Source: a virus
IMG/VR virus record: IMGVR_UViG_3300037222_000084
Location: 1-64,000 of that record
DNA: 64,000 bases
Direction: 5' to 3' (one strand)
Part shown: in pieces, positions 1 to 64,000 of the stretch
How positions within the stretch are numbered: the stretch's first letter is position 1
Layout of the letters: each line of letters starts with the position of its first letter
The notes under the pieces: generated by a model
Databases searched by the model: none
Seen by the model: the letters and a program-made list of their open reading frames with translations, nothing else
What the model was told of the DNA's origin: nothing
Position numbers and translations under genes: made by a program

Positions 1-26
1 ACTGTCTCAAAACAAAAGGGGTTCTT

Positions 27-815
27 ATGTATCAAAACAATGCAGCACGGTCTACGTCTTTCCTGCAAAATCAACCGCATGTCTCAAAAAGCGACAAGTT
101 TGTTGCAATTGAACCGGCTCAAATTGAGGCAGTTCTCAATGACCATGGGTTTGACTTGGTTCATCTCAAAACGGGACGCGCTAAGTCCGCCGATAGACAG
201 GACTTTCAGACCACAATTGCACGCTACCGTAGTCGGTCTCAATTTGAGATCAATGGGTCTCATTTTGATCTGATTTTTAAGGTGCCGCATCTTTATGGGA
301 AATTGGTCGGTGTCTTAGGCCTATTCCGTGGCGCATGCGCTAACCAATTGAACGTTGGGAAGCATTTTGAGACGATCAAAGTGGCACACTTAGCCAACCC
401 TGTCTCAGAATTAGACAGTCTCATTCCGATGCTTGTTGCACAGCAAGCGTCTCTAGTTGAGATGGTCAAAATGATGCAGGCCCGCACTGTGTCTCCAATT
501 GAGCTGGCTCAATTTGCGACAGAAGTGGCTCAAATTCGATTGGCTCAAACTGAGAATGTGTGCAAGATTTATGCCGCACCTCTTCTCAAAGTGAGACGCA
601 CTGATGATGCTGCTAGCGACTTATGGACCTGTCTCAATGTGGTACAGGAAAACCTTATTCGTGGTGGAGTAGGATATCAAACTGAGACGTTCGATATCAA
701 TAATATCAGAACGGTACGCAATTGCACCGCTCGGAATGTCTCAGAACAATCCGCTAGGGCAATTGATTTGAATGGCTCAATTTGGGACGCTGCATCCAAA
801 TTGCTAACGGCCTAA
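27..815 (+). CDS. DUF932/DUF945-family protein
   Basis: Motifs SDKFVAI..HGF, GLFRGACANQL and RRTDD..DLWTCLNVVQENLIRGG typical of the family; AAGGGG RBS. Confidence 0.75.
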   Translation: MYQNNAARSTSFLQNQPHVSKSDKFVAIEPAQIEAVLNDHGFDLVHLKTGRAKSADRQDFQTTIARYRSRSQFEINGSHFDLIFKVPHLYGKLVGVLGLFRGACANQLNVGKHFETIKVAHLANPVSELDSLIPMLVAQQASLVEMVKMMQARTVSPIELAQFATEVAQIRLAQTENVCKIYAAPLLKVRRTDDAASDLWTCLNVVQENLIRGGVGYQTETFDINNIRTVRNCTARNVSEQSARAIDLNGSIWDAASKLLTA

Positions 816-829
816 TTTGATACAGTTAG

Positions 830-856
830 GACTGCTCCAATATGGGGCAGTCTTTT
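830..856 (+). terminator. Rho-independent terminator
   Basis: GACTGCTCCA-ATA-TGGGGCAGTC hairpin followed by TTTT, just after the 27..815 stop. Confidence 0.65.
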
Positions 857-890
857 AGTGTACCAGAATGAAACAAAGGGGAGTATTAAA

Positions 891-1085
891 ATGGAACAGA
901 AGAAATCCCAATATGGGACGACTCGATTTATGGAATGCGCTCAATATTTAGTTGAATCAGAATGGGACGACTTTAAAAACTACGTATCAGAAGGGAACGA
1001 CCCATTTTGCCACATATATTCGACGGCCTATATTGCATTGCACGGTGAGGGCGATTTTGAGACGCTTTTAGGTACGATGGAATAA
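891..1085 (+). CDS. hypothetical protein
   Basis: GGGGAG RBS before ATG at 891. Confidence 0.65.
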   Translation: MEQKKSQYGTTRFMECAQYLVESEWDDFKNYVSEGNDPFCHIYSTAYIALHGEGDFETLLGTME

Positions 1086-1086
1086 T

Positions 1087-1102
1087 TGGCATAACAATTG
1101 CA
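1087..1102 (+). promoter_or_regulatory. sigma54 (-24/-12) promoter-like box
   Basis: TGGCATAACAATTGCA (GG-N10-GC), intergenic. Confidence 0.6.
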
Positions 1103-1114
1103 AGGGGTATCAAA

Positions 1115-1288
1115 ATGAAACGCGATCTCATGTTGAGACAGATTGATTATTGGCTCATAACAGCGAAATTCTATGTCTCAAAAGGAGACGGTTTCGATCA
1201 CTTAGTGTTTGACGCGCTAAATAGGGCGCAATATATAATGGATCAAATTGAGATGATGGAGTCTCCAAATGAAACAGTTAGCAAATAG
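1115..1288 (+). CDS. hypothetical protein (57 aa, absent from ORF track)
   Basis: AAGGGG RBS, ATG 1115, MKRDLMLRQIDYW...ETVSK, TAG 1286-1288. Confidence 0.6.
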   Translation: MKRDLMLRQIDYWLITAKFYVSKGDGFDHLVFDALNRAQYIMDQIEMMESPNETVSK

Positions 1289-1569
1289 TTCTAGGTGTAC
1301 CAAATTGATATGCTGTCAGATTTGCAGTGCATCGGTCGAGTCAAGTCTTGAACTAACACCGTTAGCGGTTAGTTATGGTCAAGCCTTGACGGTGTTAGGC
1401 TGTCTAGACTGTCTAAGCCTAAGCGTTAGGCATGGGTTAGGCGCGTTAGACATAAGAGCGTTAGTCTTAAATTGAGACGGTTTGCATTATTTTCTTTATT
1501 TTTCAGACTAACGCGGTTAGTCTTAATTAAGCGGTGCAATTGAGCACCGATAAAACGGGGAGTATCAAA

Positions 1570-2028
1570 ATGGGATATACGCATTATTGGTCGTTCAACG
1601 GCAAACGTGGACAAACGGCTCAAAATGAGAAGAAATATCAGAATGCGCTTAAGCAATGTGTCAAAGTGGTACAGTATTATTCTAAGACGTTTGGTGGTCT
1701 TAGTGGATACACCGCGCACGACGTATCGAAACGATACGGTGGTCTCAATGTGAATGGCTCAGAACGAGTCGGTAGTTGTGAGACGTTTGCATTCCGCGAA
1801 CACATGTCTCAAAATGAGCCGGATGCCTGTAAGACTAATCGGTGTCAATATGATACAGTCGTGACCGCGTGTCTTATCATTATGAAACAGTATCTTGGTG
1901 ACTCATTTCAAGTCGGCTCAGATGGATTCGTTTCAGATTGGGCCGATGGCCTGATTCTTGCAGAAAAAGTAACTCGTCTCAAATTGAGCATACCTGTCTC
2001 AATTGAGACCAAACGTAAGGTGGCTTAA
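1570..2028 (+). CDS. conserved phage hypothetical protein (MGYTHYW...CKT..YD type)
   Basis: GGGGAG RBS; MGYTHYW N-terminus and CKTNRCQYD motif. Confidence 0.7.
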   Translation: MGYTHYWSFNGKRGQTAQNEKKYQNALKQCVKVVQYYSKTFGGLSGYTAHDVSKRYGGLNVNGSERVGSCETFAFREHMSQNEPDACKTNRCQYDTVVTACLIIMKQYLGDSFQVGSDGFVSDWADGLILAEKVTRLKLSIPVSIETKRKVA

Positions 2029-2029
2029 T

Positions 2030-2428
2030 ATGGGACGTTCAAAATGGTCCGTGACTCGTTTTGAAACGCATCAAGGTGGGCGCTCATTTGGTCCACGCGG
2101 CAAGTATCGTTTTGAGACAAAATTGATTGCTCGTCTCGTTTATATACTGTGCCAAATTGAGGCACTGTTTACAGGTCACAGACCTTGGCTGTCTTATATT
2201 CCTACGTATTCAATTGATACAGACCTTGGCATTGATTTTGCAGATGCAGGTCAATGGAGATCGTATCATATTGAAACATCGGGTGATTCTTTTAATGAGA
2301 TGGTCGATAATGCGACTGTCTCAGAAATAGACCAAGACGGTGGCACAATTGATGCATATGGGTTAGGCGATGCACCGTCTCAAGTTGAGACAGCGTGTCT
2401 CAAGATGATAATGGATAAGGTGTTCTAA
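2030..2428 (+). CDS. hypothetical protein
   Basis: ORF packed directly after 2028. Confidence 0.6.
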   Translation: MGRSKWSVTRFETHQGGRSFGPRGKYRFETKLIARLVYILCQIEALFTGHRPWLSYIPTYSIDTDLGIDFADAGQWRSYHIETSGDSFNEMVDNATVSEIDQDGGTIDAYGLGDAPSQVETACLKMIMDKVF

Positions 2429-2463
2429 TTTAGAGCGTTTCAAACTTAAACAAAGGGGATTTT

Positions 2464-3135
2464 ATGGACTTACTGACTCAAAATGGGAAAATGAAGAAGT
2501 CGTCTCAAAATGGGATTACCAATGTGAATTGGACGATACCAGCGTTTATGTCTCAAACTGGGATTAAGACGTGTCCCAATGCGGGATTATGCGCGGTGGG
2601 CTGTTATGCGCGTCAAGGCGCGTATATGTTTGGGAATGTCAAGACAGCACACGAGGCTAAACTGGCATTGACTCAAAATGATACATTCGTTGGCATGATG
2701 GTTGCAGACATTGAGCGGTGGCTCAATAAGAGAAACACCAAACGTCTCGTTGTGAGAATCCATGATGCGGGTGATTTTTACTCCATGCAATATTTAGACC
2801 GATGGATTAAAATTATGTCTCACTTTGAGGCAGACAAACGTGTCTCGTTTTATGCCTACACAAAGCAAGTGGAGATGTTTCAAAATGAGAAAGCGCGTTT
2901 GCCTAGCAATTTTCGTGCCATATTCTCGTTTGGTGGCAAACAAGACAAACTGATTCAAATTGATACAGATTTCCATGCGCGTGTATTTGAGACAATGGAT
3001 CAATTAGAGGCAGCAGGGTATCAAAATGGGACAGACGACGATATGGTTGCAGCGTTAGGCGTATCAAATAAGATCGGCCTAATATATCATGGGACTAAGA
3101 ACTATATCAATACGAGATGGGATAAGGTGGCATGA
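2464..3135 (+). CDS. Gp88-like phage protein
   Basis: TCPNAGLCAVGCYA Cys cluster, RIHDAGDFYS and FYAYTK motifs. Confidence 0.75.
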   Translation: MDLLTQNGKMKKSSQNGITNVNWTIPAFMSQTGIKTCPNAGLCAVGCYARQGAYMFGNVKTAHEAKLALTQNDTFVGMMVADIERWLNKRNTKRLVVRIHDAGDFYSMQYLDRWIKIMSHFEADKRVSFYAYTKQVEMFQNEKARLPSNFRAIFSFGGKQDKLIQIDTDFHARVFETMDQLEAAGYQNGTDDDMVAALGVSNKIGLIYHGTKNYINTRWDKVA

Positions 3136-3557
3136 AAATTGATAAGCGTCTCAATGCGAGACATAGCGTTGGTAACACGCGCTCTAGACAGTCTAAGGGC
3201 TCTAGTGGGTTTACCACGCTATACACGCATTATAGACTTAGGGCTCTAAGGCGCGGCTATAGTTGGGACCTAACGAAGTCTCAATTTAAGACGTTTTGTG
3301 AATTGAATTGTTTTTATTGTGGCATTGAACCTAGACAGATACAGCGCGTTTACAGTAAAGAATGTACCAAAGAGGGACTTTTGAATTCTGCATATGTTTA
3401 CAATGGGTTAGACCGCGTGGATAACTCTAAGGGCTATAGCGTGGATAACTGTAAAACGTGCTGTAAAACGTGCAATAGGGCTAAGGATATAATGAGTTAT
3501 CAAGACTTTAAAGATTGGATAAGTAGAGCGTACAAAAATTTGAGCGTATCAGAATGA
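3132..3557 (+). CDS. HNH-type endonuclease
   Basis: CFYCG ... GLDRVDNSKGYSVDNCKTCCKTCNRAK. Confidence 0.8.
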   Translation: MKIDKRLNARHSVGNTRSRQSKGSSGFTTLYTHYRLRALRRGYSWDLTKSQFKTFCELNCFYCGIEPRQIQRVYSKECTKEGLLNSAYVYNGLDRVDNSKGYSVDNCKTCCKTCNRAKDIMSYQDFKDWISRAYKNLSVSE

Positions 3558-3561
3558 GACA

Positions 3562-3658
3562 TGGCACATAGTTTGCATATGCAATCGGTGTGCCAAAATT
3601 GTGGATGTATCGAATTGAAACACTGGCCGTTAGTTTGCATATTGCAAATTGCGTGTCA
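3562..3658. promoter_or_regulatory. Cluster of face-to-face sigma54 boxes
   Basis: + TGGCACATAGTTTGCA 3562-3577; - TGGCACACCGATTGCA 3595-3580; + TGGCCGTTAGTTTGCA 3624-3639; - degenerate TGACACGCAATTTGCA 3658-3643. Confidence 0.7.
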
Positions 3659-3675
3659 TATCAAAAGGAGACGGT

Positions 3676-3933
3676 ATGGAAAATCTCATATTGAAACAAG
3701 GTGATTTTGTCAAGGTCTTGGCCTTGACTGGAGACCTTAGAACGTTAGGCGTATCAAGCGGCGCGGTGTTAGTGGTCGAGACCTTAGGCCTTGACGGTGC
3801 CTTAGGCGTCAAGACGTGGCGCGGTGCCTTGACGTTAGTCAACGTTGACGGGACCTTGACCGATGCATGCCTTGACGTGGCGCGGTGTCAAGGGCCTAAC
3901 GTGGCGTTAGTCAAGGGGTTAGGCGCGGGTTAG
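3676..3933 (+). CDS. hypothetical protein with strongly biased sequence
   Basis: AGGAG RBS before ATG 3676; rich in CTTGAC/GTCAAG/TTAGGC words. Confidence 0.55.
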   Translation: MENLILKQGDFVKVLALTGDLRTLGVSSGAVLVVETLGLDGALGVKTWRGALTLVNVDGTLTDACLDVARCQGPNVALVKGLGAG

Positions 3934-4171
3934 GCGCGACCTTGACAGGCTAACCCATTGAAACGAGGCGAAAACGTCTCGTTTTGAGACAGTTTTTAGC
4001 GTTTCGAGGGGTGCTTATGGTCGCATGCATTTTTTAGCCGCGCTCAATGGCGGGGCGTTTAGGAAGTTGAGGGACCATGCCAAATTAATTTCTTAATTTG
4101 GATGTGATTATTTTGAGGCGCACCATAATCGCTCAGTGACAATTTATGTCAATGGAGATTCGTGCCAAGTC

Positions 4172-4184
4172 TAAGGTGTTGATT
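4172..4184 (-). promoter_or_regulatory. IHF-consensus site
   Basis: AATCAACACCTTA matches WATCAANNNNTTR; one-mismatch copies at 3951-3963 (-) and 4781-4793 (+). Confidence 0.45.
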
Positions 4185-4274
4185 TTATTGAGGATTTAGG
4201 GCCGTTTCAGATTGAGCTGTATAACTTTTAGATAGCATCTCATAATGAGGTGTTGTACCAATGAGGGATGAGAC

Positions 4275-4520
4275 ATGTCTCAAGACAAATTAGAACTGCC
4301 GTTAGGCGAATTGCTCAAACGTTTGCGCGATGCTGCCGATGTGAGCATTGGTCAAGGATACGTGACACAGCCATTGCTTAATTATATTAATGAGCTACAT
4401 CAACATTCTAGTGTTGGTGGTAAAGACTTAACCCATATAGCGTTTGAGCTACAACGCTTTGGACGCCTCAACTCTGAGGATATTCCCACAGTCCTGCATT
4501 ACCTCCAAAGATTCATCTAA
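4275..4520 (+). CDS. hypothetical protein
   Basis: GAGGGA upstream, 81 aa ORF. Confidence 0.55.
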   Translation: MSQDKLELPLGELLKRLRDAADVSIGQGYVTQPLLNYINELHQHSSVGGKDLTHIAFELQRFGRLNSEDIPTVLHYLQRFI

Positions 4521-4546
4521 AGACCTGCTAGGCCCATCCATTGGGC

Positions 4547-4646
4547 TGTCGCAATACTTCACACACTGTCGCAATACTGTCGCAATTGTCCCAATTAATA
4601 CAATTGGGACATTCTTTGTCCCAATACTTGTCCCAATTAATACAAC
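4547..4646. repeat. Intergenic cluster of TGTC(G/C)CAAT repeats with a palindrome
   Basis: Six direct copies and one inverted copy in about 100 bp; TTGTCCCAATTAATACAA twice; TGTCCCAATT-AATAC-AATTGGGACA hairpin. Confidence 0.85.
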
Positions 4647-4797
4647 CAAACTGTCTACGATCTTGACATTGTATAAAAGTTCGACGGGGTGGGTAAATTA
4701 TTGAAACCAATAGGGGTCTGGGCGAAAATCGTTTTTTCTGTACAACTGTTTTACAGAATCGTTTTTTTAGATGAGAGTCTTTTCAATAGGTTAGCAT

Positions 4798-4813
4798 TGG
4801 CACACGCACTGCA
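4798..4813 (+). promoter_or_regulatory. sigma54 promoter-like box heading the second early operon
   Basis: TGGCACACGCACTGCA, intergenic, IHF-like site just upstream. Confidence 0.65.
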
Positions 4814-4918
4814 TTAGTATCAAGTCACTCCTTATGTTTACGGAGTGGTGCAGAGTAGGCGGCTTGCACCATTCCGGTTTTATCTAGGGAGCAACAAACA
4901 AACGGTAGGAGTACCAAA

Positions 4919-5203
4919 ATGGGCGCTGAATTTTGTTCTACAACATTCACAGCAAAGACTTCTAAGCAAGTCAAAGAGAAACACGATGAGCTAGTTGAAC
5001 AGGCTCAATACGATCACGGACACTCTGGCTATTCTGGCTCATTCGCAGAAAGTCCTGGTGTCACCGTGTTACCAGCAGAGTTTGACAGCGTTGAAAATGC
5101 CGAAGAATACATTGACGAGAATGCAAAGAAGTGGGAAAACTCATTGGCTGTGCGTATTAAAGGCACAGATACATGGGTTATCGGTGGAGTGTTTTCGTCT
5201 TAA
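4919..5203 (+). CDS. hypothetical protein
   Basis: TAGGAG RBS; HGHSGYSGS motif. Confidence 0.7.
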   Translation: MGAEFCSTTFTAKTSKQVKEKHDELVEQAQYDHGHSGYSGSFAESPGVTVLPAEFDSVENAEEYIDENAKKWENSLAVRIKGTDTWVIGGVFSS

Positions 5204-5230
5204 TAACAAACAAACGATAGGAGTATCGTA

Positions 5231-5482
5231 ATGAAACAGCTAAGCATACAAGACATAGGCTCTATTGAAGTGGTCACTGTTCAATCTAAGGCTATTGAGC
5301 GCATCATGTGGGACCACAGAAAAGGCCAAATGATGATTAAGTTCAAGGATTCGCCAGTTTACGTCTACCCGACTGCTACGCGCTCTTTGTTTAAAGAGTT
5401 TGTGGCGTCTGAGTCTAAAGGGCGGTTTTTCTTAGCGAATATCAAGAAACAGCATGCTCAATTTTTGCGATTGGACAACTAA
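5231..5482 (+). CDS. KTSC domain protein
   Basis: SKAI..I.WD...MMIKFK..VYVY......F..FVASESKGRFF..NIK pattern. Confidence 0.8.
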   Translation: MKQLSIQDIGSIEVVTVQSKAIERIMWDHRKGQMMIKFKDSPVYVYPTATRSLFKEFVASESKGRFFLANIKKQHAQFLRLDN

Positions 5483-5833
5483 ATGACAATCGCATTCGAT
5501 GTAAAGGGTACGCTCGAAGGCCCTAAGGGTAAGTTTGTATTGGGCTTATTGCTTAAGTTGCAAGAGATGGGCCACGAGTGTGTCGTGTGGTCAGGCTCTT
5601 ACGGTTACGCGGTGGACTGTGTTGCAAAATATGGACTAGAAAACGTGCGTGCAGAATCGAAATCGGACAAGTGGTCTCGTGATGAGGCAAACTTCTACGA
5701 TGTAGCCATAGAGGACGACAGAGGTCAAACGTGGCTCGCTGCTAAGAAAATCGTTTTCGTAGATGAGTTGCCTAATGATCCTGGTGGCGTGAACAGATTG
5801 GCAGACATGATAACCGATGGAGAATTAAAATGA
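5483..5833 (+). CDS. HAD-like protein
   Basis: IAFDVKGTL, VVWSG and IEDD HAD-type motifs. Confidence 0.6.
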   Translation: MTIAFDVKGTLEGPKGKFVLGLLLKLQEMGHECVVWSGSYGYAVDCVAKYGLENVRAESKSDKWSRDEANFYDVAIEDDRGQTWLAAKKIVFVDELPNDPGGVNRLADMITDGELK

Positions 5834-6078
5834 GACGCTTAAATCGTGCTGGTTTCAAAGAGTTACGCGATGAGGCTTATAAGTCTGCTGGTATCGTGGG
5901 CAATGCGGCAGAGCGTTTTCAGACGCCACAGCTAGAGTGCGCCTATTCGTTGATGTGTGAGGGCCTTGACGCAATCGACGACCTAGGCTATAAATTGGGC
6001 TATCTCGACGCTGAGACCAATGAAGAGACGGAGCCCACCGAGGGCATTGACAGCGAAGGACAAGAAACGTTTGAATAG
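5830..6078 (+). CDS. hypothetical protein
   Basis: ATGA overlap with upstream gene. Confidence 0.6.
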   Translation: MRRLNRAGFKELRDEAYKSAGIVGNAAERFQTPQLECAYSLMCEGLDAIDDLGYKLGYLDAETNEETEPTEGIDSEGQETFE

Positions 6079-6232
6079 AATCATTTTTTTAGTAGTATTT
6101 CTAATGGGTTGTGCCGACAATGAGTTGCGTCAGTTCAACCACGAGGACAAAGAGGACTTAGACTGCTATGCCCATTATGGAGCAGAGCAGGGATACTGTG
6201 ACACGGTTTGGCACAAAGGAGTACCAAAATGA
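6071..6232 (+). CDS. small putative lipoprotein
   Basis: TTG start, hydrophobic stretch ending LMGC. Confidence 0.5.
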   Translation: MNRIIFLVVFLMGCADNELRQFNHEDKEDLDCYAHYGAEQGYCDTVWHKGVPK

Positions 6233-6414
6233 GCTGGCTGTTTTTAGTAAATACTGTTGTTTTTGCTGGGCTATACCTGATTTGGAATAAATCAGATTTG
6301 CTCAACTTCTCTCTAAAGGCTATTATGTTTGGTCTATTGGTTTTGAATGGCATTCAGTGCTACAAAGCATTTGAGGTGGATCGAGTTGAGGCAGCAAAGA
6401 GTGTGCCAAAATGA
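6229..6414 (+). CDS. small membrane protein
   Basis: AGGAG RBS, two hydrophobic segments. Confidence 0.6.
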   Translation: MSWLFLVNTVVFAGLYLIWNKSDLLNFSLKAIMFGLLVLNGIQCYKAFEVDRVEAAKSVPK

Positions 6415-6926
6415 ATACGAAACGTTTTAATAAAGGCGATTTGATTACACCTCAGAGAGGTAAGGGCGGATTTGGCGAAGTATTCAGGTTTGACTCTTAT
6501 GATTCAACGTCTAGCACAGATGGTTGGGTTATAAATAACAAGGGCGTATGCGTGAAGTGTGATTGTACGGGGATGGACCATTGTGATCCATCTGGACTTG
6601 CGATTGTGAAAACTATTTTTTCAGTTGGAGACACAATAGGTGTAAAGCCTGAATATGATAAGGATGGAAAGCACGTCAATACTCGTGGCATGATTCGTGC
6701 TATTGATGCTACCAAGTATTTCGTCCTGTGGTCTAGCGATCCCAACGGCATTCTGGTTGACTACCAGCACAATGAAGTAGATGTTATGGCTTATCTCATT
6801 CATAAGCAGGATGCACCATCAAGCGGTGGGCCGCATAACTGCGCGGACCACATGGAGTTTTGCCAGGGCTTTAGGTTCGATTATCGTTTCTGTAAAGTGT
6901 GTGGCTCAAAACATAACGCAGCATAG
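6411..6926 (+). CDS. hypothetical protein
   Basis: ATGA overlap; C-terminal CKVC. Confidence 0.65.
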   Translation: MNTKRFNKGDLITPQRGKGGFGEVFRFDSYDSTSSTDGWVINNKGVCVKCDCTGMDHCDPSGLAIVKTIFSVGDTIGVKPEYDKDGKHVNTRGMIRAIDATKYFVLWSSDPNGILVDYQHNEVDVMAYLIHKQDAPSSGGPHNCADHMEFCQGFRFDYRFCKVCGSKHNAA

Positions 6927-6934
6927 GAGATGTT

Positions 6935-7207
6935 ATGTCAGACAAAGAACGCAACGTGCGCGATGTGATAAACGATGTGAACAAGATGGCTGCTGCTGGA
7001 GTGCTCATACCACAGTATGAGGTTGAGGCTGATTCGTACATATGTTTCGTTGTGAGAAACCCTAATGGTCGCAGCATGTTGCACGCTGGGCGTATGGGCA
7101 TCTATCCAGAGGAACTGCAAAAATCGTTCCTAGGACTGTTTTTGAACGAACACATGGATAACTATAAGGTAATTGGCATCTATCAAATGTCGGAGTGGGC
7201 CAAATGA
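6935..7207 (+). CDS. hypothetical protein
   Basis: TAGGAG RBS. Confidence 0.65.
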   Translation: MSDKERNVRDVINDVNKMAAAGVLIPQYEVEADSYICFVVRNPNGRSMLHAGRMGIYPEELQKSFLGLFLNEHMDNYKVIGIYQMSEWAK

Positions 7208-7500
7208 GCAAAATCATTTCAATATTATACGAAGGAGTATTAATACGCATTGATGAGACAAGCACGCGATTTGATTGGCATTGGCCTCACACGCCCATTG
7301 GCATGGTCAAATATACGCCGCGCAAGGGCTCTAAACAGTTCCACTATGTTTATTTTGGACAGCAGGACGAGACAGCGTTAAATCTAGCTAATCGGCACTT
7401 AACCAATGAAATCGCTGAGTTACAGTCCAGAATTGAAGGTCTTAAATTGAGACTTTTTACAAAGGAAAACGTAACAAAACAACACGGTGTTGTAAAATGA
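7204..7500 (+). CDS. hypothetical protein
   Basis: ATGA overlap. Confidence 0.6.
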   Translation: MSKIISILYEGVLIRIDETSTRFDWHWPHTPIGMVKYTPRKGSKQFHYVYFGQQDETALNLANRHLTNEIAELQSRIEGLKLRLFTKENVTKQHGVVK

Positions 7501-8144
7501 GCAATGTAAATTTGGCAGACATACCATGCGAAGTACCTGACAAATTGACCGATACTAGTACGCTCGGTAGACGTGTCACAGAGATACTAAAGCGTATCAA
7601 TTTTCCCAACAGGGAACGTACCGTTATAGCGTTTGACAGCACAATGTTTGGTCTGCAAATTAGGATGCAACTTGAGGCCACAGACACGCGGACTGGTGGT
7701 CCCATATCGTTACAGCATTCGAGACAGGTCAACTCACAGATGAGCGACCAAGAGTTAGCGCGTCAAATATGCATACTCATGTCTCAAACTGCGATACACG
7801 AGTTTATGGAAAACTTTAGGTTTGACGGCGCTATCATGTTCAATCCACACGACGAAGGGCGCAATGGCATACTTTTTGATGCTGTCGCTAAGGCCGCATC
7901 GTTTCCTGAGCCTAAGGTTGACGATGGTTTTATTAAATTCAATATACCGCTGGCAGATACTTATTCCTATTCGTTTTACCACAGTAACCATAAGAAACCT
8001 AAGCCTTTACCAGACGTTGAGCCCGATCTCAAAACGTTACCACCGCTTGAGAGAGCGCGTGCGTTGAAGGAAAAGAATAAGAAAGTACAAAGCAATTTTG
8101 GTGCCAAAGACTGGCGTGCAAAACTGAGACGAGATGCTGCTTAA
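7497..8144 (+). CDS. hypothetical protein
   Basis: 215 aa ORF, ATGA overlap. Confidence 0.7.
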   Translation: MSNVNLADIPCEVPDKLTDTSTLGRRVTEILKRINFPNRERTVIAFDSTMFGLQIRMQLEATDTRTGGPISLQHSRQVNSQMSDQELARQICILMSQTAIHEFMENFRFDGAIMFNPHDEGRNGILFDAVAKAASFPEPKVDDGFIKFNIPLADTYSYSFYHSNHKKPKPLPDVEPDLKTLPPLERARALKEKNKKVQSNFGAKDWRAKLRRDAA

Positions 8145-8152
8145 AATAGTTG

Positions 8153-8180
8153 TTGCAATGCGTTTTGTTAGTGGTAGTAT
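8153..8180 (+). promoter_or_regulatory. sigma70-like promoter
   Basis: TTGCAA-16-TAGTAT with extended -10 TG. Confidence 0.4.
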
Positions 8181-8214
8181 TTACATAACGGCCTAAGTGC
8201 CAAGGGAGAATCAG

Positions 8215-8556
8215 ATGGGAAAACGTAAACGTAGAGACTATGAGTGTGGATTTACCGAGACCGTGATTGAGGCACCTAAGTTTGCCAAACTCTTGGCTCT
8301 TAACACGCTGCGATTCACAAACCGCAAAACCCTGACTGGTGAGTTTGTGTGGGGATTCGATGAAGGCTATATCGTGACCACAAACGATCCGTTGACTGGC
8401 AACTATAAACAGCCCGTCAATATGCACCTCCAAATTGGAGTAGCTGGTGACATTGGTGTTGTTGGCACAAAATCATTCCGTGATCGCGTGGCAAAATTTC
8501 TCAAGCGTAATGCGCTGAGCGCAGACTTCGACGGATCGACTCGACGTTACGTTTAA
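8215..8556 (+). CDS. hypothetical protein
   Basis: GGGAG RBS before ATG 8215. Confidence 0.6.
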   Translation: MGKRKRRDYECGFTETVIEAPKFAKLLALNTLRFTNRKTLTGEFVWGFDEGYIVTTNDPLTGNYKQPVNMHLQIGVAGDIGVVGTKSFRDRVAKFLKRNALSADFDGSTRRYV

Positions 8557-8580
8557 TTAACTCTTAACAAAGGATTTTTT

Positions 8581-8883
8581 ATGACAACGACTCAAAATGC
8601 TCTAGTTGTAAAGCGTTACGCAAACCGCAAACTGTACGATACTGAGAACTCAAAGTATATCACTTTGAAACAGATCGCTGCTGAGATCAAAACGGGACGC
8701 GAAGTGCGAGTGATGGACAATGAATCAAAACAAGACATCACAGCTACCACTCTGTTGCTGGCTCTCGTTGAGACTGAGGATGGTACTACCGAGGCTAGCG
8801 TGCTAGCAGGCATTCTACGCGCTGGAGGTTTAGCTCAATACGTGGCAGGTCTCAAGGCTAACCAACACCAGTTTTTGCCATAG
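8581..8883 (+). CDS. PhaR-like (PHB accumulation regulator N-terminal) DNA-binding protein
   Basis: VKRYANRKLYDTENSKYITL..I...I..G.EV.V.DNESKQDIT signature. Confidence 0.85.
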   Translation: MTTTQNALVVKRYANRKLYDTENSKYITLKQIAAEIKTGREVRVMDNESKQDITATTLLLALVETEDGTTEASVLAGILRAGGLAQYVAGLKANQHQFLP

Positions 8884-8891
8884 GAGATGTT

Positions 8892-9191
8892 ATGGTAACT
8901 ATTAATAAAGATATGAACATTGAATTGTCCACTGGCACGACTATTGATGTTGAGGTCGAAGTATTTGGTATCTTCGATTCTCAGTTTGGCGCAGATGCAG
9001 ACGGCAATAGAGGCGAGGGACGTTGGCTTATTGATTCTCACGGCTATTCTGTTAGCGATAACGTTTCGCTGACTGCCGAAGAAGAGGACGAACTAGATGA
9101 AAAGATTGAAGAAATTGTGTATGATGGGCAATGGGACTTCGCCAATGCAGACGACAACATCGTTGACGATGAGGGCGTTGATCTTTACTAG
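8892..9191 (+). CDS. acidic hypothetical protein
   Basis: TAGGAG RBS; FGADADGNRG motif. Confidence 0.65.
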   Translation: MVTINKDMNIELSTGTTIDVEVEVFGIFDSQFGADADGNRGEGRWLIDSHGYSVSDNVSLTAEEEDELDEKIEEIVYDGQWDFANADDNIVDDEGVDLY

Positions 9192-9675
9192 CCTGGCATG
9201 CTTATTGCTTGGATGTAATAGAGGGCTGCCGTTGCCTGCACCACAGGTTAGCATTGATCCAGTGCTGCAACCGTATGTTAACGACTTCGTTGCTGACGCT
9301 GCCTCTGTGGGCCGCACGATTGATATTAATAACCTAATCGTGCAGTTTGCGCCAGACTTAGGCAATAGCTCATTGGGCGAGACTGTGGGCGAGTGTAAGA
9401 TACAGTATTACAATGGGAATGTTTACGGCACGCCCACGATACTGATAGACAGGCCTTTCTTTGAAGGCACCGATGCGTGGTCGCGACACACTGTTATGTA
9501 TCACGAAATGGGACACTGTGTCTTATTCCGAGTGCATAGACTTGATTGGATATCGCTCTATGGTCCTGATTTGTTTCAGCATTCTATTGCATCATCTATC
9601 ATGTATCCGTATGTGGTCGCGAGTGCGGACGCTCAGATGTTCTCAAATTATTACGTATCGGAGATGTTCCAATGA
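9169..9675 (+). CDS. lipoprotein, putative zinc metallopeptidase
   Basis: Lipobox LLGC; HEMGHCVLFRVH and SIMYP (metzincin-like). Confidence 0.7.
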   Translation: MRALIFTSLACLLLGCNRGLPLPAPQVSIDPVLQPYVNDFVADAASVGRTIDINNLIVQFAPDLGNSSLGETVGECKIQYYNGNVYGTPTILIDRPFFEGTDAWSRHTVMYHEMGHCVLFRVHRLDWISLYGPDLFQHSIASSIMYPYVVASADAQMFSNYYVSEMFQ

Positions 9676-9878
9676 AGTCTAAACATGGCATGATGCTTGC
9701 AGCTATCTTTGGCTTATTCGCTGTCGCTAGCGGTCACGTACCTGTCTACCACGAGCCTAAGAAGAAGGCCCAGGACTTCACAGACGAAGAGTTAGAGGCG
9801 GTTAGGTCCTGCGCTACCAAACAGGAGCGCAAAGCAATGGTGAACGAACTACGGCGTAAATACGCTAAGAAGGTCTAA
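9672..9878 (+). CDS. hypothetical protein
   Basis: ATGA overlap. Confidence 0.55.
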   Translation: MKSKHGMMLAAIFGLFAVASGHVPVYHEPKKKAQDFTDEELEAVRSCATKQERKAMVNELRRKYAKKV

Positions 9879-9879
9879 C

Positions 9880-10353
9880 ATGGTGTATCTATTGTGTTTT
9901 AACTCCAAACTGAAACATGCTAAGCATTATATTGGTTACACTAAAACTCCAGACGGATTAGAGCCACGCATGGAAAAGCACAGAAAAGGCACTGGTTCCA
10001 AGCTGATGGCTGCTGTCGCTAAGGCTGGCATAGATTTTGTTGTCACGCGCATGTGGCCAAATGGAGACCAGACATTTGAACGTATGCTCAAAAACAAGAA
10101 GAATTCCAAATACTTATGTCCGAATTGCACGCCGAATATCAAAGCGGTACAGTACGTATTGCACGATATTGAAACGCTCCCAATTGATGCGTCGAACTCT
10201 TCGACTTTGCCTAATAGTTCGACACTTGTAATCATTGAGGATTCTTACGTAACGTCTAATCCATTGACATATCAGGCCTTCCAAGTCAACCACAGGCCCT
10301 GGCGACAGCGGCACACCGATTGCTATAGTATACCTGCAACAAGGAGTTGTTAG
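9880..10353 (+). CDS. GIY-YIG-like nuclease
   Basis: VYLL...HYIGYT...R...H..G.GS pattern. Confidence 0.7.
   Translation: MVYLLCFNSKLKHAKHYIGYTKTPDGLEPRMEKHRKGTGSKLMAAVAKAGIDFVVTRMWPNGDQTFERMLKNKKNSKYLCPNCTPNIKAVQYVLHDIETLPIDASNSSTLPNSSTLVIIEDSYVTSNPLTYQAFQVNHRPWRQRHTDCYSIPATRSC
10309..10324 (+). promoter_or_regulatory. sigma54 promoter-like box upstream of rIIA
   Basis: CGGCACACCGATTGCT about 30 nt before the rIIA ATG; 14-nt core identical to the minus-strand box at 3581-3594. Confidence 0.6.
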
Positions 10354-12471
10354 ATGAAACTAGCCGCCCACGATAATTCAATGGAGACAAACACAGAGAC
10401 GGTCTCCCAGAACTTTGGAATTGGCAATCTTGCTGTATTGATTGGCCTATTGCGTAAGAATGTGTACCAGCATCGCATTCGTACTCTCGTTCAAGAGTAT
10501 ATGTCAAATGGACGCGATTCTCAACGTGAGGCGAAAACCTCTAAGCGCATGGTCGTGAGTATTCCCAATGAGTTAAGTCCTGTGTTTAAGGTGCGTGACT
10601 TTGGTGTTGGTATCACTCCGCAACGTATGAGCGGCGTATTCCTTCAGTACGGTAACTCAACCAAACGTAAGAGCAACAAAGAAACGGGCGGTTTTGGTAT
10701 CGGTGGTAAATCTGCGTTTGCATACACAGATTCTTTCACTGTTATCTCTATCACTAATGGAGTAAAGCGTACTTATGTCGCACACTTAGGTAGCGCCAAC
10801 GAAGGTAGCATGGATTTGCTGTCTGAAGTTGAGACAACAGAAGAATCTGGTGTTGAAATTCAAGTGGCTATTAAGCCCAATGATTCTCGTGAGTTTCGTC
10901 AGTCTGTATTTCGTGCAATGTATTTCTGGGCAGATACGGAACGCCCAGAGTTACGTGGACTTAGCTCATTGACAGATCAAATCGTCCATAAGCCTGGCCT
11001 TATGATTGGCAAAGAGTTAGAGATCAATGCAAATCCCATTCCAGATTTTATCCAAATGGACTATCACGCAAAATGCCTATTAGTTATTGATGGTATCCCC
11101 TATCCCGTGGGCGAAGATTTGATCGAGAAAATCCCAAATATGGAAAGTCTTTTGGAGCGACTTGTCTCAAAGGCGATCATCCACATTGGCAACGGTGTTA
11201 TCGAAGTCGCTATGTCTCGCGAACAAATTGCTGACAGCCCGTTTACTCTTGAGGCAATGGGCGACTTGGCTAAGACAATGGAGAATAGCCTTAAGTCTCA
11301 CATTACTACGATTTTCAAACAGGCTAAGACCAATGCTGAATGGATTAAGGCATTCAAAGAACTCTCTAAGTTTGCGAATGTTGACGATTATTCTAAGTTT
11401 GGTGACTATTCGATTGAGCGTAACTCAATCCAGTCAACGAAGTTTGCAGACATTGAATGCACACACGTTAGCCTTCGCACCAAGCGACGCGCTAAGAATG
11501 CCTCGCTAGAGCGTGAGACTGGACGTTTCATCACGCTGGATAACGTTGACCACGTATTCGTTTGTGATCTAACTGAGCCAGTAGTGACTCAAAATAAGAG
11601 AATGCGCGAGTACATGGAGCGCACGAATCGCATGTCAATGATGCTCATAAATGCGACAGAGAAGAAAATCGCAGACCCTAAATGGGTACGCCCTGCGCAA
11701 GTATCTGGACAGCCTTTAGTTATGGCTCCCATGATTGTGTCTCTGACATTTAAGGACAGCAAGAAGGTGTTGGCAAAAATCACTGCCGACTTCAACGCTA
11801 AGAACCTGTCTACGCTGCCCTATACGCCCACTGTGCGTATTCCGAAGGCTAAGCGTGATAGGACCAAAGAGATGTTCACGATGCACGAGAGCACTGGTAG
11901 TGGCAAATCACCAAAGACTACCACCATTGAGACTGTGCAAGCTACCTCAGATATGTATTACTACATTCCGTTCAAGCAGTACGACAAATTCGAGAATGAA
12001 CTCAACGACTTGTTCCATTATATGGATAAACAAAAGATTACACTATGCGCTATGACTGAGGATAGTATCAGTATGGTACAGGGTTGCAAACAGTTCAAGT
12101 CGTATACGGAATGGAAAACCAATTTTAAGCCAGATGCTAAAACGCTGGCACGCATGAAGGGCTCTAAGGCAAAGAACTGTAAGCATGTGAATTTGCTCAA
12201 GAGATCGAAAGAAGCTATCAAGGATAAGCATGTGGCACTGATGTTGCAAGAGTACAAGAACAACGTGATTGAGAGCGACATTGTACCAAAAACGATTTTG
12301 GATTGGTGTAAAGACGATCTGGCTCATTTTGTGGCAGAAGATGAGAAGTTGACAAAGCTTCTGAAAGAAGTATATCCTTTAGTTGGCGCATTGGAAAACG
12401 CTTACAACGTTACCACTGAGCATGTGGATGAATTGATTGTGTATATTAACGCTAAAAGCAAAGGGAGATAA
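10354..12471 (+). CDS. rIIA: RIIA-like protein (N-terminal GHKL ATPase)
   Basis: EYMSNGRDS, VRDFGVGI, STKRKSNKETGGFGIGGKSAFAYTDSFTV; followed by rIIB-like gene. Confidence 0.88.
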   Translation: MKLAAHDNSMETNTETVSQNFGIGNLAVLIGLLRKNVYQHRIRTLVQEYMSNGRDSQREAKTSKRMVVSIPNELSPVFKVRDFGVGITPQRMSGVFLQYGNSTKRKSNKETGGFGIGGKSAFAYTDSFTVISITNGVKRTYVAHLGSANEGSMDLLSEVETTEESGVEIQVAIKPNDSREFRQSVFRAMYFWADTERPELRGLSSLTDQIVHKPGLMIGKELEINANPIPDFIQMDYHAKCLLVIDGIPYPVGEDLIEKIPNMESLLERLVSKAIIHIGNGVIEVAMSREQIADSPFTLEAMGDLAKTMENSLKSHITTIFKQAKTNAEWIKAFKELSKFANVDDYSKFGDYSIERNSIQSTKFADIECTHVSLRTKRRAKNASLERETGRFITLDNVDHVFVCDLTEPVVTQNKRMREYMERTNRMSMMLINATEKKIADPKWVRPAQVSGQPLVMAPMIVSLTFKDSKKVLAKITADFNAKNLSTLPYTPTVRIPKAKRDRTKEMFTMHESTGSGKSPKTTTIETVQATSDMYYYIPFKQYDKFENELNDLFHYMDKQKITLCAMTEDSISMVQGCKQFKSYTEWKTNFKPDAKTLARMKGSKAKNCKHVNLLKRSKEAIKDKHVALMLQEYKNNVIESDIVPKTILDWCKDDLAHFVAEDEKLTKLLKEVYPLVGALENAYNVTTEHVDELIVYINAKSKGR

Positions 12472-12473
12472 TT

Positions 12474-13430
12474 ATGATTCCGTTTCTGAAAACCGAAGGT
12501 TCTGTGACGCTGCACTACAATGGCAAAACCGCTACAATCGCTAAGGGGGATGCTCGATTTGATAAAGTCCTGTTAGCGATTCGCGAAAATCGAACTGCCG
12601 ATGTAATCGAGTTGGCAGACAATGATTTGTACTTCACCAAGCAAGGCTTGAAGGTGCAAGACGGAGTGCTGCAACTTGAAGGTGAGGATATGCCTCTCGA
12701 ATTGTCACAGCGTATTCTGGGCTATAAAGAGGAAAACCTGCCCATTACTTCATTGCTGGCATTCTGGGCAAACCTTAAGCAAAATCCTTCGTTTAACTCG
12801 CGTGCTATGCTGTTCAAGTTTCTTGAGAACAAAGGCCACAGTATCACTGAGGATGGTCACTTCTGTGGCTATCGCGGTGTGACCTCAGACCTCAAGGATC
12901 GCCACAGCGGTAAGTTCGACAATAGCCCTGGCTCTGTGTGTCAAGTGCCACGCGAGAGCGTTGACGACAATCCTAACAATACGTGCTCGTATGGTCTGCA
13001 TGTCGGTGGCTACGAGTATGCTAAGGACTTCGGTCGCGGTGGTAAACTCGTATTGGTCAAGGTAAACCCCAAAGACGTGGTGGCAGTACCAAACGACTAT
13101 AACGGTCAAAAGATGCGCGTATGCCGCTTTGAAGTGCTTAAAGAGGCTACTGACATTCTCGACAAGAACGTGGTTGCAGCCGATGGTGGAGACTACGACG
13201 ATGAAGTGGAGTTTGAATTTGCCGACTTCGGATTCGACGATGAAAACATTTGCGAAGGTTGCGAAGAAGACATTGGCGATGAGACAGCGCCTTGCGCAGT
13301 AGCTCCTAAGCCTAAGCACAATTTGCTGAGCCCTAAGCGCAAGAAAAGCACTTATAAGAACAACCATGCAAAACGTGGGCCAGATGGCAAATTCATTCCT
13401 AAGAAGAAGAAAGCACGAAAGGCTAAGTAA
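12474..13430 (+). CDS. rIIB: RIIB-like protein
   Basis: FW.NL..NPS, ITEDGHF.GYRGV, VDDNPNNTCSYGLHVG, VKVNPKDVVAVPNDYNGQKMRVCRFEV. Confidence 0.88.
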   Translation: MIPFLKTEGSVTLHYNGKTATIAKGDARFDKVLLAIRENRTADVIELADNDLYFTKQGLKVQDGVLQLEGEDMPLELSQRILGYKEENLPITSLLAFWANLKQNPSFNSRAMLFKFLENKGHSITEDGHFCGYRGVTSDLKDRHSGKFDNSPGSVCQVPRESVDDNPNNTCSYGLHVGGYEYAKDFGRGGKLVLVKVNPKDVVAVPNDYNGQKMRVCRFEVLKEATDILDKNVVAADGGDYDDEVEFEFADFGFDDENICEGCEEDIGDETAPCAVAPKPKHNLLSPKRKKSTYKNNHAKRGPDGKFIPKKKKARKAK

Positions 13431-13684
13431 TGGAAAATCCAAGGCTAAGTAAGATCGTCGTAGATGATGTTATCTACGGCGTAATGTTCTGGGACTTCGG
13501 TAGCTTCATCAGGCTGGATGTGTACCAAAACAATCGTCGTGTTGGAATGCGCAGATTGCCCTTGACGGTGGACCAAGAATATCGGACGATTAGGTACTTG
13601 ATTCGCAGAATGGTAGGTAATTATGGGATTATGGGACGCACTGTTTCCCGTCGTAAAGAACTCAATCACGGAAGTCCCAGCTAA
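13430..13684 (+). CDS. hypothetical protein
   Basis: TAATG overlap. Confidence 0.55.
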   Translation: MENPRLSKIVVDDVIYGVMFWDFGSFIRLDVYQNNRRVGMRRLPLTVDQEYRTIRYLIRRMVGNYGIMGRTVSRRKELNHGSPS

Positions 13685-13838
13685 GATAGGCTGGCTAAAC
13701 TGTGAGAAATGTTCTGTCGAAGGGATTGACCTGTATATAGTTGAGCCCTACCATCAGTATTTCTGCACTGAGTGTGCCGAAGGACACATTAGGCGTCAGC
13801 GTTTTGAGGATGAAGAAAAGGATTGGAACTCTAAGTAA
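13623..13838 (+). CDS. small Cys-rich hypothetical protein
   Basis: CEKC...CTEC; start uncertain. Confidence 0.5.
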   Translation: MGLWDALFPVVKNSITEVPAKIGWLNCEKCSVEGIDLYIVEPYHQYFCTECAEGHIRRQRFEDEEKDWNSK

Positions 13839-13895
13839 CCTATGATAAGTTTTACATACACCGTGGGTTTAAGTTACCCACAGAAAGAAGTTTTT

Positions 13896-14585
13896 ATGAA
13901 AATCGTTTTTTTGGTACTGACCATTAGTATGTTGGCGGCGTGTTGCGGTCCCATTGGTGACACTGGCGCGACTGGCGCTAAGGGTGACAAAGGCGATCCT
14001 GGAGCACCTGCGCCTACTCCTACCGTGACCGCTATTCAGCAAATTGTGAATAGTGAGAATGCCTACCGCGAGACACAAGGTCAAGCACCTTTGACCTCAG
14101 GCTTAGCATGCACCGTTCAAGCTATTGCGTCTGGCACCTATTTGTCGAGTAGCAGTCCTGGATATACAGTAGCGCAAGCTATTGTATTGACTGGTACTTC
14201 TTACTCATACTTGCTGTCCACATCAATCAATCAGCCAAACGTAGCGGGTACTGCTGGCAATAGCTTGATTGATCCTGAGATTGCGCCTTTGTTCTTGAAC
14301 AACAACTATCGCATTGTCTGCACAGGACAATTGGCCGTTACTGAGGATGGTTATTACGGATTCTCTACGTCAAGCGACGACGGCTCTCTCGTTTTCGTAG
14401 ACGGCGCATTGGTAGTGGACAATGATGGAGCACATGGTCTACAGACTGTCAGTGGCACCAAACTTCTTCAAGCCGCTGTTACCCACACGTTCCAGCTACA
14501 ATACGCTGAGAGTGCTGGCGGTAACATCGGTATGATCTTGAACATGAATGGTTCTGTATTGCCTGCGGCTAACCTGTACCACTAG
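13896..14585 (+). CDS. lipoprotein with collagen-like repeat and PA14 domain
   Basis: LAAC lipobox, GPIGDTGATGAKGDKGDPG, SDDGSLVFVDGALVVDNDGAHG. Confidence 0.8.
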   Translation: MKIVFLVLTISMLAACCGPIGDTGATGAKGDKGDPGAPAPTPTVTAIQQIVNSENAYRETQGQAPLTSGLACTVQAIASGTYLSSSSPGYTVAQAIVLTGTSYSYLLSTSINQPNVAGTAGNSLIDPEIAPLFLNNNYRIVCTGQLAVTEDGYYGFSTSSDDGSLVFVDGALVVDNDGAHGLQTVSGTKLLQAAVTHTFQLQYAESAGGNIGMILNMNGSVLPAANLYH

Positions 14586-14806
14586 TGACCGAGCATCGCT
14601 GTCGGCATTGCTCCGAACTCATTATAGTCAATGAAACTCCTAATCCTGGCGAGGATTGGGAGTGTTTTTTTGAACGCATGGACATTATCGCAGAGGCCAT
14701 AAACGGTGGCCAAATCCTACTCACATTTTGTCGAAAAGAATGCTTGTGGTCATACCGCGTAATGAACCGCACGCACCTACGCTTGGCTGGCATCGTAACC
14801 CGTTAA
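14585..14806 (+). CDS. small Cys-rich hypothetical protein
   Basis: CRHC...FCRKEC. Confidence 0.5.
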   Translation: MTEHRCRHCSELIIVNETPNPGEDWECFFERMDIIAEAINGGQILLTFCRKECLWSYRVMNRTHLRLAGIVTR

Positions 14807-14947
14807 CGATTTAGACAGCGATCAATAGTTCTACGGCCTACTATAACAGTCCAAAACCACTAAAGAATGCTGATTTGGCCTAGTTTAGTAGTCTAAAAGT
14901 TCAACACTTGTAAAATTTGCCACAGTTGAAATCATTAGGTTTTTGGT

Positions 14948-14963
14948 TGGCACATGCTCTGCA
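14948..14963 (+). promoter_or_regulatory. sigma54 promoter-like box
   Basis: TGGCACATGCTCTGCA, intergenic, followed by AGGAGG and GTG at 14986. Confidence 0.65.
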
Positions 14964-14985
14964 TTACCTATACGCAGGAGGCATC

Positions 14986-15216
14986 GTGACACGCAAAGAA
15001 GCAAACATCATAATCCTTGCAAAAATTGCAATTTATTGCAATGATAATCCTGACATCAGATTTGGTCAGGCACTGAGGAATCTAGGTGTCATCGTTGATT
15101 TTATGGGCATGGACAAACTAGAAGGCCATGTGCAATGGAGCAACCATTTTAATGAGGAACCAACTTCAATGCTTAAGCGCATGGAAGAAACTGAAAAGAA
15201 AGGGAAGTTAACATAA
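14986..15216 (+). CDS. hypothetical protein
   Basis: AGGAGG RBS, GTG start; PDIRFGQ motif. Confidence 0.65.
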   Translation: MTRKEANIIILAKIAIYCNDNPDIRFGQALRNLGVIVDFMGMDKLEGHVQWSNHFNEEPTSMLKRMEETEKKGKLT

Positions 15217-15599
15217 TGGACAGCACAGTATTGAACAAATTCTTGGAGCAAATGGGCGAGATGCTTAAAGAGGCTAAGGACTTTAGCCTTGAGCAGCTAC
15301 CGATAGTAGCAAAGGAAATACTGCAATACCACTTAGCGGTTGACCTCGGATGGCTAGGATTCGCATTATTGCTAACGCTGGCAAGCTTAGTGGTAATTTT
15401 TTGGTTTACTCGCTTAATAAAAGCTGAAGGCCCAAGAGGTATGGAGAACTATTGGGGTATGTACTTGATACCAGGCCTTATGAATCTGATTTCCTTCATT
15501 ATTTTTGTAAACGAAGGACGAGACGCTTTAATGATCTGGCTGGCACCACGGGTTTATTTGTTGGAATATATTTCACGACTTTTACCACACACTCACTAG
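15216..15599 (+). CDS. membrane protein
   Basis: Two TM segments; IWLAPRVYLLEY. Confidence 0.7.
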   Translation: MDSTVLNKFLEQMGEMLKEAKDFSLEQLPIVAKEILQYHLAVDLGWLGFALLLTLASLVVIFWFTRLIKAEGPRGMENYWGMYLIPGLMNLISFIIFVNEGRDALMIWLAPRVYLLEYISRLLPHTH

Positions 15600-15607
15600 G
15601 AGGATTT

Positions 15608-15805
15608 ATGGCTATCGACTCACTGATTCAGAAGGGCAAGAAGCTAAACAATCGCAAGAGCGGTGCTGCTGCGGCCAACAAGCTGCGCAAGCGGACAGAG
15701 GCAGAAGTGCGTCAGTCGGAGTACGCACAGTTGCCGTTGGCCCAAAAACTAGCCCAAGCTGGTGCCAAAGAGAAGGCCAAGCTTTTAGCAAAGGCGGCAA
15801 AATGA
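15608..15805 (+). CDS. small basic protein
   Basis: GGAGG RBS; K/A-rich. Confidence 0.6.
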   Translation: MAIDSLIQKGKKLNNRKSGAAAANKLRKRTEAEVRQSEYAQLPLAQKLAQAGAKEKAKLLAKAAK

Positions 15806-16074
15806 AAATCTCAGGTAAACGCCCAGTGATGTTCTTTCAAGATGGCTATGGCACCTATGGTGCATCGGGTGGTTGTAGGGTTCGTATCTTCTTTCCAGGT
15901 GGGAAAGCCGAATGGTGCGCCTTGAGAAGCTCCAGCGAGAGGTACGATTTCATTGCAAAACCTTGCTGGCTGAATGGAAAGAGGCCGAAGACAATCAGCC
16001 AATTGATTAAGATGGCTCACGAATACGACAAAAAAGAGGGATTCCCTAAAATGGAATTTTTAGGTGAATTATGA
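15802..16074 (+). CDS. hypothetical protein (paralog of next gene)
   Basis: Shared RP..., RI..G..EW, EYD, FLG.L. Confidence 0.6.
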   Translation: MKISGKRPVMFFQDGYGTYGASGGCRVRIFFPGGKAEWCALRSSSERYDFIAKPCWLNGKRPKTISQLIKMAHEYDKKEGFPKMEFLGEL

Positions 16075-16337
16075 AACCCAAGTCGTTCGGTGTGCGTCCT
16101 ATTCTAATGCAGCGTTGGGAAGGTGGCCTACGCATAATCCACGTTGATGGACGAGTTGAATGGGCAAGCAACACGGAATCAACGTTTGAGAATGCCGATG
16201 GATGTACCTCTAGAGGCACGCAGAAATCCGCATATCAGGCCTGCATTGAGTATGATAGGTACTACTCCGGCTTCAGAAAAAAAGATAACGTTAGCTGGCT
16301 TCCAATGAAGCTTGGCGCATTTCTGGGGTATTTATGA
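16071..16337 (+). CDS. hypothetical protein (paralog of previous gene)
   Basis: As above; ATGA overlap. Confidence 0.6.
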   Translation: MKPKSFGVRPILMQRWEGGLRIIHVDGRVEWASNTESTFENADGCTSRGTQKSAYQACIEYDRYYSGFRKKDNVSWLPMKLGAFLGYL

Positions 16338-16654
16338 AGAAGTTCGAGGACTTGAACCATTTCCAGAAAGAAGATGCGGTCAAGCAGATAACCCATGGTG
16401 TAATTGGCGATTTGTCTGAAGGCGTTCTTGAAATCGAATTAGTAGATCCAGCTAACCAGAAGGAATTGCTCAGGATTATCAAGATCGCTGTGGATAAGGA
16501 CAGTCCAAGATTTGCGGTGCTATCTCTGCTTAACCATAAGGGTATTCGTGGAGAGATTGAACGATTAGCAACGGTTGCTGCTGGCGAGTCAACCTATACT
16601 GACGATGGATTTCTAATGAAAGGTGGACAAAATGTGGACCCTATTCTCAATTAG
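16334..16654 (+). CDS. hypothetical protein
   Basis: ATGA overlap. Confidence 0.6.
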   Translation: MKKFEDLNHFQKEDAVKQITHGVIGDLSEGVLEIELVDPANQKELLRIIKIAVDKDSPRFAVLSLLNHKGIRGEIERLATVAAGESTYTDDGFLMKGGQNVDPILN

Positions 16655-16841
16655 CCTGAGCAAAATCGGGCCAGAGTTTTCGGTGCGGGGAGTAGTTACT
16701 GGTTTTCAGGACGTAGCGAAGTTTCAAGGCATTATCAATGGCGCTGTATTCTGTGAAGGATTCAGTTACGAGGAAATTCGCCAAAGTATCTTGGATGTTG
16801 TTGAGTTGAATGGACCAAGGGACAAAAGTGGACTTCAATAA
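16632..16841 (+). CDS. hypothetical protein
   Basis: Packed ORF. Confidence 0.5.
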   Translation: MWTLFSISLSKIGPEFSVRGVVTGFQDVAKFQGIINGAVFCEGFSYEEIRQSILDVVELNGPRDKSGLQ

Positions 16842-17052
16842 ATACAGCGGTAGCTCTCATTCAGTTGAGCAGTTCCGCAATGATGCAGAGCAAGAGCTAG
16901 GCACCACAGGCCACGACAAGGCTGATTGGATGTGGGGACTGGCTTGGAAGCATGGACACGAAGGCGGTTTTGAAGAAGTGTTTTCTCAGTTGGTCGATCT
17001 TAAAGCAATGTTGATTGGAGATAAAAATGAATCGGACAGAAGCCTTAATTAA
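16810..17052 (+). CDS. hypothetical protein
   Basis: AWKHGHEGG motif. Confidence 0.6.
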   Translation: MDQGTKVDFNKYSGSSHSVEQFRNDAEQELGTTGHDKADWMWGLAWKHGHEGGFEEVFSQLVDLKAMLIGDKNESDRSLN

Positions 17053-17224
17053 AGGACTGCAAATTCTGGCCACATACGACGAGTGTGATGTGCAGGCGGA
17101 CCATGACATTATCTTTGCTGGGCCAGAGAACCACAGAGATGTTGACGATCATGATGCCCACGAATTGGAGCAGCTTGGTTGGTATGTGTTGGCTAGCTAC
17201 CATTGCTGGGCGTTCAACGTATGA
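17027..17224 (+). CDS. hypothetical protein
   Basis: GGAG RBS; ADHDII, LEQLGW. Confidence 0.6.
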   Translation: MNRTEALIKGLQILATYDECDVQADHDIIFAGPENHRDVDDHDAHELEQLGWYVLASYHCWAFNV

Positions 17225-17547
17225 GCATCAAGATCGCATTGGACTGCAACATAGGCAAGAAACGTAAGGCAGAGCTAATAGATCTAGGCTACGATGTGGT
17301 GGTTGTCGCCGAAGACGGTGAGGCCGACGTATTGTGGGTTCACAGGGCGTTCTCAGGTGGAGCAAGGTTCGTAGTCAGCAATGACCTTGATGTCCCTAAG
17401 ATATTGGAAAGAGAAGGTTATCCCATGGTGTGGGTTAACTATCCGAACGACAATGCATATTTTAAGGATTGGCTTGTACAATACATAGATCAGATGGTAC
17501 GCTTTAAGTTGAAGATTTTTCAAAAGATTATTGAGGAGTCAAAATGA
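17221..17547 (+). CDS. PIN-like (DUF5615-type) protein
   Basis: IALDCNI...LGYDVV...D......A......VVSNDLD. Confidence 0.6.
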   Translation: MSIKIALDCNIGKKRKAELIDLGYDVVVVAEDGEADVLWVHRAFSGGARFVVSNDLDVPKILEREGYPMVWVNYPNDNAYFKDWLVQYIDQMVRFKLKIFQKIIEESK

Positions 17548-17732
17548 GATTCGTCGTACTGGCTATTGTTTGCGTCCTGCTTTACATCTTGCTTTTGGCT
17601 TCGCATGATCCCGTGGACTATCATCAGCCAGAGCCAGGTAAGAATGAGCATAAGTCGGGGAAAATTACGGATATGTCACCAAAAGAAGTTGACAAATTGA
17701 TTAACGAATTTCTAAAACCGGAGGCAAAATGA
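17544..17732 (+). CDS. small membrane-anchored protein
   Basis: GAGGAG RBS, N-terminal TM. Confidence 0.55.
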   Translation: MRFVVLAIVCVLLYILLLASHDPVDYHQPEPGKNEHKSGKITDMSPKEVDKLINEFLKPEAK

Positions 17733-17986
17733 TTACCGCGAGTGAAGCTAAGAACATCAGAAAAGCTATTGACAAGCCGTATACCGTAAATCAACATTGG
17801 TCATGTTGGGTAGTAGCAAAGATGTGCGGTGGCAAGGTGACACGCGATTACGCTAAATTTTTTGGACAGAGCCACAAGGCTAGATGGGATGGGCTATCTA
17901 GCCGCATTGACCGTTCTACAGAGGAACAAAACATGCAGAGAGAGCTAATGCTTGAACTGTTTGCCCACACAAGAGGCAAGTTATGA
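17729..17986 (+). CDS. hypothetical protein
   Basis: GGAGG RBS. Confidence 0.6.
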   Translation: MITASEAKNIRKAIDKPYTVNQHWSCWVVAKMCGGKVTRDYAKFFGQSHKARWDGLSSRIDRSTEEQNMQRELMLELFAHTRGKL

Positions 17987-18183
17987 GACGCAAAGACGCA
18001 GTTGAATTATTGAGAGTGATTCTCCAGGAATGGGACGGTAGCCTTATTGACACAAGGGCTGCTAGTAAAATTCTGAGCAAGATCCAGAAACAAATTGGTA
18101 TGTTGCCTCCTGATCGCTTGTCGCATTTGCCAGCGCCATGTGAGATAGCCTACGAGTGGGACACTAAAATACGGAGTAAGTAA
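17983..18183 (+). CDS. hypothetical protein
   Basis: ATGA overlap. Confidence 0.55.
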   Translation: MRRKDAVELLRVILQEWDGSLIDTRAASKILSKIQKQIGMLPPDRLSHLPAPCEIAYEWDTKIRSK

Positions 18184-19502
18184 TGGTACACGAACTTCTT
18201 GGTACAGCAGAAGGTCTGTGGAAATCCTACGCAGAAATGATGAAAGCTAATCCCGTGGTCGGTGGAGCGATGACGCTCTATGGTATGGGCATTGCTACTT
18301 ATTTCTTCAAAGATATACCCATGAGGGTACTTGGTTACGTTAAAGGCCAGTTCATGGTTGGCGTGCGTATCAACAACAACGATAACCTGTTCAACGCAAT
18401 TACGTATTGGTTAGAGGAACAAGAAAGAGTTTTCCGTTGTAAAAACTTCGCAGCCAAATTGAACTACGGGACCGACAAACACACGGTAGCCATATCCGTG
18501 GGTTATGGAAACCATATCTTTTTCTACAAACGCAGAATCTTTTATTTGAGTCGCATTGAAAAGGATGTGAACAATACAACGGATACTAAAGAATCGCTGT
18601 ACATCACTACGTATGGTTGGTCTCCTGAAAGTATCAGACGTTTCCTTCAAGACGTTATCCCACAACCCGTAGGGGACCAAAACACGCATGTCCACGACTT
18701 CACTAACTATTGGCAGCGCAGCGCAGAGAAGGCCAAGCGCAACCTTAGCTCTGTGGTATTGACTGACTCAAACGAAAAGAAACTGCGAGACCATATCACA
18801 CAATATCTTGGCGATAAGGCGTGGTATCGCCAGCACAAAATCCCGTGGAGAACTGGGATTGCCTTAGAAGGACCTCCTGGTACTGGAAAGACTACGTTGG
18901 CTCTCGCTTTGTGTGGAGAGTTTAACTCACATCTGTTCATAGCCAACTTATCGCTGATGAGCGACGATAAGCTATTAGAGATGTTCAAGCAGTTGCCGCC
19001 GAAGGCCATCATCCTGATCGAGGACATTGACTCGTATTCGGTTGCTACATCGCGTAAACGGAGAATGATTAAAAAGAAGAACAACCAGAAATCCTTAAGC
19101 GGTGCAACGCCTAGTGCTCCAGATTCTGACGATGAACAGCCAGACTCTAAAGACTTCTCGTTTGGTAGTCTGAGTGGTCTACTTAACGCTATTGACGGAA
19201 TTTGCTCTACTGAGGACCGTATCCTAATAGCTACGACCAATCATATCGAAAGGTTAGACCCAGCCCTTATCAGAGAAGGACGGTTCGAGCTTATTCTCAA
19301 AATTGATTATTTGGATGACGAGACTGGCAGAAAGATGTTCGCTAAGTTCTATCCAGACTTCAAGATGCCCAAGGACTTTAAGATGAGGCCAGAGATTAGT
19401 CCAGCGAAGTTCCAGACTATGGCCATGGGCAACAAGAGCGATCCGCAAATGCTATTCGATTTTTGTAATGAATTCAAACGTTTACCAGAGGCAACCAAAT
19501 GA
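18183..19502 (+). CDS. BCS1-like AAA+ ATPase
   Basis: N-terminal TM; WY..HKIPWRTG, GPPGTGKT, LIEDID, LSGLLNAIDG, TTNHIERLDPALIREGRFE. Confidence 0.85.
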   Translation: MVHELLGTAEGLWKSYAEMMKANPVVGGAMTLYGMGIATYFFKDIPMRVLGYVKGQFMVGVRINNNDNLFNAITYWLEEQERVFRCKNFAAKLNYGTDKHTVAISVGYGNHIFFYKRRIFYLSRIEKDVNNTTDTKESLYITTYGWSPESIRRFLQDVIPQPVGDQNTHVHDFTNYWQRSAEKAKRNLSSVVLTDSNEKKLRDHITQYLGDKAWYRQHKIPWRTGIALEGPPGTGKTTLALALCGEFNSHLFIANLSLMSDDKLLEMFKQLPPKAIILIEDIDSYSVATSRKRRMIKKKNNQKSLSGATPSAPDSDDEQPDSKDFSFGSLSGLLNAIDGICSTEDRILIATTNHIERLDPALIREGRFELILKIDYLDDETGRKMFAKFYPDFKMPKDFKMRPEISPAKFQTMAMGNKSDPQMLFDFCNEFKRLPEATK

Positions 19503-20311
19503 AGAACGACGAATTAGGCTCACGAATGAAAGACAATTATGAGGACCGCACGCGGTTCTCTGTGCCACGACGCACCTATACGGTGATTCGATTGGACGGC
19601 AAATCGTTCCATACCTATACAAAGGGCTTTCAGCGGCCCTATGACCTCGGTCTCATGCGGGTGATGGATAATACTGCTATCGCTCTCTGTGAATCCATAC
19701 CAGGCTGTAAACTGGCCTTCGTGCAATCAGATGAGATTAGCTTAATCATTACCGACTTTGATACTATTCAGACCGATGCGTGGTTTGGCGGTAACATACA
19801 GAAGATGGCCTCTGTATCAGCATCAATAGCTACTGCACACTTCAACAACGGCATGTACCTGGACGAAGAGATCCTAGCCAACATGGATAAGATCGCCTAC
19901 TTCGATAGTAGGGTGTTTACTATTCCTGATCGCATAGAGGTCTGCAATTATCTGATTTGGCGTCAACAAGATACAACGCGCAATAGCATTCAGATGGGCG
20001 CTCAGTCCATGTATAGCCAAAAGCAATTACATGGAAAGAAAACTAATGAGCTACAGGAGATGATGTTCCAGAAAGGCCAGAATTGGGACAAGTACCCAGT
20101 GGGCTTTAAACGTGGCAGAATAATCCTCAAAGAGAAAAGTGAAATTGTAGCTATTCACGGTGCAGGCGGTTCTGGGGGTGATGGACCAAGAACGACGATG
20201 GTTACTCGCACTAGTTGGGGAGTATTCGAGCCTCCTATATTTACACAAGAACAAGAGTATTTGAAGTCACGCATCCCACAGATAGGAGAGACAGATGGCA
20301 CAAAAGTTTAA
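19499..20311 (+). CDS. tRNA(His) guanylyltransferase Thg1-like protein
   Basis: IRLDGKSFH, VQSDEIS, FDSR, WRQQDTTRNSI. Confidence 0.9.
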   Translation: MKNDELGSRMKDNYEDRTRFSVPRRTYTVIRLDGKSFHTYTKGFQRPYDLGLMRVMDNTAIALCESIPGCKLAFVQSDEISLIITDFDTIQTDAWFGGNIQKMASVSASIATAHFNNGMYLDEEILANMDKIAYFDSRVFTIPDRIEVCNYLIWRQQDTTRNSIQMGAQSMYSQKQLHGKKTNELQEMMFQKGQNWDKYPVGFKRGRIILKEKSEIVAIHGAGGSGGDGPRTTMVTRTSWGVFEPPIFTQEQEYLKSRIPQIGETDGTKV

Positions 20312-20555
20312 GTACACAGTCAGAACCCGTGGTGGAGACCGTACACACGAGAGAGACGTTGTGTGTGAGGAACATCGAATAATTGAAGGTATTGTTTATT
20401 TTTTGAATAAAGGGAATACCTGGCATTATTGCTGTGCATTGTCAAGCCTGATTGACATGGAAAGTACAGGATACGTTGAGCCTGTCAAGGTTGAGAAGCC
20501 TGGGCAAGTGGAACACATAGAAACAGTTTTACCTAAGGAGCACTCAAATGTCTAA
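20295..20555 (+). CDS. hypothetical protein (paralog of next gene)
   Basis: Shared KY..R..GG, FL....W.Y.C....L.D.E. Confidence 0.6.
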   Translation: MAQKFKYTVRTRGGDRTHERDVVCEEHRIIEGIVYFLNKGNTWHYCCALSSLIDMESTGYVEPVKVEKPGQVEHIETVLPKEHSNV

Positions 20556-20793
20556 GCAAGAGTATAAGTATCACTTACGTTTCGTTGGCGGCTATGAAAA
20601 AGAAATTATCGCATGTGACGATGAGACCGACAAGGGAATGATTACCTTTCTAGACGAAGACGGCGGTTGGTTCTACAAATGCTCTATTAAGAATCTACTC
20701 GACATAGAGGTGGACGTATACCAAGAGGTTGTCAAAGACCCTGAGCATACCTCAAAACCTATCCAAGGCGTCATGCCAATAGAGCATTTATGA
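20548..20793 (+). CDS. hypothetical protein (paralog of previous gene)
   Basis: AAGGAG RBS; as above. Confidence 0.6.
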   Translation: MSKQEYKYHLRFVGGYEKEIIACDDETDKGMITFLDEDGGWFYKCSIKNLLDIEVDVYQEVVKDPEHTSKPIQGVMPIEHL

Positions 20794-21227
20794 AACCACG
20801 AGGATTCTTTGGCCTAGCCATGTTCCAGCCCAAGAATAAGTACAACTGGGGTTCGCTTATGCGTACTGCCAGTCTGCTTGAAGTGGACTTCATAGCCAGC
20901 ATTGGGCGACGGTTCCCACGGCAGACCAGCGACACGCGCAAGAGCTACCTACACTTGCCAGTCTTTGAGTACGAATCATTCCAAGACTTCTATGAGCACA
21001 TGCCCTACGGGTGCCAATTGGTAGGCGTTGAATTGGACGCAAGGGCCAAGGATCTCAAGGACTTCTCTCATCCTCAACGCGCTATCTACATATTGGGCGC
21101 AGAGGATACGGGCCTCTCAAAAGAGGTAATTGACAACTGTCAGCATTTGGTTAAACTTAAAGGTGAGCACTCCATGAATGTGTCATGCGCAGGCTCGATT
21201 GTTCTTTATCACAGGGTAGGCTTGTAA
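20790..21227 (+). CDS. SpoU/TrmH-family RNA methyltransferase
   Basis: NWGSLMRTA, ILGAEDTGLS, SMNVSCAGSIVLY. Confidence 0.88.
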   Translation: MKPRGFFGLAMFQPKNKYNWGSLMRTASLLEVDFIASIGRRFPRQTSDTRKSYLHLPVFEYESFQDFYEHMPYGCQLVGVELDARAKDLKDFSHPQRAIYILGAEDTGLSKEVIDNCQHLVKLKGEHSMNVSCAGSIVLYHRVGL

Positions 21228-21451
21228 TGGCAATTGAAGACGCGCAAGAAGCAAGGAGATTGGTTACTTCCTATAGACAGGAAGGGCTCGATGAGATCCT
21301 AGAGCAAGTTGAACGTGAAGCAGAAAAGGGTGAATGTGAGACTCGCTATTCCGTAGATAATCTCAACAACGTTGAGGCTGTAATGGCGGCTCTATGTGGC
21401 AAGGGATTTAAGGTAAGACGTAACGACGACTATTTAACAATTTACTGGTAA
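21227..21451 (+). CDS. hypothetical protein
   Basis: TAATG overlap. Confidence 0.55.
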   Translation: MAIEDAQEARRLVTSYRQEGLDEILEQVEREAEKGECETRYSVDNLNNVEAVMAALCGKGFKVRRNDDYLTIYW

Positions 21452-21460
21452 GAGGACACA

Positions 21461-21631
21461 ATGGCAACAGATGCAAAATCACTAGCTCAGACAGACAGAC
21501 TGAATCGTTTAACCGTATACGCCGCTGGACTGAAACAGCGCTTAGCAGGCCCAATGGACCCTGAGAAGAAAAACGTATTACAGATTGATCTTCGTAAGAC
21601 CGAAGCAATGATGGCAAAATTGAAGGGTTAG
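21461..21631 (+). CDS. hypothetical protein (56 aa, absent from ORF track)
   Basis: GAGGA RBS; MATDAKSL...AKLKG, TAG 21629-21631. Confidence 0.55.
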   Translation: MATDAKSLAQTDRLNRLTVYAAGLKQRLAGPMDPEKKNVLQIDLRKTEAMMAKLKG

Positions 21632-21632
21632 T

Positions 21633-21869
21633 ATGACAGACGGGATTGCCAAATTAGGCGTGGAGCTTGATGCTGCATTGGCTGATAGTAATTGGGAGCT
21701 AGCTCAGGCTACGCTCACCAAGATGTGGTTGGCCAGCCAGATCGAGTTTGCACGACGCATTGAACCTAGCTTGAAAGAACTAACCTATCTCAAGACTCCG
21801 GTAGAGACTGAGGACGGCGAGTATCTACTGTTGTTTATTCACACTAAGGGAAAGAAGATTCAACTATGA
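21633..21869 (+). CDS. hypothetical protein
   Basis: Packed ORF. Confidence 0.55.
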   Translation: MTDGIAKLGVELDAALADSNWELAQATLTKMWLASQIEFARRIEPSLKELTYLKTPVETEDGEYLLLFIHTKGKKIQL

Positions 21870-22337
21870 CTCTTCGTCTTTGTTGATGTAATCGAAATTG
21901 ACGAACCCTTCCTTGGGTAAGTCTTTTGGTATCTCGGGCACAGGTTCCGTCTTGGGTGCTTTCTTGTAACTGGCTTTCTTCATGTTGATTGGCTTACCAG
22001 CTTTTTGACGCTGGTTCTCTTCTGCTTCAATGTCGCCAATCCAAGACTGTAAATCTTTCTCTTTGTTCGATTCATAGTTAGGATCTTCTGCCATGTAGAT
22101 AGGTTCCATCAACTCTTCAAGGTTCTCATCCACGTTTACATCGCCAAAGCGTTCTTCCATCACATGGCCTATTACGAATTCAGGAGACATTTCAAGTACT
22201 TCGTCTAGTTTAGTGTGAAATTTTTTGGAATACTCACGGCACAGGCTGCGCCACAAACTCGCAGGTGTTGGCTTTAGCTTAAACGCTATCGCCTCTACCC
22301 TAGCTAGCTCAATGATCTCGCCTATGTGGATGTACAT
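21864..22337 (-). CDS. hypothetical protein, possible tail assembly chaperone partner
   Basis: Coupled (TAATG) to the upstream minus-strand gene. Confidence 0.55.
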   Translation of the reverse strand: MYIHIGEIIELARVEAIAFKLKPTPASLWRSLCREYSKKFHTKLDEVLEMSPEFVIGHVMEERFGDVNVDENLEELMEPIYMAEDPNYESNKEKDLQSWIGDIEAEENQRQKAGKPINMKKASYKKAPKTEPVPEIPKDLPKEGFVNFDYINKDEES

Positions 22338-22816
22338 TAGTCTCGTTCGCCGTTGAGTTCTGCCTCTTCTCGATTGGCAGCTATGATAGCATCATTGGCG
22401 GCTTTTGCACGTTCAATAGCGGCTTCCTTGCGATACTTGATCTCGTTCTTATATTTGACCTCTGCGTCAATAGCAGAGCCAAGGACTAAAGATACGATCT
22501 CTGGATCTGGTAGATCGCCTGACATGTTACCGTTAGGATTTGCCGATGCCCAGAATGGAGGCGATGATACGATGCGATACTTAAGCTGGGTTAAGGCGTA
22601 TGCAAGGAACTTCTCGTGGTCTGGAGCAAATGCAAAATTTTCACCAATGAGAGCGCGTTCCTCTCGACCAGCAGCAATTTGCTGTAATGGAGTTAGGAAA
22701 CAACGGAATACGAAAGTACCAAGGTAAGTACCTTTGATGTTTCCTACGGCTGAGATTTCCCATGTAGCTCTATCACCTTCAATTTTAATATCGTCTCGTT
22801 TGTCAGCTTCGTCCAT
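22337..22816 (-). CDS. possible tail assembly chaperone
   Basis: GAGGA RBS; Y.GTF.F...L...Q, L...IV..P.FW pattern; function inferred. Confidence 0.5.
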   Translation of the reverse strand: MDEADKRDDIKIEGDRATWEISAVGNIKGTYLGTFVFRCFLTPLQQIAAGREERALIGENFAFAPDHEKFLAYALTQLKYRIVSSPPFWASANPNGNMSGDLPDPEIVSLVLGSAIDAEVKYKNEIKYRKEAAIERAKAANDAIIAANREEAELNGERD

Positions 22817-23029
22817 TTTTCCTCTGAATTTTTTTCAAAATCTTGTAACTAAGTCATTGACTAAATCATCAACTCAGCCTAAAGGCTGTTTCCCCGATAA
22901 GCAAAGCGAAGCAGCACTTCGTGTATATCACATCTCAGTCAGTTTTAAAGCAGCGTTTTAGCAATTATTTTTAAGCTACATTTTTAACTACCCGTAATAT
23001 TTGGCTTAAACTATAAAATATTTATTTTC

Positions 23030-23056
23030 TTGCGTTAGCTTTGGCTTTGGTATAAT
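23030..23056 (+). promoter_or_regulatory. sigma70-like promoter
   Basis: TTGCGT...TGGTATAAT (extended -10) after AT-rich tract. Confidence 0.5.
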
Positions 23057-23074
23057 CTACAAACGAGGTGAAAA

Positions 23075-23347
23075 ATGTTCATACCACTAGAAAATCCGAT
23101 TGTATGTGGCTACAAATTATTGGACCTGACCACCCACTACGAACTGCACTGGCGTAAGGGTGTCTTTCGTGGCGATCTCAAAAAGATAACCACCTATGCT
23201 GTCCTTGAACTTGGCTTTGAGACTGATGAGATCGAGCTAGCCGTACTGGAAATGAACAAGCATTTTCACAACGGATCAGAGTTTGGTATGATGCGTCGAT
23301 TCATGTTTACTTTTGAGACCAACGAAACCAATATGAAACTGCACTAG
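23075..23347 (+). CDS. hypothetical protein
   Basis: GAGGTG RBS. Confidence 0.65.
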   Translation: MFIPLENPIVCGYKLLDLTTHYELHWRKGVFRGDLKKITTYAVLELGFETDEIELAVLEMNKHFHNGSEFGMMRRFMFTFETNETNMKLH

Positions 23348-23355
23348 GAGATATC

Positions 23356-23676
23356 GTGGAAGATTTTGACAAGGCTAGATGCATATTCTTAACGTTAATG
23401 GCGACCTTCATCGTCGCCATGCTTGTCTACTGCTTTTATCCGTTCAAGCCAGACTATATGGTTGGAGAATGTGGAGCTTTAAGACCACGAAGCGAGCCTT
23501 GGGAAACACGAGACCTGTACGTAGACAAGATTCTGGAAGTTGGCAATAAGCATTACCGGCTAGCTGCTTTGAATCATACTAACCTACAAGCTTATCCAGA
23601 AGTAGAAGAGATTAGGCTTTTCGATAGGATTTATAAGAAAGTTGAATGTCCACCCGAACTAAAGGAAGTAAAATGA
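23356..23676 (+). CDS. membrane-anchored hypothetical protein
   Basis: TAGGAG RBS, GTG start, TM segment. Confidence 0.6.
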   Translation: MEDFDKARCIFLTLMATFIVAMLVYCFYPFKPDYMVGECGALRPRSEPWETRDLYVDKILEVGNKHYRLAALNHTNLQAYPEVEEIRLFDRIYKKVECPPELKEVK

Positions 23677-24068
23677 AAAAGAAAGCATTAAAGAAACTAT
23701 CCCAAGCGTTACGATCTGGTCAATTTCAACAGTATCGCGGATCATGCTACAACACTAAGACTGGAGAATATTGCGTACTTGGTGTGGCCAACAGCGTATT
23801 CGGCGGATTGACTGGTAAAGAACAGTCGGAGCTATATAGCCTTAGCGAATATACGGTTAAGGCTGTTGGGTTCTCAGATGAAATGCCATATTTCTTGGGA
23901 GTTGCCTTGCATATCCTTAATGATGGCGACTACAACGGGAAAGACTGGCTGAATACCTCCGATAAAGAAATTGGAGCTTTGACTTTCGACGAATTGGCTG
24001 ATCTGATTGACATTGCTTTGTTAGATGGTCCTAAAAAGTATTTCCACAAAAAAGGTGCAACTCTATGA
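23673..24068 (+). CDS. hypothetical protein
   Basis: ALRSG.F.Q, YCVLGV, LND....TFDELADLI phage-type motifs. Confidence 0.65.
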   Translation: MKKKALKKLSQALRSGQFQQYRGSCYNTKTGEYCVLGVANSVFGGLTGKEQSELYSLSEYTVKAVGFSDEMPYFLGVALHILNDGDYNGKDWLNTSDKEIGALTFDELADLIDIALLDGPKKYFHKKGATL

Positions 24069-24358
24069 AATTCTTAATCATTACCCTTTTATTCTTGGCT
24101 GGCTGTGCTAAGTCCAACCCTACGACTACTTGCAGCATGAACTATAGCTGCTACAGCAGCAACATCGGTGGGTTCAATCTACTTTGCGTTGCGCAGTACG
24201 GCACGGGAACACGCTCTGGATCATTCACGGACCAAGACTCTGGCACTGCCGGTAACGAATGTGAAGCATGGGAGTTTGCGTTCATCAACTCATACGGATC
24301 TACTAGCTACCCATACGCGCATCCATCTGTAACTCAGTGTACTTGTTCTAGCAATTAG
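24065..24358 (+). CDS. Cys-rich lipoprotein
   Basis: MKFLIITLLFLAGC lipobox. Confidence 0.65.
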   Translation: MKFLIITLLFLAGCAKSNPTTTCSMNYSCYSSNIGGFNLLCVAQYGTGTRSGSFTDQDSGTAGNECEAWEFAFINSYGSTSYPYAHPSVTQCTCSSN

Positions 24359-24437
24359 ATTATGCTGGCGTCCAGGTCGATGGTAGACTGCGTAGAGTAC
24401 CTACAGGGGCACCTTAGCTACGCCACCAGGCCAGCAT

Positions 24438-24791
24438 TTAAGTTTTTGGATCTTGATAGTAGATTGGCAATTCGGGTAGCGGCACAGACTGACCACTCAT
24501 TGAATGGGTACAGTCTCCGCAGAAGTTCAATATGCCATTTGTTAAGATGTAATGACAAACGAAAGGTAGTGCCTTTCCGTTAGCGTCTAGTTTCCATTCC
24601 CCAGTCCACTGACCATTCTCATCGGTTATGGTTTGAACGCCTGAATGTTTGAAGCTTGGAGTGAATGTTGGCTTATTGAGGTCGCCGTTGAATGCCCATG
24701 TGTCTGGTAGAGAATGCGTCTCTTTACAGGCTGGACACCAATGCATGTAACCGTCTGTCTTCCTACGAAGGTAGGGACTGACTTGGCCCAT
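24438..24791 (-). CDS. DUF6527-like Cys/His protein
   Basis: WCPAC..H, WAFNGDLNKPTFTPS, CHYILTNG..FCGDCTH. Confidence 0.65.
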   Translation of the reverse strand: MGQVSPYLRRKTDGYMHWCPACKETHSLPDTWAFNGDLNKPTFTPSFKHSGVQTITDENGQWTGEWKLDANGKALPFVCHYILTNGILNFCGDCTHSMSGQSVPLPELPIYYQDPKT

Positions 24792-25114
24792 TAGGATTTC
24801 TTTTTATACCAATCATCAGCGACTGGCTTTTCTTGACTTGGCAAGTCATTCGACTGTTTTACTAAAGCGTCTGCTTGAGCATTGTCAGCGTTTTCCTGGG
24901 CTTGCAGGATGTTGCTAGCTGCGGTAGCCGCAGTGACTTCAGCCTTAGACTTAGCTGCCAACAGGCTAATCATTAAGCTAGAACCTTTAGCGATCAAAAC
25001 CAAAACACCAAAGATAAACAGGAAGATACGGTCGTTAGCCCACATGAATTTTAGGTCGGCCTGTAGACGAGCCCAGAACAGCGACAGTGCAGATTTTACA
25101 TCTTGTGCGTTCAT
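24791..25114 (-). CDS. membrane protein, possible lysis accessory
   Basis: Single TM plus coiled coil; co-transcribed with holin-like gene. Confidence 0.5.
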   Translation of the reverse strand: MNAQDVKSALSLFWARLQADLKFMWANDRIFLFIFGVLVLIAKGSSLMISLLAAKSKAEVTAATAASNILQAQENADNAQADALVKQSNDLPSQEKPVADDWYKKKS

Positions 25115-25488
25115 TACTTCTTACCTACCATTTTGGTCAAAAGATCAATCAATCCAGAGTGTTGCTGTCTCAACTCATCGCGCAGGTTCTCGATTTTATC
25201 GCCTAAGTTCTTGATTTCACTAGTATAAGTAGCTTTTAAATGATCCATGTCTTTATTCACTGAGACTTCTAAGCTATTGATTTTAACAGACAAAGCTTCG
25301 ATTTTAGCTTCTAGCTTGGCTTTGATGACCGCATCGTCTTCCTTAGCTGCCTGAATGACTTTGGCGGCATATTCATCACGTTCCTTCCTAAAGTTCTTAA
25401 AAACCTTTTGAAGCGTAACTACAAGCGTGGCTATGCCAATCGCTAATCCAAGGGCACCATAATACTGAGCTTCGCCAAATTCCATCAT
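25114..25488 (-). CDS. holin-like membrane protein
   Basis: N-terminal TM, long coiled coil; late-type motif 4 nt upstream. Confidence 0.5.
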   Translation of the reverse strand: MMEFGEAQYYGALGLAIGIATLVVTLQKVFKNFRKERDEYAAKVIQAAKEDDAVIKAKLEAKIEALSVKINSLEVSVNKDMDHLKATYTSEIKNLGDKIENLRDELRQQHSGLIDLLTKMVGKK

Positions 25489-25502
25489 AGTTTAAAGATT
25501 GT

Positions 25503-25530
25503 TTGACTTCGTGGAAACATGTGCTATAGT
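25503..25530 (+). promoter_or_regulatory. sigma70-like promoter for tRNA-like gene
   Basis: TTGACT-16-TATAGT with TG extension. Confidence 0.55.
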
Positions 25531-25539
25531 CACTGGTAT

Positions 25540-25621
25540 GGCCCCTGTAGCTCAGTTGGTAAGAGCGAACCCCATAGTGGGTGGTAAGAAGTGCGTGGGT
25601 TCAAATCCCATCAGAAGGCCA
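25540..25621 (+). tRNA. degenerate tRNA / tRNA-like element (anticodon ambiguous)
   Basis: Intact D arm TAGCTCAGTTGGTAAGAGC, T arm GTGGGTTCAAATCCCAT and 3' CCA; mismatched acceptor stem and irregular anticodon arm. Confidence 0.6.
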
Positions 25622-25634
25622 TTTAAGGAGACGT

Positions 25635-25928
25635 ATGCGTCAAAAACTTGCTGATTTCTTCAATGCTTTCTTGGACTTACAGAAAGCCCTCATCATGTTG
25701 CTTCTAATAATCATTGGGGTGACTTTCAGGGTGCTTAATCTGATCTCCGGTAGCGACATGGTTGACCTGCTTAAGAACACCGTGATAGCCTTCTTTGCGG
25801 TCCATGCTACGCAGCATATCGTGTCCACAGTCAACTCCTATTACAACAATAAGAATGCGCCAGACGACCCGCCAGACGATCCTAGTGACCCATCTACGCC
25901 TCCGCCGCCACCTGGAGTTAAGCTGTGA
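25635..25928 (+). CDS. membrane protein with Pro/Asp-rich tail
   Basis: AAGGAG RBS, two hydrophobic segments. Confidence 0.65.
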   Translation: MRQKLADFFNAFLDLQKALIMLLLIIIGVTFRVLNLISGSDMVDLLKNTVIAFFAVHATQHIVSTVNSYYNNKNAPDDPPDDPSDPSTPPPPPGVKL

Positions 25929-26101
25929 GCTGGAAGAAGCCTAAATGGGAAAAACCTAGAGTATTTGTGAATAGAAAAACAGGTGAGCTTATCGTAGCCC
26001 GTTACATGGTGTCAGTAGGTTGGTGGGGAGAAGTCTTGGGAAAAATTGAAATCTATTCAGGAATAGATGAAACGCAACACGTAGATTGTGGTGAATTATG
26101 A
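25925..26101 (+). CDS. hypothetical protein (58 aa, absent from ORF track)
   Basis: GTGA overlap, GGAG upstream, fills the gap exactly. Confidence 0.5.
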   Translation: MSWKKPKWEKPRVFVNRKTGELIVARYMVSVGWWGEVLGKIEIYSGIDETQHVDCGEL

Positions 26102-26391
26102 GCCCAAACAAAGGCCTACTCAAATTTGCGATTGCGCTATGTCTCATCTTTGCACTCAGCAGGTTGGTTGAATTCATATACATTCATATCCCACCGCACA
26201 AGGTAGGAGAGTGTTTCGTAATACCTGGCGTTACCGGATTGACAGCCAAGATAATCCATAACTTTCCGATAGATGGATTCTCCGACGTAGAAATGACCTT
26301 CACATACAGACAATCCACGATAACCGATACTGCATTGGCCACGTTTACAGAACAGCGCCAAGACTTTGGAGAGAAAACCACATGTCTATAG
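26098..26391 (+). CDS. membrane-anchored hypothetical protein
   Basis: TM followed by KVGEC, resembling 23356..23676. Confidence 0.55.
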   Translation: MSPNKGLLKFAIALCLIFALSRLVEFIYIHIPPHKVGECFVIPGVTGLTAKIIHNFPIDGFSDVEMTFTYRQSTITDTALATFTEQRQDFGEKTTCL

Positions 26392-26783
26392 CCAAAATCG
26401 TTTCTTTAGTTGCCGCGTTAGCCATGTTCTCGAATACTGCATTTGCTGGCTGTGATTGGTCTACGATTGTAGCCAATTCAGATGGTACATATACCTATTC
26501 AAAGACCTTGAATTTATGTGTGGGAAATTTAGTGCAAGACAACGCTACCAAGGCTCAGCAGGTTAGCGATCTGAATAAGGCGATCACTTTGAAGGACGCT
26601 GCTATTACCAAGTCGGACGCCAGGGCTCAACTTTGGCAGGACACTAGCTTAAAGTTAGAATCTAATATTCAGTCGATTGATTCTTATAAGAGCACAAGCA
26701 ATTGGGCATACTTTGCCCTTGGTGCATTGACGATCATTGGTGCAGGCGTAGCCGCAGCGCAAGTACACAGCTTAGGACGCTAG
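26382..26783 (+). CDS. secreted/membrane coiled-coil protein (spanin-like topology)
   Basis: Signal peptide, coiled coil, C-terminal TM. Confidence 0.55.
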   Translation: MSIAKIVSLVAALAMFSNTAFAGCDWSTIVANSDGTYTYSKTLNLCVGNLVQDNATKAQQVSDLNKAITLKDAAITKSDARAQLWQDTSLKLESNIQSIDSYKSTSNWAYFALGALTIIGAGVAAAQVHSLGR

Positions 26784-27052
26784 TCCTTTATCCAATTCCA
26801 AAGTTCATAGTCCGTTACGTCTATACCGTTAAGAATAGACGAAACACAATGGTTGGTCTGTTTGGCTAGAATCCAAGCAGCAGTATCAACGAATTTTTTT
26901 GCCGGATATACAAACCATTTAGCTTTTCCAGAAAAGAAAGCCCTTCCTAGTCTTGAGCTTATAGTTTCTTCTGGAGAACCCAAAAGTAAAATATTTGCAA
27001 ATTCGTCTATCCCTAGAAGGATGTTGAAATAATAGCGAGAAACCCTGTTCAT
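26780..27052 (-). CDS. conserved phage hypothetical protein
   Basis: ID..AN..L.G.PEETISSRLGR...HC motif. Confidence 0.65.
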   Translation of the reverse strand: MNRVSRYYFNILLGIDEFANILLLGSPEETISSRLGRAFFSGKAKWFVYPAKKFVDTAAWILAKQTNHCVSSILNGIDVTDYELWNWIKD

Positions 27053-27077
27053 ATTGGTTATTGTCCTTGTTATCGTA

Positions 27078-30000
27078 TTACTGAGTTTCTATAACGTGAT
27101 AATTCCACTGAAGAACATCTGTGGCGACTCCAGCAGATGCAAAGTTTATAGAAAATCCTGCTGTAGTTGATGTCACATACACTCCAAATATCACGACGTT
27201 TTGTGCAGTCGTCGCATTGGTAGGCGTAATGACCACAATTGGAGCAACTCCGTATGCCGCATTGAAATTGACCGTAGTCTGCACTCCAGACGACAGTGTG
27301 CCAATTGAACCCAAAGTAAGATTAACAACCCCTGCCGTATCCGTAGCATTGGCGACAGTACTTGTAGCTCCTGTACCAGCGTTGGCATTTACCGAAGCTG
27401 TGGGAGCGGTAGTTTGCGTTGACTTTATGTGACCGTTGTTTACGATCAAAACAGCGTCTGTAGACGCTACTGCTCCATTTAGTAAGCCAGCATTGAGGTT
27501 GCTGTATACGAAGCTCCAATTGGCAGCCGTTGTTGGCGTTGCCACCAGTGCCGTAGCTACTAACTCTGTTTCAGATGCCATTGCTTGAATGACGCTAGCG
27601 TTGGAAGACTGGACCGTAACAACACCCGTACTACTGTTAACAATCGTAAAGGTATCACCAGCAACTATACTTGTGGTTGGCAATTTTACGATTTGAGTTG
27701 TAACACCAGTGAAATACTGTTGAGCCTTAGAGCCCACCACCAAAGTGGTTGTTCCAGCAGCGGTCGCAGTAGTCGCAAAGCCTGATATAAAGCGATTCGC
27801 CGACATGTTTAGGTTGGCATCCCAACCAGCCCAAGAAGAAGCTGTTGCGGCAATAGTCACTGCGGTTTTCGCAGTTCCACCATTTGCAATGGGTAAGGCA
27901 GTGCCAGATAAAGTTACCGCCAACGTGCCAGATGTTGTGATGGGAGAACCAGCAATAGATAAAAATGCTGGAACGGACATCGCTACAGATGTAACTGTTC
28001 CAGAGCCGCCTACGGTAGTCCAAGTAGGAGCGGCGGTTCCGCCACCAGATGTTAAAATCTGTCCCACGGTTCCGTTGGCCAAAAGCGCTGTTGTATTTAC
28101 CGCCGTTTGATACGGTATAGAACCACCAAGTCCACCAGCAATATTCGTGGCGGTAGTTGCAGTCGTTGCACTTGTAGCGGTTGCGGCATTGCCGGTTGTA
28201 CTTTGGTTAAGCGTAGGAATATCCGCAGCAACGATTAATCGAGCAGTTGGAGCGCCCGCCGAACCGTTAGGTGCGGCCAAGAAAGTGTTAGCAGCTTGAG
28301 ACTGGAAGGTTAAAGTTCGAGTAGCTAGAGTGTAAGTGAACGGATTTGCCGTAACAACTGCTGCCGCCCAGTTCAAACCATCTGCGGCTGCCGAGTTAGC
28401 AACCAAGACGTTTCCATTGGCACCTACAGCAAGAACTGAGTCTCCTCCTACATTATTGGTGAGTAAACCACCTTTGACGCCAACGGCATCTACGTGTTTG
28501 TAGAAATCAATATTCAATTCAGTTGAACTGATAGATTTACCGACGCCTACATACGTATCGTTGAATGGAGACGGTAGTGGAGAGATTTTTCCAGCAGTAT
28601 TATCTATGTACTGTTCATAGCCAACAAATGGGCCGAAGCTGAATCCATTCATGTAGCCGCTTATGTAAATGTCTGCGACTGAACCAACAATATTTGTGGC
28701 AAATCCCAGCATAACGCCAGGATCGCCAGAAATTGAGCCAGCCGCACCAGTAATAGTGGCTGGAACCCATTGCTGAGCGCCATCGGTCCACATAACAACC
28801 ATATGGTCTGTTACTGCACCGCTGATAGGGTTAGCCAAAAGGACGAGCGATGGAACTTGCGTAGCCGCCACAGCGTTAAGAACTCTATTGAGAAGAAAAT
28901 TGTCTAATTGTAGATCCCACGCTGTAGCACTTGTGGTAGCGATGTGGAGAATGAGTCGATAATTTACGCTGTTCGCAGATGCTTTAAATTGACCCACGAA
29001 AGTTTTAATGGTGCTTACGGGACCCTTTAAGGTTCTTAGCGGAACTACTGGGATTAAAACTGCGTTGGTAATATCGTAGACAAACACTTGTACGTCAGAA
29101 CTTGCGCCAAGAACCATTCCAGAAGAACCGTCATAGGCAAATGAAACTTGAAGTGTTTGGCCCTTATCTAGACTATTGATTATAAAATCTGTGCTTACGC
29201 CTTCGCCTTCGCGATTAGCTGCGTCCTTGCCGAGATCAAAACTAGCAGTTCCTATAATAGGATTGACCAAAGTTCTAGTGAATGTAACGCCCGTTACAAC
29301 TCCGCCAGTTCCATCTACAGGCGCAACGTCTCCGCCATTAGCGGTGATATTGGCACCAGTTTCGTATTGCAAATTACCGGCTACCCCAGTAATAGCAGCT
29401 GTGGCTAAAGCTACTGCTCCAGGAACGGCATCCCATGCAGCCTTAAGCTGTGTTGCTGTGGGGTTATTCGCTACAGTAGGTCCGTTATACCAAGCAACGG
29501 TGACGTGGGTAGACGACACAACCGTAACCAAAGGAGTAAGATAACTCTGTGTAGCATGAAATATGTAGTCGATGTCGATGCCATTACCAGCCGACCCAGA
29601 TGCAACTGCCGTAAACGTAATATCTTGTGCCACAACGAAGGCGGAAGCTGGATTACCCTGATCGTTATATAGATTCCATCCGGTCGTATTGACTTCGGCA
29701 TCTGGATTGGTTATATAATTGCCACGAGAAGCGTCAAGCTTATTGTTGAACGTGCTCCAATCTGCGGCTAACAAATATCCGTTGTGAGTCGCATCTGCTA
29801 CGTGCTGAGCAATAGAAGTGCCACTGCCGATGACAGCGCCTGTTCCGCCCGTAATAGTGATTCCATCAGTGCCTGCATCGGTGAGATTACCAAATGTCAA
29901 AGCTGCTTGCTTATTGTTAAAAGTTGACCAGTCTGTTCCAGAAAGGGCACCTGTTACTCCAGCAGAAGCAATTCCTAGGCTTAATATTTGACCAGAAAGT

Positions 30001-31973
30001 CCTAATCCGCTTGGAGTACCTAGGGTTATGTCGCCAGTGTTGGTGCCCAAAAGAGCAGATACTGGGGATGGTATTCCGGTTATGCCACTCCAAGGTACAG
30101 AAGTCGCCGTGCCAGCCGTGTATACTGAGTATCCAGACGAATTGTTGAGATTGGTGTCGTCAATGACGAAATACATCAAGCCAGTGTCTGTCTGACTAAC
30201 AGTATCGCCGTTTTGAACTGTCGCCGTCGTTAAGGCAAATCTGGCTGTTTGATTCGCAACAATCACTAAGCGCTCTAAAGCAGCAGGAGGAATTTGCGTA
30301 ATAGGAACTAATCCAGAAGCATCTAAGCTAGCATAGCCATTAGCTACGCCCTTGTTGGCAATATTTTCTGGGGTAAATCCCAATGCTGCTTGCTTAGAAT
30401 TAAATGTGGTCCAGTCAGCGCTACTCAATAGTCCAGGCTGTGAACTTGAGGCTGTTTGTATATCAACCGTAACATTGGGACCAACTGTCGAGTTAGCACC
30501 AGATCCGACGCTTACGCCTGTAGTCGAAGTAGATATTGACCCAAATGTCAAAGCTGCTTGCTTATTGTTAAAAGTTGACCAGTCGGTCTGGGATAAAAAC
30601 CCGTTCGTAGAACCATCGGCCTGCGGAATAGATATGTTTGGATTAGCACCGCCAGAACTAGCCAACGGAGCACTCGCAGTTACAGACGCAACTCCTCCGC
30701 CACCGCCAGCGTCAACCTGAGCTTGTATTTTTTGAAAGGCTTGAAGGATCGTATCTGTTGCCAAAATCGCGCTATTGGGTCCAGAAGCAAATCCAGTAAG
30801 AAATTTACCGATAATCGCCGAATTGGATAGCGTAACTACGGTTGAACCAGGGCCAACTCCAGTGGCTTCACCTGTCAGCTGGGTGATAGCAGCAGGAGCA
30901 CCCGAGATTTGCGAATAAGGCAGTGACAAGCTTGACAGTGTAGTCAGGGTAGAGTTGCTAAGTGCTGTAATATTTGCAGCGATACCAGTGGTATCCTGAT
31001 TGAGCGTAGGAAAATTTGATGCAATAGCAGCAGCAATGCTAGTTCCATTGCCGTATAGGATACCCGTGACAGTAGTGCTAATCGTGATTGCAGGAGTAGT
31101 TGTAGCTGTAGCTACAGTTCCAGCGAATCCATTTGCACTAGCAACGGAAACGGATGACACCGATCCGCTTCCAGCGACTGCCCATACGCCATCGGCACGC
31201 AGGAAATTGGTAGTTCCACCGCCAGAGGCAGGGACTGAACCATTAAGTAAATTTGTAAATACTGGTAAAATTGCATTGACTTGAGCAACGCTCAAAGCAA
31301 TAGGAGTTGCCGTGCTGCCAGTATTGTTTCCAAGAATAGTATTTGAGGCAATACTTGGAAGCTGTGCAAGCGATGCTTGGCCAGTCAGCTGTGAAAACGG
31401 CAATGCCAAGGATACTAGTGTCGTAAGAGTAGAATTGGTAGACGCAGTGATATTAGCAGCTAGTCCAGTCGTGTCTTGGTTCCAAGTAGGGACAGTGCCT
31501 GTCAGACCGCTGTACGGAACGCTAGCGGCGCTTCCAGCAGTGGTTGCGTGAGTGGCTGTCGCTGCGTTTCCAGTAGTGTTCTGATTCCACGTAGGAACAG
31601 CACCAGTCAGACCGCTGTATGGCACACTAGCGGCACTACCGGCAGAAGTCGCACTTGTAGCAGTCGCTGCGTTGCCGGTTGTACTTTGGTTCCAGGTTGG
31701 AACTGTTCCAGTCAATTGAGAATAAGGAAGTGCCAACGCAGACAGTGTAACCAAGGTAGCGTTTGATGTAGCTACTAAAGAGGCAACCTGAGATCCTCCG
31801 CCAGGACCGGCAACAACGTCTCCAGTCAGTTGGTTTAAGCCACCAGCGCCCAATGCAGCAGCTAGGACAGAAAACGTAACGCTCTTGTTGACTCCACCTT
31901 GAACTAGAGTGTACAGGTCTGGACCACTGGTCGCGAAAGCTACTGGTAATTGTGAAATCTTAGTGTTTGCCAT
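27078..31973 (-). CDS. long tail fibre / virion adhesin
   Basis: 1631 aa, Gly/Ala/Thr/Ser-rich; KISQLP N-terminus; repeats PTWNQ.TTGNAATAT and G.LS..DW.TFN.KQ; GVANGYASLDASGLVP. Confidence 0.8.
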   Translation of the reverse strand: MANTKISQLPVAFATSGPDLYTLVQGGVNKSVTFSVLAAALGAGGLNQLTGDVVAGPGGGSQVASLVATSNATLVTLSALALPYSQLTGTVPTWNQSTTGNAATATSATSAGSAASVPYSGLTGAVPTWNQNTTGNAATATHATTAGSAASVPYSGLTGTVPTWNQDTTGLAANITASTNSTLTTLVSLALPFSQLTGQASLAQLPSIASNTILGNNTGSTATPIALSVAQVNAILPVFTNLLNGSVPASGGGTTNFLRADGVWAVAGSGSVSSVSVASANGFAGTVATATTTPAITISTTVTGILYGNGTSIAAAIASNFPTLNQDTTGIAANITALSNSTLTTLSSLSLPYSQISGAPAAITQLTGEATGVGPGSTVVTLSNSAIIGKFLTGFASGPNSAILATDTILQAFQKIQAQVDAGGGGGVASVTASAPLASSGGANPNISIPQADGSTNGFLSQTDWSTFNNKQAALTFGSISTSTTGVSVGSGANSTVGPNVTVDIQTASSSQPGLLSSADWTTFNSKQAALGFTPENIANKGVANGYASLDASGLVPITQIPPAALERLVIVANQTARFALTTATVQNGDTVSQTDTGLMYFVIDDTNLNNSSGYSVYTAGTATSVPWSGITGIPSPVSALLGTNTGDITLGTPSGLGLSGQILSLGIASAGVTGALSGTDWSTFNNKQAALTFGNLTDAGTDGITITGGTGAVIGSGTSIAQHVADATHNGYLLAADWSTFNNKLDASRGNYITNPDAEVNTTGWNLYNDQGNPASAFVVAQDITFTAVASGSAGNGIDIDYIFHATQSYLTPLVTVVSSTHVTVAWYNGPTVANNPTATQLKAAWDAVPGAVALATAAITGVAGNLQYETGANITANGGDVAPVDGTGGVVTGVTFTRTLVNPIIGTASFDLGKDAANREGEGVSTDFIINSLDKGQTLQVSFAYDGSSGMVLGASSDVQVFVYDITNAVLIPVVPLRTLKGPVSTIKTFVGQFKASANSVNYRLILHIATTSATAWDLQLDNFLLNRVLNAVAATQVPSLVLLANPISGAVTDHMVVMWTDGAQQWVPATITGAAGSISGDPGVMLGFATNIVGSVADIYISGYMNGFSFGPFVGYEQYIDNTAGKISPLPSPFNDTYVGVGKSISSTELNIDFYKHVDAVGVKGGLLTNNVGGDSVLAVGANGNVLVANSAAADGLNWAAAVVTANPFTYTLATRTLTFQSQAANTFLAAPNGSAGAPTARLIVAADIPTLNQSTTGNAATATSATTATTATNIAGGLGGSIPYQTAVNTTALLANGTVGQILTSGGGTAAPTWTTVGGSGTVTSVAMSVPAFLSIAGSPITTSGTLAVTLSGTALPIANGGTAKTAVTIAATASSWAGWDANLNMSANRFISGFATTATAAGTTTLVVGSKAQQYFTGVTTQIVKLPTTSIVAGDTFTIVNSSTGVVTVQSSNASVIQAMASETELVATALVATPTTAANWSFVYSNLNAGLLNGAVASTDAVLIVNNGHIKSTQTTAPTASVNANAGTGATSTVANATDTAGVVNLTLGSIGTLSSGVQTTVNFNAAYGVAPIVVITPTNATTAQNVVIFGVYVTSTTAGFSINFASAGVATDVLQWNYHVIETQ
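29890..30584. repeat. Exact 44-bp direct repeat in the fibre gene
   Basis: CCAAATGTCAAAGCTGCTTGCTTATTGTTAAAAGTTGACCAGTC at 29890-29933 and 30541-30584. Confidence 0.9.
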
Positions 31974-31984
31974 AAATCATCCTT

Positions 31985-32437
31985 CTACTGAAGTAGAATT
32001 GTTCCAGAGCTATCTTCTAGCTCGAAAAAGTCGCCGTTTTCAAGCAATAGAAAGCTATCTTCAGGAGGAACGGGAAACTGACCGCTTTTGCTACGTTTTA
32101 TTACGATTCTGATTGGCCCTTTAGGAAAATTAGGCAGAAGGGTATGGTTCCAATACTCAAGCCAGAATTCCCCAAACAAATCAGCAGGTTGAAACCTTTG
32201 ACCCTGAATTAAATCAGGGAAATCCACATCATAGCCCAAGTTCGTATAGTACTTGTATATATCGTGTGGATTTACGTCACCAAACGTGGTAGCGCTGACG
32301 AAAGACACGTCAAGAGCTATGGCTGCTCGTATCTGCTTATCGGCGTCAGCTATAAACAATGCGTTATCAGCTGCTGTTAAAGCGGCTTTCTGTGCTTTTT
32401 GGGCCGCTAAAGCTGCGGAAGCTGGTATAGATGACAT
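31985..32437 (-). CDS. virion-associated hypothetical protein
   Basis: C-terminal FLLLENGDFFELEDSSGTILLQ motif often seen next to fibre genes; late motif upstream. Confidence 0.6.
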   Translation of the reverse strand: MSSIPASAALAAQKAQKAALTAADNALFIADADKQIRAAIALDVSFVSATTFGDVNPHDIYKYYTNLGYDVDFPDLIQGQRFQPADLFGEFWLEYWNHTLLPNFPKGPIRIVIKRSKSGQFPVPPEDSFLLLENGDFFELEDSSGTILLQ

Positions 32438-32468
32438 GCTATTAAGATTGTCATTAATCGCTAAAATG

Positions 32469-32493
32469 AAAAAGGCCCGACGAAGCGAGCCTT
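32469..32493 (-). terminator. Rho-independent terminator after tail tube gene
   Basis: AAGGCTCG-loop-CGGGCCTT followed by T run on the minus strand. Confidence 0.55.
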
Positions 32494-32521
32494 AGACTTA
32501 ATTTGAATGTAAAAATTATAA

Positions 32522-33022
32522 CTACGGCAGGCTGTTGCCTGGATCGCTGTCGTTGTTGTCTTCGTTGTAAGCAATCGTACCAATGTACGTGATGTTCACT
32601 TTGGAAGTAGCTTTAGCGTTGTAGTTCGTGTTATTCGAGGTTGGAACACAACCCAAAATAGTCTCTAAAATTTCGCCAGTCTGACGGTCCACGACGGTGA
32701 TCGTGAAAGGGTCAAAGAGCAAAAGATCGCTGACTAATGGGAAGGCAGGCAAGGTGTGAACACCAGAGCCTACGACTCGAAAACCGGAACAGGTCACGTT
32801 GACAGCTTCACTCGAAGTTACTGCGATCTCGTCTGGGCTATAACGACCCAAGAGGAAGATGGGCTCAGTTCCTAAAGAACTAGCTACAGTACAGCTTTCG
32901 AAAATGCCGACTAGATGATTGTTCACGTATACTTTGGCCCGTGCTCCAGTTACGACTTTACCGCCTTTTGTAGCGGTATAGCCTTTCTGAAGTGGATTCG
33001 GGCTAGATGGATTTCCTGGCAT
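32522..33022 (-). CDS. tail tube protein
   Basis: Directly downstream of sheath; VVTGARAKVYV, PI..LGRYSPDEI. Confidence 0.7.
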   Translation of the reverse strand: MPGNPSSPNPLQKGYTATKGGKVVTGARAKVYVNNHLVGIFESCTVASSLGTEPIFLLGRYSPDEIAVTSSEAVNVTCSGFRVVGSGVHTLPAFPLVSDLLLFDPFTITVVDRQTGEILETILGCVPTSNNTNYNAKATSKVNITYIGTIAYNEDNNDSDPGNSLP

Positions 33023-33047
33023 AATATCTCCTTAATTACCTAAAAGA

Positions 33048-35207
33048 TTAGCTTGCTGCCGATTGTTGAACTTGCGAGATGTTAATGCTGATCGGGATGA
33101 AGTAGATCGCAGTTGCAAGTTTGATTTCGACACTAACATCCATTTCTGGTGCCAGAATGGTGATTTTACCGTTCTTCCAGCCAAGTGGAGCGTCATCGCT
33201 AGCTGCGATAAGCTTCAGTTTCTTGTAACCTTCCATCTTTTGAGCCAAGTAGCTCAAACCAGTCGCAGCGTCTACATCAGCCAAAGACTGACCGACGAAA
33301 GCGGCTTGGAAGCTTGCAGCAAGGTCAAGAGCCAGAATGTCCGAGCAGTAAACCGCTTGGATGCTGTTGTACACGAAATTGGTGTCAAAACCGTAAGTAG
33401 TTTGATCGCTAACCCACAGACTTCCTGCGGTCGAAGCGGTCAAGATCAACATACCAGAAGACAGCGCGTCTTCAACGTCACCAGGACTTCCCGAATCAAA
33501 TCCGGTAGGATCTGTGTAGGAAATAATGTTAGCCAACTTGTTACAGATAGACTTATAGAATCCACCGGCTTGCATACCAGCTGCGATTGTAGCCGTATAC
33601 CAGGGTTGGAACTTAGTGATAACACCAACCGAGTTGACTTCTGTCGATCCTTGGAAAGCCAAGGAACAACGATAGCTGGCGAGACCCAGAGCCGCAGCTT
33701 TGCAATTCGCATACGTGTCTTGCATAGACAATACGCAGATGCGGTTGCGTTTGAGCTTAACAGTGCTGTACGCGATGCAATGGTTCTTGACCAATGCGTT
33801 GGTAGCTGCGATAGTGTAGGTAGAGCCAGGATCGGTCAAACCAGCAGTAATGTCCTTCGATGCATCTTGCGAGAACAAAGGAACGATGATGTTTACTTGA
33901 ACACCTGCAACTTGTTGCAGAGCATTCACGATGTCGATGGCCAGAGTTGGTCCTCTTGCTCCGCCAGACAGGAATGCCTGACCAGCCATAGGAAGTGGCA
34001 GACCTGCTGCGACAGCAGCGTTGAAAGCTAATGCAGACGAAGTGCCCAAAACTGATTGAAAAGTGTTAGCAGCATCTTTGATGCGTCCAGGCATTGCGCT
34101 TGCAGCAGTAGAAGCGATACCTACAGCGGTAACGGCATCCAGTGCAGCGGTAGACTGTTGTTGAGCAGAAGGCGCTGCCTGAGCAGTGTAGCCTGGCTGA
34201 GCATTCAGATAAGCGGCCAAAATACCGATGGTAGCATAGTGAGTAAGATCTACACTCAACGCTGCACCGATTCCACCAGCGACAGTTGTCGTCAGCATAC
34301 CAGTAGTCTGGTTGATTGTAATAGTTGCAGTCGTACCCTGATACCCAATATTGAGAGCGATATCTGGAACAACGTTAAGAGTCTCGTTTACGCCAGCAGA
34401 AGGATTGTTGATCTGGACTTCAACCTGTGCTTCATCAGAAGAAGCAGTCAGAGCAGCAACCAAACCAAGAGCGGCCAAGTCACCAGGAGTAGAGTCGATC
34501 AATTCTAATGCTTGTCCGTAACCATTGGCAAATGGAGTAGCGTCAACCACAGTCAACTGAATGCTAGTCGTTGGAGCAGCTGGATTAGCAGATGCTACGA
34601 TAGTTGCCGGTAACAGGCCGTTAAGCTCAGCTACAAGGTGAGGAACAGTGTCGTGCTGTGTAGGAGTCGCGCTAAGAGTGATAACCGTAGCAGCACCGCC
34701 GTTTAAGCGGAAGCTGAAAGACTGACCATTGAGCGGAGCGCCGAATGCAGGAATTGGAGAACCAAGAACGTTGGGAGCAACTTCTGCTTGAAGAGTGCTG
34801 ATTTGATAAGAATAACCGTTTCCAGCAACTCCAGAATTCTGGAATACCAAACTACCGTATCCACCAGCGATAGCAGCAGATGCCTGAGCGCTCGTGTTAG
34901 TTTTAACGATATAGATAAGATTTGCAGATCCTTTGATGTTTGTATCGTTAGAAGGAGCGGTCAGCGCGTCGAAAGCATCTACGATTGGTCCACTCGTATA
35001 GATGTTTTGAACCTTGGCCAGTTGATCTGGAGTAAAAGTGTTGTTTTTCAACGCGACTTGCTGATAGCTAGGACCGCCATCGGCTTCACCCATGATTACG
35101 ATAATGCCGGATTGACCTAAACCTACGGGTTGCGATTGCACCGTGATGTTAGGATATGCTCCAGGAATATTTGTATTTAATAAACTTGTAACTACTCGTA
35201 GAGACAT
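33048..35207 (-). CDS. tail sheath protein
   Basis: 719 aa; IPGAY..I, IVIMGEADGGP N-terminus; C-terminal sheath-type domain. Confidence 0.85.
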   Translation of the reverse strand: MSLRVVTSLLNTNIPGAYPNITVQSQPVGLGQSGIIVIMGEADGGPSYQQVALKNNTFTPDQLAKVQNIYTSGPIVDAFDALTAPSNDTNIKGSANLIYIVKTNTSAQASAAIAGGYGSLVFQNSGVAGNGYSYQISTLQAEVAPNVLGSPIPAFGAPLNGQSFSFRLNGGAATVITLSATPTQHDTVPHLVAELNGLLPATIVASANPAAPTTSIQLTVVDATPFANGYGQALELIDSTPGDLAALGLVAALTASSDEAQVEVQINNPSAGVNETLNVVPDIALNIGYQGTTATITINQTTGMLTTTVAGGIGAALSVDLTHYATIGILAAYLNAQPGYTAQAAPSAQQQSTAALDAVTAVGIASTAASAMPGRIKDAANTFQSVLGTSSALAFNAAVAAGLPLPMAGQAFLSGGARGPTLAIDIVNALQQVAGVQVNIIVPLFSQDASKDITAGLTDPGSTYTIAATNALVKNHCIAYSTVKLKRNRICVLSMQDTYANCKAAALGLASYRCSLAFQGSTEVNSVGVITKFQPWYTATIAAGMQAGGFYKSICNKLANIISYTDPTGFDSGSPGDVEDALSSGMLILTASTAGSLWVSDQTTYGFDTNFVYNSIQAVYCSDILALDLAASFQAAFVGQSLADVDAATGLSYLAQKMEGYKKLKLIAASDDAPLGWKNGKITILAPEMDVSVEIKLATAIYFIPISINISQVQQSAAS

Positions 35208-35219
35208 TTTTTGCTCTCC

Positions 35220-35507
35220 TTAATTCTTAATTTTTTTCAGTCCGAAGTGAGCAACCCCAGCTTCGAATTTTGAGGGTTCGTCCATTTTTGAAGATTTCAG
35301 GTGTAACCACACGATTTCCTCTAATTCTTTGGTCTTGCCATATTTACGCTTAGCCTGTGTCCAGAAAATCCTGAACTGCTCACGTTTTTGTTGTTCTGTC
35401 AACACGGCTTCCTGTGGAACATATAAAGATGCACGCCAAGCCTTTGCTTCTTCTAGCGTCATTTCCTGTTTATTTTCCATAGGTTGTACCTTCTTCTCTT
35501 TCGCCAT
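35220..35507 (-). CDS. hypothetical protein
   Basis: Between head-region protein and sheath. Confidence 0.6.
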   Translation of the reverse strand: MAKEKKVQPMENKQEMTLEEAKAWRASLYVPQEAVLTEQQKREQFRIFWTQAKRKYGKTKELEEIVWLHLKSSKMDEPSKFEAGVAHFGLKKIKN

Positions 35508-35508
35508 A

Positions 35509-36300
35509 TTAGCTAAGTGCAATGCCCTTTTTTACAGGAGCAACAGCGGGTGCAGGTGCAGCTACTGTTTTTGGTTGACCCATAGCCGTTCCAATGTTGG
35601 AGTTTGGCTGTTTCAGTTTCTTTTTAGCGCTCGTGTGGCCAATAAAATGAGCCAATTTAATGTGGCCCTTTACTTGCGGACTGGTTCCCCAATCTGCGTT
35701 GTTACCTTCAGCTTGCTCATGAGGGTTGTTCTCGGGAGCAGGAGTAGCATTAGCGGCTTCAGGATGTGTACTAGCCGGTTTCATTGCAGATTCCTCTTTA
35801 GGAGGGTTCGAATGATCTGGCTTTCCTACTGGCGGAGCATTCTTTGTCAAATCTGCTTCGGCAATAGCTTTAAACAATTCTTCAGTTTTTTCAAGTTTGA
35901 AATACTGAACATTGTGCATACCAGAGGCGAATTCGCCAGTTTTTCGTAACAATTGATATCCAAATTCTTCTTCAGACTTATCCATTTTTTGGCTTTTCCC
36001 AGCAACTTTTTGTTTAGCGTCTTTACCGGATGTACTAAAATTATCTGGTTCATCTGGTGCTGCGCCACCGCCGCCACCGCCTGAACCTTCACCGCTTCCG
36101 CCTTCGCCTTCTGCTCCATCTGCTCCTGGGGTTGCTTCTGCTTCAGGATCTACTTCCGCATCTTCAGGTTTAGCTTTGGCCTTTAAAGATGGAATAACAG
36201 CGGCCTTTGCCAAGCTATGCGCCTTAAGCAATTCTTCAGTCTTGGCTAAAACTGCCAAAGCTGCTTCTTTTGCGCTGTAAAATTTCTTGCTTTCGGCCAT
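35509..36300 (-). CDS. low-complexity putative internal head protein
   Basis: GAGGG RBS; repeated LAKA, MDKSE, LEKTE, LFKA words; late motif upstream. Confidence 0.6.
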   Translation of the reverse strand: MAESKKFYSAKEAALAVLAKTEELLKAHSLAKAAVIPSLKAKAKPEDAEVDPEAEATPGADGAEGEGGSGEGSGGGGGGAAPDEPDNFSTSGKDAKQKVAGKSQKMDKSEEEFGYQLLRKTGEFASGMHNVQYFKLEKTEELFKAIAEADLTKNAPPVGKPDHSNPPKEESAMKPASTHPEAANATPAPENNPHEQAEGNNADWGTSPQVKGHIKLAHFIGHTSAKKKLKQPNSNIGTAMGQPKTVAAPAPAVAPVKKGIALS

Positions 36301-36351
36301 GGTTTCCCTCTTGTACCTATCTAAGATTGTCTGGCTATCATACTCATCAGA

Positions 36352-36404
36352 TAAGTAGTTGATTTCATTGAGTTTATTTTTTAAAGCCTGCTAAAGTATT
36401 GATT
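36352..36404 (-). promoter_or_regulatory. Two IHF-consensus sites between two late-type motifs
   Basis: AATCAACTACTTA (36352-36364) and AATCAATACTTTA (36392-36404). Confidence 0.45.
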
Positions 36405-36428
36405 TCCATGTCTTATAATAAGATTGTC

Positions 36429-37433
36429 TTAGTCTTCACTGTTCTCGTCTATGGTGGTCCAGGTCTCTTCTGTGGCGTCTATAATAGGCGGCGTGTCAAG
36501 ATTGCTTAAGATCTTGATTCCACTAGTGATTTCGCAACAATCGACACCCTTGATTATGGACGATTCGATGAATCTGCGTGGTAGCTTGATCCAGCTATTT
36601 TCTACTTGACCTGACAAAACGATCATTCTAAGATATGACAGTTCGCCACCGTCCCCACCTATATAATTGGGGTCCATCAGGATCTCGCCGCTACTGATAG
36701 AGCTTTGGGCAAATCCGTTACCCTCAAGGAGACTTTCGCGGTATCTGAGGATTGCATACATTACAATGGAGTGCAGCCAAATCAAAGTCTGTACGTCACC
36801 ATGGGTTTGGCAGGTTATCGTGTATGAGTCCTGAAAGAAAGCATGCTCAACTCTAGCCTCGTAGAAAGGAAACTGAGGTATTACGGCAAGTTCGGTCGCA
36901 TCGACGCCCAATCCTGGCTCGATAAAAAACATACCAGCAGATACGGCCAAAATAGGGTATCCATTGCCGTTTGCAGGATTTACAAGTACCATTCCAGGAG
37001 TAACCACTTCAAAACCAGCAGTGTTAGGGTCTATGCCGATTTCACCGGACGCTTGATCGTAGCTAGTAGGAACGAAAGGTTTTACTACGAAAGCAATCGG
37101 TTTGCCAATTTCCAAAGGCAAGAGCATTTTCTTGACCGTAGATAGGTCGGCCATGTGCTTCATCTCTGGTATCTCTGGGGTAGGCCCAGGAGTAATAGTT
37201 ACACAAGGCAACTCATCTTTGTCGTTGCGAGGACGCATGTAGACGTTGATGTTGTTGTTCATGAACCATTCTTTAGCAGCATCTATTTGTTTTTGGCCGT
37301 ACTTGTCGGAAATGTAAGGAATGGCCTTGAGGCTATCAAAGACGTGATCTAACAACCATGCGTTTTTGCGCATCTCATCCAGGCCTAGATCGACCATAGT
37401 TTTTATAATTACGTCACCTTGAAAGATGCCCAT
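36429..37433 (-). CDS. virion structural protein (neck/tail completion-like)
   Basis: Position between head and sheath genes; size. Confidence 0.55.
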   Translation of the reverse strand: MGIFQGDVIIKTMVDLGLDEMRKNAWLLDHVFDSLKAIPYISDKYGQKQIDAAKEWFMNNNINVYMRPRNDKDELPCVTITPGPTPEIPEMKHMADLSTVKKMLLPLEIGKPIAFVVKPFVPTSYDQASGEIGIDPNTAGFEVVTPGMVLVNPANGNGYPILAVSAGMFFIEPGLGVDATELAVIPQFPFYEARVEHAFFQDSYTITCQTHGDVQTLIWLHSIVMYAILRYRESLLEGNGFAQSSISSGEILMDPNYIGGDGGELSYLRMIVLSGQVENSWIKLPRRFIESSIIKGVDCCEITSGIKILSNLDTPPIIDATEETWTTIDENSED

Positions 37434-38230
37434 TATTTACCGTTCCATTTGTCTACGATGCCAGGGAGGATTTTCTCTTCCCATTGGCGTATCGCTTCTT
37501 CCATGGCTTTATCCATGTATTTTTTAGCTTTCAGGCCAGGGTGTAGCCATTTGCCATCACTTGCAGGACCAGCAGAAACTGTGCGAAACGTAAGAATGTC
37601 TCTTCGAACGTTTCCAGTATTCTTGTCGATCTGCTGATAAATAGACAGCCCTTGTAGCCGTGGCGTGTTACCTTTGCCAGGTATTTTCATGCCAATGTTG
37701 CCACCCATAGTTCCGTCTTTTCTTTGATCTCTGAGGTTAACTCCCCATTTTAGATCGTGCAGTTTGCCAAGCTTAGGACTACCATCTTGATTATATTCAA
37801 TATTCTTATATGGAATTTTTTCACTTTTCAGTTTTCTTTTAATAGCATCAACCAAAAGCATCGTAGACGGTTGCGTTTGGGTTGGTTTTGTATCATACTT
37901 GAAAGGTATAACCCTGTGGGTTTTGCCTTGCAGTAAATCTGGCTTCATATCGTGGGCAGTGAGTCCTTCTTCTATCCACATAGCTTTCTCATCAAGGGTA
38001 ATTACGTACAGGCCTGGAGCAGAATCGTCTACGTCAGACAATGCTTCCATGTAGATATGCTGAGTCGAATTAAGTTTGTCGTCTCCACGCTGAGCTTCCA
38101 TGGCAATCTGAGCACGAGTCAAAGTAGCAAGCTCGCGCATGGCACTATTTATGTCTGCCTCTACTTCTTTGGCAAACTCTTGAAATTGCGCTGCTATAGC
38201 ATCAGCGTTTGCGCTAAGCTTTAGGCTCAC
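37433..38230 (-). CDS. virion structural protein (neck-like)
   Basis: WIEEG...HDMKP.LL, TFRTVS, WLHPG motifs of myovirus neck-region proteins. Confidence 0.6.
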   Translation of the reverse strand: MSLKLSANADAIAAQFQEFAKEVEADINSAMRELATLTRAQIAMEAQRGDDKLNSTQHIYMEALSDVDDSAPGLYVITLDEKAMWIEEGLTAHDMKPDLLQGKTHRVIPFKYDTKPTQTQPSTMLLVDAIKRKLKSEKIPYKNIEYNQDGSPKLGKLHDLKWGVNLRDQRKDGTMGGNIGMKIPGKGNTPRLQGLSIYQQIDKNTGNVRRDILTFRTVSAGPASDGKWLHPGLKAKKYMDKAMEEAIRQWEEKILPGIVDKWNGK

Positions 38231-38474
38231 GAGGCACCTTCTGAGGGTTTTCTTCTTTAATTGGCAATGGCTTCACTGGTACTCCAGTAGGACTTTGCAC
38301 CTTGCCGTCGCGCATAGTGATCCACCGAGTTTTCTTAGTAATCGGATCAATCACTTTCTTTTGACCTTTTTCATTAACAGCACCTTCCATGTACGGCGTT
38401 CGCGCTACGTGTTGTGTTGTTTGAGAGGTCGGCAGTTTTCCAATGGGTTGCCCTATCGCCCCTGAAGCTTTGGG
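38214..38474 (-). CDS. -1 frameshift extension of the 38453..40450 protein
   Basis: C CCA AAG slippery heptamer (38474-38468) five codons before the stop; -1 frame open for 86 codons to TAG at 38216-38214. Confidence 0.65.
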   Translation of the reverse strand, partial: PKASGAIGQPIGKLPTSQTTQHVARTPYMEGAVNEKGQKKVIDPITKKTRWITMRDGKVQSPTGVPVKPLPIKEENPQKVPREPKA

Positions 38475-40450
38475 TCGGCACCACTATCTGGATGGGCAGG
38501 ATACAAATTGTTGTAGTCTGGATTTCCTCCAGCTGCTTCAGTCTGAGCTTGCGGATCGTTGGTTTGATCTTCTGGCATTCCACCAGCAGGTTGTCCTTCT
38601 AGGACGCCTTCTTCAGGAGATAAAATGTTTGGAGATTCTTCTACTACGCCAGACGGCTGAGCAGCTTGGTCTTGGTCTAACCCAAGAAGCTTGGCCATTT
38701 CTATCATCGCTTTAAGCATAGCGATAGAAGACGCGTATAATTGAGGTGCTTCTAATTTAGCACGCTCAAGTATCATCTTACAGCCTTTGAATCCTTCCAA
38801 AGCTTCGCCAACCATAGCAACAACTTTTTCTCGTTTGATGCTGTCGGCATGACTGTCCAACCCTTGTTGCAGCACAGACGTAACATCTGGAGCACCATCT
38901 GGTTGTTCGCCAAGTCCCATATCAGTGGGAGTATTCTGGCTATAGCTTTCTGGACGGCTAACGTTGCCTTCCATGTTAGTACCGCCAGGCAGGTCTGCGT
39001 CGTCAGCTTGACCTTCAGCGCGTAATGGAACTTGGTCAGCTCCAAGTGCGTCGATTTCATTTGTAATGCTTTCTATAGAATCGCTATTTTCTGGAGTACT
39101 GGTAGTTCCAACAGGAGGAGCAAACGGTTCTTGATATTCTTGAGCAGCAGGCCCGCCTTGTGAGTTTTCAAGAATGATGTTCTGATTGGATTTTGAATCA
39201 GTAGGTGCGGCCAATTTCGAGGGTTGCGAAGAAATAGCGGCAGGCTTGTCCATTCCTGGACGAGCAAGATCCTGACCGGCATAGTTCTGGCTATCTTGAG
39301 TGGTAGGCAGTAATTCAGTAGAGGGATCGTTTGGACTTATGTTTTGATCGTCTCCGCCCATAGACTGAGCAGCTACTTGACAATAAGGACAATCCTGTTC
39401 GTGACCTTCAGCATTAGGATCATGCGAGCCCATTTCCTGGCAATAAGGACAATCGTCAGTGTGACCTTCAGCATTAGGATCGTGATTCATTACTGCGCAA
39501 TAAGGACAATCATCGGCATGTCCTTCGGCATTAGGATCGTGCATTTGTACACAATAAGGACAGCTTTCGTCTTGAATGCCCTGAGCACTCAATTCTTGAC
39601 AATAAGGACAGTCGTGCTGTTCAGGAGCGGGCGCGGCCTCAACGGTAACATCTTCGTCTTTAGTTAGATTCGGTTTTTGTTGTTTCAGAGCGTGCATGGT
39701 ATCATGATGGCGAGACATAGCCGTAGCTTTGTCACCAGCACGGGCATTTAGCCCAGCAGATGAAGCGCCAAGCAATTTTTTACTATGAGTAGATTGATCT
39801 TTGTGATGATCGCTAGTAAAACCGGATAAACTGTCGTGCGTGCCCTTAGCTCTTGTTCCTGGAACCTTTTCGCCAGGTTTATCCATGTGCTGCGGCATCT
39901 TATGTTGATCTGGTCTAGGAGATGCCTTAGCCAGTTCGTCTTTAGTGATTGATTTGTCTTTGCCGTCCATAACCGTATCCTGTCCTTCAGGCCGCAAATA
40001 AGCGTCACCCTGTTTCTTTTCTTGTTCAGAAGCTGTCCCGTCTTCTAGTTTCAATTGAACTTGCTGAATTTCCTGTTCAATCCTGGGATCGTAGATGACT
40101 ACTTGGTTCTTACCTCTGAATTTTGCCACTATTAGAGACTTGCCTGCCTCAGATAAAGTTTTACCTATACCTACAGACATAGTAAGCCTAGTAGCAAAAT
40201 GATAATCCGTTCTCAACTGTTCAATATGATCTAGCGCTTCATGAGGTAAATGGAAGGTCCCTTCGTCACCGCCGCCAGATATAATTCCGCCGTTGTGCTC
40301 CTGAGCCCATTTTTTGACTATCTCGTGGCCAAGATTTATTCTTTCAGAGACTTCGCTCAGGGCAGCTGGATCATTGGACAATATAGCACGACCAACAAGC
40401 CTTCCAGCATTGTCACCGTCGTATGCTAATATCCACTGAAAATTATCCAC
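38453..40450 (-). CDS. putative head protein with N-terminal GGDEF/mCpol-like nucleotide cyclase domain and Cys/His repeats
   Basis: YDGDNAG, GGGDEG, SVGIG, AK.RGKNQ; five CPYC and three HDPNAEGH repeats. Confidence 0.7.
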   Translation of the reverse strand: MDNFQWILAYDGDNAGRLVGRAILSNDPAALSEVSERINLGHEIVKKWAQEHNGGIISGGGDEGTFHLPHEALDHIEQLRTDYHFATRLTMSVGIGKTLSEAGKSLIVAKFRGKNQVVIYDPRIEQEIQQVQLKLEDGTASEQEKKQGDAYLRPEGQDTVMDGKDKSITKDELAKASPRPDQHKMPQHMDKPGEKVPGTRAKGTHDSLSGFTSDHHKDQSTHSKKLLGASSAGLNARAGDKATAMSRHHDTMHALKQQKPNLTKDEDVTVEAAPAPEQHDCPYCQELSAQGIQDESCPYCVQMHDPNAEGHADDCPYCAVMNHDPNAEGHTDDCPYCQEMGSHDPNAEGHEQDCPYCQVAAQSMGGDDQNISPNDPSTELLPTTQDSQNYAGQDLARPGMDKPAAISSQPSKLAAPTDSKSNQNIILENSQGGPAAQEYQEPFAPPVGTTSTPENSDSIESITNEIDALGADQVPLRAEGQADDADLPGGTNMEGNVSRPESYSQNTPTDMGLGEQPDGAPDVTSVLQQGLDSHADSIKREKVVAMVGEALEGFKGCKMILERAKLEAPQLYASSIAMLKAMIEMAKLLGLDQDQAAQPSGVVEESPNILSPEEGVLEGQPAGGMPEDQTNDPQAQTEAAGGNPDYNNLYPAHPDSGADPKLQGR
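39381..39616 (-). repeat. Tandem 57-60 bp repeats encoding HDPNAEGHxxDCPYC
   Basis: CAATAAGGACA recurs five times, GCATTAGGATC three times. Confidence 0.85.
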
Positions 40451-40763
40451 GCTTCCCTCTGAGTACTTCTAACAACATCTCAATATTTTCTGGGTCCCAG
40501 CCTTTACCGAATCGAACCTTCACGCCATCTTCTGATTTTGTAAGGTATACTTTACTATTCATATCGCTGCCCATACAAACACAACCAGAGTATGCTTCAT
40601 TTTTGAAGATACTTTGACCACAGTCTGGACACGACACTTGGTCGTTCTTAGAAAGAGATACCTGATACTCTTTCTTATGTAACTTATGCTTTCTACCTTC
40701 CAAAAATTCATTAAGAGGTGAACTCTTTTTGGATTTATCTGGACGGTCTAATGCAGACGACAT
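40443..40763 (-). CDS. small Cys-containing protein
   Basis: CPDCG...CVC; LSKND and LTKSE words. Confidence 0.6.
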   Translation of the reverse strand: MSSALDRPDKSKKSSPLNEFLEGRKHKLHKKEYQVSLSKNDQVSCPDCGQSIFKNEAYSGCVCMGSDMNSKVYLTKSEDGVKVRFGKGWDPENIEMLLEVLRGKRG

Positions 40764-40776
40764 CTGAACGCTCCGA

Positions 40777-41283
40777 TTAAGTATTAGGCTCGTTTACAGG
40801 AGCGCCCCAAGGAGCGGTTGTTTGCTGCGGATTTTGCGAGTTGTTATGCGGTTGAGCTTGAATGAATGTGGGATCGTCAATGATAAACACAAGCAAGGTA
40901 GCAGCAGTCGATGCAACCCAGTTCCATTGAGCAGCAGCAAGATATGTCCAAGCATTTGGCTGACATGGAACGCCAACGAAAACGTTGGTTCCAGAAACCT
41001 GCACAGCACCAGGAGCTTGAGGCGTCATAGTGTTATCTCCAACAGTCACAGCGCCAACGGCACCGGCATTGTTGTAAATAGCAAGGTTGAGGCCTGCACT
41101 TGGCAATATACGAGGAGTCGAAGCGTCGGTTGTAAAACCAGCAGCACCGTTTCCGAGCGGAATCAACGCACGTCCTACTTCTGAGGATTTTCGTGATCCA
41201 GCCTTTTCACTCCAGCTTAGAAGCTCAATAGCCGAAGGATCGCGGGATTGGTCGCCTGGTATTTGTCTGTTCTTAATTTGCAT
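40777..41283 (-). CDS. virion-associated hypothetical protein
   Basis: GGAG RBS, late motif upstream. Confidence 0.6.
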   Translation of the reverse strand: MQIKNRQIPGDQSRDPSAIELLSWSEKAGSRKSSEVGRALIPLGNGAAGFTTDASTPRILPSAGLNLAIYNNAGAVGAVTVGDNTMTPQAPGAVQVSGTNVFVGVPCQPNAWTYLAAAQWNWVASTAATLLVFIIDDPTFIQAQPHNNSQNPQQTTAPWGAPVNEPNT

Positions 41284-41329
41284 AACTACTCCGTTTCATT
41301 GTATTTCTTAAAGATTGTTTTGGTGTTGA

Positions 41330-42295
41330 TTATTCGTCATCTTTGCCATATCCGTCGCCATATGCGTCCATTTCGACCTTGACCCCGTATTTATTGGGAT
41401 TTTGGGCTTCAATGGGAGCTGCATCTTTGCGTTTAGGATCTACTGGCCTGTTTTGATTCAATGCGTCACCACGGTTTTGGTTGTGATACATGTACTCGCG
41501 CTGGGCTATAGCGTGGTAGGGCATACGTTGAGGGGTTCGCCCATTACCATCGGTGACGTTTGTAACCCGTACTTCTTTCAATAAAATTGTGATGTACCAA
41601 TAAGCATTATAGAGGTATCTTACTGAATATACTCGACCTTTTCCAGTATCTGGATCAATACCAGGATTTCTACCACCGTCTACCCAACGAATATTGCCGT
41701 CTTTTGTTATGCTATAGTCTACGCCTTGCATGTATTCGAAGCCACGGCTGTCGATCAGCGGTACTTCCATTTCTTCAATTTTGAACATGGGGACATTGTC
41801 TTGTCCAGCGATGTAGTTCATTTTCTGAGGATTTGACACTTTCACGTCAACGGTTGGGTCTGAAACGTAAATTCTATCGCCAGGTGACAGGTAAATGCGC
41901 TTGCCGTCAGCGAGGCCTAAGTTATTGTAAAAACGAGGCATTACGAGCTTGCTCTCAGACGGATCTAAGATGCTACCACTAGCCCTATTTCTAGTTCGTG
42001 TGTTGTCAGTCATGGTAGCCGTAAAGCGACCAGCCAAAGTGTAAATATTGCCGTTTGACGTAATCGTGTCTACACCGTCACTTCTGCGGTAGTCACCACG
42101 GTCCTTTTGGCCAATAGGACTAGGCATGCCCTTATAGTGAAAGAATTCGACGCCCAAACCGACCACAAAGTCTTCCAATCTATCAAGGTCGAAAGACTCT
42201 TGAATATAGGGAGCAAAGGCTGGAATGGTATCCACCTGTATGTCGCCACTAGGGTCTAGTGGTTTATTTGGACTGTCAGATCCGCTATCGGACAT
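41330..42295 (-). CDS. head-tail joining (neck) protein, putative
   Basis: DRI, GVDY.I..DGNI.W, G.VYSVRY motifs; position. Confidence 0.55.
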   Translation of the reverse strand: MSDSGSDSPNKPLDPSGDIQVDTIPAFAPYIQESFDLDRLEDFVVGLGVEFFHYKGMPSPIGQKDRGDYRRSDGVDTITSNGNIYTLAGRFTATMTDNTRTRNRASGSILDPSESKLVMPRFYNNLGLADGKRIYLSPGDRIYVSDPTVDVKVSNPQKMNYIAGQDNVPMFKIEEMEVPLIDSRGFEYMQGVDYSITKDGNIRWVDGGRNPGIDPDTGKGRVYSVRYLYNAYWYITILLKEVRVTNVTDGNGRTPQRMPYHAIAQREYMYHNQNRGDALNQNRPVDPKRKDAAPIEAQNPNKYGVKVEMDAYGDGYGKDDE

Positions 42296-42465
42296 TATTT
42301 ACACTCTCTGTTTAAGCAAAGGTCTGCTACTTCTTTCAGTTTCTTGTCTGATTCATCGCAAACTTCTTTTACGGTTTCCATGAACCTATCCCAGTCTATA
42401 TCACTCATTCCCTTTTCAGGCTGTTGAGTGGATTTTTTACAAGGTTTAAGTTTCTTTTCGCCCAT
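42295..42465 (-). CDS. small hypothetical protein
   Basis: GAAGG RBS; fills the gap. Confidence 0.45.
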   Translation of the reverse strand: MGEKKLKPCKKSTQQPEKGMSDIDWDRFMETVKEVCDESDKKLKEVADLCLNRECK

Positions 42466-42466
42466 G

Positions 42467-42976
42467 TTACCTTCCTTCAATCCTGATCTTGTGTGCTCCG
42501 CACGAAAGAACTTTCTCTGAGGTAGCTCCAGCTAAGGCTCTACTGAATTTTTTATCGAGGTCCATATCACCAAACACCAACGTGCTCTTGTCTAAATAGG
42601 CGTTAACCGAATACACTTTGTTGTTTGCCTGGGTAACTTGGAATTCTATTTCATTGCCAATTTGCACTGAATACAGGTCGTGTCCAGATTTGCGCAATGA
42701 GTCAGACAGAAAATGCGAGTGACTCTCTACCGTTGGCTCGTATCCCGTCAATTCGCTTTTTTGCATGGAAGGTTGAAATTCTGGATGTTGACGCTCTAGG
42801 TTGAATTTCACAATAGCAGGGTGACTGCCAGCCGCTAGTGCCTCTTCTTGAAGTTTACCTCTTGGACGACCAACGGCTATGTGGAATCCACCGCGAGTTT
42901 TGATCATTTTTACGGGTGCTCCGTTTAGGACACCAACGTCGTCTACTGATTCAATTTCATTAGGTGTGAGTTGCAT
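42467..42976 (-). CDS. hypothetical virion-module protein
   Basis: Packed in late operon; MQKSE and LRKSG words. Confidence 0.6.
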   Translation of the reverse strand: MQLTPNEIESVDDVGVLNGAPVKMIKTRGGFHIAVGRPRGKLQEEALAAGSHPAIVKFNLERQHPEFQPSMQKSELTGYEPTVESHSHFLSDSLRKSGHDLYSVQIGNEIEFQVTQANNKVYSVNAYLDKSTLVFGDMDLDKKFSRALAGATSEKVLSCGAHKIRIEGR

Positions 42977-44041
42977 TTATTTTTCCTTGTCATAGGCATC
43001 TTTGATTTTTTTAACATGCCAATGTTCGTCTATGTTCTTTTTTTCTTTCTGAGCACGGTATGTACCCTTTACACCTTCAAGCCATGCGTACCCGATTTTG
43101 TTTGGATTTTGGCCAAAATGGTGTTCTAATCGAGCCAAGTGTTTCTGCGCTACAGTGTCTTCTAATCCAGGGTTGTCGTGCATGTACCTACGCATATCGT
43201 CACCGCGAAGCGCCATGCCCTTAGCATATTTGGCTTTTAGGTCCGTGTTCATGTGGATAGTATCGCGTATAGTGGAAGGCATTAGGGCGTACTTTCCATA
43301 TGCGCTCTCGCCTGTGTGCATTCCACCAGCTGGCTTATGGTTGGTCATCTTGCCGTTTTGACTTTCTACGGTTGCGATAGTATTGAGCATGCGCTGACTG
43401 CTATACGAAGGCTGATGCTGTTGAATACTGGCCGGTTCTCTAGGAGGCGAAGCATCTTTGATTGTAGGGCTAGACTGCATAGCGCCCATTACGCCAATTG
43501 CTGCGGCAACGTGTTTGATGCCTTTGTCTAATTTTTCAGATTTTTCAAACGTGTGAACAGGGTTATTTGCGCCGTGTTCAAGAGTCAGAGGACCAAACTC
43601 GATATCGTCGGCGGTTACGCCGTTTTCTTTAAGGTCATCGTAGAGCACCTTGTCGATGGTTACATGGGTCATGAAATTTTTGTAAACATTACCTACGTGT
43701 CCGTAGTGATCGTAAAGAGCCTTGTATTTTGGAGGCAAACCTTCTATCTTGAGCATGTAGTAGTCTAGCTTAGACACTTCCGCCGTAAAGATGATTGGTT
43801 TGAACGTCAAATCCTTAGGATCTGGAGAGCAAATATCATGCTCCTTGACGTACTCTTTCATTTCATCTAAATCAAATTCTTTGGGATTACCAAATATTTT
43901 GAGAGACATGTGCAGAGGAATATCGTCAACAAGGGTAGCGCGACCTTTGATTTTTACGCAGAACAGTACGTCACAGCCTTTTTTGGCTTGTTCCTTATAA
44001 CTGCTGTGTACTCCGACGCCACGCTTCTCTGCCGCGCCCAT
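42977..44041 (-). CDS. 2H phosphoesterase (Acb1-like) fused to lysozyme-like domain
   Basis: LHMSL and THVTI paired HxS/T motifs; linker FEKSEKLDKG; IATVESQNG...AYGKYALMPST. Confidence 0.6.
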   Translation of the reverse strand: MGAAEKRGVGVHSSYKEQAKKGCDVLFCVKIKGRATLVDDIPLHMSLKIFGNPKEFDLDEMKEYVKEHDICSPDPKDLTFKPIIFTAEVSKLDYYMLKIEGLPPKYKALYDHYGHVGNVYKNFMTHVTIDKVLYDDLKENGVTADDIEFGPLTLEHGANNPVHTFEKSEKLDKGIKHVAAAIGVMGAMQSSPTIKDASPPREPASIQQHQPSYSSQRMLNTIATVESQNGKMTNHKPAGGMHTGESAYGKYALMPSTIRDTIHMNTDLKAKYAKGMALRGDDMRRYMHDNPGLEDTVAQKHLARLEHHFGQNPNKIGYAWLEGVKGTYRAQKEKKNIDEHWHVKKIKDAYDKEK

Positions 44042-44874
44042 TAGAAACTCCCGACTAGATACCTATTAGAGAAAACGCTTCTTAGCTGTTTTTTCAAGGT
44101 TTCTCGTTTTTTCTCAAGATCCTCAATGCGTCTAACATATACGTTAGGACCAGGACCACTTGACGATTGAGAGATACCATCTTGACTTTGCGACTGTGAG
44201 TTAAAAATGAATGTAGCTGCGATCATGCTTAAGACAGATATTGCTGCAATTGTACCGATAAGTTCGTTAACCGCTACTGGCACTTGACCTTCTGTATTGG
44301 ATAAACCAGCGGTGTAGTTGATCTGCCAATATGCTGGAACCCAATTGAGTCCATCCATAACGGTCAAAAATGCAATACCCGCATTTCCAACTGATCCGCC
44401 AACTTGATTGACGCCGTATGCTGCCAAAAGAGGAATAACGTTGATTAAGCGTTTTGAGAAATTTGTACATTCTACCCAGGTAGGAGGAATACTGAAAATG
44501 TTGTTGTTGTCCGCGCTGACAATTGCCAGCGACTCCAAACTTATGATTGGGCCTTTCTCGGCCATGATATGAATATACGACTTGTATAAAGCATAGTCAA
44601 ATGGAACTTTGTGCTGAAAGGCTTCACGCAGGATAGTAGATCCTATCATAAGCTCCGCTTCATTCATTGCCCAGTTTAACTGTTCTGTAATTTCTATATC
44701 TGTGATGACATCGCCGTTTCTGAATCTCAACGGAATACCTTTGAGAAACAAACGCTTGAACTTATCAGCGGCAAGCAAAGGCTCGCATCTAGTCAAAAGA
44801 CCAGACGTTTGCTGAGCGTGAACCGGATAAACGGCTGTACCTGAGGTTTTTACCCCTGTTTCTCTAAAATCCAT
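44041..44874 (-). CDS. head-tail adaptor/neck protein, putative
   Basis: FL.GIPL, GPIISLESL, W.INYTAG, SQS.S.DGISQS. Confidence 0.6.
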   Translation of the reverse strand: MDFRETGVKTSGTAVYPVHAQQTSGLLTRCEPLLAADKFKRLFLKGIPLRFRNGDVITDIEITEQLNWAMNEAELMIGSTILREAFQHKVPFDYALYKSYIHIMAEKGPIISLESLAIVSADNNNIFSIPPTWVECTNFSKRLINVIPLLAAYGVNQVGGSVGNAGIAFLTVMDGLNWVPAYWQINYTAGLSNTEGQVPVAVNELIGTIAAISVLSMIAATFIFNSQSQSQDGISQSSSGPGPNVYVRRIEDLEKKRETLKKQLRSVFSNRYLVGSF

Positions 44875-45323
44875 TAGCAAGACCCACAAGTCGAGACAAG
44901 CTCGACAGCCATAGCATTCATGAGCACGAACTTTCTAGTTACACTGCCTTCTTTCAGGGTGAAAAATAGGTTTCCGCTATTGACAGCCTGGGTGCCAGAG
45001 AGAGATACTGCCCATATAGAACTGTCACAATCGTCTGGTTGAAATGCCTGCACTACGAGTTGTTTACTGTCGTCGATTGAGCAAAATGTTACTTGCGCAG
45101 AAGCTGGACTGTTCACGCCACAACCGGCCATGTAGCGAAGGCTGGACGTTGGACCATTGGAGTTTTGTCCGTTAGATCCGTTCATATTGTTGATATTTTG
45201 GTCTAAGTCAACGAACTGGAAATACAGGGTATTTGGATCTCCCAGACGGGTTTTCCATTGCAAGGCGTAACCAAACTGGTTGACATTTGCATAATTTACA
45301 ATCAAGTTTGCGGATAATCTCAT
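44874..45323 (-). CDS. virion-associated hypothetical protein
   Basis: First gene after a late motif; beta-rich. Confidence 0.6.
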   Translation of the reverse strand: MRLSANLIVNYANVNQFGYALQWKTRLGDPNTLYFQFVDLDQNINNMNGSNGQNSNGPTSSLRYMAGCGVNSPASAQVTFCSIDDSKQLVVQAFQPDDCDSSIWAVSLSGTQAVNSGNLFFTLKEGSVTRKFVLMNAMAVELVSTCGSC

Positions 45324-45427
45324 TGTTTTGGGCTCCGATCTATGGTATATTCTTACTAAAGATTGCCAGGATCGGCCAAAAGATCGGCCAATAAACTGCT
45401 AAACTAGTGTAATCACAAGGATTAAAC

Positions 45428-45838
45428 ATGTCGGAAGATAAGAAAGCCCCCGTTTTAGGCACTAACCCAAAAGACCTACTTGGGATCAAGAAAGTCCAGT
45501 TAAATCTGGTGCCTGCCTCAAGCATCATATACCAGGCATTGGCGATGGAAGACGGAGCTAAAAAGTATGGCCCTTACAATTGGCGAGAAAACAAAGTAAT
45601 TGCGAGCATTTACGTCGCAGCTGCTATGCGTCACCTGATGCAGTGGTACGATGAAGGCGAAGAGTTGGCAGAAGACAGCAAGAAGCCACACTTAGCTCAC
45701 GCCTTGGCCTGTATAGGCATCATAGTGGACGCCCTGGAGACTGGCAACCTATCTGACGACCGCCCTGTGCCTGGCTCAGCGTCTAAATTGATCGCTAAGT
45801 GGGAACAAATAAAAAAGGCCCAGTTACCCAAGCCTTAG
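45428..45838 (+). CDS. dATP/dGTP diphosphohydrolase-domain (DUF5664-like) protein
   Basis: NPKD..G.KK..L.LVP, GAKKYGPYNWR, AAMRHL..W..GE..AEDS..PHLAHA. Confidence 0.85.
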   Translation: MSEDKKAPVLGTNPKDLLGIKKVQLNLVPASSIIYQALAMEDGAKKYGPYNWRENKVIASIYVAAAMRHLMQWYDEGEELAEDSKKPHLAHALACIGIIVDALETGNLSDDRPVPGSASKLIAKWEQIKKAQLPKP

Positions 45839-45898
45839 TTGATCATTCTTTACAGATCGGCTAGGCCTATCGTCCCTAGCGCCCGTTAAATTTTCTAA

Positions 45899-47782
45899 TT
45901 AGCTAGTAATTACGTCGTCATCCAGCGTAACTGCGGTCTGGGCGTATAATGCGCCATGGACAGTTGCAGTTGTTTGAACTGCAATGTTCGTTTGGCCCAA
46001 GATGACGCCTTCGAAAACTGAGCTAACTCCAAGAGTTACAGCGCCACTCACTTGCCAGAAGATGTTCTGTGGCAGCAATCCGCCAGCCAAAGTTATGTGT
46101 ACAGAAGTGCTAAGGCCTAAAGTGCCAGCTACCTGCATGATATACACGTCGCTTGGTCCACCGTTAAGGGTGAGCGCGGTTGGGATAGTAACACCAGTAG
46201 TCCATTTGTACAGACCAGGGGTAAGCGACAATCCGCCAAGGTTTCCGCCACCAAGATTTGTGTGGTCAGGGCTAGTACGTCCAGCCGCATCAGTATACGC
46301 TGCTTGCATATCGCTAACAGCCGTAGTCAGATTGGATGGAGTAGGTGCCGTGTAATCTGCTGCGAAGATATGGCCAGTAACGTTTGGAGCAGTAGAGAAT
46401 GTTCCGCTACCATCCATAGTTAAAGTAAATCCGGTGATCGCTGTTGCAGCGATTGGGCTGACTGCCATTTGGCCAGTGATTGCTGAACCAGAGGTATCGC
46501 TGATACCAGACTCAGACAAGATTCTGTAGTTTCCAGCGGTAGCCAGATTTACAGCGGCGGGACTGTTGCCAATGACATAAGCTGCGCTTGCGATTGCAGA
46601 ATTTGTGTCACCAGCGTGGACTGCCAATGCTTTGAGAGTTTCGCTAGAAGCTACAGACACAGGGCCTGAGTACAGAGTGCTTCCAGTGGTAGGAGTCGAA
46701 CCGTCAGTAGTGTAGTAAATGGTCGATCCAGCTGTAACCGTAGAAATCGTAACCGATTGTATTCCAAGATATGATCCAGCGACTGGCGACATTGTTGGAG
46801 TTGCAACCGTAATTCCACCAGAAATAACATATGCAACGCTAGAAACGTTCGAGTTCAAGAAACCAGATGCAACCGAGATAGCTTTAACGGTTTCGCTAGA
46901 GCTTACGGAAATTGGTCCCGTATATAGGGTGCTTGCCGTGGTAGGAGTCGATCCATTAGTAGTGTAATAAATAGCGGCACCTACGGTAAGCGAAGAAAGG
47001 CTAACCGTTTGTGAGCTAGAATAAGTTCCAGCTGGAACTGAAGCGGCTGGAGCAGCTGCTTGATTAAGTACTGCGGTAGCTACAGTCGTAACGACTGCGC
47101 CTAACACGGTAGCTGTTAAACCAACAGTATCAGCTGCAATAGCGGCTTGCGTATCAGCAGCGATAGTCGCAGCAGAGTCGCCTGAATTAATAGTGACTTC
47201 GACGCTTACTTGGCCAGGTAGAGTGGGATCTGTGTTTGATCCACCAGTAACATTGTACCAAACTACGTAAGTGTTTGCGTTACCAGCATTGTAAAGAAGA
47301 AAAGATGCGCCAGGACCAGTTGAAGGAAAAAGGCTACCGGCAGGCAAAGTAGACTGTACTTGTTGCCATCCGGTGTTTCCATACGTAGAAACATTCAGAG
47401 AAAAACCAGCAGGCATAGACTGATTCTTTGGCTTGTTAGTGAGTTTGATAGGATTCGGAACAAAAGGAATAAGGTTTCCGATATTACGAGCAGCAAGAGC
47501 GGAAATTCCACCTGCTACGTTGGCTATGAATTCAGCCGCTAAAAGAGCGTTGGAAAAACCGTCTACCATTACTCTAATATCGTGTACGGAAAGGGCTTGT
47601 GTTCCAAGCATAGCTGCCTGGATGTTATCTGCAACTTTTTCATCGCCCATAGCAATGACCAATCGTTTCATGGTATAATGCGACAGTATGGAGCCATTAA
47701 CGACGGCAAGGGCCAATTCGTTGCCAGCGATCTTACTAGTCAGCATGTCTACGAGATCGGCGGTTGTCTTTGTGGTTAGCAT
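45899..47782 (-). CDS. late protein with two chitobiase-C/Fn3-associated Ig-like domains and a C-terminal DUF3494 ice-binding domain
   Basis: IYYTT(N/D)GSTPTT.S twice; AVNL.TAGNY.IL, AVSDMQAAYTDAAGR, LTPGLYKWTTGV, NIFWQVSG, ALYAQTAVTLD. Confidence 0.88.
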   Translation of the reverse strand: MLTTKTTADLVDMLTSKIAGNELALAVVNGSILSHYTMKRLVIAMGDEKVADNIQAAMLGTQALSVHDIRVMVDGFSNALLAAEFIANVAGGISALAARNIGNLIPFVPNPIKLTNKPKNQSMPAGFSLNVSTYGNTGWQQVQSTLPAGSLFPSTGPGASFLLYNAGNANTYVVWYNVTGGSNTDPTLPGQVSVEVTINSGDSAATIAADTQAAIAADTVGLTATVLGAVVTTVATAVLNQAAAPAASVPAGTYSSSQTVSLSSLTVGAAIYYTTNGSTPTTASTLYTGPISVSSSETVKAISVASGFLNSNVSSVAYVISGGITVATPTMSPVAGSYLGIQSVTISTVTAGSTIYYTTDGSTPTTGSTLYSGPVSVASSETLKALAVHAGDTNSAIASAAYVIGNSPAAVNLATAGNYRILSESGISDTSGSAITGQMAVSPIAATAITGFTLTMDGSGTFSTAPNVTGHIFAADYTAPTPSNLTTAVSDMQAAYTDAAGRTSPDHTNLGGGNLGGLSLTPGLYKWTTGVTIPTALTLNGGPSDVYIMQVAGTLGLSTSVHITLAGGLLPQNIFWQVSGAVTLGVSSVFEGVILGQTNIAVQTTATVHGALYAQTAVTLDDDVITS

Positions 47783-47839
47783 TTAAAACTCCTTTAAAAG
47801 AACGTCTATCATTCAACGGTAAAGATTAATACGGGTCAT

Positions 47840-48535
47840 TTACTCTTCTGCTAAATAGCAGATGCTGCCATCTTGCACCACTTCTCTGGTAGCTCGAATA
47901 GGACGCTTGCTGGCTGGGTAATACATTCGATCTAAGCACGAAGCGTTAACAAAAGTGGTAGGACCAACGTATTCGATCCCACGGGCTTCGTGAATATGAC
48001 CAAAAACATGTAATTTCACCTGTGTTTTCAATATCTTATCCATCAAATCTTGGCAACCAGCACGCTCTTTTGGAGTACCGTCAACATAGGAAACAACGTC
48101 TAAGAATCCAGCTGGAGGACCATGCGTAATGAGCAATTCGGTATCATCTGGAATCATGTCCCAGTGACGTTTAATATCGGGTCCACGATCACGGTTAAAG
48201 GCCCAGCTATGAAACCAAGGTTGGACTGGCGAGCCCCAAATCTTGACGCCTTCTAGGTCTACCCCAGAATCGTTCAAAAGAATAATGTTGCGATCTTGGC
48301 ATGCTTCAGCGAGCAACGCAGGAGTGCGCTCAAAACCCCAATCGTGGTTTCCAGGGACTAGTATGGTATAGTCATAGTCCTGTTTTGCATACCAGTCTAA
48401 AAATGTAAGAATTTCAACTTCACTACCACGAAGACTGACATCTCCAGAGTGAATCAAAATATTGCCACCGTCACACTTGAATCTTTCGTGCTGATTATGA
48501 GTATCTGATAGTAGATCTATGATTAATTTTTCCAT
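47840..48535 (-). CDS. metallophosphoesterase
   Basis: SDTH, HSGD, PGNHD, ITHGPP, FGHIHE. Confidence 0.9.
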   Translation of the reverse strand: MEKLIIDLLSDTHNQHERFKCDGGNILIHSGDVSLRGSEVEILTFLDWYAKQDYDYTILVPGNHDWGFERTPALLAEACQDRNIILLNDSGVDLEGVKIWGSPVQPWFHSWAFNRDRGPDIKRHWDMIPDDTELLITHGPPAGFLDVVSYVDGTPKERAGCQDLMDKILKTQVKLHVFGHIHEARGIEYVGPTTFVNASCLDRMYYPASKRPIRATREVVQDGSICYLAEE

Positions 48536-48557
48536 ACCCTGTTATATCACTAAAACG

Positions 48558-48587
48558 AAAAAACCCGCTAAGAAAACCTAGCGGGTT
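48558..48587 (-). terminator. Rho-independent terminator after major capsid gene
   Basis: AACCCGCTA-8-TAGCGGGTT stem followed by T run on the minus strand. Confidence 0.8.
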
Positions 48588-48615
48588 AGAAATTTTACAA
48601 TTTAGAAACTAAGGA

Positions 48616-50016
48616 TTATCCGCCGCCAGGAATCAATTGGCCAGTGATGTTCTCAAGCAACACGTTTTTGCGTGGCTGATACATTGCCAAAGACAAGAAG
48701 CGGAAGTGAGCTTCGGGCAAGCTCAGGTCGTTTACTGCAAGTTTCAGCTTGCTGTAAGGAGCCAATTGAGCGAATCCCATGGTGTTAGCTTGCACCAAGA
48801 AACCAGTGATCGAACCAGGCTGACGATTGCCCAAGTCTGTGAAGACAGGGTTTCCGTTGTTCTGTGCGATACGACCGATAAACTTTGCAGAAGCAGCTGA
48901 ACCATTAGCAGCTGAACGATACACGTTGTAGTACTGAGCATTAGCAGCAGCAGTGATAGTCACTGTCAACTTGTCACCAGCAGCAGCAGCAACACCAGCA
49001 GAAGCGGCAGATGGGAAGCTTTCGCCGCGCATCGAAACCGACGTTACGTAGTATTGATACGTACCAGCAGCTAACAACGAACCAGCAGCACCGGCATCAG
49101 CAACAGCCGGAGCAGCGGGAGCGGCTGGCGAACCAGTCCGTGCGCGTGCAGGGCGTGTTTTGCCAGACAAGAAGCGCGAAGCCTCAAGGCTAACAATTGC
49201 AGACGAGGTCCACTGAGTGCGCAAATGAGCACCAGTAGCTTCTTGAGCCGAACCTGCTAACATAATGCGCTCTTTTGCGTGCGCGATTTTGTTATAAGCC
49301 GACAAGCTGATAGGATCTAAGATCAAACGATCAGCAGCGCCCATGTTCATTGCAGAACGAACAGAGCTATCTTCGATAATACTTTGGGTAAGAGTTCCAC
49401 CGACTGAAAGAACTACAGTTTGGTCTGAGCCAAATTCTGCGAACATCAAGTCCTGTGTGTTGGACTGAGCGTCCGACTGACGAACTTGTTGGTCAACACC
49501 AATCATGTTCGGAACTTTTGCTACGGCGAGAGGATTGCCGTCAAAAACGCCTACGTTAGAGAAATCTGACTGTCCACGGAACGAGTCAAACTCAATGTCA
49601 CCGGCCAATTTCATGGCAGCGTCAGCAGCAGCGCGATCTTCAGCTTTTACACCGTCGAATGCACCGATCATGTTGGACGCGACAGTCACCCGACGAGTCG
49701 TGCTGTAGTATGCCATGGGCACAACTGCACGAACGTAGTTAGACGTGTCTTCTTCACCCACGCCACCTTCGAATTGGGCGGACCCACCGAAAATACCGTA
49801 GTCAAGTTGACGGTTGAATTGATGCAATTGGCTCTTAACATCTTTCGATGGGAGCATTTTTTGCAATTTGATATGGGAATCGTCGAATGTGACGTTCTGC
49901 ATCACGGGCGACATATCCTCGATCATTAAAGCTGCGCCCTGAACTAAGCGATCTGGAGATGCGAGGTACGAACCTGCTTCCAAAGCTTTCATAAGGGACT
50001 GAAGTTGTTCAATCAT
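48616..50016 (-). CDS. major capsid protein (Herelleviridae-like, with Ig-like insertion)
   Basis: LMKALEAG, GAALMIEDM, F.EGG, IEFDSFRG; insertion GTYQYYVT.V...GES.PS; strong terminator. Confidence 0.85.
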   Translation of the reverse strand: MIEQLQSLMKALEAGSYLASPDRLVQGAALMIEDMSPVMQNVTFDDSHIKLQKMLPSKDVKSQLHQFNRQLDYGIFGGSAQFEGGVGEEDTSNYVRAVVPMAYYSTTRRVTVASNMIGAFDGVKAEDRAAADAAMKLAGDIEFDSFRGQSDFSNVGVFDGNPLAVAKVPNMIGVDQQVRQSDAQSNTQDLMFAEFGSDQTVVLSVGGTLTQSIIEDSSVRSAMNMGAADRLILDPISLSAYNKIAHAKERIMLAGSAQEATGAHLRTQWTSSAIVSLEASRFLSGKTRPARARTGSPAAPAAPAVADAGAAGSLLAAGTYQYYVTSVSMRGESFPSAASAGVAAAAGDKLTVTITAAANAQYYNVYRSAANGSAASAKFIGRIAQNNGNPVFTDLGNRQPGSITGFLVQANTMGFAQLAPYSKLKLAVNDLSLPEAHFRFLSLAMYQPRKNVLLENITGQLIPGGG

Positions 50017-50039
50017 TTTGTTCTCCTTTAAACCGCTGC

Positions 50040-51209
50040 TTAGTTCTTAAACAGGTGGCTAATTGTGTTAAAATTCGATCCACCAAGATAGAAAGAGTTG
50101 ATTGCATCTCTGTCCGACTTGGTTAATTTTGAGTAATCTTGCTTCTTCAAAAGTTCAGTAACTTCTGATTTTGAAAGCTCTTTTGATCCTGTGATGTCTT
50201 CACCCTTGGTGATAGTTCCCAGTTCGGTAATGGCTTTACCTTGTGGCACAGTGACTTTGCTAACCAATTTGGCTAGAACTTCAGTTGCCTTGTCGAAACT
50301 TTTCTTGAGTTCCGCGCTAGATGCCTTTTCAGCTTCCAACTCAGATTTCAATAATTCGACTTCTACGTTTCCTTCAGACTTGTGCATTTGAACTGCCTTA
50401 GATGCATCACTAGCAGGTGATTTTGCGCCAGGAATTTTTCCAGGAGCAGCAGCATCTTGTTTGCCACCATTGCGTCTATCGAACTCAGATTTGTTAATCT
50501 TCGCACCGTTAGCAGCACTTGCAGCAGATTTAGCACCCAACGCATTGTGCGGAGGAGCACCTTTAATTCCACCGTTTTTCTTATCGGGGAACATGTTATC
50601 GCCTTTATCTGTAGGCTTAGAATTGATAACGGGATTCTCTTCGCTAAGTTCGCTATGGCCAGGCTTTTCAGACTTGCCCATTTTTTCTGACATTCCCATT
50701 TTCATAGGAGCAGCAGCAGCTTCGGGAGCAGCTTCAGGAGCGGCTTCCATTCCAGGAGCAGCAGGTGCTTGCGCACTCATTGCATCTAGGGCTTGGCGAA
50801 CACAATCGTGGTGAGCCATTAACTCTTCACGCGACATGGAGGCATACATTTGACACATATGAGCCATATCTTCTTCATCATAAGCTCCACCCATGGGTGC
50901 AGCAGCGCCAGGAGCAGCAGGTGCAGCTTCTTGGCCTTCTTCAGGTGCAGCTTCGCCTTCAGCAGGAAAAGCGCCTTCTTCAGGAGCGGCTTCTTCTTCA
51001 GCAGGTGCAGCTTCGCCTTCAGCAGGAGCGGCTTCTTTCGGAGCAGCTTCTTTCTTCTCAGGCGGCTTAGATTCTTTCTTCTCTTTTGGAGGAGCAGACT
51101 CTTCAGCCTTAGCGAGGGAATGTAATTCCTCCGCTTTATTCAAATGGACAGTAAATTCTTTCTCTACTGTCTCAATGAGCTTGGCAAGCTCGATTTCAGT
51201 GTAAGACAT
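50040..51209 (-). CDS. capsid scaffold-like protein
   Basis: Upstream of MCP; Ala/Pro/Glu-rich; many xK-(S/A)E words; GGAGG RBS. Confidence 0.7.
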   Translation of the reverse strand: MSYTEIELAKLIETVEKEFTVHLNKAEELHSLAKAEESAPPKEKKESKPPEKKEAAPKEAAPAEGEAAPAEEEAAPEEGAFPAEGEAAPEEGQEAAPAAPGAAAPMGGAYDEEDMAHMCQMYASMSREELMAHHDCVRQALDAMSAQAPAAPGMEAAPEAAPEAAAAPMKMGMSEKMGKSEKPGHSELSEENPVINSKPTDKGDNMFPDKKNGGIKGAPPHNALGAKSAASAANGAKINKSEFDRRNGGKQDAAAPGKIPGAKSPASDASKAVQMHKSEGNVEVELLKSELEAEKASSAELKKSFDKATEVLAKLVSKVTVPQGKAITELGTITKGEDITGSKELSKSEVTELLKKQDYSKLTKSDRDAINSFYLGGSNFNTISHLFKN

Positions 51210-51235
51210 GTTGTCCTCCTAAGTTGCCTGTTTAA

Positions 51236-51712
51236 TTAGACGGACTTAGTTGGCCAATAAAGAGGTTGAATATCAACAACAGGTGCAGCAGCATTCAGAG
51301 CAGCAGCAGTTGCAGCAGTTCCGTTTGCGATTTCTTTCAATTGGAATTCACAGCCACAAGTTTGTGCTTCAAATTGGATTTGAGCCAAGTCTGCGCGAGC
51401 AGGAAAGGGGCCTGGAACCAATGACAGTTCATAACCGAGTTGCAGCAAATGTGGAGCATATGCGAAAGTTTGGTTGCCGAAAATGTCTTTCGAAACCATG
51501 TCAACGTTCGAGATTTCAATAACAACTACTGGTTGACCAGCAGCGACGTTGGTGCCGTGCGAAATGGTCAGAACCGGCCACGATGCGCCATTAGCGTCTA
51601 CGTAAAAAGACTCAGTAACCGTGTTAAGGCCAGCTGCGTTAGCGTTCAAGCGAACGTTCAAGCGGTCAGCGAGATCTCGGATAAGTGCCAGGGCTTTTGC
51701 GTTTGAATACAT
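51236..51712 (-). CDS. virion protein (first gene of capsid operon)
   Basis: AAGGAG RBS; late motif upstream. Confidence 0.6.
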   Translation of the reverse strand: MYSNAKALALIRDLADRLNVRLNANAAGLNTVTESFYVDANGASWPVLTISHGTNVAAGQPVVVIEISNVDMVSKDIFGNQTFAYAPHLLQLGYELSLVPGPFPARADLAQIQFEAQTCGCEFQLKEIANGTAATAAALNAAAPVVDIQPLYWPTKSV

Positions 51713-51879
51713 TTGGGATTCTCCTTTGTTTTTACGTAGAAAGTGCCGTTCATTAAGGACCGGCTAAGTGTTCGTAACTTCTAAAAGATTTTCACTCCCG
51801 AAAAAAGTGCCTTATTTCAGGTACTTAGAGGGTAAAAGCTGCCAAAACCGGATTTTGACCTACCTTTTTTACACATAAG

Positions 51880-51889
51880 ACAATCTTTA
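51880..51889 (+). promoter_or_regulatory. Putative late promoter motif ACAATCTTTA (one of about 11 copies)
   Basis: AATCTT(T/A) core also sense-oriented upstream of minus-strand genes at 25493, 32443, 33041, 36322, 36419, 41309, 45357, 47820, 51782, 60322. Confidence 0.7.
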
Positions 51890-51914
51890 GTGATATACGC
51901 TATATGGAGTTAAA

Positions 51915-53900
51915 TTGGGCACATATGTAGATGGAATAGGCGCAAGCCAAAATATAGACAGTAGCGGCGAGATCGTTGACATCTCAGGATTGGACATTTC
52001 CAGCCTAGAAGTCGATGGTTCATTGAACTGGGAACACAAAAAAGACCTGCCAGATCAACTAGTTGGCAAGATTCTCAAGGCCAAAAAGATCTTCTCTGAT
52101 AAAGACTGTGAAGACGACCGACAGAAATATTTCTGGGAAAAGTGCAAAGTTCCGTATCTATATGTATTAGGCGAACTGTTCGACGATTACACCGATTCTG
52201 CCCGCACCGTTGCTGGTTTGTTTCGATATGACCTAGACCATCGTGGCAAAAACGCTAAGGATGTCGTGGGTTTCTCTGTCGAAGGTGCCACTATACACAA
52301 AAACGGCAATACCATCACTCGCTCCATAGCACGCAAAATTACCTGTACGTCGCTACCCTGCAATAAACAGGCTGTGGCTGAAATGGTCCCTAAAGAGGGT
52401 AAAAAGCCAAAAGACAACTTGAGTAATATTTTCAAAACTGAGAGCTACGTCGAAATCGAGGTAGTGAACCTTCCTAAGCAGCCAAATCTGTGGGAAATGT
52501 TAAAAACTGAGTCTTTGATGAAAAGGGCAAAAGCCATGTTCGCCAAACCAGTCAAGAAAGACGAAGCTGCCCTGACTTCTGGTGCCGGAACTTCCATGGC
52601 ATTAGGCGGCGGCGCTCCATCGTCTCCATCGCTGTCGTGTTCAGAACCAGATATGGCTAAGGCTTTGAAGGTAGCAAGTCCACTTGGCACGCATTTAGGG
52701 AATACTACTAGCGGTAAACCAGTACACAGCCACGCGCAAGTTGGTCAAACGGGTTTTTCAGCAGAAGAACATGGCGAAGCCGCACAACTTCATCAAAAGG
52801 CTGGTGCCGCAAGCCCATCAATGTTTCAGCATCACAAAGGCAAAGCTGATCTACACAACTCTGCCGCCGTTAGAATGAAAGACGTTGCTATTAAGAGACA
52901 GGCAGCTGCTAAGAAAAATACTATGGTTGCTGGACCTAGTGGCGGCGCTCCAAATAAATTGTTCAATCCGAGAACCAGTGGTACTATAAATTATAAGAAA
53001 TCGGAAACGTTGCAACCTGGCGAAAAAGGCAATAGCGTAACGGCTAACCAAAAACAGGAACGTGATCGTAGGGCTCAAGAGGCATATCCTAATAGCAGTA
53101 AGCGTAATTTTGACAAACACGTAGTCAACCATAGCGAGTCGAATCCTTCAAACCAAAAACGTGCGAGCATTCCAAATCAGCAAACTGCTCCTTCTGCTAA
53201 AGAAGCCGGTGGACCAAGCAATAACATGCTGCACAACAATATTTTGGCACCAAAACGCACTATGCATAAAGCCGCAGGCGGTGCTGGCGGCGGACTTGGT
53301 GGTGGCGGTATTTCTGCTGGAGTATCTAGCATGACTACTGTTCAAGCTCCAACGGTTCCTAATCCTAAGCCAAAGACCGTTATGCCAGTTGGTAAAATCA
53401 CGAAAGCACTCGAAGCCGGTTCTAGTCTGACTTCGCCTGCTAATCTATCAGGAGGCGCTGCTTTGGGTAAAGAAAGTCTTGAAAAGTGTAACTGTAATAT
53501 GGCTAAATGCGCTTCTTGTGGTCCAAAATTGGCCAAGGGCGGACAGTTCTCTGGTAACGTTCCCAAAGATGCTAAGATTAAAGATTTGCAGCATAAAATT
53601 GATAGTGGCACGTATAAGCCTGACGCTAAAAAGATAGGCGAGAGCATGTTGAATCATCCTAGCAAACCCCTAAAAGGCACTAAGGTGCAAAAGTCTGAAA
53701 TGCTGCAACGCGCAGAGTCAGAATATGCTTCATGGGAAAAACGTGAAGAATTTGAAAGTTTTATGAAGTCTCGTATGCCGCATATGACCAAGGGCGAAAT
53801 CGTCGCATTTGGCCAGGCTATGATTTTGAACAAATCGTTTAAGATGGAAAAGTCCTTGAATGGTCTTCTTGGCCTGTTGAAAGAAGAACCTAAAAAATAA
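51915..53900 (+). CDS. prohead protease with long C-terminal extension
   Basis: DSSGEIV...G.D, LNWEH, VGKI, GFSVEG, T..PCNK (HK97-type protease); TTG start with GGAG RBS. Confidence 0.8.
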   Translation: MGTYVDGIGASQNIDSSGEIVDISGLDISSLEVDGSLNWEHKKDLPDQLVGKILKAKKIFSDKDCEDDRQKYFWEKCKVPYLYVLGELFDDYTDSARTVAGLFRYDLDHRGKNAKDVVGFSVEGATIHKNGNTITRSIARKITCTSLPCNKQAVAEMVPKEGKKPKDNLSNIFKTESYVEIEVVNLPKQPNLWEMLKTESLMKRAKAMFAKPVKKDEAALTSGAGTSMALGGGAPSSPSLSCSEPDMAKALKVASPLGTHLGNTTSGKPVHSHAQVGQTGFSAEEHGEAAQLHQKAGAASPSMFQHHKGKADLHNSAAVRMKDVAIKRQAAAKKNTMVAGPSGGAPNKLFNPRTSGTINYKKSETLQPGEKGNSVTANQKQERDRRAQEAYPNSSKRNFDKHVVNHSESNPSNQKRASIPNQQTAPSAKEAGGPSNNMLHNNILAPKRTMHKAAGGAGGGLGGGGISAGVSSMTTVQAPTVPNPKPKTVMPVGKITKALEAGSSLTSPANLSGGAALGKESLEKCNCNMAKCASCGPKLAKGGQFSGNVPKDAKIKDLQHKIDSGTYKPDAKKIGESMLNHPSKPLKGTKVQKSEMLQRAESEYASWEKREEFESFMKSRMPHMTKGEIVAFGQAMILNKSFKMEKSLNGLLGLLKEEPKK

Positions 53901-53903
53901 GTG

Positions 53904-53931
53904 TTGCTAAAAGCCAATTGTATGTTATATT
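53904..53931 (+). promoter_or_regulatory. sigma70-like promoter
   Basis: TTGCTA-16-TATATT with TG extension. Confidence 0.5.
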
Positions 53932-53937
53932 GGCTTT

Positions 53938-54022
53938 AGTGCAGTTTAACCTCTGTACTCTGGGATGACTCGTAGGTGAGTGGAAGACCAGTAAATCGAG
54001 AGTAATAACTTGCACTCAGAGG
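53938..54022 (+). ncRNA. structured 5' leader (candidate cis-regulatory RNA)
   Basis: AGTGCA/TGCACT, TACTCT/AGAGTA, ACTC/GAGT helices; CCTCTG complementary to CAGAGG at the RBS. Confidence 0.45.
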
Positions 54023-54026
54023 ACAC

Positions 54027-54605
54027 ATGGACTTAAATCTCCGCAAAGCACGCAAACTTGAAGCAAAAATCTTAGCATATGCCAATGCTATGTCCCTTTC
54101 ATCTGCCGTAAAAGTACGCATCATGGCAAGTGAATCAGAACGCTCAGACGCACTTTCTGCCGGTCGCTCAAAATTCCTATCCGACGTTTCCACCCAAAAA
54201 TCCCTTATTTTAGCCCGTTTCAATATTCGCCAAGCTATCTCTGACGCTAACCAAGCTGTAGGGATCAATGCTTTAATCAATAAGCGCGAAGGCATTCAAG
54301 CACTCCTAGAAAAGTCAACTGGTACGGTTGACGCATTGGACTATAAAGAGGCCACAGATTTAGCCGATGCCAAGAAACGCTCTCTTGAAAACGGCGACTC
54401 CAGCCGTGCATACGGCGAGACTTCGGTCACTTTTAGTCTACCAGTCGCACTCGTCCACGACGTAGCTGGTTTCAAAGCACACGAATTGGCTTTAAAACGA
54501 CAGCTTGAAGAAACAGAAGACGAATTGTCACAAAAGAACCTGGGAGCGAAAGTTACGCTTCCTGCTGATACCGTTAAATTGCTCCAGTCCGTTGGATTGC
54601 TGTAG
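54027..54605 (+). CDS. coiled-coil hypothetical protein
   Basis: GAGGA RBS; LNLRKARKLE, IR.AI..AN, L...N...KV.L. Confidence 0.7.
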   Translation: MDLNLRKARKLEAKILAYANAMSLSSAVKVRIMASESERSDALSAGRSKFLSDVSTQKSLILARFNIRQAISDANQAVGINALINKREGIQALLEKSTGTVDALDYKEATDLADAKKRSLENGDSSRAYGETSVTFSLPVALVHDVAGFKAHELALKRQLEETEDELSQKNLGAKVTLPADTVKLLQSVGLL

Positions 54606-54632
54606 TAGCGATCCTGTCATAGTGCTGGAGCT

Positions 54633-54820
54633 AGTGAAGTGAAAGGGCATTACTACATGGCTGACTCAACCACCCAGTAGAGTCAAACCTGTTTTGTCAT
54701 TCTCCCGATATAGCGCCTGCCAAGGTGCATTGTTACATTATCGGTATTGTAGAGGATTTATACAGGGCGTTATTTGGGGATTGATTTTTATACATTGTTC
54801 GCCCAATCCTTCACTTTTTT
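54633..54820 (+). ncRNA. candidate structured RNA
   Basis: Closing helix AGTGAAG/CTTCACT plus U-run; inner helices TGACTC/GAGTCA, CCGATA/TATCGG, GCGCCT/AGGTGC, GGGCG/CGCCC. Confidence 0.5.
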
Positions 54821-54829
54821 GGATATAAA

Positions 54830-55372
54830 ATGAAACTGATTCCTTTTAGAACAAACAATTACACGTCGGATACCCACTTCGCAGTAGACGATGACGACTT
54901 TGACTTGGTTTCAAAATCCCAATGGCGCTGCAAGTGTAATACTGGCTCGAACCATGTCACTCCGCAATACCACGTATCCAGAAAAGCTACGGCTGAAGAA
55001 AAGAAAAACGGAGCGCCAACAGAAATATCTTTGCATCGTTTTGTGATGGGCGTAGGATTAAAATATGCCAAAAAAGATGAAGAGGTTGACCACATCAACA
55101 GAAACCAGTTCGACAATACAAAGGCAAATCTCAGAATCTGTACCAGGCATACGAATCAAAGGAATAAAGGCAATAATTCTAGAGTGGGATTTGGCCTGTG
55201 GGGAGCTACTTTCAATAAAGCTCTGAAAAGAGATAAAAAATGGCAAGCTAATTTCCACATAAAAGGGAAAACCTATATGGTAGGGTATTTTGCCACAGAA
55301 AAAGAAGCCCATGAACGTGCCGCTACGCGTTATGAAGAAATTACAGGAAACAAGCCTCGAATAACTTTGTAG
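54830..55372 (+). CDS. HNH endonuclease with AP2-like C-terminal domain
   Basis: VDDDDF, LHRFVM, VDHINRN..DN...NLR.CT...N..N, W.A......VGYF.TEKEA. Confidence 0.88.
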   Translation: MKLIPFRTNNYTSDTHFAVDDDDFDLVSKSQWRCKCNTGSNHVTPQYHVSRKATAEEKKNGAPTEISLHRFVMGVGLKYAKKDEEVDHINRNQFDNTKANLRICTRHTNQRNKGNNSRVGFGLWGATFNKALKRDKKWQANFHIKGKTYMVGYFATEKEAHERAATRYEEITGNKPRITL

Positions 55373-55401
55373 TTGACAAAATTTTTTAAGAGTAGTAACC
55401 T
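55373..55401 (+). promoter_or_regulatory. sigma70-like promoter for NAD operon
   Basis: TTGACA-17-TAACCT. Confidence 0.5.
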
Positions 55402-55479
55402 TTAGTAGGTAAGAACTCCTGCCGATATGATAGCGCAGGAAAACATTCAAATGGCATAGGATATTTGCCAGGAGATACA

Positions 55480-56271
55480 ATGATCTATTTAAACGGTAAT
55501 CCCGTTAATACCACTCTCTTCCCTGACAACACCAGTCAAGTATGGAAGATACCCACCCTCGAAATTCCAGACACCAATTGGGTCCACGTAAAATGGGACT
55601 TTTCGCATGAAGGCGAGTTTATCCAATTGGCCCAGCTTAAACAATTGCTCGATAAACGCGGTTTTCGTGCCGCATTGCGTCTTAGCTACCTGCCCTATGG
55701 CCGTCAAGACAAAGAAGTTTCAAACGACGCCACTTTCGCGCTTCGCACTTTCAACAAATACATAGACTTTATGGATTGGGACGAAATCATCGTAATGGAC
55801 CCGCATAGCTCCGTAATCATGGACTATGTTCGTAATGTTCGGGCCGTATATCCTATCCAAGAACTCGAAAAGACACTAGCGCATACGGTTTCTACTTTGG
55901 TCTGCTATCCCGACAAAGGCGCACTCGAAAAGTACACTAAAGTGTATCGCAGCATCGTTGAAGACGAATTCATCTATGGTGAAAAGGTCCGCGATCAATC
56001 TACTGGAAATATTACAAGTTATCAATTAATCGGCAACCCCAAAGGCCACAGTGTCCTCATTGTTGATGACATTTGCGACGGCGGTGCCACATTCAAGCTT
56101 CTTGCCAAAGACCTATTGGCAGCAGGAGCTACGGAGGTAAATCTTTTTGTAACCCATGGAATTTTCTCACGAGGTCTGAGAACGCTCCAAGAATCAGGAA
56201 TTAAACGCATATTTACTCAAGATGGCGAAGCTAGTACCCATCAAGATCAAATCACTTATAGGAGATTATAA
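55480..56271 (+). CDS. ribose-phosphate pyrophosphokinase-like (candidate ADPR-PP synthetase)
   Basis: YLPYGRQDK, DPHS, PDKGA, LIVDDICDGGATF, VTHGIFS. Confidence 0.88.
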   Translation: MIYLNGNPVNTTLFPDNTSQVWKIPTLEIPDTNWVHVKWDFSHEGEFIQLAQLKQLLDKRGFRAALRLSYLPYGRQDKEVSNDATFALRTFNKYIDFMDWDEIIVMDPHSSVIMDYVRNVRAVYPIQELEKTLAHTVSTLVCYPDKGALEKYTKVYRSIVEDEFIYGEKVRDQSTGNITSYQLIGNPKGHSVLIVDDICDGGATFKLLAKDLLAAGATEVNLFVTHGIFSRGLRTLQESGIKRIFTQDGEASTHQDQITYRRL

Positions 56272-56272
56272 C

Positions 56273-57763
56273 GTGAAAAATTTAATGAAAAGCCTACCGA
56301 CTACAGTCCTCTGCGATTTCTATAAAATTGCACACCGTGCAATGTACCCAACTGGAACAGAAGTGGTTTATTCCACCTGGACACCGCGAGCCAGTCGCAT
56401 GAAAGGCATAGATCAAGTTGTTGCCTTCGGCATGCAAGCCTTCATCAAGACCTACTTGATTGATTTCTTTGACACAAACTTCTTTGGTCGAGAAAAGTCC
56501 GTTGTAGTCGCTGAATACAAACGATTGATTTCAGCCACTCTTGGAGACCCCAATCCAGAGACCAAACACATCGAAGACCTTCACGATCTTGGCTTTTTGC
56601 CACTTTCAGTTAAAGCTCTCCCAGAAGGAACTCTTGTTCCGCTGCGCGTACCGATGATGACCCTCCAAAACACAGACAAACGGTTTTTCTGGTTAACAAA
56701 CTTCGTAGAATCTTTGGCTTCTTGCGAGTTGTGGCAACCCACTACCAGCGCGACTATTGCGCGTGAGTACCGCAAGATCATGGACAAAGCAGCAATGGAG
56801 ACGGTTGGCGACACTGGATTCGTAATGTTCCAAGGTCACGATTTCTCTATGCGCGGCATGTCTTCTCTGCAATCCGCAGTTTCTTCTGGCATGGGCCACC
56901 TGCTGTCATTCGTTGGCACAGACACTATTCCAGCAATTGTTGGAGCAGAAGTGCTCTACGGCGCAGATGTGACGAAGGAACTCGTTGGAACATCCATTCC
57001 AGCCACAGAACACTCAATCCAATGCACTTACGGCGATGACCTGAAATACTTGGAGCGCATGCTCTCAGTGGTTCACCCAAATGGCTTCGTTTCCATCGTT
57101 TCTGATGGTTATGACTTTTGGGAAGTTATTCGCAGCGTGCTCCCTGCTCTCAAATCCAAAATCATGGCTCGTAGCGGTGGACCCGTTGGAGACCGTGTGG
57201 TTATTCGCCCTGACTCTGGCGACCCTGTGCTGATAGTTTGCGGCGATCCAGATGCAACTCCTGGAAGCCTTGAGTATAAAGGCGCTGTAGAGGCTCTATG
57301 GGACATTTTCGGCGGGACCGAATCCTCTAAAGGATACAAAGTCCTCGATTCCCACATTGGCCTGATCTATGGTGACGCTATTACTCTCCGTCGTTGTGAA
57401 GAAATTTCCGAACGGCTGAAAGCCAAAGGTTTCGCCTCGATCAACTGCGTGTACGGCATTGGTAGCTACACCTATCAGTACAACACCCGTGACACCTTCG
57501 GATTTGCTCTTAAGAGCACATTAGCCGTGATAAACGGCGATGAAAAGCAGATTTTCAAAGATCCGAAAACTGATAATGGCATCAAGAAGTCACAGAAAGG
57601 CCGTGTGGTCGTTCTTAAGGATGGCAATTCACTCAAGTTCGTCGATGGCCTTGGACTCAACGATGTCGTAGAAGGCGACCTGTTGACAGAAGTGTTCCGC
57701 GACGGTAAACTGTTGGTGGATCAAAAATTCTCCGAAATCAGAGCACGGCTCGCAGGACAGTAA
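56273..57763 (+). CDS. nicotinamide phosphoribosyltransferase-like (candidate Namat)
   Basis: DFYK..H..MYP, HDFSMRG, SIPATEHS, SIVSDGYD, IRPDSGDP, IYGDAIT, KDPKTDNG.KKS.KG. Confidence 0.9.
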   Translation: MKNLMKSLPTTVLCDFYKIAHRAMYPTGTEVVYSTWTPRASRMKGIDQVVAFGMQAFIKTYLIDFFDTNFFGREKSVVVAEYKRLISATLGDPNPETKHIEDLHDLGFLPLSVKALPEGTLVPLRVPMMTLQNTDKRFFWLTNFVESLASCELWQPTTSATIAREYRKIMDKAAMETVGDTGFVMFQGHDFSMRGMSSLQSAVSSGMGHLLSFVGTDTIPAIVGAEVLYGADVTKELVGTSIPATEHSIQCTYGDDLKYLERMLSVVHPNGFVSIVSDGYDFWEVIRSVLPALKSKIMARSGGPVGDRVVIRPDSGDPVLIVCGDPDATPGSLEYKGAVEALWDIFGGTESSKGYKVLDSHIGLIYGDAITLRRCEEISERLKAKGFASINCVYGIGSYTYQYNTRDTFGFALKSTLAVINGDEKQIFKDPKTDNGIKKSQKGRVVVLKDGNSLKFVDGLGLNDVVEGDLLTEVFRDGKLLVDQKFSEIRARLAGQ

Positions 57764-58251
57764 TGAAAACCGATCAATTCGCATTTTTCTATGGAGGAGC
57801 CTTAAGTCAATGGGCTCCTTCCCCATTCACTCTGGACGAAGTGGAGTATTCTACTGCTGAACAGTATATGATGGCTATGAAGGCTGATTATTTTAATGAT
57901 CAAGATACCAAAGCCAAAATAATGGCCACTGATAGTCCTTCTGAGCAGAAGTCACTAGGCAGGATGGTTAAGAATTTCAATGCAGAAGCTTGGAATGCTG
58001 TTTCTAGGGGATTCGTGTACAAGGCGAACATTGCCAAATTCACTCAAAACGACTGGTGTATGAAGGAACTGGAACGAACCGGAGACCTAGAAATCGTTGA
58101 GGCTAGTCCGTATGACCGAATCTGGGGCATTGGCCTTGGAACTAGCGACAAACGAGCACTTGACAAGACCCAGTGGCTTGGTACAAACTGGTTAGGTGAG
58201 ACTTTGATGAAAGTACGGAAGGACCTACGTGAGCAAAACAGTCGAGTGTGA
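57763..58251 (+). CDS. NADAR-family ADP-ribosylhydrolase
   Basis: LSQW, TAEQYMMA.KA, K.LGR.V, AKFTQN, VEASPYDRIWGIG, G.NWLG..LM.VR. Confidence 0.9.
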   Translation: MKTDQFAFFYGGALSQWAPSPFTLDEVEYSTAEQYMMAMKADYFNDQDTKAKIMATDSPSEQKSLGRMVKNFNAEAWNAVSRGFVYKANIAKFTQNDWCMKELERTGDLEIVEASPYDRIWGIGLGTSDKRALDKTQWLGTNWLGETLMKVRKDLREQNSRV

Positions 58252-58423
58252 TTGTATGATGTGCCAAAAACCACTAGAAAACTACGATCCACAGATGTGC
58301 TGTGGCGGGTTCGATTGCGGGTGTATGGGCCTTCCTACTAACCCTCCTATTTGTTCTGAAGAATGCTGGGATGCGCTTATTAAAAGGAATAGTGATGGGC
58401 AAAGTAACGACAATAAAGGGTAA
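58229..58423 (+). CDS. small Cys-rich protein
   Basis: CMMC...MCCGGFDCGCMGLP..PPICSEEC. Confidence 0.6.
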   Translation: MSKTVECDCMMCQKPLENYDPQMCCGGFDCGCMGLPTNPPICSEECWDALIKRNSDGQSNDNKG

Positions 58424-58838
58424 TCTCTTTGATGCTCCAGAAGGCTCCATAATCATTCATGCGTGCAATACTAAGGGCGTATGGGGATCTGGCATAGCCA
58501 GGGAGTTCGCCAAACGGTTCCCTAAGGCCCGTGACATTTACGCTCAAACTTGTCAAGAACAAGGACCGTCTCTTATTGGGAAATGTCTTCTAATTCCAGC
58601 TGGGAGCCACGTTATTGGCTGCTTATTCACTTCAAAAAACTATGGACAATTCGTAGATTCTCCTGCTAAGATATTAACAGCAACCAGATTGGCCATTGCT
58701 CATTTGATTCTTCAAAATGAGAGCAAGTTGCCCATGCATATGTGCAAGATAAATGCTGGATTGTTCAACGTTCCTTGGCCTAAAACCAAGGCAATATTGA
58801 AAGACGCCGATGTTGAATTTGTAGTTTACGATTTTTAG
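58395..58838 (+). CDS. macrodomain (Poa1p/DarG-like) ADP-ribose processing protein
   Basis: KGNLF, IIHACN..GVWGSGIA..F..RFP, CLFTS, KINAGLF.VPW. Confidence 0.88.
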   Translation: MGKVTTIKGNLFDAPEGSIIIHACNTKGVWGSGIAREFAKRFPKARDIYAQTCQEQGPSLIGKCLLIPAGSHVIGCLFTSKNYGQFVDSPAKILTATRLAIAHLILQNESKLPMHMCKINAGLFNVPWPKTKAILKDADVEFVVYDF

Positions 58839-58962
58839 GTCCGTGTGTAGATATAGAAGGGGATACCCTTCGTGCGGTGCGACCCCGCAAGCGGCCAGGT
58901 GCATGTTGCTTAATCGACGTTTCGAATCCGTTATGCCTGGGAAGCCTTTTGAAAGGACTGTT

Positions 58963-59544
58963 ATGTTTAAGCAAAGCGTTGTCTGGAACAAAGTTACTGA
59001 AGTGCTTCCTGAAGCAGGGAGAGAATACCTAGTTTGGACTGGCCGTGGAATGCTAGTCTCGGACGCCGATTTTTACGATGAAGAGTATTTGTCAAATATT
59101 CCCGCCTCAATGATTGAGGACTACAAAAAATCCGTAGGGTATTTCCAGGAATTTGGCCATAAATATTATTTTGACGATGAAAAAGTTCACTGGTCAGAGC
59201 TTCCACTTGCTCCAGGTGAGGAAAATCCTTCACAGCCAGATCCTATGGACGGAATGGTTTCTAGGGACGCGTATCTCACAAAAGACGGCACAATCATTGG
59301 TATTCATGCGATAGGGTATCCAGAACCATACGAATGGACAGAAGTTGCTCTAGACGGCACAGAAACCCAAAAGACCTCCGATTTCATGCAAATGGAAATT
59401 TGGGGAAACGAATACGACGAAAATCATCAGATGCTTGGCCGTGGATCTTTCAGAGTTTTCGATCAATTTGAGAGTGAAGTGAAAAATTGGGAAGCAGACG
59501 GTTGGGTGCGCCGTGAAGGACCCAAAAAGAAAGAAGTCACATGA
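58963..59544 (+). CDS. hypothetical protein (DUF551-like N-terminus)
   Basis: W..V.E.LPE....YLV, V.HW.ELP.AP; GAAAGGA RBS. Confidence 0.6.
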   Translation: MFKQSVVWNKVTEVLPEAGREYLVWTGRGMLVSDADFYDEEYLSNIPASMIEDYKKSVGYFQEFGHKYYFDDEKVHWSELPLAPGEENPSQPDPMDGMVSRDAYLTKDGTIIGIHAIGYPEPYEWTEVALDGTETQKTSDFMQMEIWGNEYDENHQMLGRGSFRVFDQFESEVKNWEADGWVRREGPKKKEVT

Positions 59545-59780
59545 AATACTTACTTTTATTGCTTATTTCGACTAATTGCTGGGCCTCTGAGTACAAATTC
59601 ACCTACAACATGAAGGACGGTCGCCAACTCAAGGTCAAACAAGAAGGGCCTACTCGTTGGAAGGCCCTAGAAGATGCTGGAGTTTTTTGTGGAAAATTCT
59701 TTGGTATTGGATCTAAGGATATGTCAGAGCAAGAGATAGACGAAATCGTCATATCGTGTGCTAATCCAGAGTTTAACTAA
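59541..59780 (+). CDS. small secreted protein
   Basis: Signal-peptide-like N-terminus. Confidence 0.55.
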   Translation: MKYLLLLLISTNCWASEYKFTYNMKDGRQLKVKQEGPTRWKALEDAGVFCGKFFGIGSKDMSEQEIDEIVISCANPEFN

Positions 59781-60312
59781 CGGTCAACTCGAATTCGTCG
59801 ATGCCGTCTAGCGAGGTCATCCACTTTGCGAACGTGGCTTTGCTATTGGTAATCATTTCGATGTTACCGCTCATCACGTCAGCTTCTCCCATGAGCACAC
59901 AGCCTTCTGAGTCTTTATTGTAGTTGCCCCAGTGAAATAGCAAATCGGTATGTCCAGCAATGCCAGTGATTTCGAACGTGATGAAGTCTTCAGTCATGTT
60001 GTGCAAACGGTGAGGACCACGAACACACTTCCATACGCCATTGGTGATCTTAGGCGCATTTCCATAGGAATGCTCCAGAGTATGAGCCACTATGTTACCT
60101 TTGCTGTCACTTAGCTCACTAAAAACGCCGTCTACACGAAACTGTTTTCGCGTCAACTTGAAGGAGACCTTTTCTGGTTTAATTTGTGGGATTGCAGGTG
60201 CTTCAATAGCCTTAGGAGCCTGCTGCTTAATCAACGCGATCAACTGCGGTAAATACTGTTTTAAAAGCTCAAATATAGCGCCCATGTTTCCTCTTGTCTT
60301 CTTATGAGACAT
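59773..60312 (-). CDS. DUF5675-family protein (candidate cell-wall enzyme)
   Basis: L.R......G.F.EL, HTLE, G.T.LLFHWGNY..DSEGCVLMG, NSK.TF. Confidence 0.75.
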   Translation of the reverse strand: MSHKKTRGNMGAIFELLKQYLPQLIALIKQQAPKAIEAPAIPQIKPEKVSFKLTRKQFRVDGVFSELSDSKGNIVAHTLEHSYGNAPKITNGVWKCVRGPHRLHNMTEDFITFEITGIAGHTDLLFHWGNYNKDSEGCVLMGEADVMSGNIEMITNSKATFAKWMTSLDGIDEFELTVS

Positions 60313-60342
60313 CTGTTACATTAAAGATTACCTGGAGGCCGT

Positions 60343-61155
60343 ATGAAAGTAGCTATTTGCAATTTACAATCTGCTGATTTCGAAGAAACACTGTTAAAAT
60401 CACTAGTTAACACTGGTTTTGCGGTATTGACGCATCATGGCATTGATTTTCAGCTTATAAAGGATTCACAGACAGAGTGGCGTAAATTTTTCAAACGCGA
60501 GAAGCTATACAAGAACCTTTTCATTAACGGCAACGACTCCAACATGGGCTATAAGGGCATGGGCTCAGAAAAAGCTGTTGGAGCTAAAGCAGCCGACTTG
60601 AAAGAATTCTTCCACTACAAAATTGGCGAAGAAATCCCTGAAAATGCTCAAGGCCCCACAGAAAAACTCTTTGTTCAACTCGAAGGCCTGGGAATGCAAA
60701 TCCTTGAAGTGTTGGATAAAACCAACGGCACTACCTATCGAAACGACTGCTTTGGTAGCTCTAAAACCCTGTTCCGAGCGTTGTACTATCCTGCAATTGA
60801 TTTTGAAACCGCAGACGGCGCTGTACGTGCTGCTGCCCACGAAGACATTAACCACATTACCATGCTAGTCGCCGCAAGTGCTCCTGGACTTGAGGTTCAA
60901 GACAATTACGGCAAATGGCATGCAGTGCCACACGAAGACAATTCGGTCGTAGTCAATATTGGCGATATGTTGAAATTAGCCAGTAATGGACTGTATAAAT
61001 CTACAACCCATCGCGTAACTGGTGGCGATTCTAAGTCTGACCGCATCAGTATGCCGCTTTTTATTCACCCGCACAGCTTCGTCCGTTTGGCTCAAGGGAT
61101 CACCGCTGGACAATTTTTAACCGACCGCTTGAATACTATTTACGGCAAAAAATGA
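60343..61155 (+). CDS. 2OG-Fe(II) oxygenase, isopenicillin N synthase-like
   Basis: TGFAVLTHHGI, DLKEFFH, RAAAHEDIN.IT, VNIGDML, STTHRV, RISMPLFIHP. Confidence 0.9.
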   Translation: MKVAICNLQSADFEETLLKSLVNTGFAVLTHHGIDFQLIKDSQTEWRKFFKREKLYKNLFINGNDSNMGYKGMGSEKAVGAKAADLKEFFHYKIGEEIPENAQGPTEKLFVQLEGLGMQILEVLDKTNGTTYRNDCFGSSKTLFRALYYPAIDFETADGAVRAAAHEDINHITMLVAASAPGLEVQDNYGKWHAVPHEDNSVVVNIGDMLKLASNGLYKSTTHRVTGGDSKSDRISMPLFIHPHSFVRLAQGITAGQFLTDRLNTIYGKK

Positions 61156-61415
61156 TAAATACGCTTATAGGCCTGGCAGCAGGCACGCTTTTGGCTGGCT
61201 GTGGCATCCCACAGGCGATAAAAGTAGTTAAAGACGGACACGCACGAGGCATAGCCCTCAACATGATGCTAATGCTCATCTCAGGTCTGTTTTTGATGGG
61301 TCTGTATATTTACTTGCAGCACGGATTCGACATTTTGATACATGGAGAGTACGCCATTAGCGTGGCAGTATGGGGAATCTCCCTTTTTTACTACTTTTTC
61401 CCAAGGAAAACGTGA
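61152..61415 (+). CDS. PQ-loop (SemiSWEET-like) membrane protein
   Basis: Three TMs; IPQAIKV. Confidence 0.75.
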   Translation: MINTLIGLAAGTLLAGCGIPQAIKVVKDGHARGIALNMMLMLISGLFLMGLYIYLQHGFDILIHGEYAISVAVWGISLFYYFFPRKT

Positions 61416-61747
61416 AGTTATCACTAATTTTAGGCGACAAACAGCACACTGTGACTTGGGACAAAGATCTTAGCGATTTCCCCAATGTGGTCACGTATGA
61501 CGGCAAGTACTGGGAATGGGTTTGTTGGGACGATGATCCAAATGGCCTGGTTGATAAGGTATTGACGTTTGGTATTACTAGAGAATCAGCCCTGCCTGTG
61601 AACATGTTTGGAGTGCTGTTCCCAGTTCCCAATTTAACCTATATGTTTCAACTTGATACGGCCACTGGACCATGTGAGTGCGGTGCAAAATTTACTTCCT
61701 TTCCAGATCAACATATGATATTATGTCCTAAATGGAGTAAAACATGA
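61412..61747 (+). CDS. hypothetical protein
   Basis: GTGA overlap; CECGA...H...CP.W. Confidence 0.6.
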   Translation: MKLSLILGDKQHTVTWDKDLSDFPNVVTYDGKYWEWVCWDDDPNGLVDKVLTFGITRESALPVNMFGVLFPVPNLTYMFQLDTATGPCECGAKFTSFPDQHMILCPKWSKT

Positions 61748-62892
61748 AACTACCTATTCTGTACAAGAAGACTTCCACGGGCGCAATTCAGTCGTGGAGA
61801 ACTTTTGTGATCGACCAACGTGGCTCTGCCACAGCCGCTGTTATCGTCACGGATTTTGGACAAGTGGAAGGCAAGATTCAAACCACCCAAGATTTGATCC
61901 AAGAAGGCAAGAACATTGGTAAAAAGAACGAAACTACTCCTCGCCAACAGGCAGAGTTAGAGGCTAAAGCTAGCTGGGAAAAGAAGAAGAAAAGCGGATA
62001 CGTCGAATCTATTGGCGATGCCATGGATAACAAGACCGACGACCTTATCGAAGGTGGCGTTCTGCCCATGTTGGCCAAAAAGTTCTCAGAGCAAGCCAAT
62101 AAGATCAAATATCCCTGTTTTACTCAGCCAAAACTAGACGGCATTCGCTGTGTTGCCATCGTCAAAGACGGTGCCTGTACCCTTTGGTCTCGTACCCGCA
62201 AACAGATAAAATCCTGCCCACACATCGTTCAAGAGCTAGAAGCAGCATTCGAGACTAGAGATATTATCCTAGATGGTGAGCTTTATAACCACGATTTTAA
62301 GTCAAATTTCGAGCACATCGTACATTTGGTTCGCCAAGACAAAACCCCAGACCCACAGCATACTGACGTGCAATACCATGTTTACGACGTGATTGAGGAT
62401 AAGCTATGCGGTCCCACTTTCGCTGATCGCACTGAAAACCTCGATATTATATTTGCTGCCTACGAGTTTTATAGCATCAAGCAAGTTGATACGGAAGAAG
62501 TCGAATCTGAAGATCAAGTAATGGAGTTTTTTGAGAAATTTCGTGCAATGGGCTATGAAGGCTCCATGCTTCGTAATTACGACTCAAAATACGTCAATAA
62601 ACGCTCTAATGATCTTCAAAAAGTCAAAGAATTCGATGATGGTGAATTCAAGGTCACTGGTATCAAAGAGGGCCGTGGTAAATTGGCCGGTCACGCCATT
62701 TTCATTTGCGTTGACAACAAAGGCGACGAATTTGAGGCTAAACTCAAAGGCGACACGTCCAGACTTAAAGAGTATTTTGACGACCATTCCCTGTGGAAGG
62801 GCAAACAGTTAACCGTACAATATCAAGGGCTTACTGGTAAAAATAAAGTTCCACGTTTCCCTGTTGGCGTGGCGATTAGAGACTATGAATGA
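61744..62892 (+). CDS. ATP-dependent DNA ligase
   Basis: PMLA, QPKLDGIRC, LDGELY, YEGSMLR, KRS..L.K.K.F.D.EF, PRFPV. Confidence 0.92.
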   Translation: MKLPILYKKTSTGAIQSWRTFVIDQRGSATAAVIVTDFGQVEGKIQTTQDLIQEGKNIGKKNETTPRQQAELEAKASWEKKKKSGYVESIGDAMDNKTDDLIEGGVLPMLAKKFSEQANKIKYPCFTQPKLDGIRCVAIVKDGACTLWSRTRKQIKSCPHIVQELEAAFETRDIILDGELYNHDFKSNFEHIVHLVRQDKTPDPQHTDVQYHVYDVIEDKLCGPTFADRTENLDIIFAAYEFYSIKQVDTEEVESEDQVMEFFEKFRAMGYEGSMLRNYDSKYVNKRSNDLQKVKEFDDGEFKVTGIKEGRGKLAGHAIFICVDNKGDEFEAKLKGDTSRLKEYFDDHSLWKGKQLTVQYQGLTGKNKVPRFPVGVAIRDYE

Positions 62893-63122
62893 TCTCCCCA
62901 GAGCACATGAAGGAAATCAAGGAAAACTGCTACCACTGGTCCAATAACTGTGGCGGCTGTGAGACTTGTGACAGAGAGTTCCGCAATCCACCTCTTTACG
63001 ACCATCAGGAAACGCTATGTCTGATTTCCATGATCGAGGATAGGGATAAGAAGATCAAGGACTTAGAAGATACGATAAAATGCTTGAATCTGGCCACTGG
63101 AAATGGTATTCTCAAAGCTTAA
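62889..63122 (+). CDS. hypothetical protein
   Basis: ATGA overlap. Confidence 0.5.
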   Translation: MISPEHMKEIKENCYHWSNNCGGCETCDREFRNPPLYDHQETLCLISMIEDRDKKIKDLEDTIKCLNLATGNGILKA

Positions 63123-63139
63123 CACTATAGGAAGGTCAA

Positions 63140-63547
63140 ATGATGAAGTTTTTACATTTTCAGATGCCTAGGGACAAAAAGGCTTCTGCTCGTTTACAAA
63201 AACACTACCAGAGCAGAACAGTGGCCGTCGAAGCAGCAGCGCCAGACGTAGTTCGCGCTCTAGCCGCAGACTTTGTCTTGACGCATCCTACTGAACAGTT
63301 CTTAATGCACGTATTGCGAGTTGGAGTCACATTTTTACACCCAAGTGACAATTACTTCAAACAGGTGGGACGCGACACTGCATCCAAAAAGATGGAAGAT
63401 ATTCCGCTTAAAGTTGTTGGAGTACAAATTACGCCTACACACATATTCGTAAAACTCCAAAGATTCAAAGGCATGGACCTTAATTTACGCTTAAATAAGG
63501 CTACTAATTTTTCAACCGTTACAGGAAGAGTTTCAGACGAGGAATAA
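63140..63547 (+). CDS. hypothetical protein
   Basis: AGGAAGG RBS; HPSDNY.K..GR. Confidence 0.6.
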   Translation: MMKFLHFQMPRDKKASARLQKHYQSRTVAVEAAAPDVVRALAADFVLTHPTEQFLMHVLRVGVTFLHPSDNYFKQVGRDTASKKMEDIPLKVVGVQITPTHIFVKLQRFKGMDLNLRLNKATNFSTVTGRVSDEE

Positions 63548-64000
63548 ATGGACCCCAAATTTGAGTCATTCCCAGATATCAAGAAGCTTGGCACTGCCGT
63601 ACTTTTCATTACTCAGAAGATCCATGGCGCTAACGCGCAAGTCTTCATCTTTCAACAAGAAGATGGCACTCTAGGCTTGGCCTGCGGTTCTCGTTCACAA
63701 TGGGTATCGCCTGGCAAGGACAATTTTGGATTCGCCCAGATGGTCTACGCCAACAAACAAGAGTTCATTGACAAACTTGGTCCTGGCCGTCACTATGGAG
63801 AATGGGCTGGTTCTGGTATCAATTCTGGCGAGGGACTTAAAAACAAGACCTTCGTTCTGTTTGACCACTGGAAATATCCTCCTGAGCGCCCTCTACCTCC
63901 AAATACAGTAGTCGTCCCAGTCCTTTACTCTGGTCCATTCGATATGTCCAAAGTTCAAGAATGCATGGATGACCTCAAAGCCAATGGCTCTAAGCTGGTT
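63548..64000 (+). CDS. RNA ligase (Rnl2-like), truncated by window end
   Basis: My translation: F..FP.I.., TQKIHGANA (motif I), GSRSQW, DNFGFA, YGEWAG.GI, FVLFD. Confidence 0.8.
   Translation, partial: MDPKFESFPDIKKLGTAVLFITQKIHGANAQVFIFQQEDGTLGLACGSRSQWVSPGKDNFGFAQMVYANKQEFIDKLGPGRHYGEWAGSGINSGEGLKNKTFVLFDHWKYPPERPLPPNTVVVPVLYSGPFDMSKVQECMDDLKANGSKLV

What the first reader, a model, noticed from the sequence alone, without database searches (positions are those of the whole stretch)
1..4290. Dense array of 15-bp palindromic sites written into the coding DNA of the early region
Seen: GT(C/A/T)TC-N5-GA(G/T/A)AC with an A/T-rich spacer occurs about every 100 bp or closer (e.g. 116, 236, 402, 583, 674, 860, 1107, 1125, 1175, 1261, 1464, 1562, 1723, 1806, 1842, 2104, 2263, 2377, 2502, 2670, 2817, 3018, 3148, 3546, 3607, 3683, 3976). 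Sites fall inside unrelated ORFs in different frames and across start codons, biasing proteins to words such as SQN, YQN and FET. By eye the array disappears after about 4.7 kb and probably extends left of the window. Established: sigma54 enhancer-binding proteins bind inverted repeats of this size (e.g. NtrC TGCACC-N5-GGTGCA). Inference: a kilobase-scale enhancer or sponge for a dimeric DNA-binding protein, or a coating/anchoring platform that protects or pulls in first-injected DNA.
Basis: partly seen in the sequence, partly recalled or inferred. Interest (0 to 1): 0.9.

Follow-up and report, generated by a model that had tools for sequence, protein, structure and literature searches.

The report
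Phage early module saturated with operators
A block of small early genes in this uncultured peat phage carries about one copy per 50 bases of a 15-base mirror-symmetric DNA word, most likely docking sites for a paired DNA-binding protein; two distantly related phage groups share this block of genes and sites, but the binding protein and its purpose remain unproven.

Summary
A matrix trained only on relatives finds 82 sites of T-GTCTCA-WWW-TGAGAC-A in window 1-4300, against 1.2 in shuffles, and 11 in the 74 kb beyond 13 kb. Sites lie in all three reading frames and exceed synonymous-codon shuffles threefold. The two arms vary independently in 468 sites, so this is a double-stranded site for a dimer, not a hairpin. 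About half the sites keep their place between orthologues, and synonymous positions in the arms are conserved. The array marks a movable block of genes (DUF932, GP88, a 152-aa ORF). That block occurs in one clade of ~170-kb Mx1-like phages and in an unrelated ~118-kb lineage, and is absent from 17 closer relatives. In a sparse relative the same site sits at about -58, -43 and -82 of sigma70-like and FliA-like promoters. All 4 complete site-bearing genomes encode a small Fis-family HTH protein, against 3 of 18 site-free records, and the site has Fis-type architecture. No binding was tested. The sigma54-enhancer and first-injected-DNA readings are not supported. The scan had already noted this motif array in another phage (e1-5849352). 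An untested note (e1-5270909) calls the same palindrome a Bdellovibrionales operator.

The parts
1..4270 (.). Dense part of the palindrome array: 82 sites of T-GTCTCA-WWW-TGAGAC-A, median spacing 41 bp, cut at the left by the end of the contig.
4271..13000 (.). Low-density tail of the same site: about 23 sites, 1-5 per kb, against about 0.15 per kb further on.
   Evidence: histogram.
27..815 (+). DUF932 gene carrying 20 sites. It is one of three genes that travel with the array.
1570..2028 (+). 152-aa ORF of unknown family carrying 11 sites. It travels with the array. Its homologue in the array-free phage G009 has no sites.
2464..3135 (+). GP88-family (PF17338) gene carrying 13 sites. It travels with the array.
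858..1288 (+). Two small ORFs (858-1085 and 1115-1288) carrying 6 and 4 sites.
2030..2428 (+). 132-aa ORF carrying 9 sites.
3132..3557 (+). HNH endonuclease-like ORF carrying 3 sites.
1107..1121 (.). Example of a site at a translation start: the ATG of ORF 1115 is motif positions 9-11. The same phase is seen at window starts 891, 1269, 1570 and 2030.
2377..2391 (.). The only site in the window that matches GTCTCA-N3-TGAGAC without a mismatch.
3958..3990 (+). Terminator-like hairpin plus T run at the end of the dense part. It contains site 3976.

Best explanation
Each 15-17-bp word T-GTCTCA-WWW-TGAGAC-A is a binding site on double-stranded DNA for one homodimer of a sequence-specific helix-turn-helix protein, most likely of the Fis/NtrC (HTH_8) type. 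In a sparse relative the site is an ordinary upstream promoter element. In this phage and its array-bearing kin, selection has multiplied it to about 100-200 copies over a 5-11 kb movable block of early accessory genes (DUF932, GP88 and a 152-aa ORF, among others). Sites are placed wherever the coding sequence tolerates them, including on start codons. The function therefore depends on the number and density of sites. When occupied, the block becomes a high-capacity sink or a protein-coated domain. That domain either times or shuts off the block's transcription, or it concentrates or withdraws the regulator. Candidate binders are the phage's own 65-98-aa Fis-family protein, found in complete relatives but outside this contig, or a host regulator of the same family. 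Shown here: the reality of the sites, their symmetry, independent arms, conservation, mobility of the block, promoter positions in the relative, and co-occurrence with the HTH_8 gene. Inferred: protein binding, the family of the binder, and the effect on transcription.
For: Enrichment and codon controls support real sites. In 468 sites from five phages, Watson-Crick pairs between mirrored positions equal the count expected if the arms were independent (for example 285 against 295 +/- 6, and 366 against 368 +/- 3), and the degeneracy of the two arms is mirror-symmetric. Folding energy equals that of an arm-swapped control, and 48.5% of sites do not fold at all. Of 181 and 147 sites in the two members of the orthologue pairs, 84 share the same aligned place. 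Third codon positions with an identical amino acid are identical in 334 of 526 cases in the arms, against 552 of 1087 outside. The four dense-array phages form one capsid-protein clade (support 100/99) nested among array-free kin. A second lineage, with capsid protein only 30% identical, carries the same sites on the same three genes, which are 62-68% identical in G037. In G018, 14 of 14 strong sites are intergenic. They are centred at about -58 of sigma70-like promoters and at about -43 and -82 of ATAAG-N15-CCGATA promoters. An HTH_8 gene scores over Pfam's cut-off in 4 of 4 complete site-bearing genomes, against 3 of 18 site-free records. Its nearest solved relatives are NtrC-family DNA-binding domains, ZraR and Fis. 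The site is a 15-bp core bounded by G (381 of 468) and C (349 of 468), with an A/T-rich centre and T/A enriched just outside. These are the stated features of high-affinity Fis sites (PMC4784862, passages read).
Against: No binding was tested. HTH_8 proteins with nearly the same recognition helix occur in site-free phages G005, G016 and G031. G018's HTH_8 protein has a different recognition helix but the same sites. None of 80 metagenome loci with HTH_8 homologues has the palindrome at 1 mismatch or fewer within 2.5 kb. No strong site lies beside the phage HTH_8 genes. The five partial site-bearing contigs, this one included, show no HTH_8 gene. No other phage gene co-distributes with the sites. 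Fis sites usually have a pyrimidine-purine step at +/-(3-4), whereas here the CA/TG step is at +/-(2-3). The fixed phase on start codons is not required by a DNA-binding model and is explained here only as cheap placement.
Confidence: 0.55

Rival explanations
1. Host-operator mimic. The palindrome is the operator of a host regulon of Bdellovibrio-like predators, and the array soaks up or recruits the host's own regulator. The phage HTH_8 protein is irrelevant, or it is a competitor that has only the DNA-binding domain.
For: Two distant phage lineages use the identical word. No phage gene other than HTH_8 co-distributes with the sites. A tail-spike-like ORF is shared only by the dense-array phages G001 and G004. 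G018 promoters of the form ATAAG-N15-CCGATA match the Bdellovibrio attack-phase FliA consensus TTAAG-N16-CCGATA (PMC3627812, passage read). The nearest Atlas cluster of the phage HTH_8 protein is a 77-aa Fis-family cluster whose commonest phylum is Bdellovibrionota (a lead only).
Against: I could not reach any Bdellovibrio genome, so the host side is untested. The host of these phages is unknown: capsid-bearing contigs sit in genome bins of three different phyla, and those bins show no enrichment of the site.
Confidence: 0.25
2. Kilobase-scale enhancer for sigma54 promoters, bound by an enhancer-binding protein.
For: Sigma54-like -24/-12 boxes are enriched in the early regions of G000 (10 on the sense strand, control 1) and G001 (9). 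HTH_8 is the DNA-binding domain of such activators.
Against: Neither Sigma54_activat nor Sigma54_DBD was found in 4 phage records. The palindromes have no preferred distance to the boxes, and the conserved boxes at window 4798 and 14948 have none within -250 to +100. G004, L251 and L257 have arrays with 1, 0 and 0 sense-strand boxes. G009 has boxes but no array. Boxes inside the array lie so close to the ribosome-binding sites that a transcript starting there would miss them.
Confidence: 0.07
3. RNA-level signal in early transcripts: a hairpin or a nuclease or translation-repressor target. This would explain the fixed phase on start codons.
For: 29 of 72 starts carry ATG at motif positions 9-11. 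All array genes lie on one strand. The dense part ends at a terminator-like hairpin.
Against: There is no compensatory change between the arms. Folding energy equals that of the arm-swapped control, and about half the sites have no fold. In G018 the sites lie upstream of promoters, outside transcripts.
Confidence: 0.06
4. Recombination or mobility signal. Dispersed palindromes promote exchange of the block and shuffling of its genes, or they are targets of the block's HNH endonuclease.
For: The block has moved between lineages whose capsid proteins are 30% identical, while its own genes stay 62-68% identical. Gene content inside arrays turns over. An HNH gene lies in the array.
Against: Mobility does not need 100-200 sites inside genes. 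The HNH gene is not among the genes shared by the arrays. Promoter-linked placement in G018 points to transcription.
Confidence: 0.05

Closest known systems
17-bp dyad repeats of Cluster O mycobacteriophages (TGTTCGG-N3-CCGAACA; PMC4351075, passages read)
   Same: Both have 7-N3-7 geometry and tens of copies per phage genome. Some copies lie inside ORFs near their ends. The binder and the function are unknown in both.
   Different: Corndog has 34 copies spread over the whole genome, with invariant arms. Here there are 80-140 degenerate copies within 5-11 kb, mostly deep inside genes and on start codons, and confined to one movable block.
Stoperators of Cluster A mycobacteriophages (PMC9283540, abstract as shown in the search listing)
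   Same: Both are many binding sites for one regulator spread through transcription units. This is a precedent for control away from promoters.
   Different: Stoperators are asymmetric, are bound by a monomeric immunity repressor, and belong to temperate phages. The sites here are symmetric, far denser and intragenic, and no repressor or lysogeny genes were looked for or seen.
High-affinity Fis sites and Fis/NtrC-family HTH_8 domains (PMC4784862, passages read)
   Same: Both have a 15-bp core bounded by G and C, an A/T-rich centre and T/A just outside. A small HTH_8 protein is encoded by every complete site-bearing phage.
   Different: The letters at +/-3 to +/-5 are much more specific here (TCTCA). 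The pyrimidine-purine step is shifted by one position. No binding data exist.
FleQ box of Pseudomonas, GTCaNTAAAtTGAC (as printed in PMC6120874, passage read)
   Same: Both have outer GTC...GAC letters around an A/T-rich centre. FleQ is a Fis-type HTH activator that acts at more than one promoter class.
   Different: The FleQ box is 14 bp, not 15, with other inner letters. The resemblance was recalled first and then checked in print. It is a lead only.
Earlier finding of this scan, e1-5849352
   Same: It reports the same GTCTCA-N3-TGAGAC array in a ~118-kb phage, probably the G037 lineage that I reached independently.
   Different: That note treats one phage. Here the block is shown in two lineages, is absent from close kin, and has a promoter-linked sparse form.

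Membership tests
Fis/NtrC-type (HTH_8) binding site | 15-bp core bounded by G at -7 and C at +7 | tested here: met
   G at position 1 in 381 of 468 sites and C at position 15 in 349 of 468. The rule is from PMC4784862.
Fis/NtrC-type (HTH_8) binding site | A/T-rich centre (-2 to +2) | tested here: met
   Position 6 is A in 391 of 468 sites and position 10 is T in 366 of 468. Positions 7-9 are A or T in 75-90% of 92 anchored sites.
Fis/NtrC-type (HTH_8) binding site | Pyrimidine-purine step at +/-(3-4) | tested here: not met
   The consensus has T-C at positions -4/-3. The CA/TG step lies at +/-(2-3).
Fis/NtrC-type (HTH_8) binding site | Bound by a Fis-family dimer | not testable with these tools
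sigma54 upstream activator sequence (enhancer) | Sites at a set distance upstream of a -24/-12 promoter | tested here: not met
   The distance distribution is flat, and the conserved boxes have no sites nearby.
sigma54 upstream activator sequence (enhancer) | An AAA+ enhancer-binding protein is available | tested here: inconclusive
   None is encoded in 4 phage records. The host is unknown.
Cluster A stoperators | Asymmetric site oriented with transcription | tested here: not met
   The sites are palindromic with mirror-symmetric degeneracy.
Cluster A stoperators | Bound by the phage immunity repressor of a temperate phage | not tested
   No search for an integrase or an immunity repressor was made.
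Cluster O type dyad repeats | 7-N3-7 inverted repeat in tens of copies per phage genome | tested here: met
   The 15-bp core, with T before it in 39 of 92 sites and A after it in 34 of 92 and 37 of 64, has this geometry. The sequence, density and localisation differ.
RNA hairpin or RNase III-type signal | Base pairing kept by compensatory changes | tested here: not met

The most novel reading that the evidence does not exclude
The DNA of a swappable phage 'takeover cassette' is itself the effector. About 100-200 copies of the operator of a host regulon (that of Bdellovibrio-like predators) are written through its genes, so that one infecting genome, and later its replicas, capture the host's Fis/NtrC-type regulator. 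A phage-encoded protein consisting of the DNA-binding domain alone competes at the same sites. This would be transcription-factor hijack by site titration, acquired independently or by transfer in two unrelated phage lineages.
Probability: 0.2. Interest if true: 0.85.

Novelty: new variant of a known kind. Interest (0 to 1): 0.65.

Why it matters
Arrays of many operators are known in a few phages, but their purpose is mostly unsolved. This one has about one site per 50-70 bp, inside genes, on start codons, and with measurable constraint on synonymous codons. It shows that selection for binding-site number can reshape protein-coding sequence over kilobases. The block is portable between distant phages, has a sparse promoter-linked ancestor-like form, and has a concrete candidate binder of 65-98 residues. 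The question is therefore directly testable with gel shifts, DAP-seq and recoded reporters. If the host-operator reading holds, it would be a clear natural case of a virus taking over a host transcription programme by titrating a regulator with its own DNA.

Tried and rejected
The RNA hairpin or cruciform reading was rejected. The sigma54 enhancer reading found no positional link and no consistent co-occurrence. There is no helical or 3-bp periodicity in site spacing, only a small excess at 15-16 and 25 bp.

Myxococcus phage Mx1, the nearest named relative (capsid protein 52% identical), has no such sites (8 against control 8) and no other localised 6-mer array apart from tRNA-like words. The exact-palindrome detector was too insensitive and found nothing even in G000. 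The array-free relative G005 has no substitute array.

Phylogenetic profiling was run with G001 and G018 ORFs. The apparent shared gene is a lipoprotein with collagen-like repeats and a PA14 domain, so it is a low-complexity match. An 85-aa ORF at the array's end is missing from G002 and G018. Pfam and PHROG scans of 20 array-linked ORFs gave no DNA-binding domain. PDB sequence searches with the three block proteins gave nothing below E = 0.03.

For the host, capsid-bearing contigs turned up in genome bins of Flavobacteriaceae, Planctomycetaceae and Melainabacteria. Those three bins show no excess of the site, so I read this as mis-binning. The strong ribosome-binding sites also argue against Bacteroidota; this rests on my own knowledge.

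Sequencing runs: no RNA holder was listed. The holders are peat and permafrost metagenomes.

Literature: 0 papers for 'Myxococcus phage Mx1' plus 'genome'. Six idealised motif strings found only 2 unrelated papers. There was no mention of the word in three Bdellovibrio papers that I searched by passages. The supplementary promoter tables of PMC3627812 and the FleQ-site figure of 10.1101/2021.08.29.457346 might bear on the host-operator reading, but I did not open them because supplements are closed.

The palindrome hits upstream of the capsid gene in L054, L055, L064 and L065 lie in a repetitive scaffold-gene stretch, and I set them aside as chance. A Fisher-type figure for HTH_8 co-occurrence (about 0.005) is my own hand arithmetic, not a call.

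Full report
WHAT THE WINDOW IS. The window is the first 64 kb of an 86,893-bp IMG/VR viral contig that CheckV rates 53% complete. It encodes rIIA, rIIB, a tail sheath, a major head protein and a NAMPT. The head protein is 52% identical to that of Myxococcus phage Mx1, a 169.6-kb genome. At least 66 IMG/VR contigs carry relatives of this head protein, many of them 150-177 kb long. The DNA is held by peat and permafrost metagenome runs. Position 1 is an assembly break and not a genome end. A 34.9-kb public contig covers window 27-8000 and continues about 5 kb further left.

The whole contig has 14 matches, against 0 for the reversed pattern.
- GTCTCA is the most locally enriched 6-mer of the contig: 22 copies in 4.3 kb against 14 in the other 82.6 kb.
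- Against the consensus GTCTCA-N3-TGAGAC, 37 of the 46 sites with 2 mismatches or fewer lie in 1-4300.
- A 19-column matrix trained only on relatives gives 82 sites in 1-4300, against 1.18 +/- 1.09 (maximum 5) in shuffles. It gives 23 more sites up to 13 kb and 11 in the remaining 74 kb.
- Within 7 ORFs there are 66 sites, against 21 +/- 2.8 after synonymous shuffling and 1.2 after codon-order shuffling. All three frames are used.

ANATOMY OF THE SITE. Sites anchored on one perfect arm show the other arm, an A/T-rich 3-bp spacer, and T before and A after the 15-mer. In 468 sites from five phages the two arms have mirror-image degeneracy, roughly R-T-M-Y-C-A. Watson-Crick pairing between mirrored positions is exactly what independence of the arms predicts. 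RNA folding energies match an arm-swapped control, and 48.5% of sites have no fold. This is the signature of two half-sites read separately on duplex DNA by a dimer. It is not the signature of a hairpin. Spacing has a median of 41-45 bp and no helical periodicity.

A POSITIONAL RULE I DID NOT EXPECT. In five arrays, 29 of 72 starts of the SD+ATG type have the ATG at motif positions 9-11, in the form GGAG-TATCA-WWA-TG-AGAC. In controls the figure is 2 of 84. The same holds in three arrays of a second lineage: 12 of 22, 8 of 19 and 7 of 35. I read this as cheap placement. There is no coding constraint upstream of the ATG, second and third codons are tolerant, and the G that ends the ribosome-binding site serves as position 1. 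It remains partly unexplained.

CONSERVATION.
- The GP88-family protein of the window led to three relatives with the same array: G001, G002 and G003.
- In the complete 175.8-kb G001 the array starts at a divergent junction near 47.8-48.9 kb. It is dense from 51 to 59.3 kb, lies wholly on rightward genes, and stops 5 kb before rIIA.
- G004 (168.8 kb) has 130 sites at 137-146 kb beside rIIA.
- Between orthologues, 84 of 181 and 147 sites occupy the same aligned place. Synonymous third positions are identical in 63% of cases in the arms, against 51% outside.
- The homologue of the 152-aa ORF in the array-free phage G009 has no sites. At the aligned places it differs both in amino acids and in synonymous codons.

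DISTRIBUTION.
- Of 24 further clade records scanned, only G004 has the array (52 against control 2). G018 has a faint excess (11 against 5). The rest match their controls.
- On a head-protein tree of 23 rows, the four dense-array phages form one clade (support 100/99) nested among array-free kin. The tree used only the larger records that I had scanned, so small contigs were left out. G003 has no head gene on its contig.
- Neither Mx1 nor G005 has this array or a substitute.
- An exact 16-letter start-region word then found three contigs of a different lineage: G036, G037 and G038. G037 is 117,954 bp, has terminal repeats and is rated complete. Their head proteins are only 30% identical to the window's.
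- These contigs carry 21-23 sites with 1 mismatch or fewer, against control 0, clustered in about 5 kb. The sites lie on homologues of the same three genes: DUF932, GP88 and the 152-aa ORF. In G037 these are 62-68% identical to the window's.
- The array with its genes is therefore a movable block.
- In G037 the array lies 25 kb from the nearer contig end.

A SPARSE, PROMOTER-LINKED FORM. In G018 (head protein 71% identical), all 14 sites of 13 bits or more in 168 kb lie at 30.8-44.3 kb, in intergenic cassettes.
- Five cassettes have a sigma70-like promoter (TTGCAT or TAGCAT, 17 bp, then TATATT or TATACT) with the palindrome centred near -58.
- Four cassettes have ATAAG-N15-CCGATA with two palindromes centred near -43 and -82 (these positions are my count from the printed sequences).
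- These are the positions typical of activators; that comparison rests on my own knowledge.
- The second promoter type matches the FliA consensus TTAAG-N16-CCGATA reported for 92 of 140 attack-phase promoters of Bdellovibrio bacteriovorus (PMC3627812, passage read).

WHO BINDS.
- No sigma54 activator or sigma54 gene is present in 4 phage records.
- A Pfam HTH_8 (Fis family) match over the cut-off occurs in G001 (a 71-aa frame), G004 (68 aa), G018 (115 aa) and G037 (98 aa). That is 4 of 4 complete site-bearing genomes.
- Among 18 site-free records, 3 have such a gene: G005, G012 and G016. The five partial site-bearing contigs, this one included, show none.
- In G001 and G004 the gene lies 8-11 kb from the array, in the divergent leftward gene cluster.
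- A profile of these proteins finds NtrC-family DNA-binding domains, ZraR and Fis among solved structures. Atlas look-alikes are small Fis-family proteins, the first cluster being commonest in Bdellovibrionota, and the C-terminal domains of sigma54 activators.
- The site has the published architecture of high-affinity Fis sites: a 15-bp core bounded by G and C, an A/T-rich centre and T/A at +/-8. The pyrimidine-purine step is displaced by one position.
- The three dense-array proteins share the recognition-helix words VKT-x-YNKL. The site-free G005 and G016 have VKT-x-YNH(L/V). This is a thin, untestable difference.

EVIDENCE AGAINST THE HTH_8 CANDIDATE. G018's recognition helix differs, although its sites are the same. 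G031 has a 52%-identical homologue and no array. None of 80 metagenome loci with homologues has the palindrome. No strong site flanks the phage genes. No other phage gene co-distributes with the sites.

SIGMA54. Sigma54-like boxes are enriched in the early regions of G000 and G001, as another note on this genome says (e1-6126403). They do not track the array, however. G004, L251 and L257 have arrays with 1, 0 and 0 sense-strand boxes, and G009 has boxes without an array. Palindromes show no preferred distance to the boxes, and the conserved TGGCAC-N5-CTGCATTA boxes have none nearby.

EARLIER NOTES OF THIS SCAN. Note e1-5849352 describes the same motif array in a ~118-kb phage, probably the G037 lineage. 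So the scan found this before, on other DNA. Note e1-5270909 says the same palindrome is an operator before 120-150 genes across Bdellovibrionales, with an unknown binder. I could not test that claim, because no route to those genomes was open. Only the phage-side hints above agree with it.

VERDICT. The array is real, is under selection and is portable. It is best read as a very dense set of dimer-binding sites, probably of the Fis/NtrC type, laid over an early accessory block. The likely action is through site number: a sink, a protein coat or a timer. The identity of the binder (phage HTH_8 or host regulator) and the sign of its effect remain open. It is a new and extreme variant of the multi-operator arrays already known in phages.

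Noticed in passing
window 1087, 2227, 2691, 3562, 4798, 9194, 9686, 12233, 14948, 18281 (+ strand): Sigma54-like -24/-12 boxes: 10 on the sense strand, all below 18.3 kb, against 1 in the reversed-sequence control. The form TGGCAC-N5-CTGCATTA at 4798 and 14948 recurs in G001 at 60031, 63301 and 70638, in otherwise diverged spacers. Boxes inside the array lie only a few bases before the ribosome-binding sites, so they may not be promoters.
   Followed up: partly
window 3562-3595: Two sigma54-like boxes face each other across a shared TGCATATGCA centre.
   Followed up: no
window 4720-4770; L008 15650-15700: Direct repeats of AATCGTTTTT lie about 30-80 bp upstream of the conserved sigma54-like box, in both G000 and G001.
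   Followed up: no
G018 41468, 42719, 43354, 44262; window 1528; L251: FliA-like promoters (ATAAG-N15-CCGATA) occur in early regions: 4 in G018, 1 candidate before the ORF at window 1570, and 5 on the sense strand of L251. They match the published attack-phase consensus of Bdellovibrio, which hints at the host.
   Followed up: partly
window 1300-1530 and 3700-3960: Clusters of the words GTTAGGC and CCTTGAC, with small GCG-loop hairpins. One cluster lies in a spacer and one lies over the 85-aa ORF at 3676-3933.
   Followed up: no
window 4550-4650: Repeats of TGTCGCAATA and TGTCCCAAT, with a 10-bp-stem hairpin at 4587-4611, in the spacer after the array. They look operator-like.
   Followed up: no
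window 13842-14585: Predicted lipoprotein with collagen-like Gly-X-Y repeats and a PA14 domain, within the early region.
   Followed up: partly
G001 172930-175311 (locus L109 2930-5311): A tail-spike-like 793-aa ORF is shared by the dense-array phages G001 and G004 (52% identical) and is absent from G005, G008, G009 and Mx1. This suggests that the array-bearing phages share a host.
   Followed up: no
window 18183-21227: A BCS1-like AAA ATPase, a Thg1-like tRNA-His guanylyltransferase and a SpoU-type methylase lie in a row.
   Followed up: no
L134, L135, L136: Contigs carrying this clade's head protein sit in genome bins labelled Flavobacteriaceae, Planctomycetaceae and Melainabacteria. This is probably mis-binning of phage DNA.
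   Followed up: partly

Follow-up and report, generated by a model that had tools for sequence, protein, structure and literature searches.

Sigma-54-type -24/-12 boxes crowd the non-structural gene region of a large peat phage and recur in related phages

The -24/-12 boxes crowding the non-structural gene region of an uncultured large peat phage, whose host is probably the predatory bacterium Bdellovibrio, form a genuine sigma-54-type signal, since their enrichment is specific to one spacing and their consensus fits. They are probably sigma-54 (RpoN) type elements read by the host polymerase, with class A boxes being promoters and class B boxes copies of a host promoter design. The stretch analysed (the window, 64,000 nt) is part of a ~170-kb genome, a relative of Myxococcus phage Mx1, and rIIA and rIIB were identified within it. 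Sigma-70-like promoters and a single perfect sigma-28-like (FliA-type) promoter at 1527 are also present in the phage, and another motif, AATCTTTAG, accompanies its structural genes. At genome 78051-79133 lies a sigma-like gene, which JGI names 'specialized sigma subunit'. A sigma-54 gene was not found in the phages, and an activator gene was found in none of the 21 phage genomes. An earlier note had proposed that the early programme runs on host RpoN; this interpretation is partly supported, by the signal, its recurrence, the host design and three boxes with promoter anatomy, though not as regards early timing or a programme run wholly on RpoN, and its IHF element as worded is weak.

Number, spacing and consensus of the boxes

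The boxes were counted with a loose pattern (YGGC-N9-GCW) and a strict pattern (TGGC-N7-TTGC). All 15 coordinates of the earlier note match the loose pattern (Table 1), which confirms its observation. The window contains 63 loose sites, 27 of which fall in bases 1-16500, against 31.8 expected from 100 dinucleotide shuffles (sd 5.6, maximum 44). The strict pattern was detected 15 times in bases 1-16500 and nine times across the other 70.4 kb, and the control spacings N3-N6 and N8-N12 gave only 0-2 sites each in bases 1-16500, against the 15 at N7. Shuffling of synonymous codons within genes (n = 300), a null that leaves about 4-5 intergenic sites fixed, gave a mean of 6.0 strict sites (sd 1.0, maximum 11) against the 15 observed. 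TGGCAY-N6-TGCW occurs 16 times in bases 1-16500, representing about one box per kb. The claim that nearly all boxes lie on the coding strand was overstated, although a plus-strand majority remains (18 plus and 9 minus for the loose sites; 9 plus and 6 minus for the strict sites in bases 1-16500), as eight minus-strand sites had been left unlisted. Five loose-only sites (5087, 8294, 13007, 13764 and 13964) are probably due to chance.

At the unseeded positions of 21 TGGC-N8-TGC sites, A occupies position 5 in 16 sites, C or T position 6 in 19, T position 12 in 15, and A or T position 16 in all 21, with no conservation in the flanks. As in bacterial RpoN promoters, the GG and GC of the phage boxes lie 10 nt apart, the words TGGCAY and TTGCW are shared, and A/T follows the GC; glnAp2, pspA and nifH are examples of sigma-54 promoters. 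The published consensus, given in the available part of PMC2725144 for 186 promoters from 47 species, is mrNrYTGGCACG-4bp-TTGCWNNw. Unlike bacterial RpoN promoters, the phage boxes are packed ~70 times more closely than those of the candidate host, many of the phage copies are intragenic or oppose genes, and the element encodes no activator gene.

Promoter-like and palindrome-associated boxes

The boxes split into two classes, A and B, and their coordinates are collected in Table 1. The class A boxes precede operons, including that of rIIA/rIIB, and the three in the window (4798, 10309 and 14948), which the earlier note had placed just upstream of genes, show full promoter anatomy. The distance from the -12 C to the rIIA start at 10354 is 31 nt for the 10309 box, and 24 nt to a GTG start at 14986, furnished with an AGGAGG ribosome site, for the 14948 box; gene starts lie 19-60 nt 3' of class A boxes. 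The upstream phage motif lies at a nearly constant distance from the box, exactly 42 nt in all six G005 pairs and 41-43 nt in G000, G001 and G002, and nearly all boxes of G005 are of the class A kind. This motif was not found ahead of boxes in five Bdellovibrio genomes. Promoter activity could also reside in the upstream motif, which would place the box within the 5' leader.

The class A arrangement resembles the classic layout of enhancer, IHF site and promoter, with sites some 70 and 140 nt ahead of the expected start and an A/T-rich word between, and differs from bacterial RpoN promoters in that the upstream motif is asymmetric and placed at a rigid 42 nt, and the bend-like word sits against the -24 element and not midway. 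Among the IHF-like sites previously proposed, that at 4172 (minus) matches WATCAANNNNTTR exactly, whereas those at 4781 and 3951 (minus) are one mismatch off, so the IHF claim as worded is weak, although 8 of 25 class A boxes have the word WWTCAA-N4-TTR at the same fixed upstream offset.

Table 1. Boxes, upstream motifs and palindrome features of the window
Feature	Position	Strand	Description
Boxes of the earlier note	1087, 1947, 2227, 2341, 2691, 3562, 3580(-), 3624, 4798, 6686, 9194, 9686, 10309, 12233, 14948		loose pattern
Further loose sites (8)	561, 2905, 5087, 5559, 6393, 8091, 13367, 13764	-	unlisted in the earlier note
Further loose sites (4)	8294, 13007, 13964, 15849	+	
Palindrome array	1..4300		consensus GTCTCA-AAW-TGAGAC; embeds class B boxes
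Box	1087..1102	+	fills 29-nt gap ahead of gene 1115-1288
Class B composite	1930..1962	+	degenerate palindrome 1930-1944, box 1947-1962; in gene 1534-2028
Sense intragenic box	2227..2242	+	
Class B composite	2318..2356	+	palindrome 2318-2332, gap 8, box 2341-2356; in gene 2003-2428
Class B composite	2670..2706	+	palindrome 2670-2684, gap 6, box 2691-2706; in GP88-like gene 2464-3135
Antisense intragenic box	2905..2920	-	TGGCACGAAAATTGCT, full match to published consensus
Class B hub	3546..3639		palindrome 3546-3560, + box 3562-3577 facing - box 3580-3595, palindrome 3607-3621, + box 3624-3639
Upstream phage motif	4672..4686	+	TATAAAAGTTCGACG; distal position for 4798 box, ends 111 nt ahead
Upstream word	4781-4793		TTTCAATAGGTTA; ahead of 4798 box, fixed -17 position
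Class A box	4798..4813	+	TGGCAC-N6-CTGCA then TTAGTA; in gap preceding 4919-5203 operon
Antisense intragenic box	5559..5574	-	
Antisense box	6393..6408	-	junction of genes 6208-6414 and 6411-6926
Sense intragenic box	6686..6701	+	weaker -12 (GTGCT)
Antisense box	8091..8106	-	palindrome-like site 9 nt upstream on own strand
Sense box	9194..9209	+	directly past stop codon of gene 8892-9191
Sense box	9686..9701	+	14 nt into gene 9672-9878
Upstream motif	10213		AATAGTTCGACA; ends 84 nt ahead of 10309 box
Class A box	10309..10324	+	CGGCAC-N5-TTGCT then ATAGTA; within end of gene 9880-10353
Sense box	12233..12248	+	3' part of rIIA; -12 C to rIIB start 227 nt
Antisense box	13367..13382	-	in rIIB; absent in G002
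Upstream motif, two copies	14824..14906	+	AATAGTTCTACG at 14824, TAAAAGTTCAACA at 14894; end 112 and 41 nt ahead of 14948 box
Class A box	14948..14963	+	TGGCAC-N6-CTGCA then TTACCT
Sense box	15849..15864	+	in gene 15802-16074; weaker -12 (GTGCA)

The class B boxes occur on both strands, either embedded in the palindrome array or adjacent to it. The array, whose consensus was derived from unseeded flanks, comprises 62 palindrome sites with at most three mismatches in the first 4 kb, mostly degenerate copies inside real genes with only four exact cores; exact palindromes number only 4-8 per phage genome, the remainder being degenerate, and in G001 and G002 the array reaches further upstream than the window. 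A palindrome ends -2 to 10 nt upstream in 12 of 31 array boxes, against 10-20% of random positions. Face-to-face box pairs were observed in three genomes, namely the hub of the window, with a gene start at ~3677 lying 3' of its last box; G001 (59133+/59153-); and G018 (2267+/2289-). The -12 C of the 1947 box lies 42 nt from the next start, while the start codon after the 1087 box is only 14 nt past the -12 C, so that a normal leader is impossible there. Where the DNA aligns, class B positions are not conserved between G000 and G001/G002; the G001 site aligned to the 2670-2706 composite is degraded (TGGTCTAATAATTGCA), and the 2905 box is absent at the aligned G001 position. As class B positions turn over and most of those in G002 oppose genes, they would be odd for ordinary promoters.

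Related phages, the probable host and known systems

The box signal recurs in related phages. The 20 related genomes contain 103 boxes at the sigma-54 spacing against 24 at the spacing plus one and 17 for the reversed pattern, and TGGCA-N7-TGCW occurs 20, 24, 15, 12 and 10 times in five genomes, where other spacings mostly give 0-5, except that two other spacings also reach 11-12 in G002. The relatives with the signal range from 38 to 47% G+C, and same-strand box clusters were observed in G001, G004, G005, G006, G007, G009 and G017. No boxes were found in 4 of the 20 relatives (G012, G013, G014 and G016), and Mx1, with 3 matches to TGGC-N7-TTGC, is not enriched.

The phage array consensus is the Bdellovibrio palindrome, which has 44-61 copies in each Bdellovibrio genome (control 0-1) and 0-4 in five genomes of other groups. 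The combined palindrome and box pattern gave 20 matches in 301 genomes of the phylum of Bdellovibrio against 0 for the control, and 18 of 80 titled loci belong to Bdellovibrio or Bdellovibrionales. In the Bdellovibrio loci, palindrome and box are preserved with 9 nt between them, the intervening bases vary, and the pattern precedes genes for related ~65-aa secreted proteins. All five Bdellovibrio genomes carry rpoN and 15-19 matches each to the activator ATPase family (PF00158), and TGGCAY-N6-TGCW occurs 41-51 times per 3.3-3.8 Mb against 17-24 expected from the reversed control. The same palindrome-then-box arrangement is a conserved promoter design in this probable host group, which has both rpoN and activators, and the sharing of motifs, the basis of the host assignment, points to a Bdellovibrio-like predatory bacterium as the most likely host. 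Only 1-4 of the ~40 palindromes per host genome adjoin a box, indicating that the palindrome binder is not a dedicated sigma-54 partner.

Phage boxes and Bdellovibrio promoters share an arrangement in which TCTCA-N3-TGAGAC immediately precedes TGGCAY-N6-TGCW on one strand, ~1 to 30 nt apart, and the ~1-2 nt between palindrome and box in Bdellovibrio L193 is almost that of phage 3546-3577. Bdellovibrio has 1-4 exact promoters per genome preceding secreted-protein genes, whereas in the phage about a dozen lie within a few kb, most of them having degenerate palindromes, and they are intragenic and run in both directions. No description of Bdellovibrio promoters combining palindrome and box was found in the literature searched, including the available part of PMC3627812.

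Phage YuA of Pseudomonas, with a genome of ~58 kb, was the only case found in the printed literature on phage sigma-54 boxes. According to the available text of PMC10914365, its transcription depends on host sigma-70 and sigma-54 (Ceyssens et al. 2008, cited therein). YuA is similar in that it is lytic, carries a sigma-54-like promoter with a mapped start (P015) and has no reported activator. Unlike YuA, a siphovirus with one mapped sigma-54-like promoter, the present family comprises ~170-kb myoviruses with clusters of 5-18 boxes, which have a fixed upstream module and a tie to the host palindrome array. In Salmonella and E. coli most sigma-54 sites lie inside genes, and hundreds or fewer are present per 4-5 Mb chromosome. 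The consensus boxes in genes, sense and antisense, resemble the intragenic sigma-54 binding sites reported for these bacteria in the available parts of PMC3844500 and PMC4551910, but in this case about one box per kb is found, and in a virus.

Alternative readings and the proposed use of the boxes

The boxes can hardly stem from chance or as a side effect of base composition or codon use; the coding strand is mildly enriched in the words TGGC and TTGC and a few loose sites are probably random, but the spacing control (15 against 0-2), the dinucleotide shuffle (63 against 31.8, maximum 44), the codon shuffle (15 against 6.0, maximum 11) and the recurrence in relatives of such different G+C all argue otherwise. 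It is rather unlikely that the boxes are mostly a decoy, holding host sigma-54 polymerase in closed complexes while the palindromes hold the host binder, so that host sigma-54 promoters would be starved or phage DNA shielded, chiefly through intragenic and antisense boxes. Such a role would suit the density of ~1 box per kb in bases 1-16500 against 41-51 in a whole host genome, the use of both strands, the turnover of positions, the face-to-face pairs, the fact that the phage encodes no activator, and the ability of sigma-54 polymerase to form stable closed complexes in the absence of one (PMC2725144, available part), but class A sites show strict promoter geometry, sense orientation and the right gene-start distance in at least four genomes, and the G005 boxes are nearly all of that kind.

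The sigma-54 consensus is matched at every informative position and at the right spacing only, and the same box with its palindrome occurs in Bdellovibrio chromosomes, which are without the phage factor. It is therefore unlikely that the boxes are read by a phage factor, either the sigma-like protein or another DNA-binding protein, and resemble sigma-54 promoters by convergence, even though the gene with its JGI name exists, an ordinary sigma would need no activator and the motif ahead of class A boxes is phage-specific. All 20 relatives, the four without boxes among them, carry the sigma-like gene, whose divergence in those four is similar to that in box-bearing genomes, and the structural-gene motif suits the gene product better. 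Quite improbable is a reading of TAAAAGTTCNACA as the true promoter with a T4-late-like -10 word, the box lying ~45-60 nt into the leader as an RNA element or as a roadblock or switch when occupied by sigma-54 polymerase. The motif does begin with TATAAAAG-like words, frequently doubled, its reverse complement in G005 resembles the late motif, and its distance to the box is fixed; but the sequence of the 42-nt spacer varies, fitting two protein sites on DNA instead of a conserved leader, half of the copies are AATAGTTC, which is not late-like, Rfam gave zero matches in bases 1-16500, and the class B and host boxes are without TAAAAGTTCNACA.

The earlier scheme of sigma-28 being switched off does not stand well, as its FlgM match scores 23.2 bits against a Pfam cut-off of 25 bits, and the perfect FliA-type promoter suggests that the phage, rather than solely silencing sigma-28, may use it at some stage.

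For the preferred reading of the boxes as RpoN-type elements, binding by sigma-54 polymerase, promoter activity and titration are what we infer from the DNA. Host sigma-54 RNA polymerase would bind the phage -24/-12 boxes, and the opening ATPase would come from the host or be an unrecognised phage factor, since neither sigma-54 nor a recognisable AAA+ activator is present in the phage. Class A boxes and the matching sites in relatives would be working promoters of non-structural operons including rIIA/rIIB, each predicted module starting with the phage-specific motif TAAAAGTTCNACA, its proximal copy 41-43 nt before the box and a second often ~70 nt further up, continuing with the A/T-rich word TCAA-N4-TTA just ahead of the box, and ending with TGGCAY-N6-YTGCW, an A/T-rich stretch and a gene start 19-60 nt on. 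The internal boxes, which are not conserved in position, may titrate RpoN polymerase. Class B boxes, lying in genes on either strand and often with a palindrome 0-10 nt upstream, appear to copy the host promoter design; they probably load host polymerase and a palindrome-binding host protein onto this stretch of the phage, and may provide additional internal or antisense promoters or soak up these host factors.

Sigma-54-type boxes in the window and in related phages

All 15 sites that the earlier note had read as sigma-54-type -24/-12 elements (boxes) match the loose pattern YGGC-N9-GCW, which was found 63 times in the window against 31.8 expected from 100 shuffles (maximum 44), with 27 of the matches within 1-16500. 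The sharpest control on the box signal is the comparison of spacings, as TGGC-Nk-TTGC occurs 15 times at k=7 within 1-16500 against 0-2 times at nine other spacings (k 3-12), with the other 70 kb giving 9 matches at k=7 and 2-6 at other spacings. The 15 strict boxes (TGGC-N7-TTGC) also exceed what remains after synonymous codons are shuffled within genes (mean 6.0, maximum 11). The unseeded positions of 21 sites (A5 in 16/21, Y6 in 19/21, T12 in 15/21 and W16 in 21/21, with uninformative flanks) agree with the sigma-54 extended consensus, quoted in PMC2725144 as TGGCAC(G)-N4/5-TTGCW, and the GG and GC are exactly 10 nt apart. The sites had also been described as lying nearly all on the coding strand; eight minus-strand sites had been missed, and the strand bias is 2:1. 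Four boxes have a gene downstream on their own strand with room for a leader (Table), a placement (upstream, sense, leader room) that is shared by 19 sites before operons in four relatives and fails for six strict antisense sites, while the start codon after the 1087 box lies only 14 nt past the -12 C and leaves no leader room.

The 86.9 kb record, of which the window represents the first 64 kb, comes from peat and permafrost metagenomes, and the peat and permafrost DNA runs that contain this DNA are mostly the probable source sample; no RNA run was listed among them. Its closest cultured relative is the Myxococcus phage Mx1 (169.6 kb), with a capsid protein identity of 52%, and the record is taken as about half a genome because many of the 66 related viral contigs span 150-177 kb. 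Densely packed plus-strand genes fill its first 22,000 bases, followed downstream by structural genes on the minus strand. Searches of the phage collection for near and distant DNA gave nothing useful, rIIA as a single query found no relatives among the viral contigs, an Rfam scan of 1-16500 returned no family, and a literature search found no genome paper on Mx1. Matches of the PhaR-like gene (only 39-52%) came from assorted metagenome genomes and are uninformative on the host.

Differential box contents were observed among the relatives. Mx1 shows no enrichment, with 3 boxes in 170 kb, and four of 20 related genomes (G012, G013, G014 and G016) contain no boxes. Over these 20 genomes, TGGCAY-N6-TGCW gave 103 matches, where the +1 spacing gave 24 and the reversed pattern 17, and TGGCA-Nk-TGCW peaks at k=7 in five genomes of 38-47% G+C, with 20, 24, 15, 12 and 10 matches, G002 also giving 12 and 11 matches at two other spacings. 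Strand-coherent clusters of boxes were seen in G001, G004, G005, G006, G007, G009 and G017. The cluster of G017 holds eight boxes in about 8 kb, seven of them near-identical (TGGCAYYGTCAATGCA) and roughly 1-2 kb apart, and this recurrence suggests gene cassettes arranged in tandem, every one behind a putative promoter of its own.

Table. Coordinates of the features discussed (window or record positions unless a genome or locus is named)
Feature	Coordinates	Strand	Remark
Boxes before operons (class A)	4798; 10309; 14948		10309 before rIIA; gene downstream on box strand with leader room
Further box	3624		gene downstream on box strand with leader room
Palindrome array	1-4300		
Composites (palindrome plus box)	1930-1962; 2318-2356; 2670-2706; 3546-3577; 3607-3639		degenerate palindromes
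Face-to-face box pair	3562/3580		
FliA (sigma-28) type promoter	1527-1552	+	TTAAG-N15-CCGATA, perfect; gene start ~1570
Dense gene region	1-22000	+	DUF932-like, GP88-like, endonuclease VII/HNH-like, PhaR-like regulator, rIIA, rIIB, PA14 protein, BCS1-like AAA+ protein, Thg1-like enzyme
PhaR-like gene	8581-8883		
BCS1-like AAA+ protein	18183-19502	+	
Motif (C)AATCTTTAG	41284-41330; 45324-45427; 47783-47839; 51713-51914		examples upstream of structural genes
Prohead-protease-like protein	51915-53900		
FlgM-like stretch	53571-53654		residues 553-580 of the prohead-protease-like protein
Sigma-like gene	78051-79133 (L118:1357-2439)		outside window
Box cluster of relative G017	C1:590-8677	-	
FliA-type matches of relative G002	140926; 143869; 145363		in its array, on the early-gene strand; 10 of 11
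Bdellovibrio secreted-protein gene	L134:1477-1677		

Sites before operons and sites in the palindrome array

An alignment of 25 class A sites from five genomes gave TGGCAY-N6-YTGCW followed by TTAGAT or ATAGAT and, 19-60 nt further on, by a ribosome site and the start codon; in G005 and G009 the boxes are almost all intergenic and on the coding strand. A motif, TAAAAGTTCNACA (in G005 in the form TAAAAGATCNACA), ends 41-43 nt upstream of the box in 6/6 pairs of G005 and in five pairs across the record, G001 and G002, with additional copies of TAAAAGTTCNACA ending 50-51, 84-85 or 109-117 nt upstream. The spacer between motif and box is variable in sequence, and a variable spacer of fixed length suggests a pair of protein-binding sites kept a set distance apart on the DNA. 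Candidate upstream activator sites are TAAAAGTTCNACA and the palindromes ending 0-10 nt before a box. The pattern WWTCAA-N4-TTR, a relaxed form of the IHF-type sequence WATCAANNNNTTR, was seen at a single fixed offset (-17) in 8/25 class A sites, where it abuts the box and is not midway between enhancer and promoter. WATCAANNNNTTR itself is matched exactly just three times in 1-16500 and 12 times in the 86.9 kb (both strands). The upstream motif is taken as phage-specific because no motif of the TAAAAGTTCNACA type was found before the boxes of five Bdellovibrio genomes. A sigma-70 reading of the same upstream region, made by eye on TTGACA-N5-TAAAAG, was dropped, as it leaves no -10 at a workable distance. 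The class A sites have the appearance of genuine promoters that carry a phage-specific element upstream.

The remaining boxes of the window (class B) lie within or near the palindrome array; most are intragenic, and both strands carry them. The array, which in G001 and G002 extends further upstream than the window, has the consensus GTCTCA-AAW-TGAGAC and contains, within 4 kb, 62 palindromes with up to 3 mismatches, of which just 4 are exact; the copies are located inside real genes. A palindrome ends -2 to 10 nt upstream of the box in 12/31 array boxes of three genomes, against 10-20% of random positions, and five palindrome-box pairs of the window (Table), with degenerate palindromes, form a composite, defined here as a box TGGCAY-N6-TGCW preceded on its own strand by TCTCA-N3-TGAGA(C) at a distance of 0-30 nt. 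Most array boxes of G002 point against the genes, face-to-face pairs are present in the window, G001 and G018, and the intragenic boxes do not occupy corresponding positions in G001 or G002 where the DNA aligns. The class B sites would represent a host promoter design copied within a dense array of the host palindrome, and may act as extra or antisense promoters or as a sink for host factors.

Candidate readers of the boxes and the probable Bdellovibrio link

The boxes are taken as sigma-54-type sites that the host polymerase is predicted to read, and this reading was weighed against factors encoded by the phage itself. A search of five phage genomes gave no sigma-54 DNA-binding domain, and the activator ATPase family PF00158 gave no match over the cut-off in 21 genomes, namely the record and 20 relatives. 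A sigma-like gene does lie in the record beyond the window; its product has no Pfam or PHROG match and more than 1000 metagenome relatives, the best 120 of these being 69-97% identical, JGI annotates some of these relatives as 'specialized sigma subunit', and the 'putative sigma factor' of Mx1 is a homologue. The gene is present in 20/20 relatives, including the four box-free ones, with a divergence that does not track the presence of boxes, and the structural genes carry a different motif, (C)AATCTTTAG, 20-40 nt before start codons on both strands. This phage sigma is thus an unlikely reader of the boxes, since it occurs in box-free relatives too and the structural genes carry AATCTTTAG, which is probably a late promoter read by the sigma-like protein. 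The operon downstream of the 14948 box encodes a protein with BCS1_N and AAA domains. As a hidden activator this BCS1-like protein was rejected, as it has the BCS1 N-terminal domain, an N-terminus resembling a membrane anchor, and no PF00158 match.

Reading by a host sigma-54 polymerase was followed into bacterial genomes by a search for composites with one genome per species, in which 18/80 titled matches were Bdellovibrio or Bdellovibrionales. About 25 of 120 composite matches (L125, L127, L131 and about 22 further loci) were set aside as one conserved coding stretch; this false-positive string, TCTCAATATGAGATGGCATNNNNNATGCA, is conserved within a coding region of Poribacteria, Bacteroidota, Verrucomicrobia and others. 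Among 301 genomes of the Bdellovibrio phylum, 20 composite matches were obtained in 16 genomes, and none with the control. The Bdellovibrio composite sits between a terminator-like hairpin and the gene for a related secreted protein of about 65 aa, and across species it retains the palindrome arms, the 9-nt gap, TGGCAC and TGCA, with variable bases in between. The secreted-protein family (in loci L134, L138, L139, L140 and L161) shares a signal peptide, NPKC[SA]H... and ...LFKNTNP..., and Pfam gave nothing firm on six host proteins behind composite promoters and no match for this family. Each Bdellovibrio genome contains 44-61 occurrences of the palindrome (control 0-1), which fall at about 40 distinct intragenic and intergenic sites, and five genomes from other groups contain 0-4; the binder of the palindrome looks like a global host protein, not a dedicated sigma-54 partner, because the sites lie inside and between genes. 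All five Bdellovibrio genomes examined have one copy of rpoN and 15-19 PF00158 activator-family matches each, and host boxes number 41-51 per 3.3-3.8 Mb (control 17-24), a density about 70 times below that of window 1-16500. On these shared sequence features, the host is probably Bdellovibrio-like.

Sigma-28 signals and implications for the phage family

The earlier note had further proposed that the phage switches host transcription from sigma-28 to sigma-54. Its sigma-28-off part retains a FlgM (anti-sigma-28) Pfam match with an E value of 7.9e-5 and a score of 23.2 bits, slightly below the cut-off of 25 bits, and gains a rationale with a Bdellovibrio host because FliA-type promoters represent 92 of 140 attack-phase promoters of B. 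bacteriovorus according to PMC3627812. Against it, a perfect FliA-type promoter in the palindrome array region hints at use of sigma-28 by the phage, and G002 has three near-perfect FliA-type matches, two of which share longer conserved sequence; the phage may first use sigma-28. A takeover in which a large Bdellovibrio virus redirects the sigma factors of an attack-phase cell through palindromes, boxes, the FlgM-like peptide and the -75 site together, with no activator of its own, is in our judgement improbable. Under such a takeover the target would be a non-growing attack-phase cell, in which dozens to more than 100 degenerate copies of the genome-wide host palindrome would sequester or recruit a master regulator of the host, and boxes about 70-fold denser than in the host would capture sigma-54 polymerase for the non-structural operons. 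The FlgM-like peptide would be released from the capsid protease and shut down the sigma-28 of most attack-phase promoters, and the phage-specific site at -75 would open the sigma-54 promoters by an undescribed route.

The usual view is that lytic phages begin with the main sigma factor of the host or with their own polymerase. In the literature searched, published phage use of sigma-54 was found only for the Pseudomonas phage YuA, with one mapped sigma-54-like promoter, and nothing was found on the Bdellovibrio palindrome or on a sigma-54 regulon of Bdellovibrio. Whereas YuA has a single promoter, a phage family of about 170 kb is observed here with non-structural operons behind boxes, and what is particular to the present case is the second, phage-specific module together with the Bdellovibrio link. 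The non-structural operons, including rIIA/rIIB, appear sigma-54-driven across this family, which encodes no activator, and sigma-54 promoters without a phage activator raise the testable question of what opens them. To our knowledge, no large tailed phage of the Bdellovibrio group has been characterised at genome level. Two features of Bdellovibrio itself were not found described, namely a palindrome with some 40 exact copies in each genome and a conserved palindrome plus sigma-54 promoter before small secreted proteins. The host link is testable in a culturable bacterium, and a Bdellovibrio phage would bear on the ecology of predatory bacteria and on their proposed use as living antibiotics.

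Follow-up and report, generated by a model that had tools for sequence, protein, structure and literature searches.

The prohead protease gene and its neighbours

The DNA derives from an uncultured myovirus of about 170 kb, a soil phage related to Myxococcus phage Mx1. No flagellar genes were found in the window (the whole stretch analysed here: 64,000 nucleotides). Its features relevant to this study, with the basis of each assignment in brackets, were as follows.

48616..50016, minus strand: major capsid protein (phrog_752 'major head protein', E 9.6e-46)
50040..51209, minus strand: scaffold-like Ala/Pro/Glu/Lys-rich protein, presumed protease substrate (motif enrichment)
51915..53900, plus strand: prohead maturation protease, a 661-aa polyprotein with a TTG start codon (ORF, phrog_1028 and tblastn)
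51915..52436, plus strand: catalytic domain (aa 1-~160) with the region as far as a conserved F-K/T-E junction, K174/T175 (AF2, structure match and conservation)
52677..52919, plus strand: conserved middle module, aa 255-335 (pLDDT and conservation)
53403..53495, plus strand: K497/A498 site, then a copy of the N-terminal segment of the major capsid protein, aa 498-527 (tblastn and conservation)
53529..53537, plus strand: L-A-K(541), putative upstream cleavage site K541/G542 (conservation)
53538..53693, plus strand: aa 542-593, a 52-aa piece predicted to be excised (net charge +6)
53568..53654, plus strand: FlgM-like core, about aa 552-580, a helix-turn-helix equivalent to positions 27-55 of PF04316 (Pfam profile)
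53685..53693, plus strand: V-Q-K(593), putative downstream cleavage site K593/S594 (conservation)
53694..53897, plus strand: aa 594-661, the conserved domain at the C-terminus, presumed to dock to the prohead (conservation; helical)

The protease and capsid genes were 1.9 kb apart, with the gene for the scaffold-like protein, which had no PHROG match, in between. Residues 4-160 of the protease matched phrog_1028 'head maturation protease' (E 2.1e-6). In tblastn, the annotated prohead protease of Myxococcus phage Mx1 showed 39% identity to the 661-aa protein (E 2e-31), and annotated prohead proteases of Twort, SPO1-like phages, SP-10 and Goe9/10 were also matched; 195 relatives of the protease were found. 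A megablast search with the protease gene against 50,697 cultured-phage records gave no match.

Since full-length AF2 modelling with 21 close relatives gave a poor result (pLDDT 50), the N-terminal 200 residues were refolded with an alignment of 47 diverse sequences, and a model with a pLDDT of 86.7 was obtained. Using VIA-align, in which unrelated rows gave a Z score of about 5, this model was superimposed on VZV protease (Z 9.4, rmsd 2.9, 111 aligned) and on T4 gp21, 5jbl_B (Z 9.2, rmsd 2.8, 116 aligned), while nearly all of the Foldseek rows listed were herpesvirus proteases (best E 3e-3). As modelled, the catalytic domain has the fold of T4 gp21 and herpesvirus assemblin, and the candidate catalytic residues H41 and S121 were invariant across the 47 diverse relatives. 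At the junction that follows, F173, K174, T175 and E176 showed no variation among the 21 relatives carrying the FlgM-like module described below (module carriers).

In the full-length model, aa 255-335 were the sole stretch with a pLDDT of 85-95, and G262, T264, G267, H286, A289, H293 and H314 were nearly invariant there in 46 relatives. Further downstream, tblastn with the first 120 residues of the capsid protein also matched the aa 498-527 segment in the protease genes of many relatives, and K497, A501, G502, S503 and P508 were fixed in the module carriers. The C-terminal domain (aa 594-661), which is presumed by analogy to dock the protein to the prohead, was helical (pLDDT 80-86), and R599, A600, E601, Y604, W607, P622 and G633 were kept throughout the family. 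The gene is a polyprotein gene: a gp21/assemblin-type N-terminus is followed by a long and mostly disordered middle, an accessory module and then the conserved C-terminal domain.

The FlgM-like module and its flanking sites

The original prediction, made from the sequence only, was that a FlgM-like, sigma-28-binding peptide is embedded in this protease, and residues 551-580 read exactly as given there (ORF 51915..53900). PF04316 was the sole Pfam family matched by the whole 661-aa protein, with aa 553-580 aligned to positions 28-55 of 55 in the model: 23.2 bits (E 7.9e-5), below the gathering cut-off of 25 bits. This cut-off was exceeded by an 86-aa piece (26.8 bits, E 6.1e-6), by a 37-aa piece (28.7 bits) and in a six-frame search of the record (26.6 bits). 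All of the 17 module copies matched PF04316 and nothing else (best E 6.2e-10), and the top two PDB matches of the module profile were both FlgMs: 9wsf_B (E 0.034) and 1rp3_B (E 0.61). A word-indexed protein search with the 86-aa piece returned one protein only, and huntingtin, the sole match in a PDB sequence search with the family profile, was rejected as spurious.

The match also held in reverse, because a profile built only from phage copies retrieved genuine FlgMs. With four copies against 1.84 billion representative proteins, 98 matches at E<=1e-3 were obtained, some of them proteins of 88-125 aa matched at their C-terminus; when ten of the latter were tested, all were full-length FlgM by Pfam (36-82 bits). 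The E values for genuine FlgMs reached 3.4e-6 over 38 positions. The predicted likeness to FlgM was therefore upheld from both sides, over part of the domain: the module covered only positions 27/28-55 of the Pfam model, whereas the genuine FlgMs tested covered 1-55. Its core was modelled as two helices, residues 550-564 and 571-579 (pLDDT about 70). By sequence comparison, the module derives from the C-terminal sigma-28-binding helix-turn-helix of bacterial FlgM.

Although the module belongs to the same family as the C-terminal helix-turn-helix of bacterial FlgM (PF04316; 1RP3/1SC5 from Aquifex aeolicus; 9WSF), its setting differed: FlgM is a stand-alone protein of ~90-125 aa encoded in a flagellar operon, whereas the phage module is internal to a 661-aa protease beside capsid genes. 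It also does not have the N-terminal region, with which FlgM is exported by the flagellar type III apparatus (excerpts of PMC3861889), and release, if any, would be by proteolysis.

Conservation in related phages, a further point raised by the original prediction, was found in part of the family: among the 120 protease relatives listed, 21 were strong carriers and 1 was a weak carrier, while 98 were without the module. Mx1, whose host Myxococcus is non-flagellated, has no copy, in keeping with the expectation that carriers infect flagellated bacteria that encode FliA. The mean pairwise identity of the 21 carriers was 64.3% in the module versus 38-48% in the flanking linkers, and the module is, on this comparison of sequences, under selection. 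No cultured phage with the module was detected by tblastn with either the module or P0147 (a protein of the second family described below) against 50,697 records. In other relatives, different domains occurred within the same polypeptide, VTC in P0061 and P0069 and GNAT in P0073, and a cargo role is therefore suggested: the FlgM-like module may be swappable cargo, in place of which other relatives bear different domains in the variable region.

As originally described, L-A-K (539-541) before G-G (542-543) and V-Q-K (591-593) before S-E (594-595) bound a 52-aa piece, and the lysines of both putative sites were strongly conserved in the carriers. K541 was nearly invariant in the 21 carriers, with a hydrophobic-x-K sequence before G, D or A in all aligned rows. 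K593 and S594 were invariant, while residue 595 varied (E/T/A/K/Q/D), and Lys rather than Glu is therefore the conserved P1 residue. A weaker internal V-P-K/D site would yield a 42-aa piece (aa 552-593; pI 9.8). Cleavage after Glu (K-S-E/) was considered and rejected, since the position that follows K593-S594 varied among relatives, as did the Glu of K-A-L-E, and Lys was invariant.

The pattern [LMIVF]-x-K-[SAGDT] exceeded composition shuffles in 4 of the 57 window proteins, all in the virion block: the scaffold-like protein (z 4.7, the highest of the 57; 11 sites versus 3.1 expected), the 35509-36300 protein (z 4.3), the protease itself (z 3.2) and the 42467-42976 protein (z 2.8). The motif is thus enriched in head-core proteins. 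In the capsid protein, the sole site, L-M-K/A, lay at the N-terminus, which is conserved among relatives, and preceded the segment copied in the protease. From these patterns we infer a hydrophobic-x-Lys cleavage motif for this protease family. Lys at P1 is a prediction, because gp21-type proteases cleave after Glu in T4 and in phiKZ/SPN3US (excerpts of PMC5694885).

The profile of phage copies also revealed a second and larger family: at least 50 further phage proteins (clusters) of modular build that contain the same module and had no others in common with the window. In 46 of 47 of these proteins, a hydrophobic-x-K site was located 0-14 aa before the module, and P0147 and P0149 aligned to PF04316 over positions 8-55. 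Seven loci of this family were found and the gene neighbourhoods of five were read: one (L101) came immediately after a capsid gene, one (L102) was within a structural block, and the other three had an adjoining ClpP-like protease among nucleotide-metabolism genes, with no obvious head block.

Candidate hosts and predicted binding to FliA

In a genome scan, the protease was present in four MAG contigs, labelled Deltaproteobacteria (two), Planctomycetaceae and Saccharibacteria. The sole hint of a host was one flagellated 'Deltaproteobacteria' bog MAG with two contigs of this phage type, the protease being found in 1 of 131 genomes of its class; neither the genome scan nor MAG binning gave a link to Bdellovibrio. 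In five genomes of this candidate host lineage, matches to a crude sigma-28 promoter pattern did not clearly outnumber those of the reversed control (42 versus 68 in G003, for instance; only G017 was higher, 31 versus 17), and FliA as a global regulator was therefore unsupported there. A FliA gene of this lineage was recovered at L092:1483-2238, minus strand.

For co-folding, FliA was taken from a relative of the bog MAG, which is linked to the phage by binning alone (1 of 131 genomes of the class). The module and FliA gave an ipSAE of 0.61 (0.55, 0.61 and 0.61 in separate runs), against 0.00 for the best of three controls; of the pairs used to set the ipSAE mark applied here, 58 of 80 solved complexes and 2 of 110 mismatched ones attained it. 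The runs agreed in at least 54% of contacts, with a partner pLDDT of at least 60. FliA residues 189-224 (region 4) were predicted to contact module residues 554-581, the same predicted partner surface as that of bacterial FlgM. The anticipated contact with FliA was thus reproduced in the model with the controls passed. On the other hand, the co-fold shows likeness and not binding, which is in silico only, and since structures of sigma-28/FlgM complexes exist, the model may simply have reproduced these. The module probably acts as FlgM does, through occlusion of the sigma factor. In the solved structure, FlgM is wound round sigma-2 as well as sigma-4 (excerpts of PMC4598750), and a half-domain may therefore bind weakly.

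In another reading, the module makes no contact with sigma-28. As an assembly or packaging element, it could be a basic helix-turn-helix acting on the capsid interior, portal, scaffold or DNA, comparable to the coat-binding helix-loop-helix at the C-terminus of phage scaffolding proteins. The FlgM likeness would then be a trace of descent from which the function has been lost, or a short amphipathic motif that arose by convergence. The module is short, Lys-rich and helical, contains only half of the FlgM domain, adjoins the copy of the capsid N-terminal segment and occurs only in proteins of the prohead-core type (the protease and at least some second-family proteins in structural blocks), all of which agree with such a role. 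However, an assembly element should be universal, and the module is dispensable, being absent from 98 of the 120 relatives listed; the FlgM matches are strong in both directions for a segment of 38 positions (E down to 3.4e-6), and the conserved hydrophobic positions are those placed against FliA region 4 in the predicted complex. We regard this role as quite unlikely.

The module might instead control the transcription of the phage itself, holding a phage sigma factor or host sigma-28 until proheads sequester the protease, an attractive analogy with the export checkpoint of flagellar FlgM. However, PF04542 matched neither this record nor two 100%-complete relatives at E<=1, and PF04545 gave only a 12.6-bit match (E 0.019). 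Sigma-28-type promoter patterns were also at chance, both in the window (1 versus 0.40 expected and 2 versus 1.94 expected) and in whole records when compared with the reversed-pattern control (1 versus 1 in G000, 0 versus 3 in G001 and 1 versus 1 in G002). Control of the phage's own genes is accordingly very improbable.

Proposed release and packaging, and their possible meaning

The best explanation, to which we give slightly less than an even chance, is that the module is FlgM-derived cargo in the protease, which is released and binds FliA, preferably after being packaged and injected. Since the module rides on the protease, it would be carried into every prohead. There, the protease would most likely free a basic peptide of 42-52 aa at the hydrophobic-x-Lys sites, because the module is bounded by conserved sites of this type, like head-core substrates. 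The freed peptide would bind region 4 of host FliA and block sigma-28 transcription; since the N-terminal half of FlgM is missing, the cell should have no means of exporting it. By the preferred route, which the original prediction had also proposed, the basic peptide would stay with the packaged DNA and be injected into the next host. A precedent is found in the T4 core proteins IPI-III and Alt, which are cut by gp21, kept in the head and injected (excerpts of PMC9958956). As a rule, however, short pieces cut from core proteins do not stay in the prohead, and multiple sites are thought to help in their removal (excerpts of PMC9958956 and PMC5694885), so that a peptide of 42-52 aa may be lost rather than packaged. 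Taken alone, the injection step is possible but doubtful.

The same homology, conservation and co-folding evidence would fit a sigma-28 binder that acts in the producing cell with nothing injected: either the uncleaved late precursor would bind FliA, or the peptide would escape from proheads after autoprocessing, as reported for small cleavage products of T4 and giant phages (excerpts of PMC9958956 and PMC5694885). Flagellin and late flagellar genes would then be turned off during assembly and, in a host in which FliA acts globally, much of host transcription as well. The three of five second-family loci read that adjoin a ClpP-like protease, with no obvious head block, also point in this direction. 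A late structural gene is, however, an odd site for an inhibitor in the current infection, and neither the fusion to the one protein guaranteed to be inside the prohead, with conserved cut sites on both sides, nor the occurrence of VTC and GNAT enzymes elsewhere in the protease family is explained. We therefore consider action confined to the producing cell to be unlikely.

A broader form of the packaged-cargo reading is that the Mx1-related protease and, in other phages, bead-string polyproteins with the same module are carriers that have an exchangeable cargo slot, from which modules excised at hydrophobic-x-Lys sites are loaded into capsids and injected before any phage expression. The cargo would be a FlgM-derived anti-sigma-28 peptide here and VTC or GNAT enzymes in relatives. 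We offer this carrier function, and the assignment of these cargoes to it, as a tentative proposal that may well not hold.

Among known systems, the nearest to packaged cargo are IPI, IPII, IPIII and gpAlt of T4, which are described in the excerpted literature as host-directed proteins that are placed in the prohead core, cut back by a protease of the gp21 type and carried into the next cell; the protease studied here shares the gp21 fold. In T4, each cargo is encoded by a separate gene and loses a targeting peptide of ~10 aa from its N-terminus while the folded protein is retained, whereas the cargo here is embedded in the protease, would be a peptide of 42-52 aa and is predicted to be cleaved after Lys and not Glu. 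T4 Alt modifies host RNA polymerase (excerpts of PMC9958956). In giant phages, the gp21-related proteases phiKZ gp175 and SPN3US gp245 (MEROPS S80) process many inner-head proteins at a short motif, and ejection proteins processed in this way, a virion RNA polymerase among them, pass into the host together with the DNA (excerpts of PMC5694885). The likeness of these proteases to that in the window is in fold only, with no sequence match; the giant-phage motif, A/S/G-x-E, differs, and excerpts of the same paper describe neither anti-sigma cargo nor protease-embedded cargo for SPN3US/phiKZ.

Phage proteins directed at sigma factors form a separate group. T4 AsiA is a small phage protein that binds sigma region 4 and is made after infection. 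Thermus phage gp39, also small, binds sigma region 4 and redirects or silences host transcription (excerpts of PMC3950348). Both differ from the module: they target housekeeping sigma factors, are unrelated in sequence, and are products of early genes that are not part of a structural protein. No paper describing a phage FlgM was found in the literature searched, and the candidate papers that were read mention only the flgM gene of the host.

A few injected proteins that prepare the host are known, for example Alt and the internal proteins of T4 and, in giant phages, virion RNA polymerases; anti-sigma factors made after infection are known as well, and an anti-sigma module in a maturation protease would join these two ideas. 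If the proposal is true, the FlgM piece would be the first anti-sigma factor delivered by virions: a brake on transcription that the host cannot export. In hosts with a free-swimming programme largely run by FliA, a large part of host transcription would then be silenced on arrival. It would also reveal a simple route to new injected effectors: a host-derived motif placed between two protease sites of a protein that is invariably present in the prohead. The module recurs across about 20 lineages of the protease and, in the second family, across at least 50 clusters, which suggests that sigma-28 silencing matters widely to uncultured phages of flagellated bacteria. The peptide of 42-52 aa may inhibit FliA in diverse bacteria, and the protease relatives with VTC and GNAT inserts are candidates for other packaged effectors.

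The prohead protease and its FlgM-like module

The protein that carries the module is a prohead protease. Residues 4-160 matched phrog_1028 ('head maturation protease') in PHROG, and tblastn matched prohead proteases annotated in Myxococcus phage Mx1 (39% identity, E 2e-31), in Twort, and in SPO1-like phages of Bacillus, the matches always being confined to the first ~160-210 residues. An AF2 model of residues 1-200, made from 47 diverse relatives, had a pLDDT of 86.7; its best Foldseek rows were all herpesvirus maturation proteases (best E 3e-3), and VIA-align superposed it on both VZV protease (Z 9.4, rmsd 2.9, 111 aligned) and T4 gp21 (Z 9.2, rmsd 2.8, 116 aligned). H41 and S121 were invariant in 47 sequences. 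The major capsid gene (phrog_752, E 9.6e-46) and a scaffold-like gene, rich in Ala/Pro/Glu/Lys, both lay just upstream on the opposite strand. In IMG/VR, the record is a virus fragment of 86.9 kb with 53% completeness; relatives measure 155-177 kb. The ORF and the predicted piece are as follows (a slash marks a putative cut):

51915-53900, + strand: prohead protease ORF, 661 aa, TTG start
53538-53693, + strand: predicted piece of 52 aa (aa 542-593), flanked by L-A-K(541)/G-G and V-Q-K(593)/S-E

According to the original prediction, residues 551-580, between LAK/GG and VQK/SE, form an FlgM-like peptide. Translation of the ORF gave exactly these residues and sites, and the likeness to FlgM was borne out by PF04316 (FlgM), the sole Pfam family matched by the protease. 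Against the whole protein, the score (23.2 bits, E 7.9e-5) was below the Pfam cut-off of 25 bits, which was exceeded with an 86-aa piece (26.8 bits), a 37-aa piece (28.7 bits), and a six-frame search of the record (26.6 bits). All 17 module copies tested matched PF04316 and no other family (best E 6.2e-10), and the best two PDB matches of the module profile were both FlgMs: 9wsf_B (E 0.034) and 1rp3_B (E 0.61). In the full-length model, the module formed two helices, 550-564 and 571-579, with a pLDDT of about 70. The module is very probably a true FlgM derivative.

Other features of this region were also observed. A small domain without a family match, at aa 255-335 (window 52677-52919), was conserved throughout the family, with Gly, Thr, and His positions that do not vary, and had the highest confidence in the full-length model (pLDDT 85-95). 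Residues 497-527 (53403-53495) copy the N-terminal segment of the capsid protein (49930-50016, minus strand), beginning directly after a Lys in both proteins, and tblastn with the capsid N-terminus matched this segment in the protease genes of many relatives; the copy may dock to the capsid, or may mimic a substrate or exosite. An HNH endonuclease gene (54830-55372, + strand; phrog_99, E 1.7e-22) lay between the protease block and NAD-salvage genes. In the virion block, a metallophosphoesterase gene (47840-48535, - strand; phrog_1649, E 1.6e-13) came immediately downstream of the capsid gene.

Distribution among protease relatives and in a second protein family

A protein search gave 195 protease relatives, 120 of which were listed. 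A precomputed PF04316 match was present in 13 of these 120, three of them named 'anti-sigma28 factor' by JGI's pipeline, while a custom module HMM found the module strongly in 21 (E<=5e-17) and weakly in one more (P0012). These carriers were mostly the closest relatives of the window protease; in the wider family (66 IMG/VR loci), the module was strong in two and weak in one, and it was absent from all cultured phages searched (50,697 records). Mean identity among the 21 carriers was 64.3% in the module and 62.0% in the C-terminal domain, compared with 38-48% in the flanking linkers, suggesting that the module is under selection and upholding its proposed conservation in related phages.

In the protease family, the catalytic and C-terminal domains were kept and the region between them was variable. 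A complete VTC domain (E ~1e-35) is present in two relatives, P0061 and P0069; it lies between an F-K-[ST]-E junction and the K/..AGS landmark and is flanked on either side by motif sites. A GNAT acetyltransferase is present in P0073, and DUF5661 is at the end of P0039 and P0042. Accessory inserts of several kinds thus occur in this protein, which must be inside the prohead, and the FlgM-like module is one of them. The domains held by these five relatives are candidates for other capsid-loaded effectors. An extra conserved insert of ~55 aa with Ala-Gln-Arg-Arg-Trp-Ala-His, found between the module and the C-terminal domain in P0003, P0007, P0008, and the fragment P0160, is possibly another cargo bead.

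A reverse profile, built from four phage module copies only, was scored against 1.84 billion representative proteins, giving 98 matches at E<=1e-3 and 21 at <=1e-10. Eight were proteases or protease fragments. The tail consisted of 88-125-aa proteins matched at the C-terminus, and all ten tested were full-length FlgMs according to Pfam, scoring 36-82 bits over model positions ~1-55. A purely structural role for the module is less likely, since it is missing from 98 of the 120 listed relatives and FlgM matches were obtained in both directions, from the FlgM profile to the phage module and from the phage profile to FlgM.

At least 50 matches belonged to a second family of phage proteins (75-490 aa), in which the module is the sole similarity to the window. 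PF04316 was the main or only Pfam match in all ten tested, reaching model positions 8-55 in P0147 and P0149. These proteins open with a conserved helix, ending E-L-x-K in 42 of 50, and their body consists of short recurring modules; a hydrophobic-x-K/[SAGDT] site ended 0-14 residues before the FlgM-like module in 46 of 47, and such sites totalled 176 against 96.1 expected from composition. Seven loci encoding second-family proteins were found in IMG/VR, and the gene neighbourhoods were read for five:

L099, L100, L105, about 9200-10800: second-family gene divergent beside a ClpP-like protease, amid nucleotide-metabolism genes
L101, 9002-10444: second-family gene directly after the capsid gene, in a head block including a protease of the window protease's family
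L102, 9809-10177: second-family gene following a collagen-like fibre gene within a structural block

The recurring modules include a Cys-Ser-x-Asn-Gly-Gln-Trp motif ending hydrophobic-x-K, a Gly-x-Gly-Lys-[IV] repeat, and a His/Asp-rich acidic block. The family is often encoded beside a ClpP-like protease, and one member, P0144, has DUF6321 at its end as well. In two protease relatives (P0009 and P0016), a repeated Gly-[HF]-Gly-Lys-[IV] motif occupies the position of the FlgM-like module; the second family has a repeat like it, so the two families have at least two short modules in common.

Putative cleavage sites and fate of the piece

Among the 21 carriers, K497, K593, and S594 were invariant and K541 nearly so, with intervening sequences differing in length and content. 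The residue following K593-S594 varied (E/T/A/K/Q/D), as did the Glu following K497-A-L, so that the residue conserved at P1 of the putative sites is Lys rather than Glu; T4 and phiKZ-type proteases, in contrast, cut after Glu. Each of 57 window proteins was scored for [LMIVF]-x-K-[SAGDT] against 300 shuffles of its own composition, and enrichment was limited to four (all others z<2.3): the scaffold-like protein (11 vs 3.1 expected, z 4.7), the proteins at 35509-36300 (-) (8 vs 2.1, z 4.3) and 42467-42976 (-) (4 vs 1.1, z 2.8), and the protease itself (14 vs 6.4, z 3.2). The capsid protein has one such site, at its N-terminus. From this motif content, the two virion-block proteins at 35509-36300 and 42467-42976 are likely further protease substrates or head cargo. 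The module may well be cut out of the protease. The piece 542-593 has a net charge of +6, and a weaker internal putative site, V-P-K/D, would give a piece 552-593 with pI 9.8.

Excision, retention, and injection of the module, as originally proposed, are inferences; that it is packaged and injected seems rather doubtful. According to a T4 review (PMC9958956), gp21 degrades core proteins to small peptides, presumably escaping via shell openings, while IPI-III and Alt are only trimmed and IPI is injected. A study of SPN3US (PMC5694885) describes propeptides likewise, with multiple sites suggested to aid clearance; one N-terminal fragment was nonetheless detected in virions. A 42-52-aa peptide could therefore also leave the prohead, which would favour the alternative that the module peptide acts in the producing cell rather than via injection.

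Candidate host and predicted FliA target

Two contigs of the same phage type, one with the module (L006), were found in one bog MAG, 'Deltaproteobacteria bacterium bog_1112', the only one among 131 genomes of its class with the protease; this phage-host link is weak, and the similar GC (0.40-0.47) was not informative on host. Flagellar genes are present in the MAG, as are a genuine FlgM and a FliA (gene partly masked). FliA was present in all 13 genomes searched around it, that of G007 matching the FliA of the MAG at 93.7% identity over 190 residues, and a distinctive tail was common to FlgMs of this candidate lineage and P0213, a genuine FlgM retrieved by the phage profile. A crude pattern count gave no clear sigma-28 promoter excess in five candidate-lineage genomes. 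Bdellovibrio had been suggested as an example, and FliA is indeed a global regulator of its attack phase (PMC3627812); nothing in the data supports Bdellovibrio as host.

For the co-fold, six candidate-lineage FliAs (alignment A3) were paired with the carrier alignment over aa 542-593 (A4). The runs gave 0.55, 0.61, and 0.61, for a score of 0.61, and the best of three controls gave 0.00. Among solved complexes, 58 of 80 attained that mark, as did 2 of 110 mismatched pairs. At least 54% of contacts agreed between runs, with partner pLDDT of at least 60, and FliA 189-224 (region 4) contacted module residues 554-581. Because sigma-28/FlgM complexes are already solved, the pass may reflect structures known to the folding model, and it shows likeness to a region-4 binder, not binding. 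Binding of the module to host FliA is somewhat more likely than not.

An assembly checkpoint, in which the module would act on a phage sigma or on sigma-28-dependent phage promoters, is unlikely: searches for a sigma-70-family domain were negative in the window record and in two complete relatives, and sigma-28-type promoter patterns in the phage were at chance level. A single close match in a complete relative (G002:C1:143844-143869, L107; TAAAGTTT, spacer, CCGATA) was isolated and at chance frequency.

Literature searches found no paper on a phage-encoded FlgM. Overall, the observation of an FlgM-like segment between putative cleavage sites was confirmed, and its interpretation, as an anti-sigma of FlgM type carried by a head protein that is processed by protease, is partly supported. 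Three points are new: the module lies within the prohead protease between conserved putative cleavage sites, it has also spread to a second family of modular proteins in phages, and the protease can more widely be seen as carrying inserts that are swappable.
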